From the NCBI GenBank assembly GCA_001029775.1, contig CP011215.1, forward strand, positions 32,148-96,147: a stretch of 64,000 bases of DNA, written 5' to 3'. The notes beneath the pieces are model-generated. The model did no database searches. It saw nothing but the letters and a program-made list of their open reading frames with translations, and was not told the origin of the DNA. Made by a program: the position numbers and the translations under genes. The stretch is from Candidatus Campbellbacteria bacterium GW2011_OD1_34_28. GTDB lineage: Bacteria > Patescibacteriota > Minisyncoccia > Phycocordibacterales > UBA12079. Within the stretch, counting starts at the first letter, position 1; every line of letters begins with the position of its first letter. Below are positions 1 to 64,000 of the stretch, piece by piece.

Positions 1-738
1 AGTTTTTCCAACAGGAACAAAAGCAATTCTTTCACTTCCCTTCAACTTCAAATCAAAAGAAAATGTGTTCTTTGAAGAAAGGGCACCAGAGGGAACATTG
101 ACACTAAGACCAGAGGAACTTTTACCAAGACCTTCCATCGTAACTCTCTTTGCCTCAATTTCTCCGTTAGGATATATGCTTCCGCCAATATCTCTAATAA
201 CATCATCTGTTTTTATTCCAGAAATAAATTGAAGCTTTTGATTATTTAGATTGAAATCGGTTCTCTCTTCCAACCCTCTGATGTCTGGAATACCAATAGA
301 GATAAAAGCATTATTCCAATGTATAGATTGCAAACCGATACCCAAAGAAATAAAATCTGGTTTTTCAAAATCACCAGAAAAAGAAATGTTTGAAGAATAA
401 ACAACCGCATCATAAATTCCACGAGATCTTAATTCGGGAGAAATAGTTGTTTCAATATTTAAATGCTCTGGGAGAAAATGCGCATAGGCTGTTTCTTTAA
501 TTTGTTTTCCATCGACTGTTTTGTATGAATCATAAGGGACCGTCAAAATAGGTCCGGCTATAATTTGCTCGTTTCCCCATTTTGATGTTATATCCTGAAT
601 AGCAAATTGACGGTTATTTTCTCTGTCATATATAACAGATTTAATCATTCCGACAGGGATAAGTAATAAAAGAGCAAGAATTGCAACAAAAACAGCTTTA
701 AGAGTTGTGCTTTGTAATATTTTTTGTATTTTATTCAT
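1..738 (-). CDS. creD: Inner membrane protein of the cell-envelope-integrity (CreD) family. N-terminal 246 aa only; the 3' end runs off the window.
   Basis: Minus-strand ORF from ATG at 736-738, open to position 1. Translation MNKIQKILQSTTLKAVFVAILALLLLIPVGMIKSVIYDRENNRQFAIQDITSKWGNEQIIAGPIL... has the signal-anchor plus periplasmic domain pattern of CreD-family proteins. Not in the ORF track because it reaches the window edge. Confidence 0.5.
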   Translation of the reverse strand, partial: MNKIQKILQSTTLKAVFVAILALLLLIPVGMIKSVIYDRENNRQFAIQDITSKWGNEQIIAGPILTVPYDSYKTVDGKQIKETAYAHFLPEHLNIETTISPELRSRGIYDAVVYSSNISFSGDFEKPDFISLGIGLQSIHWNNAFISIGIPDIRGLEERTDFNLNNQKLQFISGIKTDDVIRDIGGSIYPNGEIEAKRVTMEGLGKSSSGLSVNVPSGALSSKNTFSFDLKLKGSERIAFVPVGKT

Positions 739-747
739 AATGCCATT

Positions 748-1341
748 TTACCACTTATTCAAGATTTTGAAATCTTTTAACAATGTTTCTCTCATTCCTC
801 CGTTATATAAAGCTACGGCCGGATGATATAAAGGTATTATTTTCACTTTGCCGTATGAAAAATCTATTTCATAAGATTTTCCGTGTGCTTTGCTAATCGG
901 TTCAATCTGATTTTCCAAACCAAAATGTCGCATCACATATTCAAAAGAAAACCTGCCGAGTGTTGCAATTATTTTTGGCTGGATTATCTCAATTTGTCTA
1001 TCTAAAAAAGGACCGTACAATTTTATTTCTTCTCGAGATGGATCACGGTTGTCCTCGGGTCTATCTTTCACAATATTGGTTATATAAACATTTTCTCTTT
1101 TTAGATTCACAGAAACAAACATACTGTCTAGAAATTTTCCTGATGCACCACAAAAAGGTTTGCCTGTCTGAGCTTCTTTTTTTCCAGGAGCTTCTCCGAT
1201 AAACATAATTTTTGAATTTAAACTCCCTTCCCCAACAACCGGAAAAAACTTGTTTTCAGTGCGATATTTATACAAAGGAGATTGCTTGAAATCGCTTAAT
1301 TCCTTTTCAATTTTTTTCATCAATTTTGCCTTGTCTTGCAT
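748..1341 (-). CDS. Uracil-DNA glycosylase, family 4/5 type
   Basis: 197 aa. Contains GEAPG...E and PFCGASGKFL motifs and a HPAV motif near the C-terminus, typical of family-4 UDGs. Confidence 0.75.
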   Translation of the reverse strand: MQDKAKLMKKIEKELSDFKQSPLYKYRTENKFFPVVGEGSLNSKIMFIGEAPGKKEAQTGKPFCGASGKFLDSMFVSVNLKRENVYITNIVKDRPEDNRDPSREEIKLYGPFLDRQIEIIQPKIIATLGRFSFEYVMRHFGLENQIEPISKAHGKSYEIDFSYGKVKIIPLYHPAVALYNGGMRETLLKDFKILNKW

Positions 1342-1439
1342 AAAAAGAATTTTATCATATTTTTGTAGCTTCCTGTTTTGATTTGTGATATAAATTTATC
1401 AGAAATGAATCTTTTAAAAAACCTTAACAAGGAGATTTT

Positions 1440-2147
1440 ATGTCCGTCCTAACTTGTATGATTCTCTCTGGCGAACTCTGTAGCTCTGATATCACAAAAG
1501 CAATTGAGTTAAGCAATTACGACAGAGAAGCAATCACTGCTGGACTGAAAACAAACAAACTATCAACCAGACAAATGCTAAAAATTTTGAAAGGGGTCGA
1601 AGAACGAGTCTTTCAGGGGAAAGATGATGTTTCCTCAAAAATTGTGGAAAAAATCAGTTTTAAGGGACTTTCGTGGGAGAAAAAAATCGGAATGATACCT
1701 GAACATAAACACAACATTCCACTCACCTGCAGAATAGTTAAATCAATTTTTTGGAAAAACCTTAGTCAAAAAAATTTGGAGAAAGCCGTCAGACTATCTG
1801 AATACAACCACTTCGTCCTAATTGCCGCAATAGAAACGGGCAATCTTACAAATCAGACAAAATTTGAGGCGATTAAAAAAGTCTCTGGTAATGGCAAAGA
1901 TCGCCCACGCATTGCTGATACAGTTATTCGGATGAACCACTGGGGGGAAATGAGTGTGATTGATTGCTGTATGGCGATAACATTAAGTGGAGGAAACAGA
2001 AAAATCGCCGAATCAGTCAGAGATCACATAGATCTCACAAGAATGTCTCTAGAAACTATTCTCAAAGTAATAGAGCTCTCCGGCAGACATATAGTGATTA
2101 TGAATGCTGTTGGAGAGGAGTTGAAAAGAAGAAATCTGAGAAAGTAA
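1440..2147 (+). CDS. Hypothetical protein with three internal helical repeats of about 70 aa
   Basis: 235-aa ORF preceded by a strong SD (AAGGAG, 7 nt upstream). Internal repeats are AIELSNYDREAITAGLKTNKLSTRQMLKILKGV, AVRLSEYNHFVLIAAIETGNLTNQTKFEAIKKV and AITLSGGNRKIAESVRDHIDLTRMSLETILKV. No family recognised. Confidence 0.5.
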   Translation: MSVLTCMILSGELCSSDITKAIELSNYDREAITAGLKTNKLSTRQMLKILKGVEERVFQGKDDVSSKIVEKISFKGLSWEKKIGMIPEHKHNIPLTCRIVKSIFWKNLSQKNLEKAVRLSEYNHFVLIAAIETGNLTNQTKFEAIKKVSGNGKDRPRIADTVIRMNHWGEMSVIDCCMAITLSGGNRKIAESVRDHIDLTRMSLETILKVIELSGRHIVIMNAVGEELKRRNLRK

Positions 2148-2155
2148 TTTTATTT

Positions 2156-2200
2156 AAGCCGGAAAAACTTTGTACACAAAGTTTTTCCGGCTTATTTTAT
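2156..2200 (+). terminator. Rho-independent terminator
   Basis: Perfect palindrome aagccggaaaaactttgtacacaaagtttttccggctt followed by attttattt. Confidence 0.6.
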
Positions 2201-2248
2201 TTGAGTTTTTATTGTTTCTATGTTATAAATAGTACCTAAGTTTAATAG

Positions 2249-2764
2249 ATGTCACAAAAAACTCACACAAGAATAAATGAAGCTATCAGGGCCCGCGAGG
2301 TTAGGGTTATTGCCGAGAACGGTGATAATTTGGGTGTCATTACAACAAAAGAAGCTATTCAAAAAGCTCAGGAGGTTGGATTAGACTTGATCGAGATTTC
2401 ACCAAACAGCAATCCTCCCATTGCAAAGATAATGGATTATGGTAAATTTCAATACGAACAAAACAAGAAAGCTAAAGTTGCAAAAGCGAAAGCTCATGTA
2501 ACAGAAACAAAAGTAATTCAAATAAAGATAGGAACAAGCGAACACGATTTAAATTTGAAAGCAAAAAACATATCCAAATGGCTGAAAGAAGGAAATAGAA
2601 TAAAATTGGATCTATTCTTGATGGGAAGAACAAAATATATGGATATGCAGTTTCTAAAAGGAAGATTGGAAAGAATTTTAAATCTGATAACCGAGGAATA
2701 CAAGGTAGCAGATGAGCCAAAAAAAGGGCCAAAGGGATTAACCATGACCCTGGAAAGAAAATAA
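2249..2764 (+). CDS. infC: Translation initiation factor IF-3
   Basis: 171 aa. INEAIRAREVRVIAENGDNLGVITTKEAIQKAQEVGLDLIEISPNSNPPIAKIMDYGKFQYE is a canonical IF-3 N-domain. Followed by rpmI and rplT in the conserved operon order. Confidence 0.9.
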   Translation: MSQKTHTRINEAIRAREVRVIAENGDNLGVITTKEAIQKAQEVGLDLIEISPNSNPPIAKIMDYGKFQYEQNKKAKVAKAKAHVTETKVIQIKIGTSEHDLNLKAKNISKWLKEGNRIKLDLFLMGRTKYMDMQFLKGRLERILNLITEEYKVADEPKKGPKGLTMTLERK

Positions 2765-2844
2765 ATAAACTTAGATTTAAGTGGACTTGAAAAAATATAG
2801 ATATTAATGTAATATAGTGAGGTCTAAAATATCTGCGTTGATCT

Positions 2845-2879
2845 GCGTAACATTCGCATCGATTTACGCTTTATTTTTT
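2845..2879 (+). promoter_or_regulatory. Possible attenuator or terminator-like hairpin in the infC-rpmI spacer
   Basis: Stem gcgtaa(2845-2850)/ttacgc(2864-2869) followed by tttatttttt. A direct repeat atctgcgt x2 lies immediately upstream. Sits 10 nt before the rpmI ATG. Confidence 0.25.
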
Positions 2880-2889
2880 AAATAAAGCT

Positions 2890-3069
2890 ATGAAAACAAA
2901 CAAATCATACAAAAAAAGAATAAAAGTAAGTAAAAACGGAAAACTTGTTACAAGAAAGATAGGACAAGGTCACTTCAACGCGAAAGCATCTGGAACAAAA
3001 AATCTTAAAAAGAGACGCACGTCATCAATCACAATGACAAACAAATCAAAAGCAAGATTTTTAAGCTAA
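2890..3069 (+). CDS. rpmI: 50S ribosomal protein L35
   Basis: 59-aa ORF MKTNKSYKKRIKVSKNGKLVTRKIGQGHFNAKASGTKNLKKRRTSSITMTNKSKARFLS. Basic, with a typical L35 N-terminus. Absent from the ORF track because it is under 60 aa. Confidence 0.85.
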   Translation: MKTNKSYKKRIKVSKNGKLVTRKIGQGHFNAKASGTKNLKKRRTSSITMTNKSKARFLS

Positions 3070-3101
3070 AAACTAATTTACTAAAAACTAACAACTAGAA
3101 T

Positions 3102-3482
3102 ATGACAAGAGTAAAAAGAGGAACAACCTCGCTAAAAAGAAGAAAGAAAGTTTTGAAACTAGCAAAAGGATTCAGAAATGCTAGATCAACAAAAGAGAGA
3201 CAGGCTCACGAGGCTTTGATGCATGCAGGAGTTCACGCCTTTGCTCACAGAAGAGACAAGAAAAATGACTTTAGAAGATTGTGGCAAACAAAGATGAACG
3301 CAGGACTAAGAGCAATCGGATTTACATACAGCAAATTCACAGGCGAACTAAATAAAAAAGGAATCGCTTTGAACAGAAAAATGTTGGCAGAAATTGCAGA
3401 AAAACATCCAGAAACATTGGAAAGAATTGTAAAACAAGTTACATCCGCAACACCTACAACAAAAGCTACTGTTACAGAATAA
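3102..3482 (+). CDS. rplT: 50S ribosomal protein L20
   Basis: 126 aa. MTRVKRGTTSLKRRKKVLKLAKGFRNARSTKERQAHEALMHAGVHAFAHRRDKKNDFRRLWQTKMNAG is a canonical L20. Confidence 0.92.
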   Translation: MTRVKRGTTSLKRRKKVLKLAKGFRNARSTKERQAHEALMHAGVHAFAHRRDKKNDFRRLWQTKMNAGLRAIGFTYSKFTGELNKKGIALNRKMLAEIAEKHPETLERIVKQVTSATPTTKATVTE

Positions 3483-3493
3483 TAACCAAAAAC

Positions 3494-3521
3494 AAAAAAT
3501 CTCCTTGCGGAGATTTTTTTG
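3494..3521. terminator. Bidirectional rho-independent terminator
   Basis: aaaaaatctccttgcggagattttttt: stem tctcc/ggaga with A-run and T-run flanks. Serves rplT (+) and the convergent minus-strand gene. Confidence 0.7.
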
Positions 3522-3599
3522 TTTATAAGTTTTATGATTTAAGATTTAGAATTTATAAATTTTTTCTTTATAAACTTTCTACTTTATAAACTTTATTAA
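3522..3599. repeat. Tandem CTTTATAAA-like 9-mer array
   Basis: ctttataaa / ctttcta / ctttataaa / ctttattaa at 3566-3599, plus degenerate tttataagt and tttataaat units upstream. Confidence 0.5.
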
Positions 3600-4232
3600 C
3601 TACAAAATTCTATCCTGACAATATGTCCCATTAAATCCATCAGAATTTTTATAAGCTCTCACAATTCCCTCTTTGTCTTTCTTTACCAATTCCAAAACTC
3701 TTTCAACCAATTTTTTTGGATCAGAATCAAAAACAATTTGATCATTTTTTCTATTGCTTCTCTCAATAATTGTTTTAATTGTTTCGTCCATCAGCCAATC
3801 TCCTTCTAAAATGCCAATTGGCTTTCCATCTTCATAGGCCACAGTGAATTCGTGAATTGTGCCAATTCTTCCGCAACCAATAAAAACCGCGTCAGATGCT
3901 CTGGTCAAAAACAAATCTCTTCCTGGGTATCCAAAACCGGTGTAAACCATCAAATCCATATAATCAACAGGTAATCTGTAAATATTTCTGTGCTCATACT
4001 CACTAGATGCAGGAGAAAATCCTATAGAGATTCCCCCTTCTTCTTTACATCCTTTCGCTGCTTGCAAAGGAAATCCTGTTGTCGCACCGGTCACAAGAAT
4101 TGCGCCTTGTTTGGCAATCTCTCTCCCAAGTTCTTCTGCTAAATCAAAAGATGCTGCTCCACAATGACTTGTTTCAGCCGCTCCTGATACGCACAACTTT
4201 GGTTTAAAATTTCCGTCTTCTTTTATATTCAT
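3600..4232 (-). CDS. LOG-family / TIGR00725-like Rossmann-fold nucleotide-binding protein
   Basis: 210 aa. VTGATTG near the N-terminus and GCGRIGTIHEF (a variant of GGxGTxxE), characteristic of the LOG / lysine-decarboxylase-like family. Confidence 0.55.
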   Translation of the reverse strand: MNIKEDGNFKPKLCVSGAAETSHCGAASFDLAEELGREIAKQGAILVTGATTGFPLQAAKGCKEEGGISIGFSPASSEYEHRNIYRLPVDYMDLMVYTGFGYPGRDLFLTRASDAVFIGCGRIGTIHEFTVAYEDGKPIGILEGDWLMDETIKTIIERSNRKNDQIVFDSDPKKLVERVLELVKKDKEGIVRAYKNSDGFNGTYCQDRIL

Positions 4233-4299
4233 AAATTAATTTAAAATTACTATTACTTATATAATAACAAATTTTTTAGAAAAAATTATACAAAAATGT

Positions 4300-4746
4300 T
4301 TACAAACTATTTTTATTAATTTTTTCCAAGTCTTTTCTATAAAATTTTGAAACAACAACAAAAGCCATAATAGCTCCTATCATATCCATCAACAAATCCA
4401 ACAATGTGTCGTCTATATAATTGTTAGAAAAATCAACCTCTATTATAAATTCAAAAATCTCCCAACCAAGACCGATTAAAATACCGGAAAATAAAGAAAT
4501 AAAAAACATTTTTCTTTTATTAACAGTACCTTCTTTTGTAAAAATACTTTTACCACCTTTTTTTGAAAAACCAGAAGAGTAATAAAACCACAAAGCTGAA
4601 AGTCCTACCCAAAGACCGCCAAGAAAATGCATCATTATATCAAACCACCAAATCCTCCAATAAAAATAATAGTTCACCGCCAACTCATTTAGTGCGGCAA
4701 TAAACAAAATCAATATAAATGTAAAAATAAAAAGTTCTTTTCTCAT
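4300..4746 (-). CDS. Small polytopic membrane protein (VanZ-like?)
   Basis: The ORF track extends to 4863. The upstream 39 codons overlap a GC-rich structured element, so MRKELFIFTFILILFIAALNE... (ATG at 4744-4746) is taken as the start. Four hydrophobic segments. Confidence 0.45.
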   Translation of the reverse strand: MRKELFIFTFILILFIAALNELAVNYYFYWRIWWFDIMMHFLGGLWVGLSALWFYYSSGFSKKGGKSIFTKEGTVNKRKMFFISLFSGILIGLGWEIFEFIIEVDFSNNYIDDTLLDLLMDMIGAIMAFVVVSKFYRKDLEKINKNSL

Positions 4747-4751
4747 TGTCT

Positions 4752-4930
4752 CTAAATAAGAAAACCCGCTCCTCGATTTGAGAGAGCTGGTTTTCGCCTG
4801 GGCCACCTGAGGCATTATCCCTAGTATATAACTAGAGTGGGTATGCTCTGGGTACTGCACCAAGGTGCAATATCCACACGAGCCCCCTCATAATGCTTTA
4901 GTAGGAAAAATACTCTGCAGGTGACCTTCT
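4752..4930 (-). ncRNA. Candidate structured small RNA, identity unknown (6S- or SRP-like in size), with its own promoter and terminator
   Basis: A 170-nt block much GC-richer than its flanks. The closing helix GGUCACCUG (from plus 4918-4926) / CAGGUGGCC (from plus 4801-4809) is complete only on the minus strand (one U-G wobble; C-A mismatch on plus). Internal helices GCAUUAU/AUAAUGC and UGCAC-CUUG-GUGCA. TTGCAA-17-TAATAT promoter-like hexamers sit just upstream on the minus strand. Downstream is a terminator hairpin gaaaacc...gggttttc followed by a U-run (plus 4757-4796). Confidence 0.35.
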
Positions 4931-4946
4931 AATATTATTACATCTT

Positions 4947-4997
4947 AAAAAAAACTTGCAATAACAATATTGCAAGTTTTTTTATTTTTTTATTACT
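4947..4997. terminator. Bidirectional rho-independent terminator downstream of ndk
   Basis: A8-cttgcaata-acaa-tattgcaag-T8: perfect 9-bp stem with A and T runs on both sides. Confidence 0.65.
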
Positions 4998-5064
4998 CCT
5001 TAAAAAAGCTTTATTATTCAAGGGTTCCGTCTATGTTTACATCGTAAAGAATTTGTTCTTGAAA

Positions 5065-5643
5065 TTAAATTCTTGTTCTATAATGTATTTTTTCTTCAGG
5101 TCTTTCATAAGAATGAATTTCATCTGGACTAAACCAAAAATCAATTTCTTTTTGTGCTTCAGTCGGGTTATCAGTTGCATGAATTATTGTTAGATTTGGT
5201 CTATTTGATTTATTCGCAAGTTCAAATGTGTCATGTGAATAGTCCCCTCTGATTGTTCCAGGAGCCGCTTCGTCAATATTTGTAGGACCTGTTAATCTTT
5301 TTACTGTCATAACAGCGTTATGTCCTTCAAGAACTACAGCGATAATCGGTGAAATTTGCATATCGTGAATCAAACCTTCAACAATATTTTTTCCTACGGG
5401 AATAGGGTCTGCATCTTCTGGCATTCCCAATTTTTTCTTATAAAGCTCTCCCTTTTCTCTAAACCATTTTTCATCTTTTTCGTAATGTTTTTCAAGAACC
5501 TCTCTAGAAGCCTGAATCATTTTAATTGCAGAGATTTTCAAACCAACCCTTTCAAATCTTTGAATAATTTCTCCAACAATACCTCTGGCGATAACATCTG
5601 GTTTTAATAAAACCAAAGTCTTTTCTTTTGTTAAGTGTTTCAT
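5065..5643 (-). CDS. ndk: Nucleoside diphosphate kinase, with an internal insertion and C-terminal extension
   Basis: 192 aa. LVLLKPDVIARGIVGEIIQRFERVGLKI and the catalytic-His region NLTIIHATDN match NDK. An insertion of about 40 aa (EKHYEKDEKWFREKGELYKKKLGMPEDADPIPVGKN) and a tail of about 30 aa are extra. Confidence 0.8.
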   Translation of the reverse strand: MKHLTKEKTLVLLKPDVIARGIVGEIIQRFERVGLKISAIKMIQASREVLEKHYEKDEKWFREKGELYKKKLGMPEDADPIPVGKNIVEGLIHDMQISPIIAVVLEGHNAVMTVKRLTGPTNIDEAAPGTIRGDYSHDTFELANKSNRPNLTIIHATDNPTEAQKEIDFWFSPDEIHSYERPEEKIHYRTRI

Positions 5644-5699
5644 TTTTGTTTTAATTTAACTAATAAATAAAATTTAATACCCCCAATCTTACCACAATA

Positions 5700-5905
5700 G
5701 GTCCATTTTTCAAAAAATTGTGGGTTGCTTCACTTCGTTCGCAAAGACGGATTTTGCGAAGCAAAATCCGTCACCCTCGTCGTCTTCGCGAGGCGAAGCC
5801 GAAGCGATCCACGTCGTTTTTTTTTGGATTCCTGCCTGTCGTGTTGTTGCTTTTCTTTCAGAAAAGAGGCGGGGCAAATTTCCCGCCTAAATCCTAAACC
5901 CTCTT
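5700..5905. repeat. GC-rich hairpin-dense intergenic repeat element, copy 1
   Basis: Perfect hairpin gacggattttgc-gaa-gcaaaatccgtc, the words cgtcttcgcgag and gaagcgatccacgtcg, and the terminal hairpin ggcggggcaaatttcccgcc followed by taaatcctaa. About 55% GC against a genome of about 33%. Confidence 0.6.
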
Positions 5906-5907
5906 AA

Positions 5908-6603
5908 TTATTTCTGCATCGTAACCACCCAAAATTTTCTTTTGAAAACCCTTCCGTTCACAGTAGAATAACTCTCTGTTTTTTTCATATCCAATATTTT
6001 AAAATATTTTGAATATATTTCTATAAAATTATCTTTTGAAAAAACTCTTTCTATCAAACCTGTTTCTGGCATTATATAAGTATCTTTTTCTCTAGCTGAG
6101 TTGTTTTTCAAAAGAAATTGAGCATTTTTATCTCCATCTTTACACAAAGCTCTCACAAAAAATATTCCGTCTTTTCTCAAAACACGATTTACTTCTGACA
6201 GATAAATTTCTCTTTCTGCTTCATCCAAAGAGTTAGAACTTGTGATATCAATAACCAGATCAAAATATTCATTTTCAAACGAATATTTTTCTCCAATACT
6301 TTGCTTTATATATTTAGCACCAAGATTTCCAGCTCTTGTTTTTGCTGTATCAATCGCAGTTTGAGAGATTTCCATACCAAAAACATCCGCCTGTTTTTCG
6401 GCTAAATAATTTGCATTTCTCCCAGTCCCCGATCCTAAATCCAAAACCCTTAACCCCTCAAAACTTACAGGGACTCGGTCCCTGTAAGTTTTGAGGTATG
6501 TTTTATACCATTTTAAAAATTTCAAAAAAACAGACTGCGGTTTGTCGTGTCCTGTTACCAATTTTGGATTTCTGTATTCTTTTTCCCAAATATCTTTTTG
6601 CAT
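5908..6603 (-). CDS. Class I SAM-dependent methyltransferase
   Basis: 231 aa. The VLDLGSGTGRNANYLAEK motif I is followed by DVFGMEIS and DLVID. Confidence 0.75.
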   Translation of the reverse strand: MQKDIWEKEYRNPKLVTGHDKPQSVFLKFLKWYKTYLKTYRDRVPVSFEGLRVLDLGSGTGRNANYLAEKQADVFGMEISQTAIDTAKTRAGNLGAKYIKQSIGEKYSFENEYFDLVIDITSSNSLDEAEREIYLSEVNRVLRKDGIFFVRALCKDGDKNAQFLLKNNSAREKDTYIMPETGLIERVFSKDNFIEIYSKYFKILDMKKTESYSTVNGRVFKRKFWVVTMQK

Positions 6604-6720
6604 AAAATAAATATACCAATATACGAATTATGCGAATAAAACGAATAAATACAAATATTAGGAATCGTTATTTGTAACGATTTGTATAATTCGTATCATT
6701 CGTATATTAGTATGTTTATC

Positions 6721-7485
6721 TTAAATTTTTGTCAGAATTTCGGGGTCACCATCTGTGATTAAAATAGTGTGCTCAAAATGTGCACTTCTACTGCCATCCG
6801 CAGTTCTAAAAGTATATCCATCTTTATCTAAAACAACATGTTTCTTTCCTTCATTCAACATCGGTTCAAGAGCGAGAACCATTCCCTTTTGCAATTTTGT
6901 CCCTTGTCCTTTCTTGCCAACATTTGCTATGTATGGCTCTTCATGGACATTTTTTCCAACGCCGTGTCCACCCAACTCATCTATTACACCAAATTTAAAA
7001 GGTTTAACAAAATTTTCAATAGCATATCCAATATCGCCTGTCTTGTTTCCTGCCCTAGCCTGTTTAATTCCTTCATACAAAGACTGTTTTGTTACCTCAA
7101 TCAATTTTTTTGCTTCTTTATCTATTTCTCCCACTCCAACCGTCATTGCCATATCGGTAACTAATCCGTTGTGAACAAGCCCTAAATCAATTCCCACAAT
7201 ATCACCTTCTTGTAACACCTTTTCATTACCCGATGAAATGCCGTGCACGACTTCATCGTTTACTGACACACACAAAGTAGCAGGATATGGAAATCTGGCC
7301 CCTTCCGGTTTGTAATGCAAAAAAGCAGGCTTGTCACCGCCTTCTCTAATCAACTGTTCGGCATAATCGTTTAAATCATTAATTACCGCCCCCGGAATAA
7401 CCTTTTTTGCTGTTTCATTCAAAATAAAGGCAAGTCTCTTGCCTCCTTCTCGTAATATATTTATTTCACTTTCTGTATATATCAT
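6721..7485 (-). CDS. map: Methionine aminopeptidase type I
   Basis: Conserved MetAP-I metal-ligand blocks (VVHGI, GDIVGIDLG, HGVGKNVHEEP, LALEPM, HFEHT). The start is moved to MIYTESEINILREG (ATG at 7483-7485) because the longer ORF would read through the upstream terminator hairpin. Confidence 0.88.
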   Translation of the reverse strand: MIYTESEINILREGGKRLAFILNETAKKVIPGAVINDLNDYAEQLIREGGDKPAFLHYKPEGARFPYPATLCVSVNDEVVHGISSGNEKVLQEGDIVGIDLGLVHNGLVTDMAMTVGVGEIDKEAKKLIEVTKQSLYEGIKQARAGNKTGDIGYAIENFVKPFKFGVIDELGGHGVGKNVHEEPYIANVGKKGQGTKLQKGMVLALEPMLNEGKKHVVLDKDGYTFRTADGSRSAHFEHTILITDGDPEILTKI

Positions 7486-7503
7486 TATTTTGAGTATACA
7501 AGT

Positions 7504-7530
7504 AAAAAAGTCTTGAAACAAGACTTTTTT
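7504..7530. terminator. Bidirectional rho-independent terminator
   Basis: aaaaaagtcttg-aaac-caagactttttt, a perfect palindrome. Confidence 0.65.
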
Positions 7531-7661
7531 AAACAACAAACTACAATCACCAAATCACAAACAAATTCAAAATAACAAATACGAAATCCGAGACAAGTGT
7601 TTATTATTTTGAAATTAAAATTTGTAATTTGTTTAGAATTTAAAGTTTAAAAAATCTGATT

Positions 7662-8255
7662 TTACAATCCGATTTTTTCAATCATTTCTTGATAAACTTG
7701 CTCTATCGTTTGTTCCCCATTTACCTCGACAAATTTATATGTTGAATTATTTTTTAAATATTCAATTGCTGGCAAAACATCTCTATCAAACCAATCCAAT
7801 CTTTTCTTTACCTGTTCCTCATCGTCATCATGTCTTCCCCTGCCCAACAATCTTGCTGTTGACCATTCACGAGAAACATTCATATATACAACAGTTGGAT
7901 CTTCTCTTTTATAAAATCTGATTGCAGAATCGAGTACTTCAGCTTCGTTCAAACGACGAGGTGTCCCGTCCAGAATAAGATGTTCACTGCCTTTCATTTC
8001 CTCAATCAGATCTTTTCCCCAAAGATACACAACCAAAAATTCTGGCTGTAATTCTCCTTTTTCAACAATTTCTCTTGAAAGTCTATTTGAATAACTATCA
8101 TTTTCCCAAAATTTTCTTAAAACATTACCTGTACTAATATAATTGATCCCGATTTCAGGATTTTTTTCTTGTAATTTTTTTGATAACAAATCAATCTGTG
8201 TTCCTTTTCCACAACCAGACCGACCGATAAAAATGTAGGTTTTTTGTGCAGACAT
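7662..8255 (-). CDS. adk: Adenylate kinase family (nucleoside monophosphate kinase)
   Basis: P-loop YIFIGRSGCGKGTQ, ILDGTPRRLNEAEVL, and the LID-region RGRHDDDEEQVKKRL. The start is set at MSAQKTY (ATG at 8253-8255). The 85 upstream codons of the track ORF lie in the GC-rich repeat and are rejected. Confidence 0.78.
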   Translation of the reverse strand: MSAQKTYIFIGRSGCGKGTQIDLLSKKLQEKNPEIGINYISTGNVLRKFWENDSYSNRLSREIVEKGELQPEFLVVYLWGKDLIEEMKGSEHLILDGTPRRLNEAEVLDSAIRFYKREDPTVVYMNVSREWSTARLLGRGRHDDDEEQVKKRLDWFDRDVLPAIEYLKNNSTYKFVEVNGEQTIEQVYQEMIEKIGL

Positions 8256-8289
8256 ACTAATATACAAATTATACGAATAATACTCTGAA

Positions 8290-8600
8290 TTATACTTGAT
8301 TTTCTGAAGCCCTGCCTCTTCTCTTCCAGGAAAGAGGCAGGGATTCACGAAGTTATTTTGGATTGCTTTGTCGTTTCGTTTCACTCCACTCCTCACAAAG
8401 ACGACGAAGTTGTCGTCTTTGTGAGGAGCTTGCGACGAAGCAATCCACGCCGTCCGTTCGTCGTTCTGGATCGCTTCGCTACCGCTCGCGAAGACGAAGT
8501 TTTGCTCCACAAAACTTCGTGACGAATTTCCGCAGGAAATTCGTCTTTGCGAGCGAAGCGAAGCAATCCACGTCGTTCATTTGTCTTCGTTACTATCGAC
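8290..8600. repeat. GC-rich hairpin-dense intergenic repeat element, copy 2
   Basis: Hairpins ccctgcctct..agaggcaggg, the 17-bp stem ctcctcacaaagacgac-gaagtt-gtcgtctttgtgaggag, gaagttttg..caaaacttc and gacgaatttcc-gcag-ggaaattcgtc, plus the family words gcgaagcaatccacgtcg and tctttgcgag. Confidence 0.6.
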
Positions 8601-11600
8601 TATAAACTATCGACTGTCGTCGTAGCTGTCGGTTCTACCACAGGATCTGTTGTCGTTGCTGGTTCTGTTGTTACAGCTGTTGAATCTTCAACAAGTACTG
8701 TTCTTGTACTTGTTGAAGTATTTGTTCCATCAAACGCTGTGTAAGTAACTGTGTATTCTCCGGCGATTGTTGTGTCTACTATATCTAGGTCGTGAGTATC
8801 TACTATTAGAGAGTTTCCTTGGTAGTCTACTGCTGTAGCGCCTAGATCAATATAGTTGCTGTTTATTTCTACTACGGCTGGGTTGTTGCCTGTGATTGTT
8901 ATAACTGGTGCGATAGCATTCTGGATTGCTTCGCTATCGTTCGCAGAGACGGAAGATGTGTTAGAAGAAGTATCTGTGTTTTCCAACAAACTTCTCAACT
9001 GATCTTTGTTTATACACACATCATCGATACAAATTTCTTGTCTCGCTTTTATTTTATCCGCAACCAATTCTGTAACCGAAGCCAAAACATTTGAAATTCT
9101 TTCATCCAATGTGTTTATCAATTCTTGCATTGCTTTTACAATCACCGAAGTCAATTTTGGATAATCAAGGTTCATGATAGTACCTTTGTCGTCGTGTCCG
9201 ATGACTTCGGGAATTAACAAGTCAACTTCTTCTGCGATGAATCCGATTTGAGTAGATGATGAATTAATAAAGTCTGATTTCCAATTGAATGATACAGGGC
9301 GTAATTGGAGTACTGTGTCTAGACCGTATGTTAGATCGTTTATGTTTGTTTTGAATCTCTCTGATGATGCTCCACAGGCGGTTGTTGATGTGGCTAGTTC
9401 TCCGCTGGTTGATATACAAGCGTAATAACCTGTTCCGTCGTTGGTTAGACCGGTGAAAGCAGCTGTTCCGTTTACGGAAAGAGTTCTCCATGGGGTGGTG
9501 GTGCCGATGCCGACGTTGCCACCGAAATAGTTCGTGCCACCTTGCGAATATATAGAATAATTATTTGAAGATCCTTTATTTGGAGTTTCTATGTATAGCT
9601 GATATTGATTGGCAAGGACACTGGCGCCTCCATTTTCATAATTATTAAGATAGATATTGTAAGCATTCGTCACATTACCAGACGATCCCCAAACGCCAGA
9701 ACCGGCTTCAGAATATATTCCATAGATATTGCCAATGTTAGCGGTGGATCCGGACATAGCTCCGCCATAAGCTGCTACTTTCATACCGTATATATTTGAT
9801 ATATTTGATACTCCTGCATTTTCCAATCCTGAAGCGGCAAAACCACTTGATTCTGTTCCAATTATAGTTGTCACATCTCCATTTCCATAGAAAGTTCCCT
9901 TGTTAACGGATCCCTTAATTTCTTGGGTATCGCCGGAACCATAAACTCTGGCATCAGAAAATGCTCCATAAACCCAATTAATATTACCATTTCCATCATG
10001 ATATGCTGTTGTTCTAATTCCTTGCATTCCTGAACTAGAAAAATTCGTATTATCTCCAAAAGGTGTTGAAATAGCATTATTAATACCAATACCTTGTCCT
10101 TCTTTTTCAATGCTCAGCTTCCCCAACGGACTCATCGTCCCCACACCCACATTCCCATTATTCAACACAGCAAACAAAGAAGTGGTTGCACTCGCTGTAG
10201 AGCTGGCGATATTGAACAAAGTTGTGTTTGTTTCTCCGTTGTTTGCGTGGATTGATAGTTTTGCAAAAGGTGAGGTGGTGCCGATGCCTATTTTGCCACT
10301 TGATAGAGTCGTTCCCGTTCCATTTATTCCTGTTCCAAAAATTAAGTTTCCAATGTTTAATTGATTTGAGGCGGTGGCAGAAGGAGCATCAACATCGTAA
10401 CCTATAACAAGGTTGTTTGATCCTGTTGTTAAATTATTACCTGCTTGGTATCCAAGAAAAATATTATTTGAACCAGAAACCAATGAACCTGCATTGTATC
10501 CAATACCAACACTCCTAGAAGGTGATCCCCCATAAGCCAAGGAATTTATGCCAATAGCGACATTATAACTTCCTGTACTGTTGTTATATAATACTGAATC
10601 TCCTATTCCAACGTTAGAAGCTCCTGTAGTATTTGAATAAAGTGACATATCTCCCACAGCGCTGTTCAATCCGCCTGTTGTATTTGAAACCAAAGATTCT
10701 GTTCCGAGAGCAATATTATAACCTCCGGAAATATTTGCATACAAAGACATTGATCCGCTTGCTATGTTACGAGAACCACCAATATTTGAAAATAAAGCAT
10801 AAGATCCTGAGGCTATATTATTATTTCCAGTCGTATTTGAATAAAGGGATGTGTATCCGCTGGCAACATTGTTGTATCCTTCGGTATTGAAATGCAAAGA
10901 CTTGTACCCAAAAGAAGCATTGAGATAGCCTGTCGTATTTGAATATAGCGACTGATATCCTACCGCTGCGTTTCTATAACCAGAAGTATTTGAACGCAAT
11001 GACTGATAACCAATACCAACATTATAATTATCTGTTAGATCATCACTTCTTCCAGCCTCATATCCAAAATAAGTAGAACCACCCAAACCGGTTTGAGAAA
11101 CCCTTCCATACACGGATAACTTTGCTCCTGCGTTTTCTGAGGTTGTTGTTCCAATACTAACTCTATTATTTACTGAATCAATAACCAGAGTATCTGTATC
11201 AAAAACAGCACTGTCTATTGTCAAATTTGAAATATTTCCGTTAGTAAAGTTTAATTCTGTTCCTGAAACATTTGAGGTGCTAATGTTTGAATCATAAATT
11301 TCAACCCCACCCAAATTATCTATATCGTTGGTAGCAGAGATCACTTGATATGTGTTGGTGATTTGAGCATTTGTATTTGATGAGAGTTTGTAGATTTCAC
11401 TTCTTAATTCGTTGTTTAGTTTTTGAAGATCTTCCAGTGTGACGCCTGGTGTTTGGATTACTCTTTCTACTACGGTTTCTTTTATTATTTCTCTGATTGG
11501 GTTTGTAACGATGGTGGTGGTCTTTGGGGTTGCGGGAACTGAAGGAACATTTTCCGAGATCTCACCTCTGTCCGCTTCGCTCTCCGAGGAAAGACCTCGG

Positions 11601-11869
11601 GAAATTTCGTCTTCGTTTGTGCTATTGGTTGTTAGCTGTCCACTGTCAGCTGTTTCTTCAGCGGAGCTGAAAAAACCCGAGATTGTTCTGTATACATAAA
11701 CAGCCGTCTTTTCAACGGTGTTCAAATTGGAAATATTTTGAACTTCACTCGCTTCAACTTTTTGTAGAAAAAGTAAATTATCATCATTTGCTAGAAAACC
11801 ACCTCCCAACATCAACATAACGGCAAATACGATAAAAAACTGTTTTATAAATTTATCAATAAGATTCAT
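8600..11869 (-). CDS. Giant secreted surface protein 1 (1089 aa), built like a phage tail fibre. Signal anchor, block shared with giant 2, 14-15-aa xNTAxGYxSLxSNTTG repeat array, intramolecular-chaperone (Peptidase S74) domain, coiled coil, DUF5011-type Ig domain, Thr/Pro-rich tail.
   Basis: N-terminal signal MNLIDKFIKQFFIVFAVMLMLGGG. About 20 tandem repeats of the type NAAVGYQSLYSNTTGYLNASFGYKSL. ASSERFKTNINDLTYGLDTVLQLRPVSFNWKSD...IGFIAEEVDLLIPEVI matches the tailspike C-terminal intramolecular-chaperone consensus. ITITGNNPAVVEINSNYIDLGATAVDYQGNSLIVDT...GEYTVTYTAFDG is DUF5011-like. Confidence 0.8.
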   Translation of the reverse strand: MNLIDKFIKQFFIVFAVMLMLGGGFLANDDNLLFLQKVEASEVQNISNLNTVEKTAVYVYRTISGFFSSAEETADSGQLTTNSTNEDEISRGLSSESEADRGEISENVPSVPATPKTTTIVTNPIREIIKETVVERVIQTPGVTLEDLQKLNNELRSEIYKLSSNTNAQITNTYQVISATNDIDNLGGVEIYDSNISTSNVSGTELNFTNGNISNLTIDSAVFDTDTLVIDSVNNRVSIGTTTSENAGAKLSVYGRVSQTGLGGSTYFGYEAGRSDDLTDNYNVGIGYQSLRSNTSGYRNAAVGYQSLYSNTTGYLNASFGYKSLHFNTEGYNNVASGYTSLYSNTTGNNNIASGSYALFSNIGGSRNIASGSMSLYANISGGYNIALGTESLVSNTTGGLNSAVGDMSLYSNTTGASNVGIGDSVLYNNSTGSYNVAIGINSLAYGGSPSRSVGIGYNAGSLVSGSNNIFLGYQAGNNLTTGSNNLVIGYDVDAPSATASNQLNIGNLIFGTGINGTGTTLSSGKIGIGTTSPFAKLSIHANNGETNTTLFNIASSTASATTSLFAVLNNGNVGVGTMSPLGKLSIEKEGQGIGINNAISTPFGDNTNFSSSGMQGIRTTAYHDGNGNINWVYGAFSDARVYGSGDTQEIKGSVNKGTFYGNGDVTTIIGTESSGFAASGLENAGVSNISNIYGMKVAAYGGAMSGSTANIGNIYGIYSEAGSGVWGSSGNVTNAYNIYLNNYENGGASVLANQYQLYIETPNKGSSNNYSIYSQGGTNYFGGNVGIGTTTPWRTLSVNGTAAFTGLTNDGTGYYACISTSGELATSTTACGASSERFKTNINDLTYGLDTVLQLRPVSFNWKSDFINSSSTQIGFIAEEVDLLIPEVIGHDDKGTIMNLDYPKLTSVIVKAMQELINTLDERISNVLASVTELVADKIKARQEICIDDVCINKDQLRSLLENTDTSSNTSSVSANDSEAIQNAIAPVITITGNNPAVVEINSNYIDLGATAVDYQGNSLIVDTHDLDIVDTTIAGEYTVTYTAFDGTNTSTSTRTVLVEDSTAVTTEPATTTDPVVEPTATTTVDSL

Positions 11870-11947
11870 TAATATTTAAAGTTATTATTTAATATTATTA
11901 TAGTAATAATAACACAATAGATAATGAAAAATATTATAAAGACTGTG

Positions 11948-12035
11948 GATTTCTTTCTATTTATATAGACCTGTCAATTTTTTAACCAAAAAATCTGACA
12001 AAGACTTTAAATATTCATCGTCATAAACAAAGACA
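11948..12035. repeat. Duplicated fragment of the obg 3' end and its downstream sequence
   Basis: About 85 bp (tatatagacctgtcaattttttaaccaaaaaatctgacaaagactttaaatattcatcgtcataaaca) nearly identical to 18905-18990 (the obg stop-codon region). Lies between giant genes 1 and 2. Confidence 0.7.
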
Positions 12036-12076
12036 ACATTCTCACAGAAAAAGAGGATTTTCGTCTGCATTATTCC

Positions 12077-15000
12077 CTATTGACTATCAACTACCGGTTC
12101 CGTCGTTGTAGCTACAGAATCTAGACTATCGACTATTGCCTCTTCAACAAGTACTATTCTCGTACTTGTTGAAGTCAGTGTTCCATCAAACGCTGTGTAA
12201 GTAACTGTGTATTCTCCTGCTGTTGTTGTGTCTACTGTATCTGCGTCTATTGTATCTACTATTAGAGAGTTTCCTTGATAGTCTACTGCTGTAGCGCCTA
12301 GATCAATATAGTTGCTGTTTATTTCTACTACGGCTGGGTTGTTGCCTGTGATTGTTATTGTGGGAGGAGTGGTGTTTGAAGGTTCTGCTGTTGGCTGTTG
12401 GCTGTTGGCTGTATTAGTGTTATCAACACCCTCTAAAGCATTCAATCTAGCTTCCAATTCATTCAATCTATTTTCAAGACCAGAAACTTTTGCGATCAAT
12501 TCTTGTGTCTTGTTCCAAATTTCCTTAATCGCATTTACCAAAACCGAAGTCAGCTTTGGATAATCAAGGTTCATGATAGTACCTTTGTCGTCGTGTCCGA
12601 TAACTTCGGGAATTAACAAGTCAACTTCTTCTGCGATGAATCCGATTTGAGTAGATGATGAATTAATAAAGTCTGATTTCCAGTTGAAAGATACAGGGCG
12701 TAGTTGAAGGACTGTGTCTAGACCGTATGTTAGATCGTTGATGTTTGTTTTAAATCTTTCTGACGATGCTCCACAAGCGGTTGTTGATGTGGCTAGTTCT
12801 CCTGTTCCAGCGTTGGCACAGACATAATAGCCAGTGCCGTTGTTAGCAAGACTTTGAAACGCTACTGTTCCATCTACGGTTAGTTTGTAATTTGGAGTAG
12901 TTGAACCGATTCCGATGTTGCCGGTTGAGATGGTTGTGCCGTTTCCATCTATACCTGTCCCAAAGATTAGATTTCCAATTGTCATTGTGTTATTACTTGT
13001 TGCCGTTGGTGAATCAATGTTGTAACCAATAACTATGTTGTTGTCTCCCGTTGTTAAGGTCTCTCCAGCCTGATAGCCAAGTAATATATTATTATCTCCT
13101 GTCGTTAAATTAACCCCAGATCGATACCCAATAATAACACCCCCCTGATTGTAGGATACTGTGCTAACACCTTGACCGGCTTGATAACCGATCGCAACAG
13201 TAGAAGTAGCTGATCCATTATATCGATTTGCCTGAGTACCTATTGCCACATTTGAAGAACCTGTTCGATTACTACGAAGAGATTCAGACCCAATTGAAGT
13301 ATTGTAAGTTCCTGTAGTATTTAAAGACAGCGAATCATATCCGAGAGCGCTATTATAATTTCCTGTGGTGTTATTAGTTAAAGAAAAACCGGCGGCCATA
13401 TTATAAGAACCTGTTGTATTTGCACCCATGCTTAAACCTCCAACGGCTGTATTATAAATTCCTGTTGTATTGACATCCAAGGCACCAGCTCCAACCGCGG
13501 TATTATAATAACCTGTAGTATTGGCTTTCAATGCTTGATAGCCTACAGCAGTATTACTACTACTTGTTGTTGCTAAATAAAGTGCTTCGTAACCCAAAGC
13601 GGTGTTATTTAGAGCACCACTCAACAAAGCGTTTCCTGCTCCAATACCGACAGAAACAGAACGACTGGTTGAAGAGGCAAAAAGTATTTTGCTTCCCCCA
13701 ATAGAATATCCTCCATTTGTTGTATCTGTAGAATTAAATGCTGTTGCAGAAATCGATGAGGTTGCTGTTAAACTATTGACGGTTAAATCACCAGATATCC
13801 ACGCACTACCTTCTACACTCAACTTTCTGAAAGGTGAGGTGGTGCCGATGCCCACATTCCCCTTCAAAGCCGTAGTTGTGATACTGTCATTTCCAAGAAC
13901 AACAGAGTTGCTTCCTACTCCTGTGGCATCGTAACCGATTACAATTTCGTTTTGGTCATTGTCAGCAAGGGCTTTGGTGTTGTAGCCTAAGAATGTATTG
14001 TAGTCTCCTGTTGTGTTACCTGTTGAGCCGTTGGCAATGTAGCGACCTGCATTGTATCCAAAGGCTATATTATAATGACCTGTGGAGTTAGCATAGAGAG
14101 AAGAATAACCAACTGCAGTGTTATACATACCCGTAGAGTTGGCATAAAGAGAAGTGTACCCACTTGCAGTGTTGTATCTGCCTGAAGTGTTTGAAAAGAG
14201 AGATTCATAACCACTTGCAGTGTTGTGATAACCGGAGGTGTTGGACTGAAGAGAAGAATATCCAATCGCGGTGTTGTGATAACCGGTGTTGTTGTTATAC
14301 ATAGAGCTACCACCATAAGCAGTATTACGGTAACCTGTGGTATTAAGGTATAAAGTAAAAATTCCACTTGCGGTGTTACCATAACCAGTATTATTGGTGA
14401 AAAGAGCATTAACACCATTTGCAGTGTTAAAGTAACCTAGAGTATTTGCATAAAGAGCACGGTAACCTGTTGCGGTGTTATAACTGCCATGACTTGCGCT
14501 TGTCGCCGTGCTACCCATCGTAAGATTTCCCGCTTCTTCTCCCACAAAAGTATTCTGTCCTGTTGTCGTCACAGTTCCGTTGTTTCCATAATTGAAATTA
14601 TGAATGAAACTTGTTCCGTTTTTTGAGATTACCCCGTATTGATTTGTATTAGTGGTGTTGTCCAAATTCAAATTACCTTGATAGATATCGAGTTTTGCAG
14701 AAGGAGTCATTGTTCCTATTCCTGTATACCCAGAAGGGCCAGCAAAAAAAGAAATGAAATCTTGAACTCCATCGTTTGTTCCTATTAAAACACTATTGGC
14801 AATATTATTATTTAAAGAACCTCCTCCTGATCCACTATAGCCAAAACCTATAGTAATTGATTTCGTCGCCGAAGCCTTCGCTGTGCCTCCTAAAACAACT
14901 GAATACTGACCGGCAGCTGTTGCCCCTCCTTTTCCAAAAACAGAAGAATACTGCCCACTAGCAATACCTGAACCAACAACAATAGACCCTTCACCTGTTG

Positions 15001-18000
15001 CACTACTACTTTCTCCTAATGCTATGGATTTCCATCCACTTGCAGAACCATTAATCATGGAAACATTAACGCCACCAGAAGAGTTAACCTTAAATCCATT
15101 AGACACTTCTAGTTTGGCTGTCGGACTCGCCGTCCCAATGCCCACATTCCCCGTACTCCTATCCACCACCAATTTGTTTGTTCCCACAGCAAAACCACCA
15201 GCAAAAGTAGAAGTTGCTGTTGTTGAAGTTGCGTTGAAATAGTCGGCAACGACATCTCCGACAACGGAAAGTTTTGCGAAAGGTGAGGTGGTGCCGATGC
15301 CGACATTTCCTCCTAAAAACACCCCTGCATAATTGTTGATTGCTCCTGTAGAAGCATTCACCAATAACCCGTAGGCATTTGTTACTACGGCTTGGCTTGT
15401 GCTCACTGGTTTAGTTGGCACAAGAATACTATAAGCATTTGTAATAGAAACATTTGCACTTGTGCTTTTCCAAGGCCATGCGGTGACTAAACTTGCTGCT
15501 TCTGTAACCACTTGATTTGCAGTAGTGCTATACAGTTGCATATTACCCAATTTAGTTCCGTATATTGTATCGTAAGTCGTTGGATCAGAACCAGATAGAG
15601 TTACAAGATGATCACGCAATGTTATTCCCGTAACGCCCGAAGATGTCAATGTGGTGACGGGATTAATATCAAGAAATGATGCAGGGGCGGTAGTATTGAT
15701 TCCTAAATATCCAGATGAATTTATTCTTGCTCTTTCAAATGTATTAGCTGAACTACTTGTTGTCCAAAAACTAAGGTATCCCTGTGCATTTCCACCGGTC
15801 GAATTTTCCTTTGCTCCTTTTATTGAACCAAAAGTCCAAAAACCAGTTGAACCGGAGTATACACCACCCAATCCGATGCTTCCCCCTTTATTAATCGCGT
15901 TTGTATCAGTAGACATTACAAGCATATTACCGGCATATTGGTCATTGCTACCCAATACTAAATCGCTTCCACGTATATCAAGCGTACGCTGTGGGTTTAT
16001 CGTACCAAGGCCCACAACAGGTGTCGCGAGGTTAATATTTGAAGTCAAGCCATTAACAACCAATCCTGAAAACTGAGGAGAATCAGTCGTTCGCAGACTC
16101 TGGCTCAATGAGACATTGCCACCACTAATTGAGAGATTTCTGACAGTTTCATTTTTAATCCAAGTGGTCCCTATATATATTGAATTTGCTAAAGCAATAT
16201 ACCCGGTCGGAGTTAGATGCAAATAATCAGCGAGAGCATACGAGGCAAGAAGGGTGTCAGGATTGGTTGGATCTTCGAGCGCAGAATAAGCATCTATCCT
16301 ATAGTCAACATCGGATGCCATGTTAAGTATCCAATTATTAACATCTTCTAAAACTACCTGACGAGCTTCCGTCCATGAAGTGCTAGTTTTAAACGGAGTA
16401 ATCGTAACAGCCACAACCTTAGATCCGTTGGCGTTAGCCGCAGTGTACATAGCTTGTAAATTACTTTCAATAGTGGCGGCAGATGCGTTTGCTGCTATAT
16501 CATTTATACCTCCCAGGATAATTACATATTCAGCATCGTCAACTACTACATCACCAGAAAAACGCGCTGCCATTTGTGTAGTAGTATTGCCTCCAACGCC
16601 TTTGCTATTCACATTCCATAATGCCCCCAGTAAATCAGCCAATGCACTTCCATAGTTTGTTAAGCTATCACCTATAGCATATACTTGATGAGTTTGAAGA
16701 ATGTTCACTTTATTCAGAGAAATATCTCCGTTTACATCAAACTTCGCTCCCGGACTCTCCGTCCCCACCCCCACATTCCCTGTAGAATAATCAACAACAA
16801 ATTTGTTTGTTCCAACAGCCAAACCTCCTGCAAATGTAGAAGTTGCTGTGGCTGATGTTGCTGTAAAGTAAGGGGCAGAAATTGAACTTGTGGCAGTAAT
16901 TGAATTAGCGGTTAAATCACCACTGATCCACGCATTACCTTCTACACTCAACTTTCTGAAAGGTGAAGTCGTCCCAATCCCAACATTTCCACTTGCTCTC
17001 CAAACATCTGTTCCGTTGGATGTCCAATTACCAACGGCTGAACCTGATAAAAGATTACCACCCCAGTATAAATCATTGGAGATGTTGTAAAGTCTGTCGG
17101 TTGTGATTGATGGAGCTGATATTGGTGCAAGGTATGTTGCTCCGTTTACTGAAAGAGTATCTGAAGGTGTTGTTGATCCGATGCCTACACGGTTGTTGAT
17201 TGAATCGATGTAAAGAGTGTCTGTGTCAAAGATTGTGTCTCCTGATACGGTAAGAGTGTTTAGAGTGGTGTTGCCTGTTACAGTTAGATTGCCAGAGTAT
17301 GTTCCACTGGTTGCAGAAATAGGGCCACCGTATGTAGAGGTAGCTGTGCCTGTGACAGTTAGGTTTTGAATTGTTCCGTTGGTAAAGCTTAGTTCTGTTC
17401 CTGAGACATTTGAGGAACTGATGTTTGAGTCGGTGATTGTGACACTACCCAGATTGTCGATGTTGTTAGTAGCAGAGATTACTTGGTAGGTGTTGGTGAT
17501 TTGAGCATTTGTATTTGAAGAGAGTTTGTAGATTTCACTTCTCAGTTCGTTGTTTAGTTTTTGAAGATCTTCCAGTGTGATGCCGGATGTTTGGATTACT
17601 CTTTCTACAACAACTTCTTTGATTATTTCTCTGATTGGGTTTGTAACGATGGTGGTGGTCTTTGGAGTTGCGGGAACTGAAGGAACATTTTCCGAGATCT
17701 CGCCTCTGTCCGCTTCGCTCTCCGAGGAAAGACCTCGAGAAATTTCGTCTTCGTTTGTGCTATTGGTTGTTAGCTGTCCGCTGTCAGCTTCGTCAACGCT
17801 ATCAGCTGTTGGCTGTAAGCTATCAGCTTCGTTACTAAACAAATTATTAACAAACTTATACCAAACAATCGCAAACTGTTCCACAGGACTTGCTGTTTCG
17901 TAGACTGCTAAAGCTAGGTTGTTTACACCCGTCTTCGCGAACGAAGTGAAGCGACCTGCCTCGCCGGCAGGCAGGTCCATGTCGTCCGTTTTCTGGATTG

Positions 18001-18541
18001 CTTCGTCATAAACTCCTCGCAAAGACGACGAACCAGAGACAATTTTGTTTTTTAATCCATCTAAATAATCTAAAAAGTCTTGTGTATATGTATCTACTGT
18101 TTTTACATTTTTACTGTCTTTTATTTCTTTGATGGGAGAATTGTCATTGCTATCAAGAATTTGTGTTTTGAACAAATCTCTTTTTTCTGCACCAACTTTG
18201 TATGTTATTTCTTTTGTGTTTTTTACCGCAGAAAAAACAGCCTCCCCTGTTTTGTTGAGTTGGTTTAATATGTCTCCTGAAAAGTAACCTGCTCCGATTA
18301 AGAGAATCGCTAAAACAGCCGTTGACAATGCTCTCACTGGCAAAATCATCGGCTTGTTTGTTTTGTTTTTATATTCAAAAAGTTTTTCTAATTCAACAAA
18401 ATATTCCCCTTCTACCTTTGTAAAATCTATCTTTTCTTCACGGCACAGGTCTTTAATATGTTCTTCATCCAATTCTATGATTTTTGTCGCTTTTTTTGTT
18501 GAAAGATACCTTTTGCCATTTAAAAATATCTCACTTTGCAT
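12077..18541 (-). CDS. Giant surface protein 2 (about 2150 aa). N-terminal HTH-like cytoplasmic segment plus TM anchor, block shared with giant 1, repeat arrays, embedded SGNH/GDSL esterase domain, tail-fibre NTA-GY repeats, Peptidase S74 intramolecular chaperone domain, coiled coil, DUF5011 Ig domain.
   Basis: Track ORF is 12077..18589; the preferred start is MQSEIFLNGKRYLS (18541). TM segment LSTAVLAILLIGAGYF. A 110-aa block (ADSGQLTTNSTNEDEISRGL...NAQITNTYQVISATN) is nearly identical to giant 1. The SGNH motifs are AIGDSLT, GGNTT, GINDI and DYLHLT. The C-terminal 230 aa are nearly identical to giant 1. Confidence 0.8.
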   Translation of the reverse strand: MQSEIFLNGKRYLSTKKATKIIELDEEHIKDLCREEKIDFTKVEGEYFVELEKLFEYKNKTNKPMILPVRALSTAVLAILLIGAGYFSGDILNQLNKTGEAVFSAVKNTKEITYKVGAEKRDLFKTQILDSNDNSPIKEIKDSKNVKTVDTYTQDFLDYLDGLKNKIVSGSSSLRGVYDEAIQKTDDMDLPAGEAGRFTSFAKTGVNNLALAVYETASPVEQFAIVWYKFVNNLFSNEADSLQPTADSVDEADSGQLTTNSTNEDEISRGLSSESEADRGEISENVPSVPATPKTTTIVTNPIREIIKEVVVERVIQTSGITLEDLQKLNNELRSEIYKLSSNTNAQITNTYQVISATNNIDNLGSVTITDSNISSSNVSGTELSFTNGTIQNLTVTGTATSTYGGPISATSGTYSGNLTVTGNTTLNTLTVSGDTIFDTDTLYIDSINNRVGIGSTTPSDTLSVNGATYLAPISAPSITTDRLYNISNDLYWGGNLLSGSAVGNWTSNGTDVWRASGNVGIGTTSPFRKLSVEGNAWISGDLTANSITATSSISAPYFTATSATATSTFAGGLAVGTNKFVVDYSTGNVGVGTESPGAKFDVNGDISLNKVNILQTHQVYAIGDSLTNYGSALADLLGALWNVNSKGVGGNTTTQMAARFSGDVVVDDAEYVIILGGINDIAANASAATIESNLQAMYTAANANGSKVVAVTITPFKTSTSWTEARQVVLEDVNNWILNMASDVDYRIDAYSALEDPTNPDTLLASYALADYLHLTPTGYIALANSIYIGTTWIKNETVRNLSISGGNVSLSQSLRTTDSPQFSGLVVNGLTSNINLATPVVGLGTINPQRTLDIRGSDLVLGSNDQYAGNMLVMSTDTNAINKGGSIGLGGVYSGSTGFWTFGSIKGAKENSTGGNAQGYLSFWTTSSSANTFERARINSSGYLGINTTAPASFLDINPVTTLTSSGVTGITLRDHLVTLSGSDPTTYDTIYGTKLGNMQLYSTTANQVVTEAASLVTAWPWKSTSANVSITNAYSILVPTKPVSTSQAVVTNAYGLLVNASTGAINNYAGVFLGGNVGIGTTSPFAKLSVVGDVVADYFNATSTTATSTFAGGFAVGTNKLVVDRSTGNVGIGTASPTAKLEVSNGFKVNSSGGVNVSMINGSASGWKSIALGESSSATGEGSIVVGSGIASGQYSSVFGKGGATAAGQYSVVLGGTAKASATKSITIGFGYSGSGGGSLNNNIANSVLIGTNDGVQDFISFFAGPSGYTGIGTMTPSAKLDIYQGNLNLDNTTNTNQYGVISKNGTSFIHNFNYGNNGTVTTTGQNTFVGEEAGNLTMGSTATSASHGSYNTATGYRALYANTLGYFNTANGVNALFTNNTGYGNTASGIFTLYLNTTGYRNTAYGGSSMYNNNTGYHNTAIGYSSLQSNTSGYHNTASGYESLFSNTSGRYNTASGYTSLYANSTGMYNTAVGYSSLYANSTGHYNIAFGYNAGRYIANGSTGNTTGDYNTFLGYNTKALADNDQNEIVIGYDATGVGSNSVVLGNDSITTTALKGNVGIGTTSPFRKLSVEGSAWISGDLTVNSLTATSSISATAFNSTDTTNGGYSIGGSKILFASSTSRSVSVGIGAGNALLSGALNNTALGYEALYLATTSSSNTAVGYQALKANTTGYYNTAVGAGALDVNTTGIYNTAVGGLSMGANTTGSYNMAAGFSLTNNTTGNYNSALGYDSLSLNTTGTYNTSIGSESLRSNRTGSSNVAIGTQANRYNGSATSTVAIGYQAGQGVSTVSYNQGGVIIGYRSGVNLTTGDNNILLGYQAGETLTTGDNNIVIGYNIDSPTATSNNTMTIGNLIFGTGIDGNGTTISTGNIGIGSTTPNYKLTVDGTVAFQSLANNGTGYYVCANAGTGELATSTTACGASSERFKTNINDLTYGLDTVLQLRPVSFNWKSDFINSSSTQIGFIAEEVDLLIPEVIGHDDKGTIMNLDYPKLTSVLVNAIKEIWNKTQELIAKVSGLENRLNELEARLNALEGVDNTNTANSQQPTAEPSNTTPPTITITGNNPAVVEINSNYIDLGATAVDYQGNSLIVDTIDADTVDTTTAGEYTVTYTAFDGTLTSTSTRIVLVEEAIVDSLDSVATTTEPVVDSQ
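17925..18045. repeat. GC-rich repeat element, copy 3, embedded in-frame inside giant gene 2
   Basis: cttcgcgaacgaagtgaagcgacctgcctcgccggcaggcaggtc...ggattgcttcg...tcgcaaagacgacgaa shares the gacctgcc..ggcaggtc hairpin and family words with copy 4. It is translated as ...DDMDLPAGEAGRFTSFAKTG... with no stop. Confidence 0.55.
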
Positions 18542-18639
18542 ATTTATCTTTAGCCAAATTATACCAATAATTAAGGCTAATTTAAACAAAAAAGGGTGCG
18601 TAAGTGTTGATAAATAAATTGAAGCTTATAGCTCTATAG

Positions 18640-18895
18640 CACAGACGAAAACGAAGCTGACAGCGGACAGTCAATAGCTAACAGCACGGATGATGTGGAT
18701 TGCTTCGCTACGCTCGCAATGACGACGAAGGTGACGGAATTTCGTTTTGCGAAATTCCGTCTTCGCGAGGAGTGAAGCGACCTGCCTCGCCGACAGGCAG
18801 GTCGTTTCACCTTCGGTTCGCAAAGACGGACAAAGGCGGGAAATTTGCTTCGCAAATTTCCCGCCTAAATTCTAATTTCTAATTTCTAAATTCTC
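18640..18895. repeat. GC-rich hairpin-dense intergenic repeat element, copy 4
   Basis: Hairpins gacggaatttcg-tttt-gcgaaattccgtc and gacctgcct-cgccgac-aggcaggtc, the 12-bp stem ggcgggaaattt..aaatttcccgcc, the words ggattgcttcgc, cttcgcgagg and tcgcaaagacgg, and a tail ctaattt x3. Confidence 0.6.
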
Positions 18896-18899
18896 GTCT

Positions 18900-19874
18900 T
18901 TATTTATATAGCTCTGTCAATTTTTTAACCAAAAAATCTGACAAAGACTTTAAAGATTCATCGTCATAAACAGAAACAGAGACAACATCTTCACAATATT
19001 TTCTCAATTTTTCTTCCGCCTTTTTTGTTGTCTTGCTGTCAACCAAATCAGTCTTTGTCAAAATAATAATCTCGGATTTTTCAGCCAATTCTGGATCAAA
19101 TTTTTTCAATTCATTTTTAATTGTTTTATATGCTTTTACAACATCTTCATTTTCAAGAGAAATACAGTGCAAAAGAAGTTTTGTCCTTTTTATATGTCTT
19201 AAAAACTTGTGTCCCAAACCTTTTCCCTCTGATGCCCCTTCTATAAGCCCCGGAATATCCGCCAAAATATATTTGTACAATTCTCCCAAATTTGGTTCCA
19301 ATGTTGTAAAAGGATAAGCTCCCACTTTTGCATTTGCACGAGTTAATTCGTTAAGCAAAGAAGATTTTCCAGCACTTGGCAAACCGATAAGACCAGCGTC
19401 CGCAATCAATTCTAGCTCAATAAAAAATTCTGCGTCTTCGCCTTTTTTCCCCTCCGTAGATTCTACTGGGCTAGTATTTTTTGAACCCTTAAAATTTTCA
19501 TTTCCCAAACCGCCGTGACCTCCTTTCAAAACCAAAATATTCTCTCCCTCCTTAATCAATTCAAATTTTTCATCAGTTATCAAATTTTTTACAATAGAAC
19601 CAATAGGCAAATCAATAAACAAATCATCACCATTTTTTCCATGCATACTATTTTTCTCTCCATTTCCTCCGTTTTCCGCAGTAAACTTTTTATTTTTTGT
19701 GTAACGAGAAAGAACCTCTATATCTCTAATTGCACGAATATAGACATCGGCACCTTTTCCGCCATTGCCCCCAGCAGGACCCATAAGAGGTTTGTATTTT
19801 TCTCTTCTCCATCTAACAACACCGTCTCCCCCTTTTCCGGCTCTGGCATAAATTTTTAGTTCATCTATTAACAT
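18900..19874 (-). CDS. obg: GTPase Obg/CgtA
   Basis: The Obg fold Gly-rich N-domain (KIYARAGKGGDGVVRWRREKY...GGNGGKGADVYI) followed by a G-domain with GLPSAGKSSLLN, DIPGLIEGA and LTKTDL. The start is chosen at MLIDELKIY (19874); the track ORF extends 12 codons further. Confidence 0.85.
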   Translation of the reverse strand: MLIDELKIYARAGKGGDGVVRWRREKYKPLMGPAGGNGGKGADVYIRAIRDIEVLSRYTKNKKFTAENGGNGEKNSMHGKNGDDLFIDLPIGSIVKNLITDEKFELIKEGENILVLKGGHGGLGNENFKGSKNTSPVESTEGKKGEDAEFFIELELIADAGLIGLPSAGKSSLLNELTRANAKVGAYPFTTLEPNLGELYKYILADIPGLIEGASEGKGLGHKFLRHIKRTKLLLHCISLENEDVVKAYKTIKNELKKFDPELAEKSEIIILTKTDLVDSKTTKKAEEKLRKYCEDVVSVSVYDDESLKSLSDFLVKKLTELYK

Positions 19875-19918
19875 AAGAGACAGTATATATGTAGCAAAAA
19901 TAAAGAGCAACTTTTATT

Positions 19919-21118
19919 TTATTTATATTTAAGAGCAGTCAAAGGATTAAGCCTTGATGCTTTTATAGAAGGGTAAACTCCTGTGAGCAATCCGATTATT
20001 GTTGAAAAGACAATAATGAAGACAACAAACCAAACTGGTTGATAAAACAGGTCCAATGCCCTTCCACCAAAAGTTTTAGCCAAAATATTGACACCCAAGT
20101 TTGCAATTTCTCCTCCCAAATATCCGACAATAAGACCTCCCAAACCTCCCAAAAAACCCATCAAAATAGATTCAAACAAAAAGAGTTGAACAATATCTTT
20201 TCTTGTTATTCCAATAGCTCTCATAATACCGATTTCATTAATACGCTCCAACAAAGCGATTGTCATTGTGTTAAACATTCCAATAGCAGAAACAAGCAAA
20301 GCGATCAAACCAAACAAGGCCAAGATAATTTGGACTATTTTAAATATTTTATTTGCCTGATCAATAGTATCTGACAAAGATGAAACCAAAAATCCTCTTT
20401 CTATAATACTACTCCTGATACTCTCTATGCTTTCGTTATTTATAGACTTGACCTTCAAAAAATCATATTCAGTCAAACCAAGATCACTTATTGTTTTTTC
20501 AGGAATATAAATAAAATTTGTATCCTGACTCTCTACGACACCAACCACTTTGTATGAATCTTCCCTCTTGAATATTTGATCTTCAAAAGAACCATCTTCT
20601 GTTTCTTTTGAGACGAAGATTGTTAAAAATACTTCTCTTCCTATGATTTCTTGCGGTGTCATATCAAAAAGCTGTGCGCCTGCCGAAGAAATTACGACAC
20701 TGTGCTCATTTTCATCTTCAAAAAATTTCCCTTTCATAGGAAGGATTCCGTCCAGACGAAAAAAAGATGGCGTAACAGAATATACAAGTCCGTCTCCTGT
20801 GAATTCACCTATTGTGATGTGTGCAGATAGATTTACAACAGGACTTACTTCTACTACTCCTGTAATAGATCTGATCTCTTCCAGATCTCTTTGTGTTATT
20901 GTTATCAGATCAGTTGATCCCGCAGAAACATCCAAGCTCAAAAGAGAATCTACTGTCGTAATTTGACCCAAAATTACATTTTGAATACCATAACCCAAGG
21001 ACACAAGAAACAACACGGCTCCAATACCGACGCTTACTCCGAGTATGGTAAGAAATGTTCTAAGAGGTCTAGTCTTGAACATTCTTGTTGATAGTGAAAA
21101 TGTATCAATAATTCTCAT
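19919..21118 (-). CDS. ABC transporter permease, FtsX-like (MacB/LolCE family)
   Basis: 399 aa. N-terminal TM, large periplasmic domain, then three C-terminal TM segments containing the FtsX signature region GIMRAIGITRKDIVQLFLFESILMG. Confidence 0.75.
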   Translation of the reverse strand: MRIIDTFSLSTRMFKTRPLRTFLTILGVSVGIGAVLFLVSLGYGIQNVILGQITTVDSLLSLDVSAGSTDLITITQRDLEEIRSITGVVEVSPVVNLSAHITIGEFTGDGLVYSVTPSFFRLDGILPMKGKFFEDENEHSVVISSAGAQLFDMTPQEIIGREVFLTIFVSKETEDGSFEDQIFKREDSYKVVGVVESQDTNFIYIPEKTISDLGLTEYDFLKVKSINNESIESIRSSIIERGFLVSSLSDTIDQANKIFKIVQIILALFGLIALLVSAIGMFNTMTIALLERINEIGIMRAIGITRKDIVQLFLFESILMGFLGGLGGLIVGYLGGEIANLGVNILAKTFGGRALDLFYQPVWFVVFIIVFSTIIGLLTGVYPSIKASRLNPLTALKYK

Positions 21119-21124
21119 AATTTG

Positions 21125-22471
21125 TTAATTCTTGTATTTACCCAAAATTAATAATTCAAATCCTCTAGTCATTTTTTTAGCAGTTCTACTATCCAAACCA
21201 AGTCCTGATTCTTTAATAGGCAAGTCTAATATTTTCTTAAACATTTTAGAGTCGATCTTGTTATCAAGTCTGTCTTTTATAGCATTGTCTAATATTGTCA
21301 ATTGTTGTGATATTTGCAAATCAACGCTAAATGTCTCCAACAAATATTGTCTAATTTGAACCACCTCTTCCAATTCATCAAAGTTTTTATCTTTATTTTT
21401 TTGATCTTCAAGATCTCTAATATTTTTTATTTCATTGATTAAATCAAAAATCTTGTCTGCTATTTTTCTTGCATTTCTCTTATCCATTCCAAGTCCTCCA
21501 TCTTCAACTTCTTTATCCAAATAGTCATAAAAGTTCATCTCGCCTTCTCTTATACCATATTCTAACAACTCTCTGACCTTGGCTTCTATTTTTGAAACAT
21601 CGTCTGCTGTCATACCGATGAGAGCTTCTGTAACAATCTCTTTTGATTTGAAAGGAATAATACTGTTGATTGAATCTAAAATCGAAGGGAACGATCTGGA
21701 CAACAATTCTAATTCTCTAGAAACTGAAATCTGAGGTTTTTGTTCAATTGTTGAGACAACCTTGTCGTTTATTGCTCGGTTTACTTTTGTCTGAATTAAC
21801 ACCCCGTCTTTAATGTGAAAAACTCTGTGGGCATAATCCAAATAAGAAGCGTCGTGAGTAACCAGAATAATTGTCTTCTTTTGTTCATCATTAAGTTGTC
21901 TCAAAAGAGACATAACGTCCGCTGCCGATTTTGAATCGAGGTTACCTACGGGTTCATCCGCCATCAAAATATCTGGATCATTTATTAGAGATCTACAAAC
22001 AGCGACTCTTTGTTGTTGTCCTCCAGAAAGCTCGTTTGGCAATTTGTGAGACTGCAAGCCAACCCCAAATTTGTCTAACAAGTTTTGAGCCTTTTCTTCT
22101 CTCTCTTTAATCTTTGCACCAATGGCAATCTGTGGTAACACAACATTTTTAATAACACTAAGAGAAGCAATCAGATAATATGCCTGAAAAATCATTCCTA
22201 TTTTCTTTTGGTGGAGAGTTTCTATCTCTGATTGTTTAAGTCCGTTCAGTTTTTTATTATCAATATAAACATTTCCCTCGATGTCTGTTTCCAAACCAGA
22301 GATAGAATAAAGCAATGTTGATTTTCCACAACCAGACGGACCAAAGAAAATTATAAATTCTCCTGGAAAAATTTCGAGTGAAATATTTTTCAGTACTTTT
22401 GCTTCATTAGTTTTACCCAAATTATAGGTAACATTTAAATTTTCTACTTTTACAATAGGGTCAATGGACAT
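21125..22471 (-). CDS. ABC transporter ATP-binding protein (MacB/LolD type) with an unusual C-terminal extension of about 220 aa
   Basis: Walker A GPSGCGKST, signature LSGGQQQRVAVCRSL, Walker B ILMADEPVGNLD, H-loop VTHD. The extension has two copies of a motif: EDGGLGMDKRNARKIADKIFDL and KESGLGLDSRTAKKMTRGFELL. Confidence 0.8.
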   Translation of the reverse strand: MSIDPIVKVENLNVTYNLGKTNEAKVLKNISLEIFPGEFIIFFGPSGCGKSTLLYSISGLETDIEGNVYIDNKKLNGLKQSEIETLHQKKIGMIFQAYYLIASLSVIKNVVLPQIAIGAKIKEREEKAQNLLDKFGVGLQSHKLPNELSGGQQQRVAVCRSLINDPDILMADEPVGNLDSKSAADVMSLLRQLNDEQKKTIILVTHDASYLDYAHRVFHIKDGVLIQTKVNRAINDKVVSTIEQKPQISVSRELELLSRSFPSILDSINSIIPFKSKEIVTEALIGMTADDVSKIEAKVRELLEYGIREGEMNFYDYLDKEVEDGGLGMDKRNARKIADKIFDLINEIKNIRDLEDQKNKDKNFDELEEVVQIRQYLLETFSVDLQISQQLTILDNAIKDRLDNKIDSKMFKKILDLPIKESGLGLDSRTAKKMTRGFELLILGKYKN

Positions 22472-22495
22472 AATTAAAATTATTTTATTTAGCTT

Positions 22496-25400
22496 TTATC
22501 TACCGCGAATATCTCCAACCCAACCAAATATATCTTCAACATTTGACATAATTACCTGGAATACAGACTCTCTGTGTCTAGGAGTAAGGATTGTATAAAC
22601 TTTTGACAAACTTACATTTCCTCCAGAGTCGGTGCTTTCTACCCTAAAGCTGTAAACTGTTCCTAGATCAAACGAAGTAATTACAACCACGTGTTTCTTC
22701 GTATATGTGCTGTCTAATTTTGTCATATTGGCTAGTGGTTTGTCCATACCAATAATTCCTTTTTGGTAATAAACTTGACTTGTTGAAGGTTCGTTAGTTA
22801 ACCAAGTGATGATGCTTTGAATTTTACTTTCTTTACCTGTAGAAATAGCTGAATCTGTCTTTACGGAATAAATCAAAGGAGGGAGGTCATCTTCTGATGT
22901 AGAAAAAGTAGGAATCTTTTTGCTTGTGATAGAACCGTCTACACCCTTGCTGGTCAATTCAACATCATAAAATACTCCTGCTTCCAAATTGTCCAATTCA
23001 ATTTCGTGAATAAAACTATTTCTTTTATCCGAAATTGTTGTTGTTTCCTCGATAGAAAGAGTATTATTTCTGTACGGTGTATATCGAACAGTTCCATCTG
23101 CCTCTACGTTTGTAACCCACTGAAAGACAACTGATTCGTTTGAATTTTTCTTTATTGTATAAGAAGAAATTTCCAATTCTTCAGATCTTGTTTTGAAAGT
23201 AAAGTCAGGAGAGTACCCGATTGTTCCTACAGAGGCTTTGCTTCTTACTTGATAATGATAATTCGTCTCTGGTTCCAAATCATAAATCATTACTGTGTGA
23301 TCTGTTGTGCTTGTAGAATTTCCACCTATTACCTGTACATATCCCATCTCATCAGAATTTGTTCCTTTGAAATCTTTTTCCTGAGCAATCGCAACAAAAG
23401 AACCCGCTGGCTTGTCAGTTCTCCAAGAGATGGTTGCTGTCTTGGCTGTTGTCACAACCTTTGGTTCTCCGCTCATAAGAGGTGCAGAGATTCTTGTAGA
23501 CAAATATTCCAAATTAGTAAACTGTTCTGAAACTGTTGTCTCCAAAGTTCCAAGAGAAACTTGAGAAGAAATCTTGAGAGCCAATCCCATTGCCTGTCGC
23601 ACAGTAGAAACAAACAATTCATCCAATTCTTCTGCTGTCATTGTCTTTGACAAAGAGTCATCGCCTTCATTATTTTTTTCCAACTGATCAACAAACGATA
23701 TTGTCTCAAAACTCTTCTCTGGAGAACGATAAACATTTCCGAAAGAATCATTTCCTGCAACCTTAAAGAAATATGTTTTTTCTGGAAGAAGATAATTCAA
23801 ATTTACTTCGTGAATATTACCCATGCTGAGACTTCCTATCGTCGTTCCATAACTATTTGTCAAACCGTACTCGACAAAACCATTAGCGCTTTCATCAGTT
23901 TTCCATCTAATTTTTGCCGAAGTATCTGTTATATTCAAAATTTCTATATCTGAAAATCCTGGAGCCGTAACATCTGCATCACTTTGTCTTCTACTTACAG
24001 CGGCGCCCTGTCTAGCTGCCAATTCTCTTGCCAAAACTTCCGACTCTAAAGAAAGTTCTTCTAGGGTTGTAAAATCTGCTTCATCAGAAACAACACTGTT
24101 TCCATTAGCATCTGAGGAATAAACCCTGTAATAATATTTTGTGCTGGTTGCTAAGTTGATAAGGGCAACTGTGTGATCACGGTTATAATTGACCGCCAAA
24201 GAAGTACTTGTCGCATAATCGCTTATGTCATTACCACTTTCTGGACCAAAATAAACTCTCGCATTTGCATCTTCGTCAGTCGTCCACTGAATAATAGCAG
24301 TCGTATCTGAAATAGAAGAACTATCCGGACCTGTTGTTATAGTCGGAGAGGTTGTATCATTGTTTGTTGTAAAACTATAATAATCTCCAGAAAAATTGTC
24401 TAATGCAATATTACCTTCAGCATCAACAGACTTAACATAGAAATAATAGGTTGTTGCCTGATCCAACCCTGTAATATCTGCAGAGTGCGCAGTTGTAAGA
24501 TTAACTGAACCTTGAAATTCTGAGGAAACACTAAGATCGGGGTTAAGAGAATAAACAACAGCAGTATCAGCAAGAATGTCAGTATTCCAAACTATTGTTA
24601 CCATATTATTATCTACATGAGAAACAAGAACATCAGAAATCACCGCTCCTGGATTTGTTGTAAATGTATATCCTGGACCATCGTTATCGTCAGTATCTGA
24701 ATTTCCTGACAAGTCGGAAGACATTGCTTGGAAATAATATGTTGTATCTGGTGTTAACCCAGTAAGAAAAATTTGGTGCTGTCCGATACCGCTTTCTGAA
24801 TCTGCCATGGTTGAAACACCGACTTCGCCAGAAAATTGATATGGGATTGTTGAATAACCCACAGTTGAACGAGATACCTCGTCAGTATCCCAAGTTACCA
24901 CTGCACTCTGTGTTGTAACTGATCCAACAGAAACATTAGAAATGGTCGGAGGAACATTGTCTCCACCTCCCTGTCCATCAGCGAGTTCGCTCACTTCACT
25001 TGAATAATATGATGATGTACCGTAAGTGTCTTCTGTTGAAATCTTGTAATAATAAGTTGTGGATGTTGCAATTCCGCTATGTACATAATAGTTTGTTGTA
25101 CGAACATTTACTCTATCTAACAAAGAATAGTCGGTTCCGTTTGTAGAAGACCAAATATTGTATCTTCTGAAATTTGTGATATTTGTCGTCGCAGGTTTCC
25201 ATGCCAAAAACATATAGTAACTTCCTGTTACATAGTTTGCGACATCATACGCTTGTAAATTCAAAGCTGTTTCCATTGTCTCAACAGATGCACTAACAGT
25301 ATTTCCCAAAGCATCTCTAAATTGAACATAGGCAATGTCAGGGTCAGTCTCGAGAGTAATTGTGGAAGAACTTTGGTAAGCTTCCCAAGCACCATCGCTA

Positions 25401-28400
25401 TAGTCCGACGCCAATCCGATCTTCATTTCAATAGAATTATCGTCTGACACATCAAAATTTAATGTAGCAGGAGATGTTGTTGCTGTTACAGTAACATAAG
25501 TAGAAGATGTTGCAGGATCTTTTGTATCCAAACTAAACGATGAAGATGTCACGGTCTGACTATTTGATGAACAGGAAGAAACCAATCTTATCTGCATCGT
25601 TTCATTATATGTTCCGTCGTAGTCAATTTTTGCATCCCAAATAATTTGTTTAGCGGTGCTAGAAGAAACACCAGTTCCATAATCACCAGACAAACTGGTT
25701 GCATCCAGCCAACTTGCACCATCCCAATATTTTAACGAAACACTTGATACAGCAGAGCATCCTTCATAAATAGAATAATCATAACCAACGATTACTTTTC
25801 CTAAAGTTCCCGAATCTGTTGATTGAGAAGATGTCAAATTTGAAATTGCAACAGTCGTCAGATTAAAATCGGCTGTCATAGAGCTCGCTATATTATTGGC
25901 AGCTTCGTTGTCGTTTACGGTCACTCTAATTTTTGCTGTAGTTGTTGAAGTATCCAAACCTATCTGTAACTGAGGATCCCATGTCATCGTATAAGTTGAA
26001 TAGCTGGCCTCATCTACTGCTTTGTTGTCAGTAGATGTAGCATTCATTCCGGCTGTTATGTTACCCCATGTCGAACCACCATCAAGAGAATATTCAAATG
26101 AAGGTGTTAATTCATTTGGACTATTTGTTCCTGTGGTTGAGTCTATGTCTCTAACAGAATAAACAATTTCAACAATTCCATCTGTTCTTTGTACTGCAGT
26201 GGCTTCACTTTGGAAATCAGGAGTTTCGTTCACTACATATTCAAGACCCGCGCTAGTTACCATCGGCACAGCACCGTTATCAGATTCCAATGTTATTTTG
26301 TATTGCATCCATTGATCGGCCGTCATATCGGTAAATTCTGTTGAAACATCCGTAATACTGCAGACAATGTCTGTTCCTGTTTTTACACAACTTCCCACAT
26401 CACTTTGAAAAAAACCTCCATCTACATCATCATCTCCTAAAAAGTTCGACGCTGTGTCTGTGTCAGGGGCAGGTCCGTCTGTAGAGGTAGCAGTTCTCAA
26501 CTGAAACTTGACTGCAGTTCCAGCAGGCAAAGATTCGTTCTCGGACCAATTTATTTTTGAAACAATATTTACGATATCATTACTGTTATACCAGCTTGAA
26601 AGAAGTGTCCCTGTTGTAGTTGTGTAATTTATATAATTAAAAGAAATATCTTGTAGTTGAGGCGTTACAGAAATATCTGTGGTTGAAAAAACAACCTGAT
26701 ATTGAATATATTGATCGGTGTTGTTAACACAACTAGAAGCAGACGCAATATCCGTGATGCCTTTATCACTTCGACTGAAAGCGGGACAACTAGAAATGGC
26801 GGTTTCCCCCGAACAAGAAGCATCGTCGCAAGTTCTAACTTTTATTTGTAAATCTGTATCAGTCAAAATAGAGCCAGATTCATTTTCTGTCCAATCGATT
26901 GTTGTTAAACCTGTGTTAGCTCCCAAATTTTGAATATCTGATGTATATACACCCGAAGATTCATACTCAACCACGATGTTCAGTGAAGAAGTGTTTGCCG
27001 TCGGAGCAGTAGTTCCAGAAATATTACTAGATTTCACATGGATGCGTCCTACACCTCCATCCCCACCATCAACACTTCCACAATCATCACTTGTACCATC
27101 ACCCGCTCCACCAGAAGCCGTAACATGTGAAGCCGTGCCAAGAACTACGGAATTACCTGTCAGATAAATAGATCCTCCCGATCCGCCCCCGTTAGGAGAG
27201 GTGTGCAAAGTCGGACTTGTTCCATTGCTGACAATGTTTCCAACGGAGGAATTTATAGAACCTGCACCAATATACACTATACCACCACCATCTCCACCAG
27301 TATCTCCAAAATTGGCAGCCGTACCTCCTGCGCTTCCAAGATAAAATTTGCTTAAATCTGCAATTCCATAAATAGATCCTCCAACAGCAGGAGCCATCCC
27401 TTGTCCTACAGCTCCATATCCTCCACCTGCACCAGTTGCAATAAAACAAAAAGGATCATCTAAATAATATGCCCCACCTCCTCCAAGATTAGCACTCGTA
27501 GAAACTGCACCTAGTTTACTATATGATTCTCCTTGCACAGCAGTAACAGCAGATCCCCTAAATCCTTTTCCTGTCATATTAATACTTCCGCCACTTCCAA
27601 CTGTTACAGCACCACTCGCCAAAAACGCCAATACTCCACCTTTGGATCCATTCCAATCGCTGGCTGTCAAAACACCTCCCGAAATTGTTAGGTCGGTATA
27701 ACGAGGAACTCTTTGCAACATCACTCTTTGGTTTGTTGTTGCTGTTCCTATGTTGGTATCGTCGGAATCAGTACCGTCTCCATAATATTTTGTTTTGTTG
27801 CTAGCGAAAGTAACTGTATTTGAAGAAACAGACAGTACTTCAAAGATTTCATAATTTCCAACATTTCCATAGTTTGAGGCTGTTCCTTGCAAATTTATTA
27901 ATAAAACAGAATCTCCTGCGGATAAACAGCCAGCGGAAGGAGATGTTGACAAAGTAGCCGTGTTTGAAGAAAGTGCTGTAGCACTATAAGAAACTCCGTC
28001 TCCTCCATCGGCACAACTTCTTCCACTTGCAAGAGTATCAGTATTTATATTTACAGTTCCGCTAGAAATAGTAACGCTACCGTCTGCGTAAGTTCCTTCG
28101 GGAATTTCTTCCAACTCAATGCTTCCTGCGGTTTGAGTTCTGCTTGTACTGCTATCTGTCCCACCAGAAAAATCGGTATCAGTATGAGTGTCTTCTGCTT
28201 TGTCTATTCTATTAAAATTAATTGTTGCAGAAGATAGCGCAGATGTCTGCGATAAATCCGACGATGCACCAAAAGTCACTTTGTATTGAACATATCTATT
28301 TCCATCTGTAACACAAGGATCGCTAGATATATCATTTCCACTTGTAATATTTGAACAGCTTGTCCAATTATTAGCACCAGCCATATCTGTACTAGTTCCT

Positions 28401-29182
28401 GTTCTCACTTTCACAGTAAGAGTCGAGTTGGAAGGAACAGAAGAACTGAAAACTAGTGTTCCAAAATTTGCGTTTCCTAAAGTATCATAAACAGGAGAAG
28501 TATAAGTTCCGGTGCTGTAATAACTTCCGCCATTCAAACTTAGTTGAACAGAACCAGAAGTACCACTTCCACTTGTTCCTGTTTGAGAATTTGTTCCTGC
28601 GTCAAAATCTGTGTCGGTTGTTTGTGTCCATGAAGCTGCAGCAGTTGCAAGAGTAACACCGTCAGAAGAAGTAACAACACCAGTTGATGAATCAAAACTT
28701 GTAACCGTTGGAGTCGGAGAAGAGTGTGTAACATAAGTTCCGGGACTAGCAGAAGCATCCCAATCAGTTTGTGTCCATGAATAAGTGGCGGCATACGCTC
28801 TTGGAGCAGGTCCTAAAGATAAATTTAGTACAGAAACCATTAACAATAGAACCAAAGTAGAAGATAAAATTTGAGGAATAGTTTTTTTAATTTTTTTGAT
28901 ACTAAAAATATCTTTCAAAAACAAAAAAACAACATCTCTCATGCGAGGACTCTCATCTTTTATATATACAGCTCTGCTAGCTTCTTCTTTTACAAGTTCT
29001 AAAAAAGATTTTTCAACATACATTTTTCCTTTTACAGTTTTTGTATTTATTTCTTTGTCATAACAAAAACTGACTATGTATTCTTTTTTATAGCCTGTTA
29101 AATCTGAAGCCCTTTCCAGAGAAATATACTTTTGTACTTTTGATACAATTTCTTTATGCTTCATCACACTAAATGATAACAT
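22496..29182 (-). CDS. Giant surface protein 3 (2228 aa). N-terminal HTH-like segment plus TM anchor, Gly-rich beta-helix-like region, multiple fibronectin type III domains.
   Basis: N-terminus YISLERASDLTGYKKEYIVSFCYDKEINTKTVKGKMYV, then TM IPQILSSTLVLLLMVSVLNLSLG. Gly-rich segments (GGGGAYY, GGDGGGIVYIGAGS, GGGSGGSIYLTGNS). At least five FN3-like units (for example PPTISNVSVGSVTTQSAVVTWDTDE..., SPTITTGPDSSSISDTTAIIQWTTDE..., APGFSDIEILNITDTSAKIRWKTDE...). Confidence 0.8.
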   Translation of the reverse strand: MLSFSVMKHKEIVSKVQKYISLERASDLTGYKKEYIVSFCYDKEINTKTVKGKMYVEKSFLELVKEEASRAVYIKDESPRMRDVVFLFLKDIFSIKKIKKTIPQILSSTLVLLLMVSVLNLSLGPAPRAYAATYSWTQTDWDASASPGTYVTHSSPTPTVTSFDSSTGVVTSSDGVTLATAAASWTQTTDTDFDAGTNSQTGTSGSGTSGSVQLSLNGGSYYSTGTYTSPVYDTLGNANFGTLVFSSSVPSNSTLTVKVRTGTSTDMAGANNWTSCSNITSGNDISSDPCVTDGNRYVQYKVTFGASSDLSQTSALSSATINFNRIDKAEDTHTDTDFSGGTDSSTSRTQTAGSIELEEIPEGTYADGSVTISSGTVNINTDTLASGRSCADGGDGVSYSATALSSNTATLSTSPSAGCLSAGDSVLLINLQGTASNYGNVGNYEIFEVLSVSSNTVTFASNKTKYYGDGTDSDDTNIGTATTNQRVMLQRVPRYTDLTISGGVLTASDWNGSKGGVLAFLASGAVTVGSGGSINMTGKGFRGSAVTAVQGESYSKLGAVSTSANLGGGGAYYLDDPFCFIATGAGGGYGAVGQGMAPAVGGSIYGIADLSKFYLGSAGGTAANFGDTGGDGGGIVYIGAGSINSSVGNIVSNGTSPTLHTSPNGGGSGGSIYLTGNSVVLGTASHVTASGGAGDGTSDDCGSVDGGDGGVGRIHVKSSNISGTTAPTANTSSLNIVVEYESSGVYTSDIQNLGANTGLTTIDWTENESGSILTDTDLQIKVRTCDDASCSGETAISSCPAFSRSDKGITDIASASSCVNNTDQYIQYQVVFSTTDISVTPQLQDISFNYINYTTTTGTLLSSWYNSNDIVNIVSKINWSENESLPAGTAVKFQLRTATSTDGPAPDTDTASNFLGDDDVDGGFFQSDVGSCVKTGTDIVCSITDVSTEFTDMTADQWMQYKITLESDNGAVPMVTSAGLEYVVNETPDFQSEATAVQRTDGIVEIVYSVRDIDSTTGTNSPNELTPSFEYSLDGGSTWGNITAGMNATSTDNKAVDEASYSTYTMTWDPQLQIGLDTSTTTAKIRVTVNDNEAANNIASSMTADFNLTTVAISNLTSSQSTDSGTLGKVIVGYDYSIYEGCSAVSSVSLKYWDGASWLDATSLSGDYGTGVSSSTAKQIIWDAKIDYDGTYNETMQIRLVSSCSSNSQTVTSSSFSLDTKDPATSSTYVTVTATTSPATLNFDVSDDNSIEMKIGLASDYSDGAWEAYQSSSTITLETDPDIAYVQFRDALGNTVSASVETMETALNLQAYDVANYVTGSYYMFLAWKPATTNITNFRRYNIWSSTNGTDYSLLDRVNVRTTNYYVHSGIATSTTYYYKISTEDTYGTSSYYSSEVSELADGQGGGDNVPPTISNVSVGSVTTQSAVVTWDTDEVSRSTVGYSTIPYQFSGEVGVSTMADSESGIGQHQIFLTGLTPDTTYYFQAMSSDLSGNSDTDDNDGPGYTFTTNPGAVISDVLVSHVDNNMVTIVWNTDILADTAVVYSLNPDLSVSSEFQGSVNLTTAHSADITGLDQATTYYFYVKSVDAEGNIALDNFSGDYYSFTTNNDTTSPTITTGPDSSSISDTTAIIQWTTDEDANARVYFGPESGNDISDYATSTSLAVNYNRDHTVALINLATSTKYYYRVYSSDANGNSVVSDEADFTTLEELSLESEVLARELAARQGAAVSRRQSDADVTAPGFSDIEILNITDTSAKIRWKTDESANGFVEYGLTNSYGTTIGSLSMGNIHEVNLNYLLPEKTYFFKVAGNDSFGNVYRSPEKSFETISFVDQLEKNNEGDDSLSKTMTAEELDELFVSTVRQAMGLALKISSQVSLGTLETTVSEQFTNLEYLSTRISAPLMSGEPKVVTTAKTATISWRTDKPAGSFVAIAQEKDFKGTNSDEMGYVQVIGGNSTSTTDHTVMIYDLEPETNYHYQVRSKASVGTIGYSPDFTFKTRSEELEISSYTIKKNSNESVVFQWVTNVEADGTVRYTPYRNNTLSIEETTTISDKRNSFIHEIELDNLEAGVFYDVELTSKGVDGSITSKKIPTFSTSEDDLPPLIYSVKTDSAISTGKESKIQSIITWLTNEPSTSQVYYQKGIIGMDKPLANMTKLDSTYTKKHVVVITSFDLGTVYSFRVESTDSGGNVSLSKVYTILTPRHRESVFQVIMSNVEDIFGWVGDIRGR

Positions 29183-29248
29183 GGATTTGTCAAAAACACT
29201 GTGGAAAATTAAACAAAAAATCTAAAAAATTATAGAAATTTTTGCATT

Positions 29249-29875
29249 CTAAAATTTTTTTATCTTTTTAAAATACCAAATCAAAATAATAGCCGTAATA
29301 AGAAAAATAGAGACAAAACTAGTCAAAAATACATTGTCAAACAAGACAATTTTGTAACCATAAGCAAAAATAAATGAAAAAGGGATAATTCCTATAAAAG
29401 AAGCCAGTAAATATTTTCCCATCTTCATATTTGTCAAAAGACCAATTAAATAACTTATTACATCCACAGGGATAACCATTCTCAAGAAAACAACCCACCA
29501 AAAACCGATATCCTCTGGCAAATACTTGTGATATTTAACAACATCTTTTTCTGAAATAAATTTCATCAAAATTGGTCTCCCAAAACCTCGTGCAATCCAA
29601 AAAGCAATTGCTGAACCAATAAACCATCCAATGATAGAGTAAATAGCTGTTTCAAATTGACCCAACAAAACACCCACGGCTGGAACAATCGGCAAGATAA
29701 CCAACGGTTCAAATACAGTAGAAAGCACCATCAAAAAAATAAAAACAAAAATACTTAAGATTGAATTGTCTACTACAAATTTACTAAAATAATCCATAGG
29801 AGCCTGCCAGAAAAAAAACACTATTGTAAGAACAACAAACAAGACAATAAAAATGTTTTTTAATAATTTTATCAT
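29249..29875 (-). CDS. DedA / TVP38 / SNARE-associated family membrane protein
   Basis: 208 aa. Polytopic, with LPIVPAVGVLLG and ARGFGRPIL, typical DedA motifs. Confidence 0.65.
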   Translation of the reverse strand: MIKLLKNIFIVLFVVLTIVFFFWQAPMDYFSKFVVDNSILSIFVFIFLMVLSTVFEPLVILPIVPAVGVLLGQFETAIYSIIGWFIGSAIAFWIARGFGRPILMKFISEKDVVKYHKYLPEDIGFWWVVFLRMVIPVDVISYLIGLLTNMKMGKYLLASFIGIIPFSFIFAYGYKIVLFDNVFLTSFVSIFLITAIILIWYFKKIKKF

Positions 29876-29890
29876 TTGTATGTAACAAAT

Positions 29891-30898
29891 TTAAACTGTT
29901 ACCAAATTTATAGGATCGTTTTTTTCAAATGCTTTTATATTTTCAACAGTTACTGAAAAAATTCTTTCTATGGCTTCTTGTGTGTTGAAAGCATTATGTG
30001 GAGTAATAATAACCTGTGGGTGATCGATCAAATATTGATTTTCCAAAACAGTTTTCAAAGTATCGGGATTAGGGTGTTCTTGAGTGAGTAAACTAACTTC
30101 ATCATTCATCAAACTTTCTTCTTCTAATACATCCAATCCTGCGCCAGACAAAATACCCTTTTCAAGTGCCTCAACTACCGCGTCTGTCTCAACCACTTCC
30201 CCTCTAGATGTGTTTATCAAAATTGCGCCTTTCTTTATTTTCGAAATATTTTCTTTATTGATCAAATGTCTTGTGTGAGGATTCAGAGGAACATGCAAAG
30301 AAATAATATCTGATTCGGACAACAAATCGTCAAAATCTGCATATTCAAAATTTAATTCTTTTGCAAAATCCTCGTCTCTTTTAATATCAAAAGCGATTAC
30401 TTTCATTCCAAATCCATTTGCCATTCTGATAGAGTGCTTTCCAATATTTCCAACACCAACGATACCCATTGTCTTGCCCGCCAAATCAGAACCTCTTAAG
30501 CCTTCTTGAGAGAAACTTCCTTGCTCAACTATTCTATTATAAGCGGGATATATTTTTCTTGTTAGCGACAAAAGTAATGCAAAAGAAAATTCTGCAACAG
30601 TATTTTCTCCGTATGTTGGCACATTTGAAACTTTTATATTTCTTTTCTTTGCTTCTTCCAAATCGATATGGTCATATCCGGTTGAACGAGTAACAATAGA
30701 TTTTAAATTTGGAAAACGATTCATTTCATCAATTCCCACAGGAGAATTTACGAAAACAACCAACATTTCTGCTTGATCGTCTTTATATGCGACATTGTCT
30801 TGAGTTGTTCCTTTCAAAAAAACTATCTCATTTCCTGACAATCTTTCTGAAAAATAATCTTTTTCTTTTCCCTCTTCGTAAAAATATACGATTTTCAT
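29891..30898 (-). CDS. D-isomer-specific 2-hydroxyacid dehydrogenase (D-lactate / phosphoglycerate dehydrogenase family)
   Basis: 335 aa. NAD-binding GKTMGIVGVGNIGK, a catalytic R/E/H arrangement, and HVPLNPHTRHLIN. Confidence 0.8.
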   Translation of the reverse strand: MKIVYFYEEGKEKDYFSERLSGNEIVFLKGTTQDNVAYKDDQAEMLVVFVNSPVGIDEMNRFPNLKSIVTRSTGYDHIDLEEAKKRNIKVSNVPTYGENTVAEFSFALLLSLTRKIYPAYNRIVEQGSFSQEGLRGSDLAGKTMGIVGVGNIGKHSIRMANGFGMKVIAFDIKRDEDFAKELNFEYADFDDLLSESDIISLHVPLNPHTRHLINKENISKIKKGAILINTSRGEVVETDAVVEALEKGILSGAGLDVLEEESLMNDEVSLLTQEHPNPDTLKTVLENQYLIDHPQVIITPHNAFNTQEAIERIFSVTVENIKAFEKNDPINLVTV

Positions 30899-30946
30899 AA
30901 TTTATCTTTTAAATTTAACTACTATGTTTTTAGTATAACATTTTTA

Positions 30947-30990
30947 TAAAAAATTGCCGTACAGGTGTGCACACCTGTACGGCAATTTAA
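30947..30990 (-). terminator. Rho-independent terminator (GC-rich perfect palindrome)
   Basis: attgccgtacaggtgtgc/gcacacctgtacggcaat followed by a T-run on the minus strand. Downstream of the 86-aa Cys-rich gene. Confidence 0.65.
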
Positions 30991-30993
30991 AAC

Positions 30994-31254
30994 CTAACGA
31001 CGGCCAAATCTTCCGACCGCAGTCTTTGATGTAGTAGGGCGCTGACGATCGACCAAGCCGTGGATCTCGTTTTTGTAGAAATCACATTTACGACAACCGG
31101 CCTTTTTTTCGTTATAACTTCCCTGAACATCTCCATGACACAAGGTTCCTCTGACGGAAAAACAAATCCTTCCATTATTGGGATATGCGGGGCACTTGTC
31201 TTTGGCCTGGCACCCTTTCCCGTGTTCCCAGCAATTCATTTCTTTTGTTGCCAT
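30994..31254 (-). CDS. Small cysteine-rich protein (7 Cys, basic C-tail), probable metal-binding protein, no family assigned
   Basis: 86 aa, MATKEMNCWEHGKGCQAKDKCPAYPNNGRICFSVRGTLCHGDVQGSYNEKKAGCRKCDFYKNE.... Local GC is clearly higher than in the neighbours. Has its own terminator. Confidence 0.5.
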   Translation of the reverse strand: MATKEMNCWEHGKGCQAKDKCPAYPNNGRICFSVRGTLCHGDVQGSYNEKKAGCRKCDFYKNEIHGLVDRQRPTTSKTAVGRFGRR

Positions 31255-31348
31255 ATTTCTCTTTCTCCCCTTTTAAAAGTAGTTTAGTATCCAACGATAC
31301 CGAAAAACATCCATCTCAAAAGGTACACCACAAAAACAAAAACGTCAA

Positions 31349-32536
31349 TTAAATCTCTTTTGAGATTTGTTGCAGTCTTTGATATTTTACCAATCTTTCT
31401 TGCTGTCTAGGAGACCCTGCTTTTATTCCATAGGCTCCAATACCTACTGCTAAATCAGCAATAAAATCGTCCATTGTTTCTCCTGAACGGTGTGAACAAA
31501 TTATTTTCCATCCCGCTCCGCGTGCAATTTTCACTGCACTATAAACCTCGCTTAATGTTCCAATTTGATTCGGTTTTATTATCACAGCATTCGCTCGTCT
31601 ATTTCTGGCAGAATCCAAAATCTGTTTTGCGTTCGTCGTCGTCAAATCGTCCCCCACAATTATCAAATCTTCGTCTCCCGATTTCAATTTCCAATCACGA
31701 GATTCTTTTACCATATCTGAAAAAGCAGAAAAATCTGATTCTTCAAAGGGATCCTCTATGCTGAAAAGTGGAAAATTCTCAACTAAATCTTTATAAATTT
31801 TTTGTAATTCATTTGATGTATATTCTTTTTCAAAAAGTTTATACCGTCCATCTTTGTAAAGCTCTGAACCAGCAACATCAATAGCGATTTTCATATCTGA
31901 ATCCATCAAACTATAAATCAACTCAAAAGGTTCTTCCACACGACTCATCTGTGGAGAAAAACCTCCTTCATCCCCTATTTTTACTTCGCCATATTTTTCT
32001 TTTACCACCTCGCCCAATTTATCCAAAAAAGTAACGGCGTTGTCATACGAGTTACAATCTGTGACAATCATAGATTCTTGAAAAGGAATCCTGAAATCGG
32101 CGTGAGCTCCGCCATTTATCACATTCATAAACAATTTTGGCAAAGCGGGATTCGTATCTACACCAGAAATTTCATTTATATATTTCCAAAGAGGTTTGTT
32201 TTCTAATTTTGATGCCAATCTGGTAACAGCCAAACTTACTCCGAGAGTTGTATTCCCACCCAATTTTGATTTGTCTTCTGTTCCGTCTAATTCAATCAAA
32301 ATTTTATCAACTCCTTGTGGGTCTATTTCCAAGTTTAAAATAGCAGGAGCAATAATTTCTTCAATATTTTTTATAACTGTTTCAATAGGAACATTTTTTG
32401 CTTCACGAGAACCAGCACTTTTTCCAGAAGGAACAGACGCTGTGACACAAATATTTTCAGAACAAACCTCTACTTCAATGGTGGGTTCTCCACGAGAATC
32501 TTTTATTTCTTTTGATTTTATTGATGTTATTTTCAT
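31349..32536 (-). CDS. eno: Enolase (phosphopyruvate hydratase)
   Basis: 395 aa. SVPSGKSAGSREA, the metal ligands SIEDPFEE and IVGDDL, IKPNQIGTLSE, and SHRSGETMDDFIADLAV. Confidence 0.88.
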   Translation of the reverse strand: MKITSIKSKEIKDSRGEPTIEVEVCSENICVTASVPSGKSAGSREAKNVPIETVIKNIEEIIAPAILNLEIDPQGVDKILIELDGTEDKSKLGGNTTLGVSLAVTRLASKLENKPLWKYINEISGVDTNPALPKLFMNVINGGAHADFRIPFQESMIVTDCNSYDNAVTFLDKLGEVVKEKYGEVKIGDEGGFSPQMSRVEEPFELIYSLMDSDMKIAIDVAGSELYKDGRYKLFEKEYTSNELQKIYKDLVENFPLFSIEDPFEESDFSAFSDMVKESRDWKLKSGDEDLIIVGDDLTTTNAKQILDSARNRRANAVIIKPNQIGTLSEVYSAVKIARGAGWKIICSHRSGETMDDFIADLAVGIGAYGIKAGSPRQQERLVKYQRLQQISKEI

Positions 32537-32569
32537 ATGTAAATAAAATTATATCACAAAGAATTAAAC

Positions 32570-32600
32570 AAAAAGTAGGACGTCCGACGTCCTACTTTTT
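32570..32600. terminator. Bidirectional rho-independent terminator
   Basis: aaaaagtaggacg-tccg-acgtcctacttttt, a perfect palindrome. Confidence 0.65.
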
Positions 32601-32602
32601 GT

Positions 32603-34981
32603 TTATTTTTTATTCTTTTCTGTTTTGTTTACATTGATAGTTGTTTTAATCACAGTATCTGGAATTACCGAGATAGAATCGATTTCACAATCCACCAAGA
32701 ATTTTACGAACTCTGGAAAATCGCTTGGCGCCTGTCCACAAATTCCAACTTTGGTTTTTGTTTTCTTTGCTTTCTCAATCAAATCTTTAATCAAAATTTT
32801 AACAGCTTCGTTGTTTTCATTTGAAACTCCGGCCACATCCAATGTTCCTGTCGAGTCTCTGTCAATTCCCAAAGTCAGCTGAGTCAAATCGTTTGAGCCA
32901 ATTGAAAATCCGTCAAAAATCTTTGCAAATTGTTCTGCCAAAATAATATTTGAAGGAATCTCTGCCATAACATAAATTTCTAATCCGTTTGTTCCTCGTT
33001 TCAATCCATACTTTGCCATAATTTCTTGAACTTTTTTACCTTCTTCAACTGTTCTACAGAAAGGCACCATAATTTTTGTATTAGTTAATCCCATTTCATT
33101 ACGAACTTTTACAAGAGCCATACATTCCAATTCAAAAGCTGGCAAAAATTCTGGAGAATAATAACGAGATGCTCCTCTGTACCCAATCATCGGATTTGAT
33201 TCCACAGGCTCGTAAGAGTGTCCTCCAATCAAGTTTGCATATTCGTTGCTCTTGAAATCAGAAAGTCTGACAATCACTGGTTTTGGATAAAAAGCAGCAG
33301 AAATTCGGGCAACACCTTCGGCAAGCTTATCAACAAAAAATTGTTTTTTGTCTTTATAACCAATAGTGAAAGCTTCAATTTCTTTTTTAGTTTTGGCATC
33401 TTGTTTGCTGAAATTTATCAATGCCAAAGGGTGAGCTTTGATAGTATTGTTGATAATAAATTCAAGTCTAGCCAATCCTACTCCGTCATTTGGAATAAAT
33501 GAACTTGAAAAAGCCAACTCTGGTTCCCCAAGATTCAACATTATTTTTGTCTTTGGTCTTTCAAGATTTCCAATATCAGTTTTTATAACTTCGTATTTCA
33601 ATTCTCCTTTGTGAACTTTTCCTGTTTCTCCGTCCGAGCAATTCACAGTCACTTTTTGTCCCGATTTCAAAAGGCCTGACCCTGTTTCTGTTCCAACAAC
33701 ACAAGGAATGCCCAACTCTCTTGAAACAATCGCTGCGTGACAAGTACGCCCTCCTTTGTCCGTAATAATTGCAGAAGCAATCTTCATGATTGGTTCCCAA
33801 TCTGGATCAGTCATGGTAGTTACCAAAACCTGTCCTTTTTTGAATTTGGTAATATCTTTGACATTCATAATCTTGTTAACGACACCGGCACCTATCTTTT
33901 GTCCAATACTTTGTCCTGTGATTATTACATCGCCTTTTTCTCTCAATTTATATTCTTCAATAGTATTTTTATTTTTCTGACTCTGAACAGTCTCAGGACG
34001 AGCTTGTACGATGTAAAGTTTTTTGTCTCTACCATCCAATGCCCATTCCATATCCATCGGACGATTGTAGTGCTTTTCAATAGTGATTGCCCATTCAGCC
34101 AACTGCTTTACTTGTTCGTCAGTAATAGATTGTTTTGCTTGATCAGCAGAACTGACAGCGATATTTTTAACTGGGTTTTTTAGGTCAGATGTATAAACCA
34201 TTTTTACATCTTTTTTGTTTATTGTTTTTGAGATTATGGATTTTGTTGGTTTGAAATAATAAAACTCGTCTGGAGTTACTCTACCCTGCACAATATTTTC
34301 TCCCAAACCGTAAATAGAACTTATCAAGACAGTGTTTTCAAAACCTGATTCTGTATCAATAGAAAACATAACACCCGAGCTCGCCAAATCAGAACGAACC
34401 ATTTTTTGGATACCCACGGAAAGAGAAATACTGAAGTGGTCAAAGCCTTTATCGGCCCTGTAAGAAATTGCTCTGTTTGTAAACAATGACGCGATACATT
34501 TTTTAACTGCAATCAACAATTCTTTTTCTCCCTTAATATTTAAATATGTTTCTTGTTGTCCTGCAAAAGAAGCGTCTGGCAAATCTTCTGCTGTGGCAGA
34601 AGAACGAACAGCCACATCCACATTGGCTGTACCATACAGCTTGGACAATTCTTTATAAGCCGAAACAACATCTCTTTTCAAATCTTCTGGGAATTCTGCT
34701 TTTAAAATTACTTTTCTCACCTTTTCTCCTCTGGTCATAAGATTTCTTATATCGTGAGTATTCAAATCTTTCAAAATCTTTTTTATCTCATCCATCGTTC
34801 CGCTTTCTTTCATAAATTTTACATAAGCTTCCGCAGTCGTAGCAAAACCATTTGGGATATTTACTCCTTTACTAGTAAGCTTTTGATACATCTCTCCAAG
34901 AGACGCATTTTTTCCCCCAACCAAAGGAACATCTTTATTGGTCAAATTTTTAAACCAAATTACACTTTTTTCTGTCTCCAT
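32603..34981 (-). CDS. ppsA: Phosphoenolpyruvate synthase (pyruvate, water dikinase)
   Basis: 792 aa. Domain order is N-terminal ATP-grasp, then the phosphohistidine domain (GGRTCHAAIVSRELGIPCVVG), then a PEP-utilizing C-terminal TIM barrel. Confidence 0.85.
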   Translation of the reverse strand: METEKSVIWFKNLTNKDVPLVGGKNASLGEMYQKLTSKGVNIPNGFATTAEAYVKFMKESGTMDEIKKILKDLNTHDIRNLMTRGEKVRKVILKAEFPEDLKRDVVSAYKELSKLYGTANVDVAVRSSATAEDLPDASFAGQQETYLNIKGEKELLIAVKKCIASLFTNRAISYRADKGFDHFSISLSVGIQKMVRSDLASSGVMFSIDTESGFENTVLISSIYGLGENIVQGRVTPDEFYYFKPTKSIISKTINKKDVKMVYTSDLKNPVKNIAVSSADQAKQSITDEQVKQLAEWAITIEKHYNRPMDMEWALDGRDKKLYIVQARPETVQSQKNKNTIEEYKLREKGDVIITGQSIGQKIGAGVVNKIMNVKDITKFKKGQVLVTTMTDPDWEPIMKIASAIITDKGGRTCHAAIVSRELGIPCVVGTETGSGLLKSGQKVTVNCSDGETGKVHKGELKYEVIKTDIGNLERPKTKIMLNLGEPELAFSSSFIPNDGVGLARLEFIINNTIKAHPLALINFSKQDAKTKKEIEAFTIGYKDKKQFFVDKLAEGVARISAAFYPKPVIVRLSDFKSNEYANLIGGHSYEPVESNPMIGYRGASRYYSPEFLPAFELECMALVKVRNEMGLTNTKIMVPFCRTVEEGKKVQEIMAKYGLKRGTNGLEIYVMAEIPSNIILAEQFAKIFDGFSIGSNDLTQLTLGIDRDSTGTLDVAGVSNENNEAVKILIKDLIEKAKKTKTKVGICGQAPSDFPEFVKFLVDCEIDSISVIPDTVIKTTINVNKTEKNKK

Positions 34982-35034
34982 ATTTCTCTAAATTTTTAAT
35001 GTTTTTAATGTTTCTTTATTCTAGCACAAAGAAA

Positions 35035-36324
35035 TTATTCGCTATCCTCACCCGTGAGGACAAAATACCAATCTGCAACATTTGCCCCTGTCCTTCCTGT
35101 ATTGATATGTCCACCAACTTTTTTGAAAAATTCATAAGAATTGTTTTCTTTTAAAAAGTCTTCTGTCTCAAGCCCCTCGTCAGATGCTCGTTTGAACAAA
35201 TCTTTGTCTCCGATAGCACCCGCTGTATCGCTATTGTCCCACCCATCGGATGCCGAAGCAACAACCACCATATTCGGGACAATATACGGCAAACTCGCCA
35301 AAACAAATTCTTGATTTCTTCCGCCTATTCCATTTCCTTTTACCTTAACCGTTGTTTCCCCTCCCCAAATATGACAACTTTTTGGCAAATAATTTTTTGT
35401 AACAATTTTTTCAGACACAGAAACTACTTCTCCTTCTAATTTGTTGTCTTCTATATACGCATCATATCCTAAATCTTCTGCCTTTCTTTTCATTGCCTCA
35501 AGACCAACCATGTTTGAACCCAAAAGAATATTAGTGACATTTTCAAAAAATTTTTCTTTCTTTGGGGTTTCCGTTAAAGAGATATTTAAATGACGCATTG
35601 AATTTTGCATATCGTATTTTTTTAAAACATCCTCTGCATCTTTGATTGTTGTTTTGTCCATAACAGTTGGACCAGAAGCAATCACACTCAGATCGTCCCC
35701 TGGTACATCAGAAAGAATAAAAGAAACCAATTTTGCAGGATATGCAAACTCGGCAAATTGTCCGCCCTTTATAGAAGAAGTGTGTTTTCTTACCGTGTTT
35801 ATCTCTGTTATATTTGCTCCTTTTTTCATCAACTCTTCAATAAATTCTTTTTGATTTTGAAAATCTGTTTTATATGGCAAACACAACAACGCAGATCCAC
35901 CGCCAGAAATAACGGTCAAAACAAGATCTTTTTTCGTAGCTTGTTTCAACATCTCAATAATTTGTTCTGTGACAAAAACATTTTTTGCGGAAGGAAATGG
36001 GTGTGTCCCTTCTTCTGAAAGCAAATTTTTAAATTCGTCTTTTTTTACATCCAAAACAATACCACTCGTTATTTTATCTCCCAAAATATCTTCCAATGCT
36101 TTTGCCGAACTAACCGCACATTTTCCAATAGCAATAACAAAAATCCTTTCATAATCATTGAGACAAATTTTTTGATCAGCAAAACAAATATGTCCGTCTC
36201 TTACTTCTATTTTTGATTTGAAAAGACGCTCTACCATGATGGCTTCGTATCCTGTTTCCAATATTTCCAAAGCATCTCTTTTCAATTTAGATGTTCCTAA
36301 TTCATCAATATTTTTGATTATCAT
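35035..36324 (-). CDS. Glycerate 2-kinase (MOFRL family; DUF4147 + MOFRL)
   Basis: 429 aa. VIAIGKCAVSSAKALE, a Gly-rich SGGGSALL, and C-terminal MOFRL-like blocks. Confidence 0.7.
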   Translation of the reverse strand: MIIKNIDELGTSKLKRDALEILETGYEAIMVERLFKSKIEVRDGHICFADQKICLNDYERIFVIAIGKCAVSSAKALEDILGDKITSGIVLDVKKDEFKNLLSEEGTHPFPSAKNVFVTEQIIEMLKQATKKDLVLTVISGGGSALLCLPYKTDFQNQKEFIEELMKKGANITEINTVRKHTSSIKGGQFAEFAYPAKLVSFILSDVPGDDLSVIASGPTVMDKTTIKDAEDVLKKYDMQNSMRHLNISLTETPKKEKFFENVTNILLGSNMVGLEAMKRKAEDLGYDAYIEDNKLEGEVVSVSEKIVTKNYLPKSCHIWGGETTVKVKGNGIGGRNQEFVLASLPYIVPNMVVVASASDGWDNSDTAGAIGDKDLFKRASDEGLETEDFLKENNSYEFFKKVGGHINTGRTGANVADWYFVLTGEDSE

Positions 36325-36349
36325 AGATTAAATTTTAACATAAAAAAAT

Positions 36350-36388
36350 AAAAACTATCCGCGATTTAGCGGACAGTTTTTATTTTTT
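36350..36388. terminator. Rho-independent terminator
   Basis: ctatccgc-gattta-gcggacag (7 of 8 bp) flanked by A5 and T5AT6. Confidence 0.5.
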
Positions 36389-36391
36389 CAT

Positions 36392-36790
36392 CTATTCTGT
36401 TGTTACCCCTTCAAAGTGCTCATCGTCGGCTTCGGCCTGTTCTTTTGTCGCATGAACAACCCCGTCTCTATGATGCGCAGGAGAATAAATTGTGTAAAGC
36501 TTCATATCTTCTGTTTCAGAAGTATTTATAATATTATGTCGAGCACCAGCTGGTATAACGATCGCAAAACCATCACTTATCTCTGTTTCCACTCCATCCA
36601 ACACAACCTTTCCTTTTCCAGCATCTACTCTAAAAAATTGGTCATTATCCTCATGAACCTCCATTCCAATTTCTTCCATCGGTTTCAAACTCATCAAAAC
36701 TAATTGACTATATTTGCTTGTATAAAGAACCTTTCTAAAATTAGAATTTTCTTTTGTTAGATTTTCAATATTTTCTACAAATCCTTTCAT
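36392..36790 (-). CDS. Cupin-domain protein
   Basis: 132 aa. GFAIVIPAGARHNIINTSETEDMKLYTIY is the cupin_2 motif-2 region. Confidence 0.65.
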   Translation of the reverse strand: MKGFVENIENLTKENSNFRKVLYTSKYSQLVLMSLKPMEEIGMEVHEDNDQFFRVDAGKGKVVLDGVETEISDGFAIVIPAGARHNIINTSETEDMKLYTIYSPAHHRDGVVHATKEQAEADDEHFEGVTTE

Positions 36791-36874
36791 AATAGTTAAA
36801 AATTAATTTAATAAAATAAATTATAACATACAAAAAACATGCTCGTGAAAATTTAATAAATTACAATTTTAATA

Positions 36875-38509
36875 TTATTCCAAAAACAATCTCGCGACTC
36901 TTATCTCGTCAAAACCAAAATCATCACCCAAAATTTCTTTAACTGGGGTCAATTTTTTGTCCTTTGTTTTTTTGAATGCTTTTAATATCTTTTCTAATCT
37001 ATTTTTTTCAAAACCTTTTTTAATATAATCAATATCAATCTTTTCACCAGATTCAAGTAGCTTTTCAATATGGCCGACAATTGTTTCTTTGGTTACCTCT
37101 CTTTTATCTGCTATTTCTTGTAAAGAATTTTTTTCATCTATCAACAGTTTTGTTTTTTCGTAGGTTGAAAGACTCTCTTGTTTTTCTTCTTTTGTTGGAC
37201 TAACAAGATCCAAAAAAGTTTCTTGAATTTTTTTGACTTCATTTTCAGAAAAACTGCTCAACTCGTCAACAGCCTTTTCAGAAAACAATAATAATTTTTT
37301 ATCTAATTCAGAAACTTCTTTGTTGATCCTTAGGGCAATATCATTCAAACCCATCAGTCTCAAACCTTCTATTTTTTTTACACGAGAAAGAGCCACATAC
37401 CCCATTCCCTCAACAAAAGATTTTGATAAATCAATTTCTGCACAGTCCAAACTCATTCCCTGACTTTTATGAATCGTAATTGCCCACGCCAAACGCAAAG
37501 GAATTTGTTTTAATTCTGCTTTTATTTTTCCATCTTCATCAATTACCCAAGATTCTTCTTCTACCTCGATTATCCTTCCGTCGTATGTTTTAACAATCGG
37601 CAATCCTCCGGCGCTAAAATCTATGACTTTGCCGAGTGTTCCATTTACATACTTCTTGATGGGATTATTTTTTAAAAACATAACAACAGCACCTTTTTTC
37701 AACCTCAATTCTTCTTGTGCCAAACAGCTCTTTTTCAATGTCTCTACCAATTTTCTATTACCTTTGGTATGCATTTCAAAAATCTTTAGGGAACCTTCTA
37801 TCAAATCCAGCTGTTGATTGTTTATGATATCAATATCAGCATTATGTGTGTAAAGTTTTGTAGGAACTATTTCCGAATTAATTTGTTTTTTATACCGAAG
37901 TCTCAAAGGAGCCAACACATTTTCTCCTGCATTATCTTGCCTGATATTATTCAAAATATTTGTCAGAGTATCACAATCTTGACGATATTGTTCATCAAGA
38001 TAACAAACCTTCAAATCCATATCATTCCAAACATTTGCCTTATTTATAAAACAAAATCCTTCATTGTTTTTACTTATCGGAGGCAGTTGAAAAAAATCTC
38101 CAGACAAAATAACTTGCATTCCACCAAAAGGAAAATCTTTTTGTCTAAAAGCTCTGCAAACTTTGTCTATCAAATCCAAACGATAATGATGCAACATAGA
38201 CACCTCGTCTATTATCAAAACTTTTGTATTTTGAAATCTTTTTGCTAGATGACTTTTTTGTAAAAGAGAATCCATCTCCCATTCATTTAAATCATCGTTT
38301 ATTCCTATCCCTGCCCAAGAATGAATTGTCATCCCGCCCAGATGAGTAGAAGCAATCCCAGTTGATGCCGTTACCGCTACACTAACATCATTTTCTTTCA
38401 AAAAATTTATATATTCATTAAGGAGATATGTTTTTCCACTACCAGCAGCACCCGTTAAATAAACATTGTGACCCATTTTTAAGATTTCTAGTGCCTCTTT
38501 TTGTTTCAT
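36875..38509 (-). CDS. ATP-dependent DNA helicase, PIF1/RecD family, with a C-terminal HTH-containing domain
   Basis: Walker A LTGAAGSGKTYLL, Walker B LIIDEVSM, the PIF1 signature region, and a C-terminal SH3/UvrD_C-like part. The last 100 aa or so look like a wHTH. Confidence 0.75.
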   Translation of the reverse strand: MKQKEALEILKMGHNVYLTGAAGSGKTYLLNEYINFLKENDVSVAVTASTGIASTHLGGMTIHSWAGIGINDDLNEWEMDSLLQKSHLAKRFQNTKVLIIDEVSMLHHYRLDLIDKVCRAFRQKDFPFGGMQVILSGDFFQLPPISKNNEGFCFINKANVWNDMDLKVCYLDEQYRQDCDTLTNILNNIRQDNAGENVLAPLRLRYKKQINSEIVPTKLYTHNADIDIINNQQLDLIEGSLKIFEMHTKGNRKLVETLKKSCLAQEELRLKKGAVVMFLKNNPIKKYVNGTLGKVIDFSAGGLPIVKTYDGRIIEVEEESWVIDEDGKIKAELKQIPLRLAWAITIHKSQGMSLDCAEIDLSKSFVEGMGYVALSRVKKIEGLRLMGLNDIALRINKEVSELDKKLLLFSEKAVDELSSFSENEVKKIQETFLDLVSPTKEEKQESLSTYEKTKLLIDEKNSLQEIADKREVTKETIVGHIEKLLESGEKIDIDYIKKGFEKNRLEKILKAFKKTKDKKLTPVKEILGDDFGFDEIRVARLFLE

Positions 38510-38514
38510 AAAAG

Positions 38515-38556
38515 TAAGTATAAAGTTAAAAGTTTATAAAGTCTATAAAGTTATTT
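38515..38556. repeat. Tandem TATAAAG(T) 9-mer-like array (minus-strand orientation CTTTATAGA / CTTTATAAA) directly upstream of the helicase start
   Basis: gtataaagttaaaagtttataaagtctataaagtta; the reverse complement carries 3 CTTTATAxA units. Confidence 0.45.
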
Positions 38557-38564
38557 AAATTAAA

Positions 38565-38590
38565 CAAAAATCGCCAAAGGCGATTTTTGT
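38565..38590. terminator. Bidirectional rho-independent terminator downstream of secA
   Basis: aaaaatcgcc-aaa-ggcgattttt. Confidence 0.65.
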
Positions 38591-38626
38591 TTTCTACATT
38601 CGTTCTTGCTACCTACTACTTTTTAC

Positions 38627-41158
38627 TTATTTCCCGTGGCACTTTTTATATTTTTTGCCCGACCCACAAGGACACAAATCATTTCTTCCAATCTTTTCTT
38701 CTTCCCCTTTTACAATAGGTTGTTGATTTTTTTCTGTACCAGATCCTTCTTGTTCTGCAATATTTTTTGCACTCTCATGAGTCGCTTTCAATTGTTGTTG
38801 TTCTCTAACAAAAGCCCCCTCTCCCATACTTGGCAAAAAGTGCAAAATCTTTTCGTTGATCACCCACTGCATTTCTTTAAACATAGTCAGTCCCTCTCTC
38901 TTGTATTCTACAAGAGGGTCTCTTTGGCCATAAGCACGCAAGTTAACAGACGATCTCAAATAATCCATTACTTCTAGATGTTCCACCCAAAGCATGTCAG
39001 TTGTCTGCAAAAGCAATCTTCTCATTACCGTAAAAAATTCTGCTTCCCCCAAAGTATCTTTTTTGTCTTGAACAAGTTTTTCCATTTCTTCTTTTGTGCC
39101 AAAAACCTCGTTTGCCAAAGCAATTGTTCTAGGAGAATAAACATCCTCAATTATTTCATTCAAAAAATCGGAGATCTCTTCATTTGCTCCAAACAAAATT
39201 CTTCTTCTCTTTTCATAAACAATTTTTCTTTGGAAATTTAAAACATCGTCATATTGTAAAACATGTTTTCTTGAATCAAAGTTGAATCCTTCTATTTTTG
39301 TCTGAGCCGATTCCAAAGAACGAGTAATCATTTTGTTTTGTATCGGTTCGTCTTCTGGAATACCCAATCTGCCCATCATGTTTTTTACCATGTCAGATGC
39401 GAATATCCTCATTAGAGAGTCCTCCAAAGAAACAAAAAATTGTGTTTCTCCTGGATCGCCCTGTCTTCCCGAACGACCTCGCAACTGATTATCAATTCTC
39501 CTTGAATCATGTCTTTCAGTACCGATAACAAACAAACCACCCAAAGATTTTACTTCTTCATATTTTGTCTTATCAAAAGGTACACCTCCTAGTTTGATAT
39601 CTACTCCACGACCTGCCATATTGGTTGCAATAGTTACTCTGCCCTTTTCTCCAGCACGAGCGACGATCTCTCCTTCTCTCTCGTGATTTTTTGCATTCAA
39701 CAATTCGTGTTTTACTCCTTCTGCTTTCAAATATTGTGAAAGCAATTCATTTTTTTCAATAGAAACAGTACCAATCAAAACAGGTTGGCCGTTTTTATTT
39801 AATTCTTTTATCTTTTTAGCAAGCGCTTTAAATTTTCCTGTCTCTGTTTGAAAAATCAAATCATCTCTGTCTATTCTCTTTATTTCCCTATGTGTTGGAG
39901 CAACAGTTGTTTCCAAACCATAAACTTTATAAAATTCTTCTGCCGATGTTTTGGCTGTACCTGTCATACCCGACAATTTTTTGTATAGGCGGAAATAATT
40001 TTGGAAAGTAATAGAAGCGAAGGTACGAGATTCTTTTTGAACTTTCAGCCCTTCCTTTGCTTCAATCGCTTGGTGTAAACCATCAGACCATCTTCTTCCT
40101 GGTTGCATACGACCAGTAAATTCATCCACGATAACAACCTCGCCTTCTCTTACAACATATTCTTTGTTTGCACTGAACAAAGCCTTTGCTCTGACCGCTG
40201 TTTCCAAATGGTGAACAAATTTAATTCCTCTCTCTGTATAAATATTTTCTATTCCCAAAAACTTCTCCGCTTTCTCAATTCCCAAATCTGTCATCTTTAT
40301 TGCTTTGTATTTTTCTTCAACGGTAAAATCTTGGTCTTTTATCATTGTCTGCGCAATCTTTGCAAATTTTGCGTAAAGATCTTCTGACTCTGTTGTCGGA
40401 GCAGAAATAATCAACGGAGTTCTCGCCTCATCAATCAAAATAGAATCTATCTCGTCTACAATCGCAAAATTGTAACCACGTTGACGGATTTCTTCTTTTC
40501 TATATTCAATATTGTCTCTCAAATAATCAAAACCAAATTCATTGTTTGTTCCATAAGTGATATCAGCATCGTATGCCTGTTGTCTTGTACAGGGACGCAA
40601 AAATTCATTTACAACTTTGTATGATCCCTCTTCGTCTCTTTCTTCATCCAACTCTTTGTGGTTGGGGTCATAAATATAAGAAGCTTCACTGTTTATTATT
40701 CCAACGCTCAATCCCAAAAATGAATAAATCTGTCCCATCCAAACGGCATCTCTTCGTGAAAGATAATCGTTTACCGTAACAACGTGAACTCCTTTTCCTG
40801 AAAGTGCATTTAAATAAACTGGCAAGGTCGCTACCAAAGTTTTTCCTTCTCCTGTTCTCATCTCGGCGATTCTTCCTTGATGCAAAATAACACCTCCGAT
40901 CAACTGAACATCATAATGCCTTTCATTCAAATTTCTTTTTGATGTTTCTCGAACAACAGCAAAAGCTTCGGGAAGTAAATTATCCAACGCTTCTCCCTCT
41001 TTTAATCTATTCTTAAATTCTTGTGTTTTTGCTTTCAAATCATCATCGGACAAAGAAGAAACCTCGCTTTCAAGAGAATTTATTTTTTCTACGATTGGTT
41101 GTATTTTTTTCAAATACTTTTTATTTTCGTCACCAAAAATGTTCTTAATATTCATCAT
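38627..41158 (-). CDS. secA: Preprotein translocase ATPase SecA
   Basis: 843 aa. DEAD motor GKGVHVVTVNDYLSRRDA, the preprotein-crosslinking domain, and a C-terminal zinc-binding tail CPCGSGKKYKKCHG. Confidence 0.92.
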   Translation of the reverse strand: MMNIKNIFGDENKKYLKKIQPIVEKINSLESEVSSLSDDDLKAKTQEFKNRLKEGEALDNLLPEAFAVVRETSKRNLNERHYDVQLIGGVILHQGRIAEMRTGEGKTLVATLPVYLNALSGKGVHVVTVNDYLSRRDAVWMGQIYSFLGLSVGIINSEASYIYDPNHKELDEERDEEGSYKVVNEFLRPCTRQQAYDADITYGTNNEFGFDYLRDNIEYRKEEIRQRGYNFAIVDEIDSILIDEARTPLIISAPTTESEDLYAKFAKIAQTMIKDQDFTVEEKYKAIKMTDLGIEKAEKFLGIENIYTERGIKFVHHLETAVRAKALFSANKEYVVREGEVVIVDEFTGRMQPGRRWSDGLHQAIEAKEGLKVQKESRTFASITFQNYFRLYKKLSGMTGTAKTSAEEFYKVYGLETTVAPTHREIKRIDRDDLIFQTETGKFKALAKKIKELNKNGQPVLIGTVSIEKNELLSQYLKAEGVKHELLNAKNHEREGEIVARAGEKGRVTIATNMAGRGVDIKLGGVPFDKTKYEEVKSLGGLFVIGTERHDSRRIDNQLRGRSGRQGDPGETQFFVSLEDSLMRIFASDMVKNMMGRLGIPEDEPIQNKMITRSLESAQTKIEGFNFDSRKHVLQYDDVLNFQRKIVYEKRRRILFGANEEISDFLNEIIEDVYSPRTIALANEVFGTKEEMEKLVQDKKDTLGEAEFFTVMRRLLLQTTDMLWVEHLEVMDYLRSSVNLRAYGQRDPLVEYKREGLTMFKEMQWVINEKILHFLPSMGEGAFVREQQQLKATHESAKNIAEQEGSGTEKNQQPIVKGEEEKIGRNDLCPCGSGKKYKKCHGK

Positions 41159-41204
41159 TTATTTTTTTAGCTTTAAATTACGAAATACTCTGGGTAGCAA
41201 TATT

Positions 41205-41440
41205 GCTTAAATTTTCTCTCAAAAAATTAAAAGTGCTATCGCTCGCGAAGAGAAACGAGGACATCGTGGATCGCGTCGCTTCGCTCGCGAAGACGAATTT
41301 TCTGAAAGAAAATTCGTTGACGAAGTTGGGCTTTGCCCAACTTTGTCTTTGCGAGCCTTGGCGAAGCAATCCACGTCGTCGTTCGTCTTTGCGAGCCTTG
41401 GCGAAGCAATCCAGTTTCGTAATTCAAAGTTCTTTTATTA
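41205..41440. repeat. GC-rich hairpin-dense intergenic repeat element, copy 5
   Basis: Hairpins gacgaattttct-gaaa-gaaaattcgt and gaagttgggc-tttg-cccaacttt. A tandem direct repeat tcgtctttgcgagccttggcgaagcaatcca x2. The words ctcgcgaag and gcgaagcaatccacgtcg. Confidence 0.6.
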
Positions 41441-41451
41441 CAGCATATACT

Positions 41452-42486
41452 TTACCACATAACGACTTCTGTTTCTATGTTTATCCCTGTTTTCTCTTTT
41501 ACATCTTTGGCTATTTTTTCTACAAGATTTTTTACATCTTTTGCTGTGGCATTCCCGTGATTAATCACAATCAAAGAATGTTTTTCAAAAATCCCCGCTT
41601 CCCCATCTTTGTAACCCTTCCAACCAAACTGTTCCAAAAGATGGCCAAGTGGAATTTTATGTTCTCCTTGCAGAGAAGTATTACATCCTATATCAATTTT
41701 ATAATGTGGCATATCAGGAGAGATTTTTTTAAGGGCGAACAATGTCTCACTATTGACGACAGGAAGTTTAAAGAAAGATCCGGCTGTTCCAAATTGTTTT
41801 AAATCAGGAAGTTTATTTTTTCTAATGAAAAGTAATATCTCTCTCATCTTTCCAAGGCTAACATTTTTCTCTTCCAAATTATTTTCTTTCAAATAATTTT
41901 TTACATCTTTGTAGTCCAAATTTAATGTGCCTTCTTTTTTTAAAACAAAATTTACTCTCAGAATAATATATTTCTTCCCCTCCTCTGTTTTAAAAATACT
42001 GTGTCTATAAATAAAATCACACTGTTTGTTAGTTAAAATCTCAATTTCCAAAGTTTCTATATTAAACACTTCGACACTCTCCACAGAATCCTTAACCTCT
42101 GCACCATAACATTCAATATTTTGAACAACACTCGCTCCGACCGTTCCAGGAATATAAGAGAGATTTTCTAAACCATATAGATTTTTGTCTACAGTTTGTT
42201 GGACCAAATCATCCCAAACCTCTCCTGCTCCCACAATCACTTGGGACTCCGAATCCCAAGTGACTCCTTTTATTTCAATTTTCAAAACCAAACCGTCTAC
42301 GCCTTCATCAGAAATCAAAAGATTGGATCCTCCGCCCAATATATAGAGAGGCAGTTGATTTTGCTTCGCAAAAATCACTGCGCCTTTCAAGTCCTCTTCA
42401 TTTTTTATAACAGCAAAATATCTAGCGCATCCGCCAATTTTAAAAGTAGTATAATCCGCAAGCAAAACATTTTCTTCAATATTCAT
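41452..42486 (-). CDS. murB: UDP-N-acetylenolpyruvoylglucosamine reductase
   Basis: 344 aa. FAD-binding GGGSNLL and a MurB C-terminal domain. Confidence 0.85.
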   Translation of the reverse strand: MNIEENVLLADYTTFKIGGCARYFAVIKNEEDLKGAVIFAKQNQLPLYILGGGSNLLISDEGVDGLVLKIEIKGVTWDSESQVIVGAGEVWDDLVQQTVDKNLYGLENLSYIPGTVGASVVQNIECYGAEVKDSVESVEVFNIETLEIEILTNKQCDFIYRHSIFKTEEGKKYIILRVNFVLKKEGTLNLDYKDVKNYLKENNLEEKNVSLGKMREILLFIRKNKLPDLKQFGTAGSFFKLPVVNSETLFALKKISPDMPHYKIDIGCNTSLQGEHKIPLGHLLEQFGWKGYKDGEAGIFEKHSLIVINHGNATAKDVKNLVEKIAKDVKEKTGINIETEVVMW

Positions 42487-42502
42487 ATAAAAACATTATA
42501 AC

Positions 42503-42539
42503 AAAAAACACCAGATTTTATAAAATCTGGTGTTTTTTT
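42503..42539. terminator. Bidirectional rho-independent terminator
   Basis: aaaaaacaccagatttt-ataa-aatctggtgttttttt, a perfect palindrome. Confidence 0.65.
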
Positions 42540-42540
42540 A

Positions 42541-42578
42541 CTTTATGAACTTTATAACTTTACAAACTTTATAAACTT
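42541..42578. repeat. Tandem CTTTATAAA-like 9-mer array
   Basis: ctttatgaa ctttataa ctttacaaa ctttataaa, immediately beside the terminator. Confidence 0.5.
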
Positions 42579-42579
42579 C

Positions 42580-44760
42580 TTACGGTCTTCTCCCTGCCCT
42601 AATTTCACTTATATAAAATTCTCCTTGTTCTTTAAACTCTGGATTTATCTCAATTGCTTTTTGCAAAACCTCTATAGACTTTTCTCGATTGCCAATATCA
42701 AGATAGCTGGCAGCCAAAGACAAATAATTTTGTAACTCGTTAGGTCTATTTTCAACGGCAAATTCCAAAATCTTTATCAGTTTTGAATATTGTTTTGTAT
42801 CATAATAAGCTTGAATTATTCTTGGGTTGTCTACTAGAACGGTTCCAAAAGTTTCCATCAAAATTCCATCTGCCAATTCTTGGTCTCCTAGACGAATAGC
42901 ATTTGCAGCATAATAAGCGGCTGCATCCTTAAAGCTCTTGTCCAATTCATAAGCTTGTTTGTAATAAACCAAAGCCTCTTCGCTCTTTTCTTGCAACTGC
43001 AAAACAGTTCCCGTCATAAACAAAATTGATTGTTTGTTTGGGGACAACTCACTCGCTCTCATAAAATGGGGCAAGGAATCATCATATGCACCAAAGCTAG
43101 ATAGCAATGTTCCCGCAATAACTTCTGTTCTTGCATTGTTTGGATCTCTTTCAATTTCTTTTAACATTTCTGCAAAAGCAAAATCGGCAACTCCTTGTTT
43201 GATTTCTGTAGTAGTGTCGGCAGATGCAACTTGAATTGCAAATTGTGCTAACTGTTCACGAACCTCTTGATTTCCAAAAGATTCATAAGACAAAGATTTT
43301 TGATAATTCTCCAAGTTAACATTTATATTTCCTTGTGGTCGCAATGCTTCCAATAGATGATAAGCCGTAAAAAATCCTTTTGTATTTACAAAATAAATTG
43401 AACCAAACATAACAACAACAATTACAGGCATTGCAACAAAATATTTTTTGTCACCAATCACTTTCTCATAATTAAACAAAATCCTTCCAGAATTTAAATT
43501 GTGCAAATAAGCAAGTAACGAGAAAAACAAAATATAACTGATCAGGTTATCAAACACAAAGAAATTGTGAATAAAATATCCTGCAAGCAATCCAATCAAA
43601 ATTGCTTTTTCTATCAGAGAGAAATGAGAATTTTTATCTCTAATCAAATAATACAAAATTGCAAAAAACAAAGACAGATATCCAATCAATCCCAAAATAC
43701 CACCCGCAATCAACCAATCAAAGAAAACATTGTGAGTTCTATCAAACCATTGCTCTTGATCATACATTCCGGGGTCATAATACTTGTTGAATACATAGTT
43801 AAAGTTTTCCTGTCCCCAACCCAATATAGGTCTTTCTTTAAAACCTTGAAATGCCATATCCCAAACCAAAAAACGAGATTTGGTTGTTGTTTCTTGCAAA
43901 GAGATATTGGCAAATCTATTCAACACAGGACTATTCTGAACAAAACTACTATCTTTCACCAAAATAAAACCTCCAACAAACAAAACCAAAGCAACTAATA
44001 CTCCCATAGCTATTTTCTTCAATTTTAAATTTTCTTTTTCAAACAAAGAAATTATAATCGCCGATATCATCAATCCCACAAGCAATCCCAAAATTGCTCC
44101 TCTAGTAGCGGTGTAATACAAAATCACTGTTTCCAAAACAATTACCAAACCGTACAGATAAGAAATCATATTCAAACCTTTTCTTTTTGCCAACATAAAG
44201 ATCGTCAAGAAAATATGCACGAGCAAATAAACGGCAAAGTAAGCCGAGTTTCCAAATGTTGCATCAAGACGAACACCTCCTTGGTGAACTTCTAATACTC
44301 CCAGCAACTGCATAACCCCGTAAAGAGAAAGACCAACACTGGCAACAATAGATGTATTCAAAAATCTTGCCCAAAGTTTTGAAGATGTCAAAACGCTTCC
44401 GACAACAACCAAATATCCAAAAAGGTGAACCAAAGTTACCCAACCCTCCATTCTTTCAAAATTACTCCAAATACTTTTCAAAGGATTTACTCCCATAAAA
44501 TCTGAAAGTCCAATCAAAGCAACAAAAATTGCCGAAAAAACCAATATCAGAGAATTCTTTAATCTGTACTCAGGATTGCGAAGTGAAAGAATCAGCCATA
44601 ACCCGATCATTATCTCTACCAAAATTCTAAAAACAAAAGCTTTTCCTGTTATAAAAGGAAAAAACAAATTTCCATAAACAACGAAAGGAATAAAAGGAAC
44701 TAAAAATATCGCCGTGAATAAAATGTATTTAAGTATATTATCTATTTTTGCCAAATTCAT
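42580..44760 (-). CDS. O-antigen ligase / Wzy-like polytopic membrane protein fused to C-terminal TPR repeats
   Basis: 726 aa. About 12 TM helices with a Wzy_C-like periplasmic loop, then a soluble domain of about 250 aa with TPR-like repeats (YYKQAYELDKSFKDAAAYYAANAIRLGDQE...). Confidence 0.65.
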   Translation of the reverse strand: MNLAKIDNILKYILFTAIFLVPFIPFVVYGNLFFPFITGKAFVFRILVEIMIGLWLILSLRNPEYRLKNSLILVFSAIFVALIGLSDFMGVNPLKSIWSNFERMEGWVTLVHLFGYLVVVGSVLTSSKLWARFLNTSIVASVGLSLYGVMQLLGVLEVHQGGVRLDATFGNSAYFAVYLLVHIFLTIFMLAKRKGLNMISYLYGLVIVLETVILYYTATRGAILGLLVGLMISAIIISLFEKENLKLKKIAMGVLVALVLFVGGFILVKDSSFVQNSPVLNRFANISLQETTTKSRFLVWDMAFQGFKERPILGWGQENFNYVFNKYYDPGMYDQEQWFDRTHNVFFDWLIAGGILGLIGYLSLFFAILYYLIRDKNSHFSLIEKAILIGLLAGYFIHNFFVFDNLISYILFFSLLAYLHNLNSGRILFNYEKVIGDKKYFVAMPVIVVVMFGSIYFVNTKGFFTAYHLLEALRPQGNINVNLENYQKSLSYESFGNQEVREQLAQFAIQVASADTTTEIKQGVADFAFAEMLKEIERDPNNARTEVIAGTLLSSFGAYDDSLPHFMRASELSPNKQSILFMTGTVLQLQEKSEEALVYYKQAYELDKSFKDAAAYYAANAIRLGDQELADGILMETFGTVLVDNPRIIQAYYDTKQYSKLIKILEFAVENRPNELQNYLSLAASYLDIGNREKSIEVLQKAIEINPEFKEQGEFYISEIRAGRRP

Positions 44761-44844
44761 ACCGTTAAAATGATTAAAATTATTAATAAATATGTATTTT
44801 CATAAATGATAGCATAATGATAAGATTAAGACATCTTTACATCC

Positions 44845-46104
44845 ATGAAAAAAATTATAGAAAATTACAGAAATAAAACCTACAAATTCCTCCGCTGGAG
44901 CGAAAAATGGACCAAAACAGACATGATATACCTCACCAAAGGCGGTTTTTGGCTTACACTAGGACAAATTTTTTCTTCTATATCAGGATTGCTTTTAGCG
45001 ATTGCATTTGCCCACTTCATCCCCCAAGAAATTTACGGAAATTACAAATATATATTATCTCTTGTCGGAATTTTAAGTGCCCTATCTCTTTCAGGAATTG
45101 GTGTATCTATAACACAAAATGTTGCTCGTGGTTTTGAAGGATCTCTGGAACAAGGTTTTTGGGAAAATCTTCGTTGGGGAATATTAGTGATATTAGCATC
45201 GTTAGGTGGTTTCATTTATTATTTTTTAAATGAAAATTATACTATCGCCTATTCTCTATTAATAGCAGGAACAACATACCCTATATTACAAAGTGCTTCT
45301 TTTTATGGATCATTTTTGGGAGGGAAAAGAGAATTCAAAGCTTCAACAATAATAGGAATATTTAGAAGTATCATTCCAGCGTTTCTAATTTTTCTAACAA
45401 TTGTTTTTACTCAAAATCTACTTGCTATTATTACAGTCTATTCTTTATCCCACGCCATAACAGCTTTGTTTTTTTATTTTTACACTATTAAAAAATTTAA
45501 GCCAAACAACAAAATAGATGAAAAAAATATAAATTTTGGAAAACATTTAAGTTTAATGGGTTCGCTTGGTACAGTCGCCGACAACCTGGAAAGCATTTTA
45601 ATTTTCCATTTTTTTGGAGGCGCTCAGTTGGCAGTTTATACTTTTGCTACCGCTCTTCCAAAACAATTTAATTTTTTAAAAAAAGCGATCCAAACAATGG
45701 CCCTACCAAAACTCAGCCAAAAATCAATTCCTGAACTGAAAAAAATTCTTCCTACAAAAGTAACAATGCTTTTCTTTGCTCTTATTCCTATTGTTGGTGC
45801 GTTTATATTGTCAGCGCCTTATATATATAAAATATTTTTTCCCCAATATCTTGATTCTGTAATTTATTCTCAGGTTTTGTCTCTATATATACTTCTCTTC
45901 CCTAGTCTTTTTTACACACAGGCTTTGGTTGCTCATGCAAAAAAAAGCTACCTTTATGTAACGGGAGTTACGCTACCCATAATCCAAATAATATCTCTTC
46001 TTATTCTTCTCCCTATTTACGGAATTTGGGGAGCTGTCTTTTCAACTCTTATACTAAGACTTTCAAATTTTATAATCTCTCTCTTCTTGTTTAATAGAAT
46101 GTAA
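44845..46104 (+). CDS. Oligosaccharide flippase (Wzx / MOP superfamily polysaccharide biosynthesis protein)
   Basis: 419 aa. About 12 TM segments and an N-terminal region typical of Polysacc_synt family proteins. Confidence 0.65.
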   Translation: MKKIIENYRNKTYKFLRWSEKWTKTDMIYLTKGGFWLTLGQIFSSISGLLLAIAFAHFIPQEIYGNYKYILSLVGILSALSLSGIGVSITQNVARGFEGSLEQGFWENLRWGILVILASLGGFIYYFLNENYTIAYSLLIAGTTYPILQSASFYGSFLGGKREFKASTIIGIFRSIIPAFLIFLTIVFTQNLLAIITVYSLSHAITALFFYFYTIKKFKPNNKIDEKNINFGKHLSLMGSLGTVADNLESILIFHFFGGAQLAVYTFATALPKQFNFLKKAIQTMALPKLSQKSIPELKKILPTKVTMLFFALIPIVGAFILSAPYIYKIFFPQYLDSVIYSQVLSLYILLFPSLFYTQALVAHAKKSYLYVTGVTLPIIQIISLLILLPIYGIWGAVFSTLILRLSNFIISLFLFNRM

Positions 46105-46109
46105 ATTAT

Positions 46110-46138
46110 AAAAGGGCGAACAAGTGTTCGCCCTTTTT
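46110..46138. terminator. Bidirectional rho-independent terminator
   Basis: aaaagggcgaac-aa-gttcgcccttttt. Confidence 0.65.
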
Positions 46139-46151
46139 CCCGCAGGACATT

Positions 46152-47024
46152 TTACTTCCTACGCAATTTTTTCTTGATGGGAACTTCGCGGTCGAGAACG
46201 ACCTTTTCGCCGTTCCCAAACCCTTCTTCAAAAACACGAATGTCGCGGATCATCAACTCGAAACCTTTCGGCTCGAGTGACGCTGCCTGATCAGACCCCC
46301 ACATCGTCCGATCCAGAGTAATGTGTCGTTCAACGACGCATGCACCCATGGCGACTGCGCACAAAGAAAGACTGATGCCTCTCTCGTGTCCACTATATCC
46401 GATGGGGTAATTCGGGTAACGCTTTTTGAGCGTGTTAATGACGGCCAAGTTGGCCTCCTCATTTTCCGATGGATATGTGGATACCGCATGCAGTATCACC
46501 AAAGGAATCTGGTGTTCAAAAAAAATTGCCACGGCCCGATCAATCTCTTCAACCGTGCTCATGCCCGTAGAAATAATCACCGGACGGTTTTTAGAAGCAA
46601 CGTGATTCAAAAGACCGATATCGGTCAAGCTCGCGGAAGCGATTTTGTGACAAGGCGGATCAAACTCATCCAGAAAATCAACGCTGGCCTCGTCCCACGG
46701 AGACGCAAACCACAAGATGCCTTTCTCTTTGCAGTAAGCATCAATTTCTTTATATCCGGCAAGGTCAAACTCGAGGCCGTATTTCAGGTCACCATTGGTC
46801 GTACCAAAAGGATTTTCCCTCGGCATTGCCAACTCTTCCTGTGTGTAGACGATATCAATCGTCCTCTTCTGAAATTTAACCGCGTCAGCACCCGCCGAAA
46901 CAGCCATATCAATGAGTTTTTTGGCAGTCTCCAAACTGCCGTTATGATTGATACCGACTTCGCCAATGATAAAACACGGCGCACCATTACCGACTTCTTT
47001 CCCTCCGATTTTGACTGATTTCAA
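46152..47024 (-). CDS. Nonulosonic acid synthase (NeuB/PseI/LegI family N-acetylneuraminate-synthase-like), no SAF domain
   Basis: 290 aa. CFIIGEVGINHNGSLETAKKLIDMAVSAGADAVKFQ and the TIM-barrel NeuB core. Ends before where the C-terminal SAF domain would be. Confidence 0.75.
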   Translation of the reverse strand: MKSVKIGGKEVGNGAPCFIIGEVGINHNGSLETAKKLIDMAVSAGADAVKFQKRTIDIVYTQEELAMPRENPFGTTNGDLKYGLEFDLAGYKEIDAYCKEKGILWFASPWDEASVDFLDEFDPPCHKIASASLTDIGLLNHVASKNRPVIISTGMSTVEEIDRAVAIFFEHQIPLVILHAVSTYPSENEEANLAVINTLKKRYPNYPIGYSGHERGISLSLCAVAMGACVVERHITLDRTMWGSDQAASLEPKGFELMIRDIRVFEEGFGNGEKVVLDREVPIKKKLRRK

Positions 47025-47215
47025 TTTTTTCTCCGTTCTCTGATGTTAATGTGAATAGTTCACCATACAATTTGTCTGCGCCAATTAAAACACAACAAAA
47101 ATATAAAATCAATAGAAAATTTAAAGTATTGCTAAAAATAAACTCTTATGTTTTAATTCACACAGAAATCAGCTCTAAAACATACTAAATATTCACAAAG
47201 TGAAAGGAGTAAAAA

Positions 47216-48019
47216 ATGAAAAAAAAGATCTATGGCTTGTCGGCTATAAACATTGAGCTGACAAACAGGTGCAACAAAGCCTGTTGGATGTGTGGGCGAA
47301 GAAAGGTGGAAAAGGATTATCCCAAACTTGCTCTGCAATATGGTGATATGGATTTCAATCTACTCAAAATTATCGCACCACAGATTCCCCCGAGGACTGT
47401 GATCCAATTTCACAAAGACGGCGAAGGATTGCTCTATCCCCGATTTGGAGAAGCTGTCAGGCTTTTTAAAAATCAAACAATCAAATGTCTCACGACCAAC
47501 GGAAAATTGTTAGCTGAAAAGGCCGCTGAAATAATCGGTAATCTGGATACAATTTCTCTTTCTATAATTCAAGACGACCCCGAAGCCGACGAGCAATACG
47601 AGGTCATCAAAAAATTTCTGGAAATGAAAGGCTCTCAAAAGCCCTTCGTGATTTACCGTCTACTTGGAGATGTTTCCTCGGACAGATATGAAAATCTCCC
47701 TGGCATTATTGTCCGCAGAATTCTTCATTCTCCGATGGGTAGTTTCAAATATCAAAAAAAGACGACTATCCCCGAAATCGGTTTTTGTCTTGATTTGATG
47801 AATCATCTCGTGATTAGCAATACTGGTGAGGTTTCTTTCTGTGTTCGCTTTGATCCCAACAAAATCGGAGTGCTTGGGAACATTAAAGAACAAACACTTT
47901 CGGAAATTTGGAACGGCGAAATGCGACAAGAAATTATAAACCTTCATATTGCCGGACGGAGGGATATGGTCACTCTCTGCTCAACCTGTGAATATTGGGG
48001 CGTTCCGACCAGCCCCTGA
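47216..48019 (+). CDS. Radical SAM protein with a SPASM/twitch-like C-terminus
   Basis: 267 aa. CNKACWMC (Cx3Cx2C) near the N-terminus and C-terminal Cys pairs (CVRF...LCSTCEYWG). SD AAAGGAG lies 9 nt upstream. Confidence 0.65.
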   Translation: MKKKIYGLSAINIELTNRCNKACWMCGRRKVEKDYPKLALQYGDMDFNLLKIIAPQIPPRTVIQFHKDGEGLLYPRFGEAVRLFKNQTIKCLTTNGKLLAEKAAEIIGNLDTISLSIIQDDPEADEQYEVIKKFLEMKGSQKPFVIYRLLGDVSSDRYENLPGIIVRRILHSPMGSFKYQKKTTIPEIGFCLDLMNHLVISNTGEVSFCVRFDPNKIGVLGNIKEQTLSEIWNGEMRQEIINLHIAGRRDMVTLCSTCEYWGVPTSP

Positions 48020-48021
48020 AC

Positions 48022-48047
48022 AAAAGCCACGCTTCGCGTGGCTTTTT
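48022..48047 (+). terminator. Rho-independent terminator
   Basis: aaaagccacgc-ttcg-cgtggctttttt. Confidence 0.65.
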
Positions 48048-48052
48048 TATTT

Positions 48053-49003
48053 TTATTTAGTACCAATAATCAAAGAAATCTCTTTTGGAAAATTGTTTAC
48101 CAGTTTGGTATATACCCTATTTTCGCTGGAAAGATCATTATATGTTTCCTTGTCAGGATCTATAAATTTTGATGTAAAAAATATCTGAATTTTTGGTGGT
48201 AATTTTGAAAAAATATTCTTTAAAATTCTTACAAAAAAATTATTACTATCGGAACGAGCAATATTATAATGTTCAAAATTTGAAAAATTTGTCAGCATAA
48301 AATATTTTTTCCAATCCTTCAATCTAAATTCTTGTTCGCCGTTCATTCTTCTCGTTAATCTCTCCTTTACATCAACCCCCATGTTCTTCTTTGCCTCTTC
48401 AGAATATTCCTTATCCAGCATATTCTTCAAATCATCTTCTTTCAAATAATCCGCCCGAGCTTTATCAAAACAAAAAATTACACCTCCTGGCTTCAACACT
48501 CTGTGGATTTCAGATAATGTCTTTTGTAAATCATTGGAGTGATGCAAGGAAAAAAAATCAAAAACAAAATCAACAGAATTGTCTTTCAGCTCCAAATTAT
48601 TAAACTCACCCACGACACCAACAACTTTTTCGCTTTTCTTTTTTCCTAAAACAAAGTCGGCAATAACAGGCATCAATTCAGTCACAATATTTTCGCAAAC
48701 TTCAACAGCATAAATCTTTTCCACTTTTTTGTTATCTGCCAAAACAGCACTAAAAAATCCCGGTCCCGCCCCTACTTCCAAACCAACGCCTTTTATTTTT
48801 TTATTTAAAAAATTTTTATTTATGTATTTAAAAAATTTTTTTACATCAATAATAGTAATATTGGGAGCAACATTATCAAATGTAATTTTTTTAATTATTT
48901 CAACAGGGTTAGAATCTTTTAAAGAAATTGCAAAATCTGTCCGATAATGACTATCAATTTCTTTTTTTAACTCTGGTTGAATCTTCCAATTTAATATCTG
49001 CAT
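48053..49003 (-). CDS. Class I SAM-dependent methyltransferase
   Basis: 316 aa. GVGLEVGAGPGFFSAVLA motif I and VLKPGGVIF. Confidence 0.7.
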   Translation of the reverse strand: MQILNWKIQPELKKEIDSHYRTDFAISLKDSNPVEIIKKITFDNVAPNITIIDVKKFFKYINKNFLNKKIKGVGLEVGAGPGFFSAVLADNKKVEKIYAVEVCENIVTELMPVIADFVLGKKKSEKVVGVVGEFNNLELKDNSVDFVFDFFSLHHSNDLQKTLSEIHRVLKPGGVIFCFDKARADYLKEDDLKNMLDKEYSEEAKKNMGVDVKERLTRRMNGEQEFRLKDWKKYFMLTNFSNFEHYNIARSDSNNFFVRILKNIFSKLPPKIQIFFTSKFIDPDKETYNDLSSENRVYTKLVNNFPKEISLIIGTK

Positions 49004-49026
49004 AAATTACATAATACCCCAAAAGC

Positions 49027-49055
49027 ATTGACTACCCTAGCTAATTTGTTTATAT
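49027..49055 (+). promoter_or_regulatory. Sigma70-type promoter candidate for the cytidylyltransferase gene
   Basis: TTGACT (49027-49032), a 17-nt spacer, then TATATT (49050-49055), about 50 nt upstream of the ATG at 49104. Confidence 0.4.
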
Positions 49056-49103
49056 TGAAAAAAGAAAAAATGTTCTATAAACCCAAATCATGAGGATAAA
49101 ATA

Positions 49104-49826
49104 ATGAATATTGTAGGAATAATACCTGCCCGAGGCGGGTCAAAAGGGATCCCCTCGAAAAACACGAGGAGATTGTATGGGAAACCTTTGATAGCGTGGA
49201 CGATATTGACCGCGCTAAAAAGCAGTTTAGACAGGGTGATTGTTAGCACCGATGATCCAAAAATAAAGAAGATTGCAAAAAGATATGGCGCAGAGGCACC
49301 ATTCTTGAGACCTGCAAAATTAGCCGGCGACAAAGGTGGAATAGAACCGGTGTTGAAACACACTGTTGAATGGCTATTTAAAAACGAACATTATCACGCG
49401 GATATTGTTGTATTACTTTTACCGACCTCCCCTCTTCGCCAACCACGGCATATAGACAAAATTATTGATCATTTTATAGAAACAGGTGCCGATTCGATAG
49501 TGTCTGTATCTGAAGCAATTGCCAACAACAATCCATATTGGATGCTTCAAAGAGATCAAAATGGCAGGGTAATTCTTGCAAACGGAAAACCTTTGACCGA
49601 AATCAAAGACCGCAGACAAGAGCTTCCTCCTTATTTCATTAGAAACGATTTGGTATATATCCTTAAAAATGAAAATCTTTACGAGGAAAAACCAAATCTT
49701 TATGGAAAAAAAGTAGAACTTTTACAGACAGAACCAGAGTTTGATATTGACATCAACAACGAACAAGACTGGTTGCTCTGTCAATTCAAAATGAAGCAAC
49801 TTCGGAAAAAAGGATATTTCCGATAA
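49104..49826 (+). CDS. CMP-nonulosonic acid synthetase (acylneuraminate cytidylyltransferase, NeuA/PseF/LegF family)
   Basis: 240 aa. IIPARGGSKGIPSKN at the N-terminus; the CTP_transf_3 fold. Confidence 0.78.
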   Translation: MNIVGIIPARGGSKGIPSKNTRRLYGKPLIAWTILTALKSSLDRVIVSTDDPKIKKIAKRYGAEAPFLRPAKLAGDKGGIEPVLKHTVEWLFKNEHYHADIVVLLLPTSPLRQPRHIDKIIDHFIETGADSIVSVSEAIANNNPYWMLQRDQNGRVILANGKPLTEIKDRRQELPPYFIRNDLVYILKNENLYEEKPNLYGKKVELLQTEPEFDIDINNEQDWLLCQFKMKQLRKKGYFR

Positions 49827-49828
49827 AC

Positions 49829-49858
49829 AAAACGCGTAGGGCAACCTACGCGTTTTTT
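49829..49858. terminator. Bidirectional rho-independent terminator shared by convergent genes
   Basis: aaaacgcgtaggg-caa-cctacgcgtttttt. The 3' half overlaps the last codons of the minus-strand hydrolase gene. Confidence 0.6.
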
Positions 49859-50739
49859 ATTTCTTCAAGTAGAAACTCTTTAATTAAATTAATTATTTTT
49901 TCACTCCCGAATTCATCTCCTCCATGAGTAGCTCCTTCTATGGGGTAAAAATATGACCTCAGCCCCATCTTGTTATAAAGATAATTAAGATGTGAACTTT
50001 GACTTATAGAAACAGTAACATCCTTATCTCCATGAAATATAATTACAGGGGGGTCATCAGAAGTTAAATAATACACTGGACTGGCAGATTCTAGTAACCT
50101 ACTAGATATATTACCAAGCCTATTAAAAGAAGGTGATTCTATATCAAACAGACTAAGATCGCTAATACCATAAAAATCAACAATAGCATCCACTTTTGAT
50201 GAATATTCTAGGTTTCCCCCAACAGTACCCTCGAGTTCGGCAACATCCCCACTTAATCCCAGTAACAAGGCTAGGTGTGCTCCGGAAGACCCACCTCCAA
50301 CTATTATACTAGATGTATTGTAGCCATAGTTATCAGCGTTAGCCCTCAACCATCGAATGGCCCCTTTTATTTCTTGAATTTGTCGTGGGTGGGAATCGAT
50401 GTTAGTCAGACTATAATTTATATAAGCAACAGCATATCCGCTCTTTATAAATTTCTTAAATATTTGATTTGCATCTTTTTTATCACCATTTGTCCAACCT
50501 CCCCCATGTATCCAAACAAGTAATGCTGATGGTTCGTCTGGTATATACAAATCAAGTGTTAGTGATTTTTTATCTGCATATCTTATATCCTTAATAACAA
50601 TCGCTGATTCTTTACACATACCTACCATTCTTTTATCGTCTATTTCTTTTTCGATCATAATATAACCTACAATGCCAACAAAAATCACAACCAGTATTGT
50701 AATTTGTGTAGAAATATTTGTATAAATCCTCATATCCAT
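49846..50739 (-). CDS. Alpha/beta hydrolase (esterase/lipase fold, HGGGW type)
   Basis: 297 aa. N-terminal TM or signal, the oxyanion motif WIHGGGW, and the nucleophile elbow GGSSGAHLAL. Confidence 0.7.
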   Translation of the reverse strand: MDMRIYTNISTQITILVVIFVGIVGYIMIEKEIDDKRMVGMCKESAIVIKDIRYADKKSLTLDLYIPDEPSALLVWIHGGGWTNGDKKDANQIFKKFIKSGYAVAYINYSLTNIDSHPRQIQEIKGAIRWLRANADNYGYNTSSIIVGGGSSGAHLALLLGLSGDVAELEGTVGGNLEYSSKVDAIVDFYGISDLSLFDIESPSFNRLGNISSRLLESASPVYYLTSDDPPVIIFHGDKDVTVSISQSSHLNYLYNKMGLRSYFYPIEGATHGGDEFGSEKIINLIKEFLLEEIKNA

Positions 50740-50760
50740 ATAGACAATCTCAATTTAACA

Positions 50761-52149
50761 TCATAAAAAATAATTATTAATTTCATTCAATATGTATTGA
50801 CCAATCCTTTCTCCAGACCTACCATCTAATTTCCAAAATTGTTGATCAATCACCATTTTTCTCTTATCTCTATTCAAAGATGGATCATTTATATATTTAT
50901 TAATGATATCAATTAATTCTTCTTTTGAGTTTACAACACTCATTCCGCCAAGATCAAGCATCTTTTTCATATGATCCTCATCATGATATCTTTTCACACT
51001 TTCTATATATTTTTTATTTTCAAAACCATCAAAATTGACAACAATCTGTGGTTTATCGTAAACCAAAGCATCTATACCAAGAGTAGTAGCAATCCAAATA
51101 ATTAAGTTTGAGTGAAATAATGAATCAGCTAAATGATTTGTGTCGTCTGGTCTAAACTCGACGTCCTTACCTTCACCTATGCCAGGCTTATCAAATATAA
51201 AATTATTATCTTTTACAAAATCACCAATGGGCAAATCTCTACCAGGATGCAACCTCACTAAAAATTGTACATCCGCAGGAATTTCATTACTGTTTAAGGC
51301 GTCTTTCAAAATCTGACAAATTTGCCAATCAGTATCAGAAAGAGGATCCCCTACAGGAGAAAACATTATTATTTTCTTTTTTATATCAGCCCCTATTTTA
51401 TTGCAAAATAATTCTCGAGAAATCCTTTTCTCATTTAATAATTTATCAAACTGCGGCAATCCTCCAACATAAATATCATTTTGTGGGACAAGATGAATAA
51501 ATTCCGCATCAGCTTTAATCGTCTCATTATTAACTATCAATTTATCAGGCAAAACCCTAAGGAGTCCTTTACTATTGCAATTATCCCAAGATCTAACCAT
51601 TCCAACTGAATGAATTTTTCTATATTTTGCATCTCTCAAAAAAAAGGAATCTGTGCTATCAAAAACATCTGTAACAAAAACACAATCAGGATTATATTTA
51701 TCGAAATATTCTGCTAAAAAATTTTTAGGAACAAAAAGATAATCAAAAAAACGAAAGATTTTTTTTGCTATTTTTGAAGATGCAAAAAATTTAGTAAAAG
51801 TTATTTTATAAAAATATTTTAAAAAAATAATTAACGACTTCGATCGATTTATTTTTTCTCTTTTTTTATACCAAAGATAATGAGAATTAATTAAAAGCAG
51901 AGAAATACGTGAGAAAAAAACATTAATTCTATTTTGAGAAATTTTTCTAGGATTTACTCCTTCAAAAACAACCTTCTCACTAGAATAATATTTTTCGAAT
52001 AATTTTTTCTTATGCTCTGGAACGAAAACAACGATTTCTAAATTATTATCACTTTTTAGTACTTTAAAGACATCCGAATTTAATATATTCTTCGATATAA
52101 TCCCATGGAAACTTGTGATAAATAAAACTTTCTTATTTTTTACTGACAT
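50761..52149 (-). CDS. Putative polysaccharide biosynthesis transferase. Has TagB/TagF (CDP-glycerol glycerophosphotransferase) or capsule-synthase-like features; the exact family is uncertain.
   Basis: 462 aa. The C-terminal block ADSLFHSNLIIWIATTLGIDALVYDKPQIVVNFD resembles the TagF ADxLITDYSS..DxxxLDKPIIFY region. Confidence 0.4.
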   Translation of the reverse strand: MSVKNKKVLFITSFHGIISKNILNSDVFKVLKSDNNLEIVVFVPEHKKKLFEKYYSSEKVVFEGVNPRKISQNRINVFFSRISLLLINSHYLWYKKREKINRSKSLIIFLKYFYKITFTKFFASSKIAKKIFRFFDYLFVPKNFLAEYFDKYNPDCVFVTDVFDSTDSFFLRDAKYRKIHSVGMVRSWDNCNSKGLLRVLPDKLIVNNETIKADAEFIHLVPQNDIYVGGLPQFDKLLNEKRISRELFCNKIGADIKKKIIMFSPVGDPLSDTDWQICQILKDALNSNEIPADVQFLVRLHPGRDLPIGDFVKDNNFIFDKPGIGEGKDVEFRPDDTNHLADSLFHSNLIIWIATTLGIDALVYDKPQIVVNFDGFENKKYIESVKRYHDEDHMKKMLDLGGMSVVNSKEELIDIINKYINDPSLNRDKRKMVIDQQFWKLDGRSGERIGQYILNEINNYFL

Positions 52150-52152
52150 AAT

Positions 52153-53097
52153 TTAAATATTTCTCACTTTCTTAAAAACAAAACCTGACGGGAAAAACTC
52201 ATTAACAAATCTTCCCAAAAAAGAACCTGTGGAATAAATATTTCTCTCTTTTTTTGATAATCTGGTTTTTTTATTATTACAATGCATTTGTCTTTGTTTT
52301 TTAGATAACAATCTTTTCATGAATGAATACAACTCAAACATATAATAAACAAATTTTGGCTTCTGGTAAACCAATTTAAATCCATGTTTATTAAATACTT
52401 CGATCATTCTTTTTTTTGAAAAATAACTACAATGATATGGTGGTTCAAACTGTCTTTCAAAATAATTTTGATCATTTTTAAAAGAATTAAGTGAAAACAA
52501 ATTATTTTTTACAAACACAACTCCTGATTCATTCATAATCTTATTCAGGGCCTGCAAATTTTTATTAGGATCTCTCATGTGTTCTAAAACATCATTCATA
52601 ATAACCACATCGATATTTCTTACAGGTAGTTCGGATAATTCCCCCGAATAGACATCTCTTATTTTTTTCTCTTTACATCTGTTAATAGCATCAACAGATA
52701 CATCAACACCAAAAACATTAGAGCCCATATCTTTGGCAACTAACAACCCATAACCCTCTGCGCAACCAACATCTAACAAATTACTATTTTTAAGTTTTTT
52801 AAATCGATTCAATAACAAAAGAATATTCGTATACACTTTTTTGTGTTCATTTCTATTATCTGCATAGCTAACTTCCGTACCGTCATTTTTTATGTTACTA
52901 CAAAAAGCCTCTGGATTATCATAATTATCAAAATAATACCTATTATAGTAATCGGAGTAATTAAAATCTTCTTTCACAAACATAAAATCACACCCTCTAC
53001 ACACAGACAATGTATATTCAAATCTTTTTCTAAGATCGTATATATCTTTATTATGACACAAAGGACATTTATCTTGTATTGTGTTTTTATTTTCCAT
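52153..53097 (-). CDS. SAM-dependent methyltransferase with an N-terminal zinc ribbon
   Basis: CPLCHNKDIYD...CRGCDF, then LLDVGCAEGYGLLVA motif I. Confidence 0.65.
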   Translation of the reverse strand: MENKNTIQDKCPLCHNKDIYDLRKRFEYTLSVCRGCDFMFVKEDFNYSDYYNRYYFDNYDNPEAFCSNIKNDGTEVSYADNRNEHKKVYTNILLLLNRFKKLKNSNLLDVGCAEGYGLLVAKDMGSNVFGVDVSVDAINRCKEKKIRDVYSGELSELPVRNIDVVIMNDVLEHMRDPNKNLQALNKIMNESGVVFVKNNLFSLNSFKNDQNYFERQFEPPYHCSYFSKKRMIEVFNKHGFKLVYQKPKFVYYMFELYSFMKRLLSKKQRQMHCNNKKTRLSKKERNIYSTGSFLGRFVNEFFPSGFVFKKVRNI

Positions 53098-53674
53098 AAT
53101 TTTTCTTTACCAAATAAATAATTTGATCATTCCATTTATACTTTTCAATTAATTTCAAATTATCTCGAACAAATAATTCATTCAGATTATCTTCGGTCAA
53201 ATTATTAACCCATCCTTTATTTAACCTCTCTAACTTAGATTTTTCTTTGTCAAAATGGGAATACGAAATAATCATATGTTCACCATATCTTGATAATTGT
53301 TCTATTGCATCTTTTGGGTTTCTTGCGTATTCCAAAACACCACTCAAAATTACATAATCGTATTGATAATTCACGCTTGGATAAATATTTGAATTAAAAT
53401 CACAAAACAAAACGCCCGTACGATTAGCTATCAAATCACAAGGTTGATATTCACAATCTTTTTTTAAAAAAGATCTTAAATTTTGATCGCCACAACCAAT
53501 GTCAAGAACCCTGCTTTTATCAGGAATAATTTTGGCAATCAATCTATTTCTTTCATACCAAGCTGTTGGAGACTTTTCAGAAACATTCTTCCATCTTTCT
53601 AGGTCATTTTTTATAAAAATAACTCTCAGCGAGATAAATATTTTTTTTATTTTATTAATGATTCGTTCACTCAT
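53087..53674 (-). CDS. SAM-dependent methyltransferase
   Basis: 195 aa. RVLDIGCGDQNL motif I. Overlaps the upstream gene end by 11 nt. Confidence 0.6.
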   Translation of the reverse strand: MSERIINKIKKIFISLRVIFIKNDLERWKNVSEKSPTAWYERNRLIAKIIPDKSRVLDIGCGDQNLRSFLKKDCEYQPCDLIANRTGVLFCDFNSNIYPSVNYQYDYVILSGVLEYARNPKDAIEQLSRYGEHMIISYSHFDKEKSKLERLNKGWVNNLTEDNLNELFVRDNLKLIEKYKWNDQIIYLVKKNYGK

Positions 53675-53690
53675 ACTGCTAACAAATAAA

Positions 53691-54848
53691 CTATATAATA
53701 TACGGGGTTAGATACTCTTTAATAGAAATTGAACAACTCCTAAATTCTGAGAAATCTAAAACATTTTTCTTTGAACCATCCATTGCATCCAATATTGTAT
53801 TTAAAAATATCTCCGGCTTTTGAATGATGTCGTTAATTGAGAAAAAACAATCCTCCTTGAAAAACATACTCAAATTTAACACTTTTTCGTCATAAATAAT
53901 AGGTATGATTGGCAAATCTTTTACATTAGATGCCAAAATGATAGCATGCAATCTTGAGCACACAAATAGATCCAATTTTGACGACAAATCAAGAAATTCT
54001 TGCGGAGTGTCTACTATGTGTTTCTCTATATTTATATTTTTTGATAATTTCTGATATAAATACTCAAATAAGACATCATCTTTCTTTTGTGCTGTCGGCA
54101 AATAATACAATGTATATTGTTTAATTTCGGAAAGTTTATTTAAGGAATATGCAAGTGAATTTATAAAATCATTGACAGATTTCTGGTCAGACAAATCTGC
54201 TTTCCAAAAAGCCAAATTTAAACCAATGATTAATTCATTATGATTATTTTTTTTTCTATCAATACTATCAAAGTGAAAAACTGGATCATTGATAACATAA
54301 ATATTATTTCTCAAATTAAATAAGATTTCCTCTAGTGATTTTTTACTTTCTTTATCTCTAACAGATATAAAATCGACATCTTTTATGTGATTTACTAAAT
54401 TAATCACTTTTTTATTACTTATTTTGTTTACACCAATAGACCAAACAAAAATTCTCTTCTTGAAAAATTTAGCGATTCTTAGTGGAATTATATAAAGACT
54501 CAACCAATCAGGTCTATTTCTAATGATTCCACCACCACCCCACACAAACAAATCACAATAAAATATATCGATGATGACACTCATTGTCCCCCAAATCTTC
54601 TCAAAAGAAAGGTAATCTCTATTGTTTTTTACAATCTCTAAAATCTTTATATTTTTAATACTGAATAAATTTGGATGTGATTTAAAAAATTTACTTATAT
54701 CAATAACAATAACTGTTAAAACAACATTCTTATTTATTGATAAAATGTCTTTAATAATTGTGTCACAAATAGCTTCATCTCCAAGATTGCCCATCCCATA
54801 AGCCGCCGATATTACAATTCTTTTTTTACTCTTGTATTTCATAAACAC
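53691..54848 (-). CDS. Polysaccharide pyruvyl transferase (CsaB/WcaK family)
   Basis: 385 aa. N-terminal GMGNLGDEAI and the PS_pyruv_trans fold length. Confidence 0.65.
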   Translation of the reverse strand: MFMKYKSKKRIVISAAYGMGNLGDEAICDTIIKDILSINKNVVLTVIVIDISKFFKSHPNLFSIKNIKILEIVKNNRDYLSFEKIWGTMSVIIDIFYCDLFVWGGGGIIRNRPDWLSLYIIPLRIAKFFKKRIFVWSIGVNKISNKKVINLVNHIKDVDFISVRDKESKKSLEEILFNLRNNIYVINDPVFHFDSIDRKKNNHNELIIGLNLAFWKADLSDQKSVNDFINSLAYSLNKLSEIKQYTLYYLPTAQKKDDVLFEYLYQKLSKNINIEKHIVDTPQEFLDLSSKLDLFVCSRLHAIILASNVKDLPIIPIIYDEKVLNLSMFFKEDCFFSINDIIQKPEIFLNTILDAMDGSKKNVLDFSEFRSCSISIKEYLTPYII

Positions 54849-55926
54849 TTATATATTTTTGAGATATTTTATCCCAAGAAAAATCTTTAACCCATTCTCT
54901 TGCGTTATCAGACATTTTAACATACAAAGCATCGTCTTCTAACAAAATCTTTATCTTTTCTGCCGATTCCTCGGGATTTTCATTATGAACTAAAAAGCCA
55001 TTATAACCATCTTTTATGGCATCTTCTCCACCATTGCCATATGATCCTATCACGGGCAAACCCAGAGCATTCGCTTCCAAATAAACCAAACCAAAACCCT
55101 CAAAATTAAATTCGTTGCTTACTGGGTTTAAAACAAAAATCTTTGATTTATTAAGTAATTCAAACTTTTTTGAATCATCCGCATTTCCATAAAAAAAGAC
55201 ATTTTCTTCCAATCTTTTTTCTTTTACTATTTTTTCTAGCAACTCAAAATATTTTTTATCTCTTTGAATTCCAACAATGTAATATTTAATGTCTGGAATG
55301 TTTTCTCTAACCAAAGCCAAGGCATTTAGTGTGATATGAAAACCTTTTCTATTTTTCAACACACCGATACCGATGATAGAATTCTCTTTTTCAACAGAAG
55401 TCGTAAAAGAGGATATTTTATCACTAACACCATTTGGAATAATGACAATATTTTCAAAATTTCCATATTCCAAAATTCTATTCTTTGTGTAATTGCTAAT
55501 ACAAATAATTTTTTTGGCTTTAATATAAGAAAATATCTGAATAGTTTTATAGATAATACAGTCAAAACCTTTTACACCGTACGATCCGTGAATAGTCAAA
55601 AAATAAGGGACTTTAAAAAACAGAGATAAAATAAAAGTAAAAAATAGATATGGTTCAACAAAACAATGAATTAGATTTGGTTTTCCAAAATCATTTTTTA
55701 AAAAAAACCTGATAGCATCCCAAAGAGCTGTGAATTGATTTTTACGCAGTCGCAAAGGATCAGGCAACAATTCTATTTGTTTTATGTTTTTATAGGAATC
55801 ATTTTTTTTATGACAAATAACCAAAACATCAAAACCGTTTTGGATTAAACCGTTAACCATATCCAAAGAATACCTCTCCCATCCAGATCTTTCTCCTAAA
55901 CTATTAGTAATAATTAAAGCTTTCAT
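54826..55926 (-). CDS. Glycosyltransferase family 4
   Basis: 366 aa. C-terminal EX7E-type region GFGLVYLEANALGLPVIGSYGNGGEDAIKDGYNGFLV. Confidence 0.75.
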   Translation of the reverse strand: MKALIITNSLGERSGWERYSLDMVNGLIQNGFDVLVICHKKNDSYKNIKQIELLPDPLRLRKNQFTALWDAIRFFLKNDFGKPNLIHCFVEPYLFFTFILSLFFKVPYFLTIHGSYGVKGFDCIIYKTIQIFSYIKAKKIICISNYTKNRILEYGNFENIVIIPNGVSDKISSFTTSVEKENSIIGIGVLKNRKGFHITLNALALVRENIPDIKYYIVGIQRDKKYFELLEKIVKEKRLEENVFFYGNADDSKKFELLNKSKIFVLNPVSNEFNFEGFGLVYLEANALGLPVIGSYGNGGEDAIKDGYNGFLVHNENPEESAEKIKILLEDDALYVKMSDNAREWVKDFSWDKISQKYISVYEIQE

Positions 55927-57065
55927 TCTTTTATAAAATTAATTATATTTTCTACTCTTTTATCCCAAGTATAGTTTTGAACATCTATAAATGCCTGATT
56001 CCCTATTTTTTTAGCGAAAAGATCATCACTCAAAACAATATTTATTCCACTTGCCAAGGAATCAAGATTGTCTGGCTCAACCAAGACAGAATTTTCTTCA
56101 TTTAAAATTTCCCTTATTGAAGGTAAACCAGAAGCCACAATCGGATTACCACTTGCCATATATTCGAACAATTTCATTGGCGACATATACAAAGCATAAT
56201 GTTCAATATTTGGATAACTCATAATCAAAACATTTGAAATTTTCAAATATTCTGGAATCTTTTTCTTTGGAATGTGAGTCACCAATTTATAAGATTCTTG
56301 ATTTATATTAAATTTTTCAAAAATTTTTACGATATCTTCAATCTCGGATTTATTTATACCAACCAACAAAAAAAATGCTTGTTTATTTTTTTCTAATATT
56401 CTAGGAAAAACCTCTATAATATCTTCCACCCCCTTACTTTTTCCCATTGTCTTTAATTTTCCAATATAAGTAACAACCTTTTTATCAGAGGGTATGTCAA
56501 ATTCTTTACGCAAAATATTTTCGTCAGGCAAATTTAAAAAATTCTTTAAATCAACAGCATCCGGAGACCAAAATATCTTTTTCTCATCAACACCATATTC
56601 TTTTACATAAAAATCTTTCAATTTTTGTGTAATAGCAATAATATTTTTTACTTTTCTAAAAACTCTTTTAGAAATAAAGTTGTTTTTAGCGATGTGAATT
56701 TCGAGAACCAGATTATTTTTAAAGAAACTGAGAAACCACAAAGGTAATTCGTCTCTAGAATAGATTAGATCTGATTTTTTAAACAGAGAATAAATTGTTG
56801 CAAATTTTGCAAAATTTGTTGATTGAATCCAAAATCCTATTTTACCAAACCTGACTAAATCTAAAACCGGCAATTTAACAATTTTAAAATTTTCTTTTAT
56901 ACCGTAAAAATCAAAAGGTGTCTCGTTTGTATTATTCAATCTTTTTGGAACAACAAGAGTTACATCGTTTCCTGCATTAGCAAAAGCAGAGCACATCTCC
57001 ATTATCTGGACTCCGTGTGCTTTTTCTGTTGGTATTCTTATGTTAGCAATATAAATTATTTTCAT
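55923..57065 (-). CDS. Glycosyltransferase family 4
   Basis: 380 aa. SPMKLFEYMASGNPIVASGLPSIREIL. Start overlaps the previous stop (ATGA). Confidence 0.75.
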   Translation of the reverse strand: MKIIYIANIRIPTEKAHGVQIMEMCSAFANAGNDVTLVVPKRLNNTNETPFDFYGIKENFKIVKLPVLDLVRFGKIGFWIQSTNFAKFATIYSLFKKSDLIYSRDELPLWFLSFFKNNLVLEIHIAKNNFISKRVFRKVKNIIAITQKLKDFYVKEYGVDEKKIFWSPDAVDLKNFLNLPDENILRKEFDIPSDKKVVTYIGKLKTMGKSKGVEDIIEVFPRILEKNKQAFFLLVGINKSEIEDIVKIFEKFNINQESYKLVTHIPKKKIPEYLKISNVLIMSYPNIEHYALYMSPMKLFEYMASGNPIVASGLPSIREILNEENSVLVEPDNLDSLASGINIVLSDDLFAKKIGNQAFIDVQNYTWDKRVENIINFIKE

Positions 57066-57072
57066 TCCACTA

Positions 57073-57762
57073 TTATTTTACCTTACAAAAATAAACGATT
57101 TGGTGTCCAAGCATATTTTTCCAAATATTTTTTAAAGGAGGCACCAAACCAAACAAAGAAAAACCATTTGATGAAACAGATTTTTCAATATCTAACCCCA
57201 TTGCATTCAGCCAATCCAAAAAATCTATATGCGACCAAAATCTAATATGCTCTGACGGATGATAAACCCATTGAGTAAAAAATCTTCCTCCAAAAAATAG
57301 CCCTATTCTATATCTATAAAAAGCACTATTCGGTACGGTAATAATAAAACTTTTTGTGTATTTCTTCAATTCTCCAATAATTTCTTCTGGATTTTTTGTA
57401 TGTTCCAAAACTTCACTCAAAATAATAACATCAAATTTCCCATCCAATTTTAAACTATCTATTTTTTCCAAATCAATCTGCAAACTTGAAATGTTATATT
57501 TTTGAAAACCCCTCAAAACTTCTTCTGAAATATCCGCAACTTTTATGTCGATCCCCTTCTCTTTCAATTCAACAGGGAGACGAGAATTTCCACATCCAAT
57601 ATCCAAAACTTTTTTATCAATAGCAATATTGTTCAAGATAATCAATTCTCTCTCCTTCATTTTTTTATTTATTTCAAAACCTCTTTCAGACCAATATCGG
57701 TTATAATCGATTTTCTTTATCTCTGAAAAATTTGGTTTTCTTGTGCCTTCAAATTTAAACAT
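57073..57762 (-). CDS. Class I SAM-dependent methyltransferase
   Basis: 229 aa. KVLDIGCGNSRLPVELKEKG motif I. Confidence 0.7.
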   Translation of the reverse strand: MFKFEGTRKPNFSEIKKIDYNRYWSERGFEINKKMKERELIILNNIAIDKKVLDIGCGNSRLPVELKEKGIDIKVADISEEVLRGFQKYNISSLQIDLEKIDSLKLDGKFDVIILSEVLEHTKNPEEIIGELKKYTKSFIITVPNSAFYRYRIGLFFGGRFFTQWVYHPSEHIRFWSHIDFLDWLNAMGLDIEKSVSSNGFSLFGLVPPLKNIWKNMLGHQIVYFCKVK

Positions 57763-57763
57763 C

Positions 57764-58804
57764 TTATTTCTTTAAATCATTTAACAAATCTCTCACTAAT
57801 ATCTTGGGAGTTAATCTTTTATTGAAGATATCAAATGCATTGTTTGATATTTTTTCTCTCAAAAAATCGTCTTTTTTTATTTTGATTATCTTTTGAGCCA
57901 AGTCTCTTCCATCGGCTCTGTTACACAAAATAATGCTTTCATTATCCTCAAATAATTCTTTAATAGCAAGAGTACTAGCTGTTATTACAGGTTTCCTTAT
58001 AGCAATTGCTTCATAAACTTTGTTTGGAATGACATTGTCAGCTTTTTCGGTATTTCCAAAAATCCCCAAACAAAGATCAGCTTTGTTCATATATTCGGAT
58101 AATTTTTCATAAGAAATATTTTCAATAAAATTGATATTATCAAACTTTTTACCCAAATACTTTTTTTTGATATTTGTTCCTATTATATTAAATTGGATAT
58201 CTTTTTCTTTTTCCAAAATCTTTGCCGATTCTATTATGTATTCAACCCCCTGCAATGGAATAAAACTCCCGTGAAAATGAACTACAAAATTTTTGTCCTT
58301 TCTTTCACTATCTTTCGGATAAAAAATAGAGTTGTCACTTCCAACAAAGACACGAATAAATTTATCTTTATCTATTTTAAAATTTTTAGAAAAATAATCT
58401 ATATGTCTGTTTGTATCCAAGAGAATTTTTTCAGCGAACATACAACTATACCAATCTAAAAACCAATCTCTAAAGCCTCTCGGACTAAAAGGTTTGTACA
58501 ACTTTCTATCCCAGACATTTGAATCGTAAAGAGAAACAAAAGCATCAAAAATAATATCTTTACCAAACAAAAGATATGCAAGCCACACGACAGAATGACC
58601 CGGGAAAGCAACTATTATATAATCAAATTTTATATCTTTAATTTTTTTATATTCCTCCAACAAAGCAATGTATTTTTTTATTTTTCCAGATTTTGGATCT
58701 ACTTTGCATTCAAAAACATCAAAACCGTTTTGCTTGAAACCAGAAATCAATACTCTATTTCTAGAATATTCAGGATTATAAATACCAAAAAAGCAGATTT
58801 TCAT
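57764..58804 (-). CDS. Glycosyltransferase (GT-B fold, GT4-like)
   Basis: 346 aa. The C-terminal domain with NKVYEAIAIRKPVITAS resembles the GT4 E-x7-E region. Confidence 0.6.
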   Translation of the reverse strand: MKICFFGIYNPEYSRNRVLISGFKQNGFDVFECKVDPKSGKIKKYIALLEEYKKIKDIKFDYIIVAFPGHSVVWLAYLLFGKDIIFDAFVSLYDSNVWDRKLYKPFSPRGFRDWFLDWYSCMFAEKILLDTNRHIDYFSKNFKIDKDKFIRVFVGSDNSIFYPKDSERKDKNFVVHFHGSFIPLQGVEYIIESAKILEKEKDIQFNIIGTNIKKKYLGKKFDNINFIENISYEKLSEYMNKADLCLGIFGNTEKADNVIPNKVYEAIAIRKPVITASTLAIKELFEDNESIILCNRADGRDLAQKIIKIKKDDFLREKISNNAFDIFNKRLTPKILVRDLLNDLKK

Positions 58805-58806
58805 AT

Positions 58807-59841
58807 TTAAAAATGAGTTTTTATTTTCTTTATCAAATTAACAACAGAATAATTTTCTCTTACAAAATCACTTAATTCCTTTTTATTATTATACCCCTCT
58901 TTCAAAATTGAAAAGATCTTATCTGCCAACTCGTTCTTATCATCATTTTTTAAGATAAGTTTGTCATCTCTCAAAATATTCACAAATGTTTTATTGAGAG
59001 CAATTGCCGGCGTTCCGCAAAGCAATGATTCCAACACTACCTTGTCTAATCCCCCCGTCGGGGCAAGATTTATACTAAATCCTGACTCATAATAATATAG
59101 ATGTATAAAATTGTTTGGAACACTCCCAATAAAAATTATATTGTTTTCCAAACCCTTATTGTCAACAAAATCTTTAACACTCTTATAATAACCATTATCA
59201 AAATCGGAAAAACCTCCTACCAATGCAACTTTTAAATCGCGTACACCTTTTTCGTTAACCAAGACATCAACTGCTTCAACCAAAAGTTTTTGATTTTTTA
59301 TTGGAGATATTCTACCAACACAAACAGCTGTATATTTTCTTTGTTCTACATTTTTATATTGATATTTATCTACATCTATACCATGACCTACTATTTTCAA
59401 CTTTTTGCTTCTTAGCAGAAAGCTTTCTTTTGATGCAGAAAAAATTACATTCGTGATTTTTTCAGCGATTCTTAATTTAAGATCAATATTTTTATGGGTG
59501 TACCACAAAGCAAGTCTGTTTCCTCTCAACCTCCAAAACAAACCGCCTAAAACAACATAAATAGGATTCATGTGGACAAATACACGGTCATATTCATTGC
59601 GATTTTTCCAAATATATTTATAGAAACGAAAAAAAGCTCTTAGCTTATAGCTTATAGCTGATAGCTCGTCTTTGCCTAAAGACAATACTTTTACATTGTT
59701 AGGTAAATTGTGTTCCCCCTCGTAAAGACAGATCACTGTTACCTTTTCATAATTCTTGGCAAATTCAATAACCCACTGGTGAAAAAAACCGAGAACATCA
59801 TCATGTTTATCTATTTTCTGCGTAATTATAAGCAAATTCAT
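58807..59841 (-). CDS. Glycosyltransferase family 4
   Basis: 344 aa. GLDKVVLESLLCGTPAIA. Contains an imperfect heptamer tract. Confidence 0.7.
   Translation of the reverse strand: MNLLIITQKIDKHDDVLGFFHQWVIEFAKNYEKVTVICLYEGEHNLPNNVKVLSLGKDELSAISYKLRAFFRFYKYIWKNRNEYDRVFVHMNPIYVVLGGLFWRLRGNRLALWYTHKNIDLKLRIAEKITNVIFSASKESFLLRSKKLKIVGHGIDVDKYQYKNVEQRKYTAVCVGRISPIKNQKLLVEAVDVLVNEKGVRDLKVALVGGFSDFDNGYYKSVKDFVDNKGLENNIIFIGSVPNNFIHLYYYESGFSINLAPTGGLDKVVLESLLCGTPAIALNKTFVNILRDDKLILKNDDKNELADKIFSILKEGYNNKKELSDFVRENYSVVNLIKKIKTHF
59635..59669. repeat. Imperfect heptanucleotide tandem tract (AGCTNNT x5) inside a glycosyltransferase gene
   Basis: agctctt agcttat agcttat agctgat agctcgt; encodes ...DELSAISYKLRA... 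Confidence 0.6.
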
Positions 59842-59845
59842 ATTT

Positions 59846-61003
59846 TTACTTTAAACAACTCTCCCAATCTTCTTTCATTTTATTCAAATACTCTTGTTTG
59901 TCTTTTATAACATTTTCTTCAATTCTTTTTCTGGCTTTAATGGACATATCACACAAAAGCAATTTATCCTTCAAAAGTTTTTTAATTTCTGCGACAAAAC
60001 AATCTTTATCACCTGTCTTACATACTTTTATATCCCCTTCTTTTAACACACCGCCTACCAAACCAACATCAGTTGTCAGAATAGGACATCCCGATGCAGA
60101 GGCTTCTATCAAAGACATCCCGTAACCCTCGTAGTTAGAAGTGAACAAAAACAAATCGGCTGTTTTGTAATAAGAAAACAAATCTTTTTGCCATCCTTCG
60201 AAGATTATACTAGCTGATAGCTTATAGCCGATAGCTGATAGCTCTAGTTTTCTTTTCAAAGATCCGTCGCCTACAATAACAAGTCCTGCTTTGGGATGTT
60301 TCTTAATAATTTTCTTCATTACTTTTATAGCCATAGAAATATTCTTCTCTTTTTCTAAACGACAAGTCATCAAAATAATAAAATCAAATTGAGGATATTT
60401 TTTGTGCAAATCAAAGGCGGGTATTTTATTTTCGTAATTTTTAATATCAACAAAAATTGGCAAAACAATTGGTTCAGTTTTTAGTTTATAGTTTTTAGTT
60501 TTTAGAGACTGACTTATTCGCTCGCTAACTACCCTCACCCCATCGGCTTTTGGTAATAAAAATTTTGCCAAACAAACTCTGACACGATTTAAGAAAGATT
60601 CTTTTATAAAATATTTACTCAAAAAATCAGTGTGTATTTGTAAGTGCAATTTTGCACCTGTTTTTTTCGCAATCCACCAACCTACAAAACCAGTTTCAAA
60701 AACGTCCTGAGTCGTAACCAGATTACCTTCTACTTTCCACTCTCTACTTTCAAAAATTTCTTTAGAAATTTTTATTGCATCAAAAATATAAAACCAACGA
60801 TTTCTGGAATTTGTTGGATATAAAGTAACATTGGTCCCTAAAATCCTTTCTACTTGATACTTACTACTTGCTACTCTTGTCGACGAATTGAATATCACAA
60901 TATTTAGTTCGTCGACAAGTTTGCCATACTGAACAACCCTCTGTCGAACGGCAGAATCCCTCTCAAGAATCTTTCTATCTGTTGAAATCATTAAAATTTT
61001 CAT
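59846..61003 (-). CDS. Glycosyltransferase family 4
   Basis: 385 aa. GMSLIEASASGCPILTTDVGLVGGVL. Contains three distinct heptamer tracts. Confidence 0.7.
   Translation of the reverse strand: MKILMISTDRKILERDSAVRQRVVQYGKLVDELNIVIFNSSTRVASSKYQVERILGTNVTLYPTNSRNRWFYIFDAIKISKEIFESREWKVEGNLVTTQDVFETGFVGWWIAKKTGAKLHLQIHTDFLSKYFIKESFLNRVRVCLAKFLLPKADGVRVVSERISQSLKTKNYKLKTEPIVLPIFVDIKNYENKIPAFDLHKKYPQFDFIILMTCRLEKEKNISMAIKVMKKIIKKHPKAGLVIVGDGSLKRKLELSAIGYKLSASIIFEGWQKDLFSYYKTADLFLFTSNYEGYGMSLIEASASGCPILTTDVGLVGGVLKEGDIKVCKTGDKDCFVAEIKKLLKDKLLLCDMSIKARKRIEENVIKDKQEYLNKMKEDWESCLK
60211..60247. repeat. Imperfect heptanucleotide tandem tract (TAGCTNA x5) inside a glycosyltransferase gene
   Basis: tagctga tagctta tagccga tagctga tagctct; encodes ...LELSAIGYKLSAS.... 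Other tracts in the same gene are TTTTTAG x4 (60478-60505) and TACTTNN x4 (60851-60878). Confidence 0.6.
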
Positions 61004-61067
61004 TTGTATTCATAGTAGCACCCAAACAGACAAAAATTAAGACCGAGCATCTGCTCGGTCTTATTGT

Positions 61068-61247
61068 TTACCTACGAAATCTCCAGTTGGTGGTCCTTGC
61101 CCATTCGCGACCACTTTCAAGAACATCGTCACCTTTTTTAAAAATTCTTTTCACGAAAGAAGCTGTTTGTGGGTCAATCCTTACAGGATACCCCTTTCCC
61201 TCCAGTCCATACTTTTTTGCAAAAGTAATTTTATTTTGTTGTGACAT
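61068..61247 (-). CDS. Small hypothetical protein (59 aa)
   Basis: MSQQNKITFAKKYGLEGKGYPVRIDPQTASFVKRIFKKGDDVLESGREWARTTNWRFRR. The start is taken at the internal Met of track ORF 61068..61319. Basic C-terminus. Confidence 0.35.
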   Translation of the reverse strand: MSQQNKITFAKKYGLEGKGYPVRIDPQTASFVKRIFKKGDDVLESGREWARTTNWRFRR

Positions 61248-61257
61248 AAATATTCCC

Positions 61258-61476
61258 TTAGAATTGTTTACATTTACGATATCGAACAGGGTTATCCCCG
61301 CAAGATATCGTCTCAACACGGCCTCGAAGATTATTCAAAAAACCACGAACAATATTTTTGTCAGATCCGATTTTATTAGAGATTTCATCAATTGTCACAC
61401 CACTCTCTTTTTCTTCCCAATCTGGAATAGCTTCAAAAACTTTTTGTTTTAATTTGTCAAAAAAATCATTGCTCAT
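61258..61476 (-). CDS. Small winged-helix DNA-binding protein (72 aa), putative regulator
   Basis: VTIDEISNKIGSDKNIVRGFLNNLRGRVETI has a wHTH-like pattern. Lies 10 nt upstream of the 59-aa ORF. Confidence 0.4.
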   Translation of the reverse strand: MSNDFFDKLKQKVFEAIPDWEEKESGVTIDEISNKIGSDKNIVRGFLNNLRGRVETISCGDNPVRYRKCKQF

Positions 61477-61536
61477 ACAAATCTCCTCTTTTTTACAAAG
61501 ATAGGTTAAATCTTGTCTGAATATATAGTAATTACT

Positions 61537-62643
61537 CTATTTTTGCAACAAAACATCCACCAACTCATCCAGCATCTTTTCTTCATCAAAATGTTTCAGT
61601 TTTTCTTTGGCATTTGCGACAAGCTTGTCAGCAAAAACCCTCTTTTTTGACAACTTCAAAATTGCCTCTTTCAATTGTTCTTTATTGTTGTAATCAATCA
61701 AAAGACCTTCTCTTTCATCTTTTATCAATTCTGGATTTCCGCCTACATTGGTCGTGATTATCGCGGTTCCAACACTCATCACTTCTAACAACTGATGAGA
61801 AAGCCCTTCATAGCCAGTATTTAAAACAAAAATGTCTGATGCTTTTATTTGTTTTAACAAATCATCCTTACCCAAACGACCAGACAAAACCACTCTATTT
61901 TCCAAGCCCATTTTTTTTATTTTTTCTTGCAATTTATCATAATCAGGACCCTCTCCTGCAATAATCAATCTTGTCTCGGGCAATTCATTTACGACATCTA
62001 TCAAAGTGTCATACCCTTTCCAAGGAACAAGTCTACCCGCAGAAAAAATAGCCGTACCACTTATTTTGTAACGAATTCGCAAACTATATTTTTCTTCAAT
62101 AATATCAACAGGGGCAAAAGCGTTGTAAATAACGGTTATTTTTTTTTCATCGATTCCCCAACCAGACACTATATCTTTTAAATAATTGCTTGGAGTGATT
62201 ATTTTTTCTGCTCTATCGGCCGTAAACTTTTCTATTTTTTTCAAAAGCTCTGTTTTGAAATCAAATTTTCTTTTCCAAAAATTTTCTGGGTAAACAAAAT
62301 CCATCTCTTGTGCGCTTTTGCTTTGTTGAAATTGTTCCCAAGCGTAATCACCCACCACCTTCAAAACAAATTTCTTATTTATCTTTTTACAAGCACAAGC
62401 AGTTGGAAAGCCGACAGAAACAGGATCTTGAACATAGATTAGATCGGCATCTCTCCCCAATTTCTTTACTTTTTGATAATAAACAAAATGTCTAATTATT
62501 TTTGGCAGATGTCGCACCTCACTGAAACTTAAAATTTTTACACTGATTTCTTTTTCTGGAAGCCTGTCAAAAAGCAACTTTGAATAAGTTGCCGGGCCTC
62601 CCATATCAGGAGGGTATATTCCTGTGCATACCAATAATTTCAT
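61537..62643 (-). CDS. Glycosyltransferase family 4
   Basis: 368 aa. GLSHQLLEVMSVGTAIITTNVGGNPELI. Confidence 0.75.
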   Translation of the reverse strand: MKLLVCTGIYPPDMGGPATYSKLLFDRLPEKEISVKILSFSEVRHLPKIIRHFVYYQKVKKLGRDADLIYVQDPVSVGFPTACACKKINKKFVLKVVGDYAWEQFQQSKSAQEMDFVYPENFWKRKFDFKTELLKKIEKFTADRAEKIITPSNYLKDIVSGWGIDEKKITVIYNAFAPVDIIEEKYSLRIRYKISGTAIFSAGRLVPWKGYDTLIDVVNELPETRLIIAGEGPDYDKLQEKIKKMGLENRVVLSGRLGKDDLLKQIKASDIFVLNTGYEGLSHQLLEVMSVGTAIITTNVGGNPELIKDEREGLLIDYNNKEQLKEAILKLSKKRVFADKLVANAKEKLKHFDEEKMLDELVDVLLQK

Positions 62644-62712
62644 TATTATATATAGAATAGCAATTTTAAAGAGAAAAATAAAATACCGCGCCCAAATGGA
62701 CGCGGTAAGAGA

Positions 62713-63153
62713 TCAGAATGTAATCTGCGACGAATAAAGCTCGTTTCTGACCATCTCAAAGATATCACAATTAGCAGAGATGTTGAACCTTCTAATACAA
62801 AAATCTGAGACATAGGTTATCTCTGGAATAGAAGGAGAAACAAGAACATTTTTATTAACAATAACTTTCTCACAAAATTTAGGTTTCCAATTTTTGTCTT
62901 GAGAAATACCCTCAAACGAGCACTTTCTCTCTCCAGAAACCATATCATAAAAATAAAAAAGAATTGCAATACGATTCAGATCCAAAACCAATCCGATACA
63001 CTCAATACCGTCGATTTCTCCCAAATCCCTGCGGAAAGTAATTTCTTCTCCAAACAAAAAATCTTTTGAGCACGAAAAAATATCCATGACTTCCCTCATC
63101 AAAAAATTAATTTGAACAAATCCTAAATGAGAGAATATAAAAAATCTGGTCAT
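62713..63153 (-). CDS. Hypothetical protein of about 130-146 aa in the glycan cluster
   Basis: ORF with no clear signature. The true start may be MREVMDIF (63099). No TM. A cupin-like small sugar-modifying enzyme is possible. Confidence 0.35.
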   Translation of the reverse strand: MTRFFIFSHLGFVQINFLMREVMDIFSCSKDFLFGEEITFRRDLGEIDGIECIGLVLDLNRIAILFYFYDMVSGERKCSFEGISQDKNWKPKFCEKVIVNKNVLVSPSIPEITYVSDFCIRRFNISANCDIFEMVRNELYSSQITF

Positions 63154-63162
63154 TAGTCAACA

Positions 63163-64000
63163 TCACTTGGAAACAGGGTTTCCAAGTAGATTGTTAAAGA
63201 CTTTTTGCTTCATATCATTAGCAATAATATTCCAATCATATTTTTCAAATACCATTTTTTTGGCAGTAGCAACAACAATCTTTACATTTTCAGGACTATT
63301 TAAAATATCTTTTATCGTCTCTGCAATTTGCTCGGGGCTTCTCTTGTCTACTGCCCAACCCGTCGCCTGCTTGTCAGGATTTCTCTTTGCGTCAAACAAA
63401 AAATCAGCTATACCACCCTCTTGTGTAGCGATTACAGGAATTTCACAAGCCATTGCTTCAACAAAAGAATTACCAAATCCTTCGGAAAGAGCAGGGCGAA
63501 TAAAAATATCTGATATTCTCAAATATTTTGGCATTTCTTTGTGACTAACAAGCCCTAAAAATTTTACGCGATTTTCAACACCTTCTGTTTTTGCAAGACT
63601 CATCAAATCTTCTTTGTCCGGACCTTCACCCAATACAACAAATTTTATATTTTCTGGTAAATATTTTAATGATTTAATAACATCGTCAACGGCATTTTTC
63701 AAAACAAGTCTGGATGTTGTGATCATAAATTTGTCACCTTCTTTTTTATCCAATTTTTTCTTCAATTCACCCAAATCACTTTCAGAATAAATTTGTGAAA
63801 AATGTTTTGTATCAACCGCATTGGGAACAATTTCTACTTTTCCCTCAAAACCCATATCTTTTGCCCAAAATCCTAAATAGTTTGAAATCGCCTGAATAAC
63901 ATCGGCTTTTGTAAAGATTTTTACAAACAAAGGATACACAAACCTAACCTTTCTTTTTATATAATCAATTGGGTCGCCTTCTTGAAGTGTTAGTAGGTAT
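63163..64000 (-). CDS. Glycosyltransferase family 4 (5' end beyond the window)
   Basis: The reading frame stays open past 63939 to the window edge (...YLLTLQEGDPIDYIKRKVRFVYPLFVK...). The C-terminal domain has SEGFGNSFVEAMACEIPVIAT, the GT4 EX7E region. The track's M at 63939 is a GTG inside the gene. Confidence 0.7.
   Translation of the reverse strand, partial: YLLTLQEGDPIDYIKRKVRFVYPLFVKIFTKADVIQAISNYLGFWAKDMGFEGKVEIVPNAVDTKHFSQIYSESDLGELKKKLDKKEGDKFMITTSRLVLKNAVDDVIKSLKYLPENIKFVVLGEGPDKEDLMSLAKTEGVENRVKFLGLVSHKEMPKYLRISDIFIRPALSEGFGNSFVEAMACEIPVIATQEGGIADFLFDAKRNPDKQATGWAVDKRSPEQIAETIKDILNSPENVKIVVATAKKMVFEKYDWNIIANDMKQKVFNNLLGNPVSK

Follow-up and report, generated by a model that had tools for sequence, protein, structure and literature searches.

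Gene and domain layout of the locus

The window, meaning the whole 64-kb stretch of DNA that was analysed (64,000 nucleotides), carries the genes of three giant proteins on its minus strand, here called giants 1, 2, and 3. The giant 2 gene (12077–18541, minus strand) encodes 2,154 aa arranged as a helix-turn-helix (HTH) domain, a transmembrane (TM) helix, a variable stalk, and a fibre. The N-terminal winged HTH, a divergent HTH_17 domain, covers residues 1–63 (18353–18541, minus strand) and is followed by a single TM helix, MILPVRALSTAVLAILLIGAGYF, at residues 65–87 (18281–18349, minus strand; Kyte-Doolittle peak 2.1). The fibre contains GDSL lipase, YadA-head/YadA-like repeat, Peptidase_S74, and Ig-like domains, and the stalk-base motif TNPIREIIKE..VERVIQTSGITLEDLQKLNNELRSEIY was common to giant 2 and the canonical HTH-carrying giants of Paceibacteria. 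In a public draft contig, an 8-bp duplication splits an 83-aa ORF off giant 2, and this fragment was the sole match in a word-indexed protein search with both N-termini. An assembly artefact joining a small ORF to giant 2 was rejected: the two orthologues P0002 and P0003 read through in frame, as does the window, so the fusion of the HTH to the giant is genuine.

The giant 3 gene (22496–29164, minus strand) encodes 2,222 aa counted from MKHK. Of the two ATGs, the one at 29182 opens the longest ORF, and the second, at 29164, is probably the true start: the gene call for the orthologue P0004 begins there, and a relative has GTG in place of the upstream codon. P0004 and giant 3 were 83–100% identical per 60-aa alignment window, and the gene order in the related locus L086 was the same. 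The protein is built, in order, from the HTH, a linker, a TM helix, and an ectodomain rich in fn3/Pur_ac_phosph_N domains (7 Pur_ac_phosph_N/fn3 repeats). Its winged-HTH domain spans 64 aa from MKHK (28973–29164, minus strand), and the TM core ILSSTLVLLLMVSVLNLSL, found by hydrophobicity, lies at residues 99–117 counted from MKHK (28814–28870, minus strand). KKIKK stands before the core and GPAPRAYA|AT after it; the latter looks like a signal-peptidase site and might be cleaved.

Both N-terminal peptides of the original prediction are present as quoted. In giant 2, the peptide corresponds to residues 9–54 (18380–18517, minus strand) and lies within the range given for it (18330–18541, residues 1–70). 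In giant 3, the peptide KYISL...FLEL is real and is located at 28994–29131, but the range given for it (29040–29182) is ~46 nt too short at the 3' end, as it holds the first 47 codons only of the longest ORF. The proposed single TM helix and huge extracellular region were recovered in both proteins, with one hydrophobic helix each and domains of extracellular type. Within 15 residues on either side of the helix, K+R counts were 4 on the N-side versus 1 on the C-side in giant 2 and 5 versus 1 in giant 3, and on this basis an N-in topology is predicted for both. The layout thus indicates cytoplasmic N-domains placed before one putative signal-anchor helix, with ~2,100 residues of surface fibre beyond it.

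Giant 1 (8600–11869, minus strand) is a paralogue of giant 2 that lacks the HTH; it has an N-terminal TM helix of its own and has the stalk and C-terminal modules in common with giant 2. Giants 1 and 2 share repeats D2–D4, and a further repeat, D9, duplicates the 3' end of Obg, showing a tandem segmental duplication. In L086, a giant 1-type gene follows Obg and encodes the same kind of fibre without an HTH. Other neighbours in the window are Obg itself, a MacB-type ABC transporter, a VTT-domain protein, and a dehydrogenase. Neither an integrase or recombinase gene nor any other mobile-element context was found beside the window giants or in the related loci, where the neighbours are GatB, SecA, and Wzy_C.

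Identity of the N-terminal domain

The N-domains of giants 2 and 3 were 27% identical over 49 aa in pairwise BLASTP (E=1e-5). A family profile built without the window sequences gave 48.6 bits for giant 2 and 39.1 bits for giant 3, the next of the 637 window ORFs scoring ~5. The similarity is therefore above chance, and the segment described as shared by the two proteins is indeed common to them.

The Pfam check of the N-termini gave a divided answer, with direct scores below threshold and homologues above the HTH_17 gathering score. HTH_17 (PF12728) scored 15.1 bits in giant 2, below the cutoff of 27, though profile positions 1–49 of 51 were covered, and the Pfam scan of the giant 3 N-domain returned no match. 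Nor did NCBIfam yield a match for the excisionase-type domain (TIGR01764) in the full giants 2 and 3. Searching with a profile made from both window domains retrieved 1,770 cluster representatives; among sampled homologues, HTH_17 scores were 31–38 bits (cutoff 27), and one homologue reached 37.9 bits for TIGR01764 (cutoff 28.8). Sub-threshold Pfam matches in CPR giants can thus be rescued by family-specific profile searches. Pfam MerR had no match in either N-domain, and the HTH is followed by a linker and a TM helix, not by a coiled coil and an effector domain. The OmpR/PhoB-type winged HTH (Trans_reg_C) likewise had no Pfam match, the domain being HTH_17, and a PDB sequence search with the two-sequence profile returned nothing significant.

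AlphaFold (AF2) modelled the giant 2 N-domain with pLDDT 87.6 and the fold β-β-α-α-β-β-α, and the giant 3 N-domain with pLDDT 88–91 over residues 11–60 and the same topology. In Foldseek, the best matches of the giant 2 domain were Xis, BldC, and RdfS, and those of the giant 3 domain were TraN, pSK1 Par, RacA, and Xis; GlnR was also among the best PDB structural matches of the two domains. The matches 4j2n, 6amk, 8dgl, 1y6u, 4p0z, and 5i44 had probabilities up to 0.98, TM-scores of 0.6–0.7, and rmsd of 1.4–2 Å, with E-values all above 0.09, owing to the small size of the domain. An ESPR-like signal-peptide extension was rejected, as the segment folds as a 60-aa domain and has a family of its own. 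Judged from the profiles and predicted structures, giants 2 and 3 each begin with ~60 aa that form a genuine, if divergent, winged HTH of the excisionase/MerR type (HTH_17), in line with the fold proposed in the original prediction.

The excisionase/HTH_17 proteins (Tn916 Xis, Pukovnik Xis, RdfS, and TorI) share with the window domains the family, by transitive profile, and the β-α-α-β-β winged-helix fold. Excisionases are small and soluble, oligomerise on direct repeats, and act with a recombinase on a mobile element, whereas the window domains continue into a TM helix and a giant ectodomain, have no integrase nearby, and have reduced wing-tip arginines. RacA and TraN, both soluble, are further structural matches with a MerR/Xis-like winged HTH. 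BldC of Streptomyces is a lone MerR-like winged HTH that forms head-to-tail multimers on direct repeats, in variable numbers, at promoters (PMC5859096); one of the top structural matches, it resembles the window domains in lacking the MerR coiled coil.

Among giant 2 orthologues, the N-domain was 93–97% identical and the fibre body was down to 13–30%; the N-domain and the TM helix were among the best-kept parts. This contrast suggests that the giant 2 N-domain is kept under purifying selection. Profile matches and conservation among orthologues were therefore both found for this segment.

The HTH-TM family in Patescibacteria and its promoter box

By their profile matches, the window domains belong to a paralogous family restricted to Patescibacteria, mainly Paceibacteria. 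The best 80 of 419 confirmed genome matches were nearly all titled as Patescibacteria lineages, and the few with generic titles share the locus layout. At least 970 family proteins were present in databases, all unnamed, and a literature search found no published description of the HTH-TM family. The small family protein has ~320 aa, with two tandem HTHs, a ~100-aa linker, one TM helix, and an external tail of ~50 aa. Two domain copies were present in 146 of the 149 best representatives and one TM helix in nearly all full-length ones, and K+R was higher on the N-side of the helix in 118 small proteins and on the C-side in 6. In Pfam scans, the small proteins matched HTH_17 only, with no HTH_25 and no DUF4115.

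Related loci were fetched with a pattern from the recognition helix of the small protein (8 canonical domains), and with the adjacency figures conditional on the small gene, a small gene was followed by a single-HTH gene in 47 of 51 loci. The second gene product usually has a TM helix and is often very long; the ectodomain fibres of the family giants measure 1,300–2,900 aa, and a conserved charged helix follows their HTH. The N-terminal HTH, TM helix, and giant region proposed for the window thus recur in other genomes as a Patescibacteria family, and giants 2 and 3 fit its layout, with an N-terminal family HTH and then one TM helix. The small partner gene with two HTHs and a TM helix was absent from the 64-kb window, where the domain profile matched two ORFs only.

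The canonical small gene is typically located downstream of gatB, and the family locus was syntenic with secA in 58 loci. Parcubacteria have been reported to lack ffh and ffs, the SRP genes (PMC4508563). The synteny and the missing SRP genes, together with the placement of the domain always directly N-terminal to the signal anchor, would suit an N-domain that docks long signal-anchored proteins to the Sec machinery, perhaps independently of SRP. We regard such an export or targeting aid as highly improbable. The secA/gatB synteny takes in unrelated housekeeping genes, and the small protein exports only ~51 residues with two HTHs. The conserved cytoplasmic dock for export put forward in the original prediction appears weakened by the HTH-less paralogues, giant 1 and the giant 1-type gene of L086, which make the same kind of fibre. 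With family invariants lost (see below) and no small partner in the window, an essential export role for the window HTHs seems unlikely.

An upstream box, (T)ATCC[AC]CA, precedes family genes by a fixed spacing, ~49–50 nt before a -10-like hexamer. The canonical form in related loci, TTATCC[AC]CA, lies 50 nt ahead of the hexamer. ATCC[AC]CA was found upstream of 60 of 92 giants (65%), 30 of 56 small genes (54%), and 15 of 468 other genes (3%). The enrichment in family genes had an odds ratio of 47 (p=8e-52), with independence overstated because the loci come from related genomes. Box density was 2.4 per kb in the spacers between small genes and giants versus 0.07 per kb elsewhere. The box often occurs as 2–4 direct repeats ~11.5 nt apart, with in-phase repeats at +23 in 14 of 39 loci and at +34 in 23 of 39 (~2 expected), and it is retained in divergent lineages. 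Part of this promoter sharing could be inheritance rather than convergence, as all family genes are paralogues, and the box could also be read by another factor or an alternative sigma.

In the window, a degenerate box, TTATCAACA, lies upstream of giant 2 (18605–18613, minus strand), 49–50 nt before TATAAT (18558–18563); it reads ATCAACA, with one mismatch and canonical spacing. A canonical box, AATCCACAG, lies upstream of giant 1 (11943–11951, minus strand), where ATCCACA starts 48 nt before TATAAT (canonical 49). As giant 1 keeps the box without an HTH, the two are uncoupled locally. Upstream of giant 3, TTCCACAG was found at a non-canonical spacing, and the A/C alternative occurs in a relative. 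An exact ATCCACA at -159 of giant 2 was rejected as a positioned box, since it belongs to a REP-like repeat. For the conserved leader and palindrome around CTAGTAAAAT, an RNA element was also rejected and a DNA-level element is preferred: 71.7% of cells pair, covariation was no stronger than in shuffles, 88 of 500 of which attain the observed value, and Rfam gave no match.

The family-specific box gives indirect support to the membrane-tethered regulator that the original prediction had offered as one possibility. The family HTHs may be membrane-tethered DNA binders with autoregulation, which is our leading view, held at slightly less than even confidence. Like Xis and BldC, the canonical HTHs would line up head-to-tail on the direct-repeat boxes, whether still anchored in the membrane or set free from it; the family would thereby control its own genes, and the state of the fibre could feed back on transcription. 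BldC differs in being soluble, with 68 aa and a repeat of ~9 bp (AATTxxxxC), whereas the family proteins are membrane-tethered and the repeat that they putatively bind is ~11.5 bp (TATCCnCA).

Such a circuit could be likened to membrane-bound one-component regulators with an adjacent co-component, as in ToxR/ToxS, TcpP/TcpH, VtrA/VtrC, and CadC (PMC9214523). The ToxR type shares a cytoplasmic N-terminal winged HTH, one TM helix, an external domain, and a partner membrane protein encoded next door. It has an OmpR-type winged HTH and a small periplasmic sensor, whereas the family has HTH_17, a fibre of 1,300–2,900 aa, and a partner with two HTHs. The resemblance to ToxR is one of architecture only.

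Conserved residues and readings of the domain

D27, Y28, L32, and W47 were invariant in all 167 sampled family domains, and the family recognition helix is nearly invariant. At these positions, giant 2 has E27, H28, L32, and Y47, and giant 3 has E27, Y28, F32, and M47; the exchanges are conservative for the most part (D to E, W to Y, L to F). Residue 31 differs by class, being Q in the small proteins and R in the giants, and is altered in the copies of the window. On its exposed side, helix 2 carries D-Y-x-x-Q/R-x-x-R, similar to a face that reads DNA, and the excisionase-type wing-tip arginines are mostly absent from copy 1 of the small protein. Median pI was 6.1 for copy 1, 9.1 for copy 2, and 7.9 for giants, with 5.8 for giant 2, so the domains are not markedly basic.

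The near-neutral net charge and the loss of wing arginines are what would be expected if the HTH bound a cytoplasmic protein and so anchored or organised the fibre base. Candidate partners would be the tandem HTHs of the small protein, a protein of the cytoskeleton or the division machinery, or another subunit of the fibre. In RodZ, the HTH is used for protein binding (MreB). RodZ, like the small family protein, is bitopic: at ~330 aa, it has its HTH at the cytoplasmic N-terminus, then a TM helix and an external tail. It differs in its XRE-type HTH, its DUF4115, and a TM helix close to the HTH. Copy 1, copy 2, and the giant form three co-evolving classes encoded side by side, the giants have the charged helix after the HTH, and the window copies, although highly conserved, have kept the fold and lost the residues that putatively read DNA. 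A protein-binding handle leaves the direct-repeat box unexplained, however, and the helix 2 face looks DNA-reading; for the family as a whole, it is a possible but doubtful explanation.

Low-specificity DNA binding that pins the chromosome or the locus beneath the fibres, with no gene regulation, would be a use similar to that of RacA, which tethers DNA to the membrane via a partner protein and dimerises on palindromes through a coiled coil. RacA, Xis, TraN, and pSK1 Par are all among the structural matches, and TraN has two tandem excisionase-like domains, as does the small family protein. Several paralogues per cell, two HTHs in the small protein, and a recognition helix that does not vary among hundreds of species, as would suit a universal ligand, would also agree with such a tether. 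Against it, the boxes are confined to family genes and keep a fixed position in their promoters, a pattern of regulation rather than of architecture, and the domains are not strongly basic; we consider the tether quite improbable.

The lost invariants, the missing small partner gene, and the existence of HTH-less paralogues could likewise mean that the window N-domains are functionless, decaying remnants of the canonical system. That they are mere relics is very improbable: few parts of giant 2 are as well conserved among orthologues as the N-domain and the TM helix, the fold is predicted with confidence, and the replacements are mostly conservative.

Returning to the regulator reading, the window system is in a derived state, with the box intact at giant 1 and carrying one mismatch at giant 2. 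Because invariants are replaced, residue 31 is changed, and the window is without the small partner, the domains of giants 2 and 3 are more likely to be weakened or re-purposed handles under purifying selection than sequence-specific regulators themselves.

For the family, the evidence hints at surface fibres wired to gene control. CPR/Patescibacteria are regarded as host-attached. A contact-sensing circuit in Paceibacteria can be imagined, although it is unlikely, in which a giant host-facing fibre, through its own cytoplasmic HTH, and an adjacent tandem-HTH membrane co-component would bind the phased ATCC[AC]CA repeats in fibre-gene promoters and fibre load or attachment would be passed to transcription, directly or by Notch-like release of the HTH. 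If true, this would be a one-polypeptide pathway from adhesin to promoter of a kind not described in bacteria.

The testable objects are an unnamed domain family of at least 970 members, a two-gene module, and a DNA box with a fixed promoter geometry, and giants 1, 2, and 3 are natural HTH-less or degenerate variants that serve as built-in controls. If the HTHs do not bind the box, they would be a new example of the HTH fold recruited as a membrane-proximal protein handle. If they do, this would be the first proposed regulatory circuit in CPR/Patescibacteria that physically links a surface fibre to its own promoter.

Giants with HTH_17-type N-domains

Two surface giants are encoded on the minus strand of a low-GC (about 35%) Candidatus Campbellbacteria genome (CPR/Patescibacteria): giant 2 at 12077–18541 (ATG at 18541; N-terminus begins MQSEIFLNGKRYLSTKKATKIIELDEEHIKDLCREEKIDFTKVEGEYFVELEKL) and giant 3 at 22496–29164 (longest ORF from 29182; contains KYISLERASDLTGYKKEYIVSFCYDKEINTKTVKGKMYVEKSFLEL). 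The N-terminal segment (N-domain) that the original prediction described as common to both was recovered: 49 aa of the two align pairwise with 27% identity (E = 1e-5). The giant 3 peptide quoted there is present, but the range assigned to it ends about 46 nt before the peptide does.

The giant 2 N-terminus is identical to UR74_C0001G0328, an 83-aa 'hypothetical protein' encoded where draft contig LBQI01000001.1 ends. Just past the N-domain, the draft carries an 8-bp tandem duplication (AGCCGATG; L001:10240–10252, corresponding to window 18340–18350), which frameshifts giant 2 and yields the 83-aa ORF; the contig stops 150 nt further on. The duplication is absent from the window and from the orthologues P0002 and P0003, which read through in frame, and the fusion of helix-turn-helix (HTH) and fibre in giant 2 is therefore real.

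The proposed HTH_17/excisionase-MerR identity was weakly reflected in direct searches. Pfam HTH_17 aligned to giant 2 end to end with only 15.1 bits (cutoff 27), the giant 3 N-domain had no HTH_17 match, and a PDB sequence search with the N-domains found nothing. Both N-domains were then searched exhaustively as a two-domain profile against 1.84 billion cluster representatives, giving 1,770 matches at E ≤ 1e-3 and 363 at E ≤ 1e-10. Sampled matches exceeded the HTH_17 gathering score (31.1–37.7 bits), and one was above the TIGR01764 'excise' cutoff (37.9 vs 28.8). A family profile of 98 domains, from which the window sequences were excluded, scored 48.6 bits for giant 2 and 39.1 bits for giant 3; no other window ORF scored above about 5 bits. 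AlphaFold2 models (57-row alignment) had the order β-β-α-α-β-β-α in both N-domains (pLDDT 87.6 for giant 2 and 88–91 across the giant 3 domain). The best Foldseek matches in the PDB were mycobacteriophage Pukovnik Xis, BldC, RdfS excisionase, Tn916 Xis, TraN, RacA, pSK1 Par, and GlnR, with probabilities up to 0.98 and rmsd of 1.4–2 Å; E-values all exceeded 0.09, which is to be expected of a domain of 50 residues. As family-profile scores and predicted structures agree, the HTH_17-type fold is supported for both N-domains. With RacA among the matches, the domain could also be read as a RacA-like nucleoid tether, which we consider quite unlikely.

One strongly hydrophobic helix follows each N-domain, with more K+R on its N-side than on its C-side (4 vs 1 in giant 2, 5 vs 1 in giant 3). 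Beyond it, giant 2 carries GDSL lipase, YadA-head, Peptidase_S74, and Ig-like domains and giant 3 carries seven Pur_ac_phosph_N/fn3 repeats, in line with the predicted single transmembrane (TM) helix and huge extracellular region. The charge bias and the extracellular-type domains C-terminal to the helix point, by the positive-inside rule, to cytoplasmic N-domains and type-II (N-in) topology. ToxR, CadC, and RodZ are known membrane-tethered HTH proteins, and a cytoplasmic HTH might act in a RodZ-like manner as a handle for proteins; this appears rather doubtful.

Right after its TM helix, giant 3 has a GPAPRAYA|AT motif, and its ectodomain might be released, since the motif resembles a signal-peptidase site. 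A Gly-rich, β-helix-like stretch of giant 3 (residues ~439–730) weakly resembles, below threshold, the N-terminal domain of AgmC, a gliding-motility protein of Myxococcus (NF047640, 71 bits vs cutoff 275).

A two-gene module in a conserved locus

Tandem domain copies (about residues 1–63 and 78–140) were present in 146 of the 149 best representatives. Nearly all full-length ones had exactly one TM helix, at about residue 230–300, and a median tail of 51 residues; in these small proteins, K+R was higher on the N-side of the helix in 118 vs 6. The same HTH head was found on the giants P0022 (1,699 aa) and P0145 (3,878 aa), both containing Peptidase_S74, and on giant genes at related loci, so the N-domain-TM-giant architecture does recur in other genomes. 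Database names of family members were all uninformative: with the full-length small protein, at least 970 clusters matched, each named 'hypothetical' or 'helix-turn-helix domain-containing'.

When 185,579 species genomes were scanned, the recognition-helix pattern DY[IV]GQL[AC]R[SKE] led to 419 confirmed loci. The titles of the best 80 of these were nearly all patescibacterial (Kaiser-, Nomura-, Yonathbacteria, Paceibacterota, Parcubacteria, Minisyncoccia) and included TPA assemblies labelled 'uncultured Saccharibacteria'; a few were generic ('uncultured bacterium'), yet with an identical locus layout.

The small tandem-HTH gene was present in 60 fetched loci, 51 of them with at least 1.5 kb of downstream sequence. 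It was followed by a same-strand gene with one N-terminal family HTH in 47/51 loci (92%; gap 24–899 nt), a count conditional on the loci having been fetched via the motif of the small protein. The TM helix of the downstream product usually lies 50–250 residues past the HTH. Among complete downstream genes, 10 of 14 encode 1,316–2,673 aa, incomplete ones reach at least 2,865 aa, and some loci hold additional HTH-giants. Hairpin-forming CCGAGATAC/GTATCTCGG repeats lie on both sides of the small gene in many loci, and IS200-like Y1 transposase (RAYT-type) ORFs lie near the module in 13 (L047:3742–4497 and 12 others); together these may be REP-RAYT systems.

The order Wzy_C/TPR, (MurB), SecA, (Obg), GatB, small gene, giant is conserved over a long range in Paceibacteria (loci L002 and L006–L085; GatB in 76 loci, SecA in 58, and Wzy_C in 45). 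Giant 2 occupies the conserved position, since the window retains Wzy_C, MurB, and SecA (38627–44760) and Obg lies immediately ahead of giant 2 (18900–19910 region). Giant 2 and the canonical giants also have in common the extracellular stalk-base motif NPV/IxEr..vER....gGITe..L..L..L...IY. Neither gatB nor the small tandem-HTH gene was found within the 64-kb window.

In the window, this order is broken by giant 3, by a MacB-type ABC transporter, and by about 9 kb in which glycolytic and other genes lie. An 86-aa Cys-rich ORF (30994–31254, minus strand), flanked by the genes for enolase and 2-hydroxyacid dehydrogenase, has several CxxC-like pairs and no Pfam match. A long surface-glycan/teichoic-acid-type cluster (44845–62643, minus strand; GC down to about 28%) encodes a Polysacc_synt flippase, radical SAM/SPASM, several methyltransferases, a cytidylyltransferase, Glyphos_transf, pyruvyl transferase, and GT4 glycosyltransferases.

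Divergent and HTH-less copies in the window

Aligned to one profile, the domains split into three classes: small-protein copy 1 (GYaQDYIGQLAR.G.IdA.RvGGLWYv), small-protein copy 2 (TGY.qDYvGQLARsGkilsrQvGnRWYV..HK.EKD), and giant ((L/F/V)tRDY.aRLcr.gk..Grr.GknWYV). D27, Y28, L32, and W47 were invariant or within one exception across 167 sampled domains, and position 31 in helix 2 distinguished small proteins (Q) from giants (R). At the corresponding positions, giant 2 has L24, E27, H28, K30, D31, L32, R34, and Y47, and giant 3 has Y24, E27, Y28, V30, S31, F32, Y34, and M47. Both are therefore fringe members which kept the fold and lost the putative ligand-reading face. The giant 2 N-domain is slightly acidic (pI 5.8). 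That the N-domain is a relic seems very unlikely. The expected conservation of the N-terminal segment in orthologues was observed for giant 2: its N-domain and TM helix are 93–97% identical to those of orthologues, whose fibre bodies fall to 13–30%, which means that the N-domain-TM module is constrained.

Giant 1 (8600–11869, minus strand) starts with a plain N-terminal TM helix in place of the HTH and TM head. It is a giant 2 paralogue that arose by tandem segmental duplication (8600–12076 vs 12077–18978), as indicated by a 78-nt, 94% identical copy of the Obg 3' end upstream of giant 1 (11958–12035) and by repeats D2–D4, common to both giants. In a related strain (L086), a giant 1-type gene follows Obg and is the only form there. 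Genes for such fibres can therefore do without the HTH, which speaks against its being essential for export. A role as a targeting aid, in favour of which stands the absence of ffh and ffs from Parcubacteria reported in 2015 (PMC4508563), is highly improbable given these two HTH-less genes.

GC-rich REP/MITE-like modules (core GCTTCGCTACGCTCGCAATGAC) were present at 8412–8574, 17757–17833, 17994–18029, and 18650–18770. Some are intergenic, whereas others lie in frame in the hypervariable stalk of giant 2 (residues ~171–261), in common with giant 1, and encode peptides such as ADSGQLTTNSTNEDE. A further effect of one copy is that the N-terminus of the adenylate kinase ORF (7662–8510) looks longer.

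Phased promoter boxes and possible autoregulation

The spacer between small and giant genes was strongly conserved near its 3' end (consensus TTATCC[AC]CA ... GATnTCnACAGGATATCCGAAATAnCTAGTAAAATnCTAGATAAnTCG..ATG). TATCC[AC]CA density was 2.4 per kb in these spacers vs 0.07 per kb in the remaining sequence of those loci (34-fold). On the coding strand, at most 130 nt upstream of the gene, the core ATCC[AC]CA preceded 60/92 giant-class, 30/56 small, and 15/468 other genes, i.e. 54–65% of family genes vs 3% of others (odds ratio 47, p = 8e-52, the p-value being optimistic as the loci are phylogenetically related). At giant genes, the box starts 45–46 nt ahead of CTAGTAAAAT, or 50 nt ahead of the TAAAAT hexamer, and is followed by a conserved leader, CTAGTAAAAT(n)CTAGATAAnTCG. 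At small genes, it lies about 50 nt ahead of a TATACT/TATAAT hexamer, itself 7–10 nt from the ATG. This architecture of box and -10-like hexamer was found in loci L006–L085 (e.g. L015:9904–10000 and L034:11498–11594) and is retained in the most divergent lineages fetched.

Extra in-phase boxes occurred at +23 in 14/39 loci and at +34 in 23/39 (about 2 expected from shuffles); repeat number was often 2–4, with four repeats about 11.5 nt apart in a few promoters. The imperfect palindrome around the -10-like element had no covariation beyond shuffles and no Rfam match, and for this reason the element was treated as probably acting at the DNA level. In the window, giant 1 has an exact box, AATCCACAG (11943–11951; core start 48 nt before TATAAT), and giant 2 has TTATCAACA (18605–18613; 49–50 nt spacing). 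At giant 3, TTCCACAG lies at non-canonical spacing; its relative has TTCCCCAG, with the same A/C alternative as the canonical box.

Lone Xis/MerR-like wHTH proteins, BldC among them, bind phased direct repeats of this type head-to-tail (PMC5859096). The canonical HTHs would bind the phased ATCC[AC]CA boxes as autoregulators, either tethered to the membrane or after proteolytic release, and the small tandem-HTH protein would be a co-component. For the family as a whole, we hold this autoregulation tentatively, at somewhat less than even confidence, and for giants 2 and 3 themselves at less than that, because their N-domains look degenerate. The proposed system would share its architecture with ToxR/TcpP-type systems and its DNA-binding mode with BldC and Xis. 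The HTH_17 domain and membrane-tethered HTH proteins (PMC9214523) are already known. Literature searches found no account of giant surface fibres with a fused HTH_17, of the promoter box, or of a tandem-HTH partner protein. The family offers a concrete handle on surface-fibre regulation in CPR bacteria.

Follow-up and report, generated by a model that had tools for sequence, protein, structure and literature searches.

The genome of Candidatus Campbellbacteria bacterium GW2011_OD1_34_28, an ultra-small, Parcubacteria-type member of the Patescibacteria (CPR), encodes a giant surface protein, and the genes that follow it specify an ABC ATPase and an FtsX-like permease. A preliminary description of the locus had suggested that this transporter is dedicated to exporting, releasing or remodelling the giant protein. 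We asked whether the three genes belong together and, if so, what an ABC pair of this type might do for a protein on the cell surface.

Results

Organization of the locus

Within the window, by which we mean the entire 64-kb stretch of DNA that was analysed, the genes for the giant protein, the ATPase and the permease lie in a row on the minus strand, and the ORF list gives the gaps of 24 bp and 6 bp that had been described (Table 1). Such tight, co-directional spacing is on its own weak evidence for an operon, since an Obg gene (18900-19910) lies only 8 bp past the permease and almost all genes of the window are carried on the minus strand. Promoter-like sites between positions 18500 and 30000 numbered 34 against 35.6 expected, counts no different from those in shuffled sequences, and a terminator scan of the same interval found no intergenic terminator inside the trio. 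An identical gene order with an equivalent giant ORF (2222-2228 aa) is found in four independent assemblies. We also considered whether Obg belongs to the unit and rejected this, as it adjoins the ATPase-permease pair in no other locus examined.

Table 1. Features of the locus, in coordinates of the window
Feature	Position	Strand	Properties and basis
Giant surface-protein gene	22496..29182	(-)	2228 aa, ATG start; ORF and translation; Pfam matches
Giant, N-terminal ~104 aa, predicted cytoplasmic	28871..29182	(-)	Precedes the sole strong hydrophobic segment
Giant, signal-anchor or TM segment (predicted), aa 105-123	28814..28870	(-)	Kyte-Doolittle maximum 2.21 at aa 105
Giant, variable ectodomain, aa 124-1368	25079..28813	(-)	Beta-sandwich-like repeats and Gly-rich segment
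Giant, Gly-rich AgmC_N-like segment (putative beta-helix), aa 439-730	26993..27868	(-)	NCBIfam and GC
Giant, conserved C-terminal module, aa 1369-2228 (core aa 1510-2228)	22499..25078	(-)	FN3-like domains, two helical segments, tail
Module, helical linker TLEELSLESEVLARELAAR…, aa 1706-1741	23960..24067	(-)	Conserved columns
Module, helical insert between FN3 domains, aa 1828-1907	23462..23701	(-)	Alignment of module homologues
Module, extreme C-terminal tail RESVFQVIMSNVEDIFGWVGDIRGR	22499..22573	(-)	Amphipathic helix and basic end
ABC ATPase gene	21125..22471	(-)	448 aa; ORF list
ATPase, nucleotide-binding domain, aa 1-232	21776..22471	(-)	ABC_tran 1.2e-32 (Pfam)
ATPase, C-terminal extension, aa 233-448, all-helical	21125..21775	(-)	Duplicated motif and terminal LELLILGKYK
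MacB/FtsX-fold permease gene	19919..21118	(-)	399 aa; MacB_PCD and FtsX; four TMs, ~215-aa extracytoplasmic core domain

Anatomy of the giant protein

Several FN3-fold domains above their Pfam cut-offs, together with a predicted N-terminal export signal, identify the giant as an FN3-repeat surface protein. Pur_ac_phosph_N, which has an FN3-like fold, matches in 7 stretches (E=1.3e-38, 131.9 bits) and fn3 itself reaches 2.2e-16 (60.3 bits vs a cut-off of 25), exceeding the minimum of five FN3 domains first proposed. No lipobox cysteine is present in the translated N-terminus. The hydrophobic segment is followed by AYA|ATYSWTQTDW, and the motif A[AT]Y.[WF].QT[DG]W at this position is common to other giants. 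The residues that precede the segment appear HTH/excisionase-like by eye; neither Pfam nor NCBIfam gave a credible match to this N-terminus, relaxed thresholds included. One related protein (L111) has an N-terminus resembling it.

Inserted between anchor and C-terminal module, ~1250 aa of variable, predicted adhesin-like ectodomain would be what makes the protein a giant. Homologues match this region only in patches, at 26-39% identity, and short forms of the protein are missing it altogether; judged from sequence, it is a lineage-specific "decoration". Its Gly-rich segment resembles the NCBIfam model gliding_AgmC_N with E=6.7e-20, yet scores 71 bits, far under the cut-off of 275. The GC content of the segment (0.414 vs ~0.33-0.35) is locally raised, and the stretch previously singled out as Gly-rich and GC-rich (27080-27620) falls inside it.

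A conserved C-terminal module

Conservation of the giant is limited to its last ~720-860 aa, the module, over which every homologue aligns colinearly, at 36-43% identity, as far as the last residues. The module is predicted to be stalk-like, with six to eight FN3-like domains, a pair of helical segments and an amphipathic tail at its end. A word-indexed search for homologues of the module yielded just 41 proteins, mainly generic FN3 repeat proteins of little value for synteny. A pattern-based scan of metagenomes was far more productive and recovered >408 module relatives. In a 12-sequence alignment the helical linker keeps the columns TLExLxxExxVxxRExxAR. The helical insert varies in length, is present in all module homologues, and has a conserved PxPxxxGEPxV motif at its end.

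The tail has the consensus …ESVFQVIMxNxExxFGW followed by basic residues, with FGW invariant in alignment A4, and its helix is amphipathic by calculation (hydrophobic moment 0.44, mean hydrophobicity 0.38). It is found in nearly all of ~80 module proteins, those encoded beside an ABC pair and those encoded elsewhere alike. Sortase- and exosortase-type signals consist of a signature motif, a hydrophobic TM helix and a basic tail; the present C-terminus has a conserved motif, a helix and a basic end, but its helix is amphipathic, and no known CTERM model was matched. Indeed, no NCBIfam model matched the tail even at E<=10, and a relaxed Pfam search was also without a credible match.

Module proteins occur in several forms. 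In one clade a short form of ~735 aa, comprising a TM and the module only, is encoded downstream of the permease, and many others have cleavable-looking signal peptides and genes that lie away from any pump. We tested a split between TM-anchored forms beside the pair and signal-peptide forms elsewhere; it was not consistent.

A split ABC pair with an enlarged ATPase

The permease matches MacB_PCD (1e-23, aa 21-238) and FtsX (1.8e-19, aa 268-392) in Pfam, and hydropathy places TM-like windows at ~aa 23-41, 261-279, 313-331 and 362-380, leaving a loop of ~215 aa between TM1 and TM2, in agreement with the FtsX-like permease and large periplasmic domain of the preliminary description. Four predicted TMs, a large TM1-TM2 domain and an FtsX-type C-terminal bundle assign it to the type VII ABC superfamily, as does an adjoining ATPase of the LolD/MacB/FtsE/DevA clade. 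Compared with sequences of solved structures, the permease matched YtrF best (2.9e-35, best over aa 226-397, mainly the TM half) and MacB second (2.7e-23). Each locus has one permease gene, and the permease is presumably homodimeric.

The ATPase had been classed as MacB/LolD-type, and its leading NCBIfam matches are LolD (2.2e-60), DevA (3.1e-58), MacB (1e-55) and FtsE (1.8e-52), all of them under the respective cut-offs. It is twice the usual size, combining the nucleotide-binding domain (NBD) with a conserved C-terminal domain of ~215 aa, absent from the preliminary description, that contains a duplicated motif, F..LD...E.GG.G.D.RTA.K (GGxGxDKRTAKK). Searches of Pfam and NCBIfam, relaxed thresholds included, found no model for this extension, and a PDB profile search with its alignment gave a best E not under 0.44; it appears to be a family-specific domain with no clear structural relative. 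The ATPase with its extension is widespread in Patescibacteria and conserved over essentially its full length, with >120 matches at 50-69% identity and 97-100% coverage. The extension alone forms 207 representative clusters; where the protein is full-length, the extension is usually C-terminal to the NBD.

Linkage of the three genes across relatives

Module, ATPase and permease form a conserved trio, strongly linked in both directions across deep lineages. Starting from the ATPase, a giant or module homologue adjoins the pair in 15 of 30 species-representative loci, and starting from the module, the pair adjoins it in 33 of 67 informative metagenome loci; because the loci are related by descent rather than phylogenetically independent, and some CPR gene orders are kept by descent, both fractions overstate the number of independent events. 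Forward adjacency spans 11 of the 15 deep ATPase clusters (60% identity clustering), and linkage persists at permease identities down to 36-47%. The conservation of the three-gene neighbourhood that had been named as a check is seen at these loci, with the qualification that the link is only to the giant's last ~720-860 aa.

At the loci retrieved with the module, its distance from the ATPase gene has a median of ~84 bp and is often 2-50 bp. Wherever a locus extends far enough, the permease comes after the ATPase. The module gene can precede or follow the pair, and the latter order is that of the clade with the short form (L023, L027-29, L058). Downstream of the permease, the next gene belongs to one of 25 clusters at the 38 loci compared, and the module gene itself makes up the largest. 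Since flanking genes differ almost everywhere, it is the trio and not the region that has been retained.

The linkage is not universal. Around half of the pairs have unrelated housekeeping genes on their flanks (RNase J, NusB, RNase III, QueA, RuvB). About half of the module genes are located away from any pair, some of them beside Wzy_C-type genes, and there are contigs that encode two or three giants with a module but have no pair in the vicinity (L090/L091). A pair "dedicated" to the giant, as originally proposed, does not fit this distribution. Our literature searches turned up no description of CPR MacB/FtsX systems linked to FN3 proteins or to giant proteins.

Comparison with known systems

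Judged by curated cut-offs or by partners, the pair is distinct from LolCDE, FtsEX and MacAB. All LolCDE models scored under cut-off (LolD 203.9 vs 307.75 bits, lolCE 75.5 vs 362.45, LolC 46.6 vs 473, LolE 33.8 vs 439), and where such a system would have two permease paralogues (LolC and LolE), or LolF with a LolA/LolB pathway and an outer membrane, the window and related loci have a single permease gene after the ATPase. The preliminary description had named membership in a LolCDE system as the finding that would speak against it; these scores and the single permease point away from such a system.

FtsEX offers a closer likeness: it too is a type VII ABC system divided between an ATPase and a permease, the latter with four TMs, the FtsX fold and a large outer loop. 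FtsEX is described as transmitting mechanical force to a partner protein rather than as a transporter (PMC7668044, PMC6355983, PMC10694151). The partner (EnvC, PcsB, CwlO, RipC) is often encoded next to FtsEX and has helical segments. The present pair differs in that the permease loop is a full MacB_PCD and the ATPase bears an extra 215-aa domain. Its partner is FN3-like and has no hydrolase, LytM or CHAP domain: a coiled coil with a peptidoglycan-hydrolase or activator domain was looked for in the linked protein, which has only FN3-like domains and short helical segments. Scores were again under cut-off (FtsE 178.1 vs 264.85 bits, FtsX_Gpos 39.3 vs 225, FtsX_Gneg 29.5 vs 255).

With MacAB(-TolC) and the Gram-positive MacAB-like pumps, which belong to the type VII superfamily (PMC5985334), the pair has in common the MacB_PCD and FtsX architecture and an ATPase of the same clade. 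Unlike MacB, its NBD and permease are separate genes, and ATPase and permease reach 189 and 84 bits against a MacB equivalog cut-off of 966. No HlyD-family membrane fusion protein (MFP) gene was found among 30 Pfam-scanned window genes or sampled neighbours at related loci, and no outer-membrane duct is expected. YtrEF of B. subtilis, likewise a split ATPase-permease pair in a monoderm, includes the best solved match of the permease (PDB 9o9x/9o9y, YtrF). To our knowledge YtrE has no comparable C-terminal domain, and the ytr operon contains no FN3 partner. The function of that operon is still unclear (PMC12772383), and its literature provided none that could be transferred to our pair.

In the order of its parts, the giant itself resembles the fibrillar adhesins of monoderms: an N-terminal signal or anchor, a head, adhesive in the adhesins and variable here (Gly-rich beta-helix-like and beta-sandwich-like regions), a stalk of repeats, here FN3-like, and at the extreme C-terminus a sorting signal in the adhesins and an invariant motif with a basic end here. 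It differs in having no LPXTG or known CTERM sorting model, in a terminal helix that is amphipathic rather than a hydrophobic TM, and in its linked machine, which is an ABC system and not a sortase or exosortase.

Discussion

The giant's tail end stays beside the pair in about half of the distant relatives examined, and on this ground the surface protein and the ABC pair probably work together on the cell surface. They would form a three-part, Patescibacteria-specific envelope system consisting of a module-bearing protein, membrane-anchored or secreted, a split ATPase and a permease. The working model that we favour, and to which we give about an even chance of being correct, is that a type VII mechanotransmission ABC engine engages, at the membrane's outer face, surface proteins that carry the module and are exported by Sec. 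ATP hydrolysis by the pair in the cytoplasm would be converted into motion of extracytoplasmic domains, and the moving permease domains would act on the module by docking, positioning, extraction or release, or conformational actuation. The invariant C-terminal tail, the helical segments or both would be likely handles, and the ATPase C-terminal domain may have a regulatory or dimerising role in the cytoplasm. That the partners interact physically, which of them acts on the other and what each element contributes are what we infer from the genes alone; with >1200 aa between module and N-terminal anchor in the giants, we can only assume that the module comes close to the membrane.

The pair is probably not a polypeptide exporter. 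We know of no MacB/FtsX-fold system that translocates polypeptides across the cytoplasmic membrane; this lack of precedent, the giant's own N-terminal signal-anchor and a SecA gene present in the window make export by the pair, one of the roles first suggested, unlikely. Sec would carry the surface protein across the membrane, and the other suggested roles, releasing or remodelling it, are possible. A machine resembling type 1 secretion systems (T1SS), or a LolCDE-type lipoprotein releaser, would account for the gene adjacency, for LolD as the top NCBIfam match of the ATPase, and for the signal-like conserved tail, since T1SS substrates also have C-terminal signals. The fold and cut-off tests largely rule this reading out and we regard it as very improbable: the FtsX/MacB-fold permease is separate from the NBD, with no six-helix T1SS exporter domain fused to it, Pfam found no MFP gene among the 30 window genes, the LolD and lolCE models are missed by a wide distance (204 vs 308 and 75 vs 362 bits), there is a single permease per locus, the giant has a signal-anchor and no lipobox cysteine, and Patescibacteria are regarded as lacking an outer membrane. 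Somewhat less remote, though still quite unlikely, is that the FN3-module protein is itself a membrane-fusion or adaptor protein, an analogue of MacA or YknX that forms an oligomeric conduit on a MacB-like efflux pump for small molecules or peptides. The complete MacB_PCD, the second-best solved match to MacB and the short form, a single-pass membrane protein within an operon-like unit, which is the usual position and topology of adaptors, would agree with this. Against it, the only domains that Pfam detected in the module are FN3-like, with no HlyD/MFP-type barrel-sandwich, lipoyl or alpha-hairpin domain; proteins of 2000-2700 aa with adhesin-like heads are not normal for adaptors, and many module proteins have cleavable-looking signal peptides and are encoded away from any pump.

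The alternative that carries most weight, which we hold to be doubtful but a genuine contender, is that pair and module have independent functions. The pair would then be a housekeeping envelope system, such as a regulator of cell-wall hydrolases in the manner of FtsEX or, in the manner of BceAB/YtrEF, a protection against cell-wall-targeting compounds, and its adjacency to the FN3-module gene would reflect inherited order or shared envelope regulation. That the pair, extension included, is kept among housekeeping flanks in lineages with no adjacent module, that module genes are often elsewhere and multicopy, that YtrF comes from a cell-wall-stress operon and that Obg is as close behind the permease as the giant is ahead of the ATPase all favour such independence. 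It is harder to reconcile with an adjacency that 11 of 15 deep ATPase clusters retain and that occurs in either gene order, while all other neighbours change; we estimate the chance of a given gene lying <=2 positions from the pair at well under 1% in a genome of ~1400 genes. Moreover, no gene for a peptidoglycan hydrolase or coiled-coil activator lies beside the pair among the scanned neighbours, and the FtsE and FtsX equivalog cut-offs were not reached.

A more specific form of the mechanotransmission model would make the trio an undescribed, Patescibacteria-specific type VII machine in which the invariant C-terminal tail is a sorting or docking signal and ATP is spent to anchor, extract or release, or mechanically actuate giant adhesin-like fibres at the surface of these epibiotic cells. 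We consider this unlikely. If such tail recognition were true, it would represent an ABC-driven counterpart of surface-protein handling by sortases and exosortases, or an ATP-powered actuator of adhesins.

The patescibacterial cell surface is regarded as lacking an outer membrane and often has no sorting system that can be recognised for holding or operating giant proteins, and the link between module and engine provides a concrete, testable hypothesis for how this could be done. Patescibacteria are thought to live attached to hosts, with their giant surface proteins commonly proposed to make the contact (PMC13059738, PMC11809585). The system would also bring into the type VII ABC superfamily a partner of a new kind, an FN3 stalk ending in an invariant tail, along with a new cytoplasmic ATPase domain. 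The C-terminal tail, together with the GGxGxDKRTAKK repeat and LELLILGKYK end of the ATPase, may serve as annotation markers for hundreds of CPR proteins now listed as "hypothetical".

Gene arrangement and genomic context

The genes for a 2228-aa surface protein (the giant), an ABC ATPase and a permease lie head-to-tail with spacings of 24 bp and 6 bp, and the ORF list reproduces the co-directional order and gaps read in the preliminary description. The same ORFs occur in the same order in four independent assemblies, among them a 1.44-Mb scaffold and GenBank LBQI01000001, and the three-gene arrangement is confirmed. Close spacing alone says little, because nearly all genes of the window lie on the minus strand and the Obg GTPase gene begins 8 bp after the permease (44 bp if the start chosen by other gene callers is taken). 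A promoter and terminator scan around the three genes was uninformative. Strand bias is strong: the minus strand carries nearly all ORFs of at least 150 aa. Over positions 1-64000 the cumulative GC skew drops almost monotonically from -0.05 to -5.6. Both features would fit a window contained entirely within a single replichore.

Features of the window, with coordinates and strand
Feature	Length	Position	Strand	Source
Giant gene	2228 aa	22496-29182	-	ORF list
Pre-TM region of the giant		28871-29182	-
Post-TM motif of the giant		28760-28789
ABC ATPase gene	448 aa	21125-22471	-	ORF list
MacB/FtsX-type permease gene	399 aa	19919-21118	-	ORF list
Obg GTPase gene		18900-19910	-
Large protein downstream of Obg	2170 aa	12077-18589	-
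Large protein downstream of Obg	1089 aa	8600-11869	-
Wzy_C (O-antigen-ligase-like) + TPR protein	726 aa	42580-44760	-
Low-GC cluster		44845-62643
Part of the cluster scanned		44845-49826

According to Pfam, the two large proteins downstream of Obg share a C-terminal Peptidase_S74 (intramolecular chaperone) and Bact_surface_Ig-like end, the longer one also has a GDSL lipase domain, and neither contains the FN3 module domains described below. In one other assembly (L002:14502-21347) rpoB/rpoC follow Obg in place of the 2170-aa gene, a difference due either to variation between strains or to a join in the assembly. The Wzy_C gene is bordered by a low-GC (0.28-0.34) cluster whose scanned part encodes NeuB, a cytidylyltransferase, a flippase-like Polysacc_synt protein, a radical-SAM/SPASM protein and a methyltransferase.

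The giant ends in a conserved module

Seven Pur_ac_phosph_N stretches (an FN3-like fold; E=1.3e-38) and an fn3 match (2.2e-16) were assigned to the giant by Pfam, all confined to its C-terminal half, bearing out the earlier estimate of at least five FN3 domains. Its Gly-rich stretch, described at first as beta-helix-like, coincides with a local rise in GC, as had been noted, and falls inside aa 439-730. This region shows similarity to the N-terminal domain of the gliding protein AgmC at 71 bits, far below the curated cut-off of 275. BLAST against proteins from related loci gave a single colinear alignment (aa ~1369/1510-2226, 36-43% identity) reaching the last residues, with patchy matches or none over the first ~1360 aa. 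We refer to this conserved C-terminal portion as the module. From N to C terminus, a 12-sequence alignment resolves it into FN3-like domains, a conserved helical linker (TLExLxxExxVxxRExxAR), an FN3-like domain, a helical insert of variable length, three FN3-like domains and, at the end, a tail, ESVFQVIMxNxExxFGW, with a few mostly basic residues after it. This tail occupies the extreme C-terminus in nearly all of the ~80 module proteins compared (the best ~80 of more than 408 relatives); it is amphipathic, not membrane-spanning, and matched none of the known sorting-signal models.

The shortest module proteins, a signal peptide plus module, have ~640 aa and the longest more than 2700 aa. The giant belongs to the long forms: in it, ~1250 aa of variable, adhesin-like ectodomain separate the module from an N-terminal signal-anchor (aa 105-123) followed by AYA|ATYSWTQTDW; a post-TM motif, A[AT]Y.[WF].QT[DG]W, is conserved. 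Long forms, here and in loci L111, L064, L069, L075, L076, L087 and L100, carry a 100-165-aa region before the TM segment, which in the giant and in L111 has the look of an excisionase/MerR-type HTH. Another group of long forms has a distinct conserved pre-TM region (...NIWTNL...EF.PLR[IM]A), and no model matched these N-terminal regions.

The permease and an ATPase with an added domain

The permease matches MacB_PCD (1e-23) and FtsX (1.8e-19) in Pfam, and its hydropathy profile shows four TM segments with a TM1-TM2 loop of ~215 aa. Together with the ABC_tran match of the ATPase (1.2e-32), these results uphold the initial assignment of an ABC ATPase and an FtsX-like permease with a large outer domain. 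Among solved structures the best match to the permease is B. subtilis YtrF (2.9e-35), with MacB next; YtrEF has no established function.

The NBD of the ATPase is limited to aa 1-232, and the ~215 aa that follow are a conserved extension, by which the protein differs from a plain LolD/MacB-type ATPase. More than 120 database proteins are 50-69% identical to the whole ATPase over 97-100% of its length, and the few named ones belong to Patescibacteria, including Falkowbacteria and the Parcubacteria group. The extension alone has a mean column identity of 56%, carries a duplicated ~30-residue motif, F..LD...E.GG.G.D.RTA.K (hhalign probability 97%, E=9.6e-11), and terminates in ...LELLILGKYK. AF2 predicts it to be all-helical, with a disordered linker to the NBD and a confidently modelled second repeat (pLDDT ~90). 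When only the extension was used in an exhaustive HMMER search, 207 representative clusters were recovered, and in full-length proteins the match usually begins at ~residue 225-260, right after the NBD; we therefore regard it as a family-specific accessory domain of this ATPase.

Conservation of the neighbourhood

Conservation of the three-gene neighbourhood in relatives, the criterion chosen in the preliminary description, was found in 15 of 30 loci in a forward test and in 33 of the best 80 loci in a reverse test. In the forward test, an alignment of the extension was scanned over one genome per species. Wherever the sequence leaves room, the permease comes next after the ATPase; a giant homologue lies directly upstream of the ATPase in 11 loci, and a ~735-aa short form (basic tail, one TM, module) directly downstream of the permease in four, all from a single clade. 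In the other loci the ATPase-permease pair has unrelated housekeeping genes as neighbours (RNase J, NusB, RNase III, PilT-like ATPase, QueA, RuvB). On an ATPase dendrogram, module and pair are adjacent in 11 of 15 clusters at 60% identity, which argues that the linkage is old and was lost in some clades, including that of the named Falkowbacteria locus L016, and is not a local peculiarity.

The reverse test, a metagenome scan with the last 230 aa of the module, returned more than 408 relatives. Of the best 80 loci, 34 lack the pair in the 1.5 kb or more of sequence available downstream, and 13 are uninformative. Module precedes ATPase in 26 of the 33 adjacent loci, with a median gap of ~84 bp and many of 2-50 bp; in L048, a seeming exception, the ATPase is frameshifted. 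The genes that come after the permease in 38 loci form 25 sequence clusters, of which the module gene is the largest, Obg adjoins the pair in none of the other loci examined, and permease identity in linked loci extends down to 36-47%. Linkage that persists with changing flanks, in two gene orders and at such divergence indicates that the trio is a retained unit. The association is not exclusive, and this tells against the dedicated transporter role first proposed: half of the module genes lie away from the pair, some next to Wzy_C-type genes, and two or three giants with the module can share one contig that has no pair close to them (L090/L091).

Variant loci were also recovered. L114:2-6564 encodes a module, a 685-aa permease and a 459-aa ATPase whose extension is unlike that of the window; L073:1-6690 a permease, an unknown 472-aa protein and a 1381-aa module protein; and L102:2-3199 a module, two unknown ORFs and a permease, with no detectable ATPase. 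Wzy_C(+TPR) genes lie upstream of short (~645 aa) module proteins in three unrelated loci (L063:2991-4343, L077:2945-4267, L079:1795-4308). The S/T content of the surface proteins is 27%, and Wzy_C/sugar genes near module genes may serve O-glycosylation of such S/T-rich proteins. Small genes of the 23S_rRNA_IVP family (four-helix bundle) directly follow short-form module genes at L079:6826-7227 and L084:6663-7091, and are followed by genes for 1700-1840-aa proteins, one with intein splicing and Fib_succ_major domains. Many locus-bearing MAG records (L007-L011, L013, L015, L019, L022, L026, L028, L030, L033) are titled 'uncultured Gammaproteobacteria bacterium'; gene content and named homologues suggest a placeholder or mislabelled taxonomy.

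Known systems and a proposed mechanism

The trio was compared with characterized relatives. LolCDE, the system that the preliminary description had named as its alternative, did not emerge: LolD, lolCE, LolC and LolE models scored far below their cut-offs, each locus has a single permease gene, and the giant lacks a lipobox cysteine. For T1SS the permease fold is wrong and the giant has an N-terminal signal-anchor. Export and Lol readings, taken jointly, are very improbable. FtsE and FtsX equivalog cut-offs were not reached, the outer domain of the permease is a full MacB_PCD, and the partner is without a hydrolase or activator domain. MacAB scores fell far under the MacB equivalog cut-off, and no membrane-fusion adaptor gene was present among the window genes scanned or the sampled neighbours in related loci; that the module protein is itself an MFP analogue seems to us improbable. 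The main rival holds that pair and module protein function independently and that their adjacency is inherited or co-regulated, which we consider unlikely, if less so than the foregoing.

From gene linkage and domain anatomy, we infer a direct partnership between the pair and the module-bearing protein, a proposal that we judge evenly balanced. Members of the type VII ABC superfamily act at the outer face of the membrane and pass ATP-driven movements to their extracytoplasmic domains, and they are not known to transport polypeptides across it (PMC5985334, PMC7668044). On this background and with the synteny, the best reading is that the module-bearing protein would be exported by Sec (SecA is encoded within the window) and, once at the surface, acted on by the pair, which might dock or anchor it, extract or release it, or actuate a change in its conformation. 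The handle may be the invariant tail, the helical segments of the module, or both, and the ATPase extension could be a cytoplasmic regulatory or dimerising element.

Our literature searches found no paper on the module-pair linkage, the module or the ATPase extension; what the literature found does mention for Patescibacteria is limited to generic ftsE/ftsX annotations and giant surface proteins with FN3 domains. The components come from known superfamilies; what is new is the partner, the tail motif and the ATPase domain. The giant runs from a signal through a variable head and repeat stalk to the invariant C-terminal motif and basic end. By analogy, with no homology implied, this order mirrors that of the fibrillar adhesins of monoderm bacteria; here an ABC machine would take the place expected for a sortase.

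Follow-up and report, generated by a model that had tools for sequence, protein, structure and literature searches.

Enzymes of the NeuB family are alpha-carboxyketose synthases, which condense phosphoenolpyruvate (PEP) with an aldose, and the BtrN/SpeY-like twitch enzymes form a group that oxidizes sugar hydroxyls. The type members of the BFO_1060 family, which carry an HP motif, are needed for the addition of pseudaminic or legionaminic acid (Pse/Leg) derivatives in Tannerella forsythia (PMC5420450). An earlier description of a trio of trimmed NeuB, BtrN-like radical-SAM and CMP-activating enzymes was not found in the literature. Here, we describe a locus carrying these three genes in a 64,000-nucleotide stretch (the window) of contig CP011215.1 from Candidatus Campbellbacteria bacterium GW2011_OD1_34_28; Campbellbacteria belong to the Parcubacteria, within the CPR.

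Organization of the Glycan Locus

Gene families in the window were assigned by Pfam and NCBIfam scans (Table 1). Judged by its sequence, 42580-64000 belongs to a single glycan locus of about 24 kb in total, of which about 2.7 kb extends past the window end on the same contig and holds the remainder of the last GT4 gene (complete at 409 aa, to about 64392, as seen whole in L087), an NAD-dependent epimerase/dehydratase and a Bac_transf initiating transferase. Since the island reaches this initiating phosphoglycosyl transferase, we class it as a Wzx/Wzy-type locus. It seems to us moderately probable that it serves a lipid-linked, heavily decorated heteroglycan on the Campbellbacteria surface, with an embedded module for an activated acidic sugar.

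Table 1. Features of the glycan locus and its continuation past position 64000.
Feature	Position	Strand	Length (aa)	Family evidence
Wzy_C membrane protein with C-terminal TPR domain	42580-44760	-	726	Pfam Wzy_C E 4.4e-23, residues 206-362; TPR repeats over 498-709
Wzx-type flippase (Polysacc_synt)	44845-46104	+	419	Pfam PF01943 E 3.6e-18
SAF-less NeuB-family alpha-carboxyketose synthase	46152-47024	-	290	Pfam NeuB E 3.7e-77, 259 bits
BtrN/SpeY-like twitch radical-SAM enzyme	47216-48019	+	267	Radical_SAM + SPASM
Class I SAM methyltransferase MT316	48053-49003	-		Methyltransf_11/UbiE-like, Pfam E 3.7e-18
NeuA/PseF-like CMP-ulosonic-acid synthetase	49104-49826	+	240	CTP_transf_3, Pfam E 4.8e-24
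Alpha/beta-hydrolase, membrane-anchored, putative carbohydrate esterase	49846-50739	-	297	Pfam BD-FAE E 5.3e-56
TagF/TagB-like GT-B enzyme, candidate CMP-ulosonic-acid transferase	50761-52149	-	462	Glyphos_transf
Methyltransferase with N-terminal zinc ribbon	52153-53097	-	314	Methyltransf_23, Pfam E 1.7e-20; CPLC...CRGC
MetW-like methyltransferase	53087-53674	-	195	Pfam MetW E 2.6e-13
Polysaccharide pyruvyl transferase (CsaB-like)	53691-54848	-		Pfam PS_pyruv_trans E 2.2e-28
GT4 (end overlaps next GT4)	54826-55926	-		Glycos_transf_1 E 8e-38
GT4	55923-57065	-		Glycos_transf_1 E 3.9e-20
MetW/Methyltransf_23 methyltransferase	57073-57762	-	229	Pfam E 5.3e-20
GT4	57764-58804	-		Glycos_transf_1 E 1.7e-17
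GT4	58807-59841	-		Glycos_transf_1 E 1.4e-16
GT4	59846-61003	-		Glycos_transf_1 E 7.7e-34
Small ORFs (three)	61068-61247, 61258-61476, 62713-63153			no family assignment
GT4	61537-62643	-	368	Glycos_transf_1 E 1.8e-36
GT4 cut by window end (frame open to base 64000)	63163-64000+	-		Glycos_transf_1 E 9e-38
NAD-dependent epimerase/dehydratase (after full-length GT4 gene in L087)	about 64446-65312		288	
Bac_transf initiating transferase (L087)	about 65342-66685			passes TIGR03025, 320.9 vs cut-off 295.55

The scans bore out the general reading of a preliminary description, which had proposed a surface-glycan island of more than 20 kb with a nonulosonic-acid-type module and unusual tailoring. Its Wzy/O-antigen-ligase-like protein with TPR repeats, Wzx flippase, NeuB-family synthase lacking the SAF domain, radical SAM/SPASM enzyme, NeuA-family CMP-sugar synthetase, alpha/beta hydrolase and pyruvyl transferase were all recovered, and the overlapping starts and stops are genuine (e.g., 55923-55926 and 53087-53097). 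Other details had to be amended: instead of at least eight GT4 enzymes, Pfam gives seven, and instead of five methyltransferases, there are four in the region, the second of which does carry the zinc ribbon, while a fifth lies far from the island at 5908-6603. The genes, described as contiguous and mostly co-directional, run in one direction only over 49846-64000; the first seven alternate strands and the small ORFs interrupt the GT run.

The Wzy_C family comprises O-antigen polymerases, ligases and O-oligosaccharyltransferases. L001 (95% identity) and L002 keep the Wzy_C-TPR gene beside the module, as do CPR metagenome loci (L091, L093, L095, L097, L098 and L101); the Wzx gene recurs next to NeuB/MT316 in CPR loci. 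Among the tailoring enzymes, the zinc-ribbon methyltransferase is 26% identical to a methyltransferase cluster present in 52/83 clustered radical-SAM loci, and homologues of the 229-aa methyltransferase come after MT316 in L093, L094, L098, L099 and L101. The BD-FAE hydrolase, whose N-terminus is hydrophobic, is not conserved in related loci. The pyruvyl transferase scores 111.7 bits against TIGR03609 (CsaB), under the cut-off of 213; the glycan may plausibly be pyruvylated or methylated. It might decorate an S-layer or the giant proteins nearby, as the preliminary description suggested; SLH domains were not found in those proteins.

The NeuB-like and NeuA-like Enzymes

The NeuB-like protein matches the Pfam NeuB domain alone, the Pfam scan finding no SAF domain, and its closest PDB relatives are NeuB, SpsE and PseI. 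Alignment to 1xuu shows an intact catalytic set with conserved metal and PEP ligands (Glu22, Lys50, Gln52, Lys127, Ser130, Ser152, Tyr184, Ser211, His213, Glu232, His234 and Asp245), and these residues are kept in 64/64, or nearly all, of the radical-SAM-linked NeuBs. The equivalent of Neisseria Glu134, replaced by Ser in the window and by Met, Ser, Cys or Leu across the subfamily, is never retained in the 64 sequences compared; therefore, the mechanism or substrate may differ from that of NeuB. The gene has a GC content of 0.48, compared to about 0.30 in adjacent genes.

Curated NCBIfam cut-offs were missed by the NeuB_NnaB (TIGR03569, 265 vs 400), PseI (TIGR03586, 215 vs 340) and PseF (135 bits vs 205.7) scores, as they were by CsaB and BFO_1060. 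Because neither the NeuB-like nor the NeuA-like gene reaches a Neu5Ac or Pse equivalog cut-off, we call the product a putative nonulosonic acid. The KdsA/KdsB (KDO) identity, which the preliminary description had named as a possible refutation, was rejected, since the synthase is NeuB-family (259 bits) and the cytidylyltransferase is nearest to NeuA enzymes in the PDB (E 1.9e-26, vs 1e-8 for KdsB). The same description had seen no NeuC/PseB/PseC-type precursor genes, and tblastn probes (epimerase, DegT, class III and class IV aminotransferases, SDR, SIS and VOC) likewise found no match in the 64-kb window.

Linkage of the Radical-SAM Enzyme to NeuB

The 267-aa radical-SAM protein is a putative sugar hydroxyl dehydrogenase. 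It has a single radical-SAM cluster motif, Cx3Cx2C (C19/C23/C26), and four auxiliary-cluster cysteines (191, 209, 255 and 258), all invariant in the family. BtrN is its top PDB match by sequence (E 2e-9), and the sole full-length one, as well as by family profile (E 3.8e-13); in a fold comparison of the AF2 model, BtrN was best (E 4e-11), followed by the twitch dehydrogenase SpeY.

We surveyed 80 loci from GTDB genomes with radical-SAM homologues 54-62% identical to that of the window, 43 of which have no less than 6 kb on either side. A SAF-less NeuB, often adjacent, lay no more than 8 kb from the radical-SAM gene in 41/43; a CTP_transf_3 gene was nearby in 40/43 and an aminotransferase in 32/43. 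Three unrelated classes of aminotransferase are represented, namely Aminotran_3 (15 loci), Aminotran_4 (13) and DegT (10), with two present at some loci; loci free of them mostly have an SDR. The linked loci come from archaea and many bacterial phyla, and the NeuB, radical-SAM and CMP-activating trio appears to co-occur in many anaerobic bacteria and archaea; Desulfobacter curvatus DSM 3379 and Desulfovibrio sp. JC022 are among the cultured strains that carry the module. The comparative data show that the radical-SAM enzyme, which had been placed among the many tailoring enzymes, accompanies this NeuB subfamily as a core partner in different phyla.

This linkage bears on whether the locus could instead serve standard synthesis of Neu5Ac, pseudaminic acid or legionaminic acid, with precursor genes (NeuC, PseB/C/H/G, LegB/C/H/G) elsewhere and the radical-SAM enzyme tailoring another sugar. 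The top family matches (NeuB_NnaB, PseI and PseF) and closest structures (NeuB, SpsE, PseI and NeuA) agree with such a pathway, as do the epimerase/dehydratase just past the window and a 4,6-dehydratase-like epimerase and DegT aminotransferase in the island of a near-identical strain (L001/L090). However, the equivalog scores all lie well under the cut-offs, the SAF domain and, throughout the subfamily, the Glu134 equivalent are missing, the radical-SAM gene is linked to NeuB in unrelated phyla, CPR genomes are small and the window holds no precursor family, making this pathway unlikely.

The CPR Variant

Homologues of MT316 (39-53% identity) directly adjoin the SAF-less NeuB gene in L091-L094, L098, L101 and L102, and MT316 was absent from the non-CPR loci examined; MT316 is thus a CPR-specific partner of NeuB. 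In the CPR core, this pair has CTP_transf_3, TagF-like, Wzx and Wzy-TPR genes close by. Most of these loci lack a BtrN-like gene and have an SDR or a large radical-SAM gene instead; therefore, the BtrN-like gene may be accessory, not core, in CPR. In the window's locus, aminotransferase and SDR are absent, leaving the putative ketone without an obvious taker.

The radical-SAM gene of this genome might be an evolutionary remnant or an accessory that the glycan can do without, the CPR pathway consisting of NeuB, MT316, the NeuA-like and TagF-like enzymes and an NAD-dependent partner elsewhere. The SDR-bearing MT316 loci would fit, as would a neighbouring B12-type radical-SAM gene that shows a clean presence/absence difference between strains about 93-95% identical. 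We find this quite improbable, as the protein retains every invariant family residue, including all seven cluster cysteines, is 99% identical to P0121 from another assembly, and is encoded by a gene resembling NeuB in GC content and conservation.

The TagF-like Candidate Transferase

The 462-aa GT-B enzyme, earlier labelled TagF/capsule-synthase-like, scores above the Pfam Glyphos_transf cut-off and matches the C-terminal part of BFO_1060, under the curated cut-off. It is better read as a candidate transferase for the CMP-sugar. The Glyphos_transf match, and the annotation of relatives in the sources as CDP-glycerol glycerophosphotransferase family proteins, would also suit a teichoic-acid-like polymer, made by a TagF/TarL-type CDP-alditol phosphotransferase supplied with CDP-alcohol by the CTP_transf_3 enzyme, the NeuB product being minor or separate. 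This is very doubtful: the cytidylyltransferase is nearest to NeuA and not of TagD/TarI type, the transferase travels with NeuB and CTP_transf_3 in CPR loci, its match to BFO_1060 is the stronger one, and the island has no glycerol-3-phosphate or ribitol-phosphate supply genes.

The same protein could be a divergent NeuC/WecB-like (hydrolysing) 2-epimerase feeding the aldose to NeuB, with a GT4 enzyme transferring the acid, which would bring back a NeuC-NeuB-NeuA scheme; GT4 enzymes, however, are not known to act as sialyl-type transferases. Its chances are slim, given that the Epimerase_2 HMM gives no match while Glyphos_transf and BFO_1060 both do, that identity is 11-15% to epimerases vs 18% to TarL, that the helical insertion at residues 66-151, both basic and hydrophobic, is typical of membrane-associated transferases, and that the HP motif is invariant.

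Proposed Pathway and Comparison with Known Systems

For the decorated heteroglycan favoured here, we infer each chemical step, its substrate, its place in the order and the acceptor as follows. The polyprenyl-phosphate glycosylphosphotransferase encoded just outside the window would start a chain that the seven GT4 enzymes would extend; three further methyltransferases, the pyruvyl transferase and the esterase may tailor the glycan, Wzx would flip it across the membrane, and the Wzy_C-TPR protein would polymerize it or ligate it to an acceptor. Within this locus, an acidic sugar would be made and activated by a four-gene module, in which the SAF-less NeuB would join PEP and an aldose into a 3-deoxy-2-ulosonic acid, the BtrN/SpeY-like enzyme would oxidize one secondary hydroxyl to a ketone, on the acid or its precursor, the NeuB-linked MT316 would modify the sugar, and the NeuA-like enzyme would form the CMP-sugar. 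The membrane-associated TagF/BFO_1060-like enzyme would then attach this sugar to the glycan. The product is probably a CMP-activated, methylated, oxidized or epimerized ulosonic acid, its chemistry remaining putative.

In most other lineages, the ketone would be aminated by an aminotransferase or reduced by an SDR; in contrast, the CPR variant has no aminotransferase, and its NeuB is paired with MT316 and a TagF-like transferase.

Extent and Type of the Glycan Island

The window is a segment of a bacterial chromosome with an overall GC content of 35%, in which the ORF listing and the profile searches identified genes for SecA, MurB, Obg, enolase and PEP synthase. The same two sources showed that, from position 42580 to the window end, all substantial ORFs are glycan-synthesis genes. 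The gene inventory of this region in the preliminary description was correct overall, except that there are four methyltransferases and not five, and seven GT4 glycosyltransferases, the last cut by the window end, and not at least eight. The genes had also been described as mostly co-directional, which does not hold for the first seven genes of the island, where the strands alternate.

A public copy of the contig, located via a GT4 encoded in the window, showed that the island reaches about 2.7 kb past base 64000 and ends with a Bac_transf enzyme, which passed TIGR03025, the model for polyprenyl glycosylphosphotransferases (320.9 against a cut-off of 295.55). A Wzx flippase (Polysacc_synt) and a Wzy_C protein were both found in the locus with Pfam. 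The position of Bac_transf at one end and of Wzx and Wzy_C at the other implies that the locus, about 24 kb long, is of the Wzx/Wzy type.

Features of the window and of the continuation of the island, with their coordinates
Coordinates	Strand	Feature
8600-11869	-	1089-aa protein; Peptidase_S74 ("chaperone of endosialidase"), then bacterial surface Ig-like domain
12077-18589	-	2170-aa protein; same ending, plus GDSL lipase/acylhydrolase domain and weak YadA-head repeat
19919-22471		ABC transporter/MacB-FtsX pair
22496-29182	-	2228-aa protein; seven Pur_ac_phosph_N/fn3-type repeats
29891-36324	-	2-hydroxyacid dehydrogenase, short enolase (395 aa), PEP synthase/PPDK, glycerate kinase (DUF4147/MOFRL)
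36875-38509	-	Pif1-like helicase with C-terminal HTH_40 domain
42580-44760	-	Wzy_C-TPR protein
44845-46104	+	Wzx flippase
46152-47024	-	NeuB-like synthase without SAF domain
46152-49826		region of raised GC
46323-47018		231-aa ORF antisense to NeuB
47216-48019	+	BtrN-like radical-SAM enzyme
48019-48048		site where the B12-binding radical-SAM gene of a near-identical strain is missing
48053-49003	-	class I methyltransferase MT316
49104-49826	+	NeuA-like cytidylyltransferase (CTP_transf_3)
50761-52149	-	TagF-like GT-B enzyme (462 aa), candidate CMP-ulosonic-acid transferase
52153-53097		zinc-ribbon methyltransferase
61068-61476 and 62713-63153	-	three small ORFs (59, 72 and 146 aa)
beyond 64000		remainder of 409-aa GT4
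beyond 64000		NAD-dependent epimerase/dehydratase (288 aa)
about 1.3-2.7 kb beyond window end		Bac_transf enzyme (447 aa)

The pyruvyl transferase reached the general PS_pyruv_trans family (100 bits against 25) and stayed below the cut-off of the CsaB model for SCWP pyruvyl transferases (TIGR03609, 111.7 bits against 213.1). An SLH/S-layer connection of this CsaB-like enzyme was rejected, since the profile search detected no SLH domain in the giant neighbouring proteins. These proteins, possible targets of the glycan according to the preliminary description, have fn3/purple-acid-phosphatase-N repeats, a domain of the GDSL lipase type, and C-termini with Peptidase_S74 and Ig-like domains. The methyltransferases had only generic class I methyltransferase matches in the PDB and NCBIfam, with no specific function. 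The three small ORFs between the GT4 genes had no significant family match; each is followed by a GC-rich terminator-like hairpin, and the gene calls of the public contig include them as well.

The 1089- and 2170-aa proteins, which share their ending, may be trimeric fibre-like surface proteins, since S74 is a domain typically found in the tail fibres and spikes of phages. In the 2228-aa protein, whose gene is followed by the ABC transporter pair, the profile search detected neither an SLH domain nor any other domain for cell-wall anchoring. The Pif1-like helicase gene adjoins secA and is unrelated to the glycan island. The genes at 29891-36324, upstream of the SecA/MurB/glycan region, yield PEP, the NeuB co-substrate, and are probably housekeeping genes.

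The Synthase Represents a Trimmed NeuB Subfamily

By its sequence, the synthase is unambiguously a member of the NeuB family (PF03102; 259.5 bits against a cut-off of 22.1, E 3.7e-77, model positions 1-241 of 241), and its nearest solved structures are a 290-aa SAF-less NeuB (6ncs), SpsE, PseI and Neisseria NeuB. In the alignment with the Neisseria meningitidis structure (1xuu), the active-site residues are intact: His213/His234 match His215/His236, the metal-binding pair; Lys50/Lys127 and Ser130/Ser152/Ser211 match Lys53/Lys129 and Ser132/Ser154/Ser213, which bind PEP; and Glu22, Gln52, Tyr184 and Asp245 match Glu25, Gln55, Tyr186 and Asp247. These metal, PEP and catalytic residues are kept in 60-64 of 64 family members.

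The protein stops at residue 290 and, according to Pfam, consists of the NeuB domain alone, with no C-terminal SAF/antifreeze-like domain, which in Neu5Ac synthase helps to bind ManNAc. The 63 aligned NeuB homologues linked to the radical-SAM gene are 260-330 aa long; five longer ORF calls (340-356 aa) of the same cluster were left out of the alignment. At the site equivalent to N. meningitidis Glu134, the window NeuB has Ser132, and 62 of the 64 aligned proteins have Met, Ser, Cys or Leu, with no Asp or Glu among the residues listed; 6ncs has Asp there, while SpsE and PseI have Glu. Hence, the radical-SAM-linked NeuBs form a distinct subfamily. The window NeuB is 97% identical to a protein of Candidatus Campbellbacteria RIFCSPLOWO2_01_FULL_34_15, which, together with the Campbellbacteria match of the TagF-like protein (see below), places the source among the Parcubacteria/CPR bacteria. 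The ORF antisense to NeuB has no family match and was dismissed as a shadow ORF in a GC-rich gene.

The preliminary description had named KdsA/KdsB as the assignment that would speak against nonulosonic-acid genes. This Kdo assignment was rejected on family scores and PDB comparison: KdsA gave no match for the synthase in the NCBIfam/profile search, the KdsB models scored 33-53 bits with the cytidylyltransferase against cut-offs of 155-281, and the cytidylyltransferase is nearest to NeuA in the PDB (E 1.9e-26, compared to 1e-8 for KdsB). The synthase did not reach the equivalogs for Neu5Ac synthase (TIGR03569, 265.1 bits against 399.65) or PseI (TIGR03586, 215.1 against 340.25), nor did the cytidylyltransferase reach PseF (TIGR03584, 135.4 against 205.7). 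As had been described, a search of the 64-kb window found no genes of the NeuC, Pse or Leg type for nucleotide-sugar precursors. Membership in any one known nonulosonic-acid pathway is thus not established by these scores. In several loci with the NeuB module (L004, L005, L046, L088, L089, L091 and L097), GmhA-like SIS isomerases, GHMP/PfkB kinases, KdsC-like HAD phosphatases or transketolases are encoded, a hint that some lineages could supply NeuB with a heptose or a different phosphorylated sugar.

A BtrN-like Radical-SAM Enzyme Is Linked to NeuB Across Phyla

The only full-length relative of the radical-SAM enzyme among solved structures is BtrN, the 2-deoxy-scyllo-inosamine dehydrogenase (phmmer E 2e-9 over residues 9-265; family profile E 3.8e-13). 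Foldseek with an AF2 model of moderate confidence (pLDDT 78) also placed BtrN first (E 4e-11, TM 0.61-0.65), followed by the twitch radical-SAM dehydrogenase SpeY. The protein has a SPASM domain (Pfam E 6.5e-13), and 15 diverse members all share the Cx3Cx2C motif at C19/C23/C26 as well as C191/C209/C255/C258, which fit one auxiliary cluster. The family proved compact: of 1.84 billion representatives searched exhaustively, only 54 matched at E <=1e-30, followed by a steep drop in score, and no NCBIfam model came near its cut-off for this enzyme. Two library proteins were looked at as fusions. In P0369 (518 aa), a GIY-YIG nuclease domain is fused upstream of the radical-SAM enzyme, which is uninformative as a functional clue, while P0408 (309 aa), half CTP_transf_3 joined to a SPASM half, was rejected as a functional fusion, being probably a truncated or merged gene call or an assembly artefact.

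Homologues 54-62% identical to the window protein occur in bacteria (Omnitrophota, Desulfobacterota, Planctomycetota, Lentisphaerota, Nitrospirota, Elusimicrobiota, Chloroflexota, Actinomycetota and Saccharibacteria) and in archaea (Methanoperedens, Thermoplasmatota and Woesearchaeota), and carriers available in culture include Desulfobacter curvatus DSM 3379 and Desulfovibrio strains such as Desulfovibrio sp. JC022. For 83 loci, the ORFs around the gene were clustered and the clusters named by Pfam. Linkage was counted for neighbours within 8 kb of the radical-SAM gene, in the 43 loci whose flanks both extended to 6 kb or more. A SAF-less NeuB, 46-67% identical to that of the window, is present in 41 of these 43 loci and CTP_transf_3 in 40; the gene linkage is statistically strong. 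An aminotransferase of any class is present in 32 of the 43 (Aminotran_3 in 15, Aminotran_4 in 13 and DegT in 10), some loci having two, and an SDR is found in most loci that have none. Other recurring neighbours are B12-type radical-SAM enzymes, VOC/glyoxalase proteins, epimerase/dehydratases, SIS isomerases and a zinc-ribbon methyltransferase related to that of the window, and the recurring gene orders are NeuB-rSAM-CMPs, rSAM-NeuB-CMPs-AT and NeuB-CMPs-AT-rSAM (rSAM, radical-SAM; CMPs, CMP-synthetase; AT, aminotransferase). A BtrN-like dehydrogenase together with non-orthologous aminotransferases is the pattern expected if a hydroxyl is oxidised and then transaminated. The presence of an aminotransferase or, in most other loci, an SDR gives indirect support to the radical-SAM enzyme as a putative SAM-dependent oxidiser of a secondary alcohol to a ketone.

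NeuB/NeuA-bearing glycan islands are ordinary, CPR genomes included, and sources label such genes N-acetylneuraminate synthase. What stands out is the conserved association between a trimmed NeuB subfamily and a BtrN-like radical-SAM enzyme, a module that no curated family model covers. It was not found in the searchable literature on radical-SAM enzymes and on nonulosonic, ulosonic or sialic acids. A cyanophage paper was rejected as a precedent, since only unrelated KdsA/KdsB and radical-SAM genes appear in it.

The Parcubacteria Version and Its Variation Between Strains

The aminotransferase, SDR, VOC, SIS and epimerase families were not found in the 64-kb window; instead, MT316 lies between the radical-SAM gene and the cytidylyltransferase gene. 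A metagenome scan for MT316 gave 13 loci, onto which the window proteins were mapped. In most of them MT316 is immediately beside a SAF-less NeuB, with the cytidylyltransferase, TagF-like, Wzx and Wzy_C-TPR genes close by, and the loci also carry an SDR and/or a large radical-SAM enzyme. By this mapping, Parcubacteria share a core of NeuB, MT316, cytidylyltransferase, TagF-like protein, Wzx and Wzy_C-TPR with a variable redox partner. Among the MT316-type CPR loci, the BtrN-like gene is confined to the window's own lineage (L090 and L001/L002), and the BtrN-like enzyme would take the role of redox partner in this genome.

We compared the window with a near-identical strain (about 93-95% identity over the core genes), in which a 1.7-kb gene for a B12-binding radical-SAM enzyme (541 aa; L001 7264-8977, L090 8990-10612) lies between the BtrN-like gene and MT316. 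This gene is precisely missing from the window, as is a strain-specific sulfotransferase gene next to NeuB, and the TagF-like gene has strongly diverged between the two strains. Hence, the island is mosaic at the strain level. The GC content of the genes for NeuB (0.48), the radical-SAM enzyme (0.42) and the cytidylyltransferase (0.39) is raised compared to the flanking island genes (0.27-0.30) and the window (0.35), which fits a strong amino-acid constraint, a horizontal origin, or both.

The TagF-like Protein Is a Candidate Transferase

The TagF-like protein, 100% identical to one of a "Candidatus Campbellbacteria bacterium" MAG, passed the gathering score of the TagF/TagB family (PF04464, Glyphos_transf). 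Its confident GT-B model has a basic, hydrophobic helical insertion, which is consistent with membrane association. The match to NCBIfam BFO_1060 (NF046086) was stronger than that to Glyphos_transf, but covered only the C-terminal half of the family (model positions 208-362) and did not reach the cut-off (50.4 bits against 200). The Tannerella forsythia enzymes of this family are TagB-like GT-B proteins with an HP motif and are needed to add a terminal Pse or Leg derivative; HP and D/E-D/E-G are their sialyltransferase-type motifs (PMC5420450). H300-P301 is invariant in the CPR family, while the D/E-D/E-G motif has no clear counterpart, with only F-D-G (372-374) and a D-E-D-H stretch present. 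In structure searches, NeuC/WecB 2-epimerases ranked marginally above TarL/TagF, and we keep as a rival reading that the protein is such an epimerase; the HMM evidence and the conserved place beside the cytidylyltransferase favour a CMP-sugar transferase.

A Proposed Route to a Ulosonic Acid

The analysis shows the gene content, the domain families, the intact active-site residues and the gene linkage, and the chemistry proposed here is inferred from these. In the most likely mechanism, the NeuB-like enzyme would form a 3-deoxy-2-ulosonic acid from an aldose, the radical-SAM enzyme would act as a dehydrogenase on that sugar or its precursor, MT316 would methylate the ulosonic-acid sugar and the TagF-like enzyme would transfer it. 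The Wzy_C-TPR protein may either polymerise repeat units or, as a ligase, attach the glycan to protein or to the cell wall. As a tentative reading, which may well prove wrong, we propose that a NeuB lacking SAF and Glu134, a BtrN-like radical-SAM enzyme and a CMP-synthetase, usually with an aminotransferase of one of three classes, form an undescribed O2- and NAD-independent route to modified ulosonic acids. In this route, a free sugar or sugar acid would first undergo radical oxidation and then transamination or reduction, which would give the amino or epimeric centre; canonical pathways set this centre on a nucleotide-sugar before condensation. The route would have spread by horizontal transfer in anaerobic bacteria and archaea, and the Parcubacteria version would be derived, without an aminotransferase and with a NeuB-linked methyltransferase.

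Sialic-acid-like sugars affect the recognition of microbial surfaces, and their biosynthesis is thought to use few canonical nucleotide-sugar-based routes. If our proposal is true, the conserved module would bring a new enzymatic logic into this biosynthesis, extend the known substrates of twitch radical-SAM dehydrogenases by another class and probably lead to sugar structures not seen before. Since D. curvatus DSM 3379 and the Desulfovibrio carriers are cultured, the proposal is directly testable. For CPR biology, the six core genes are a concrete conserved envelope-glycan gene set in host-attaching organisms, and its variation among near-identical strains is expected for a surface structure under selection.

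Comparison with Known Systems

Like the Wzx/Wzy-dependent loci for O-antigen, capsule and S-layer glycans, the island has a Bac_transf initiator, serial GT4s, a Wzx flippase and a Wzy_C protein. It differs in the TPR domain fused to Wzy_C, in that no chain-length regulator was seen in the island, and in its host, a CPR bacterium, whose envelope glycans are uncharacterised. The TagF-like protein has the GT-B fold, the TagB/TagF-like domain and the HP motif of the T. forsythia Tanf_01245/BFO_1060 transferases, and its gene, like theirs, is located together with genes for a NeuB-type enzyme and a CMP-synthetase. The CPR proteins form a distinct family, with identities of 41-72% among Patescibacteria only. 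In the Streptomyces cluster for a Kdn-containing teichulosonic acid, a monoderm-type cell-wall glycopolymer locus, a TagF-like gene likewise stands alongside NeuB-like and NeuA-like genes; we know of no radical-SAM or MT316 partner there.

As in the bacterial NeuB/NeuA, PseI/PseF and LegI/LegF pathways, the island combines a condensing enzyme of the NeuB family, which depends on PEP and has the same ligands for metal and PEP, with a CMP-activating enzyme of the CTP_transf_3 family, and the genes lie within a surface-glycan locus. It differs in lacking the SAF domain, an acidic residue at the Glu134 position and the NeuC/Pse/Leg precursor genes, in scoring below every equivalog cut-off, and in an obligate-looking radical-SAM partner. 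In the synthesis of Kdo8N in Shewanella, the oxidase KdnB and the aminotransferase KdnA act on Kdo, and the proposed logic, in which a hydroxyl of a ready-made ulosonic acid would be oxidised and then transaminated, is the same; KdnB, however, is a metal-dependent alcohol dehydrogenase and not a radical-SAM enzyme, and Kdo is made by KdsA and not by a NeuB homologue. Compared to BtrN (butirosin) and SpeY (spectinomycin), the radical-SAM enzyme is only about 20-22% identical and is encoded in a NeuB/CMP-sugar module rather than in an aminocyclitol antibiotic cluster, in the window variant without an aminotransferase. These proteins are nevertheless its best sequence and fold matches, are alike in size (about 250-300 aa) and in having one radical-SAM cluster and one four-Cys auxiliary cluster, and their steps precede transamination, just as the gene described here is paired with an aminotransferase gene in most lineages.
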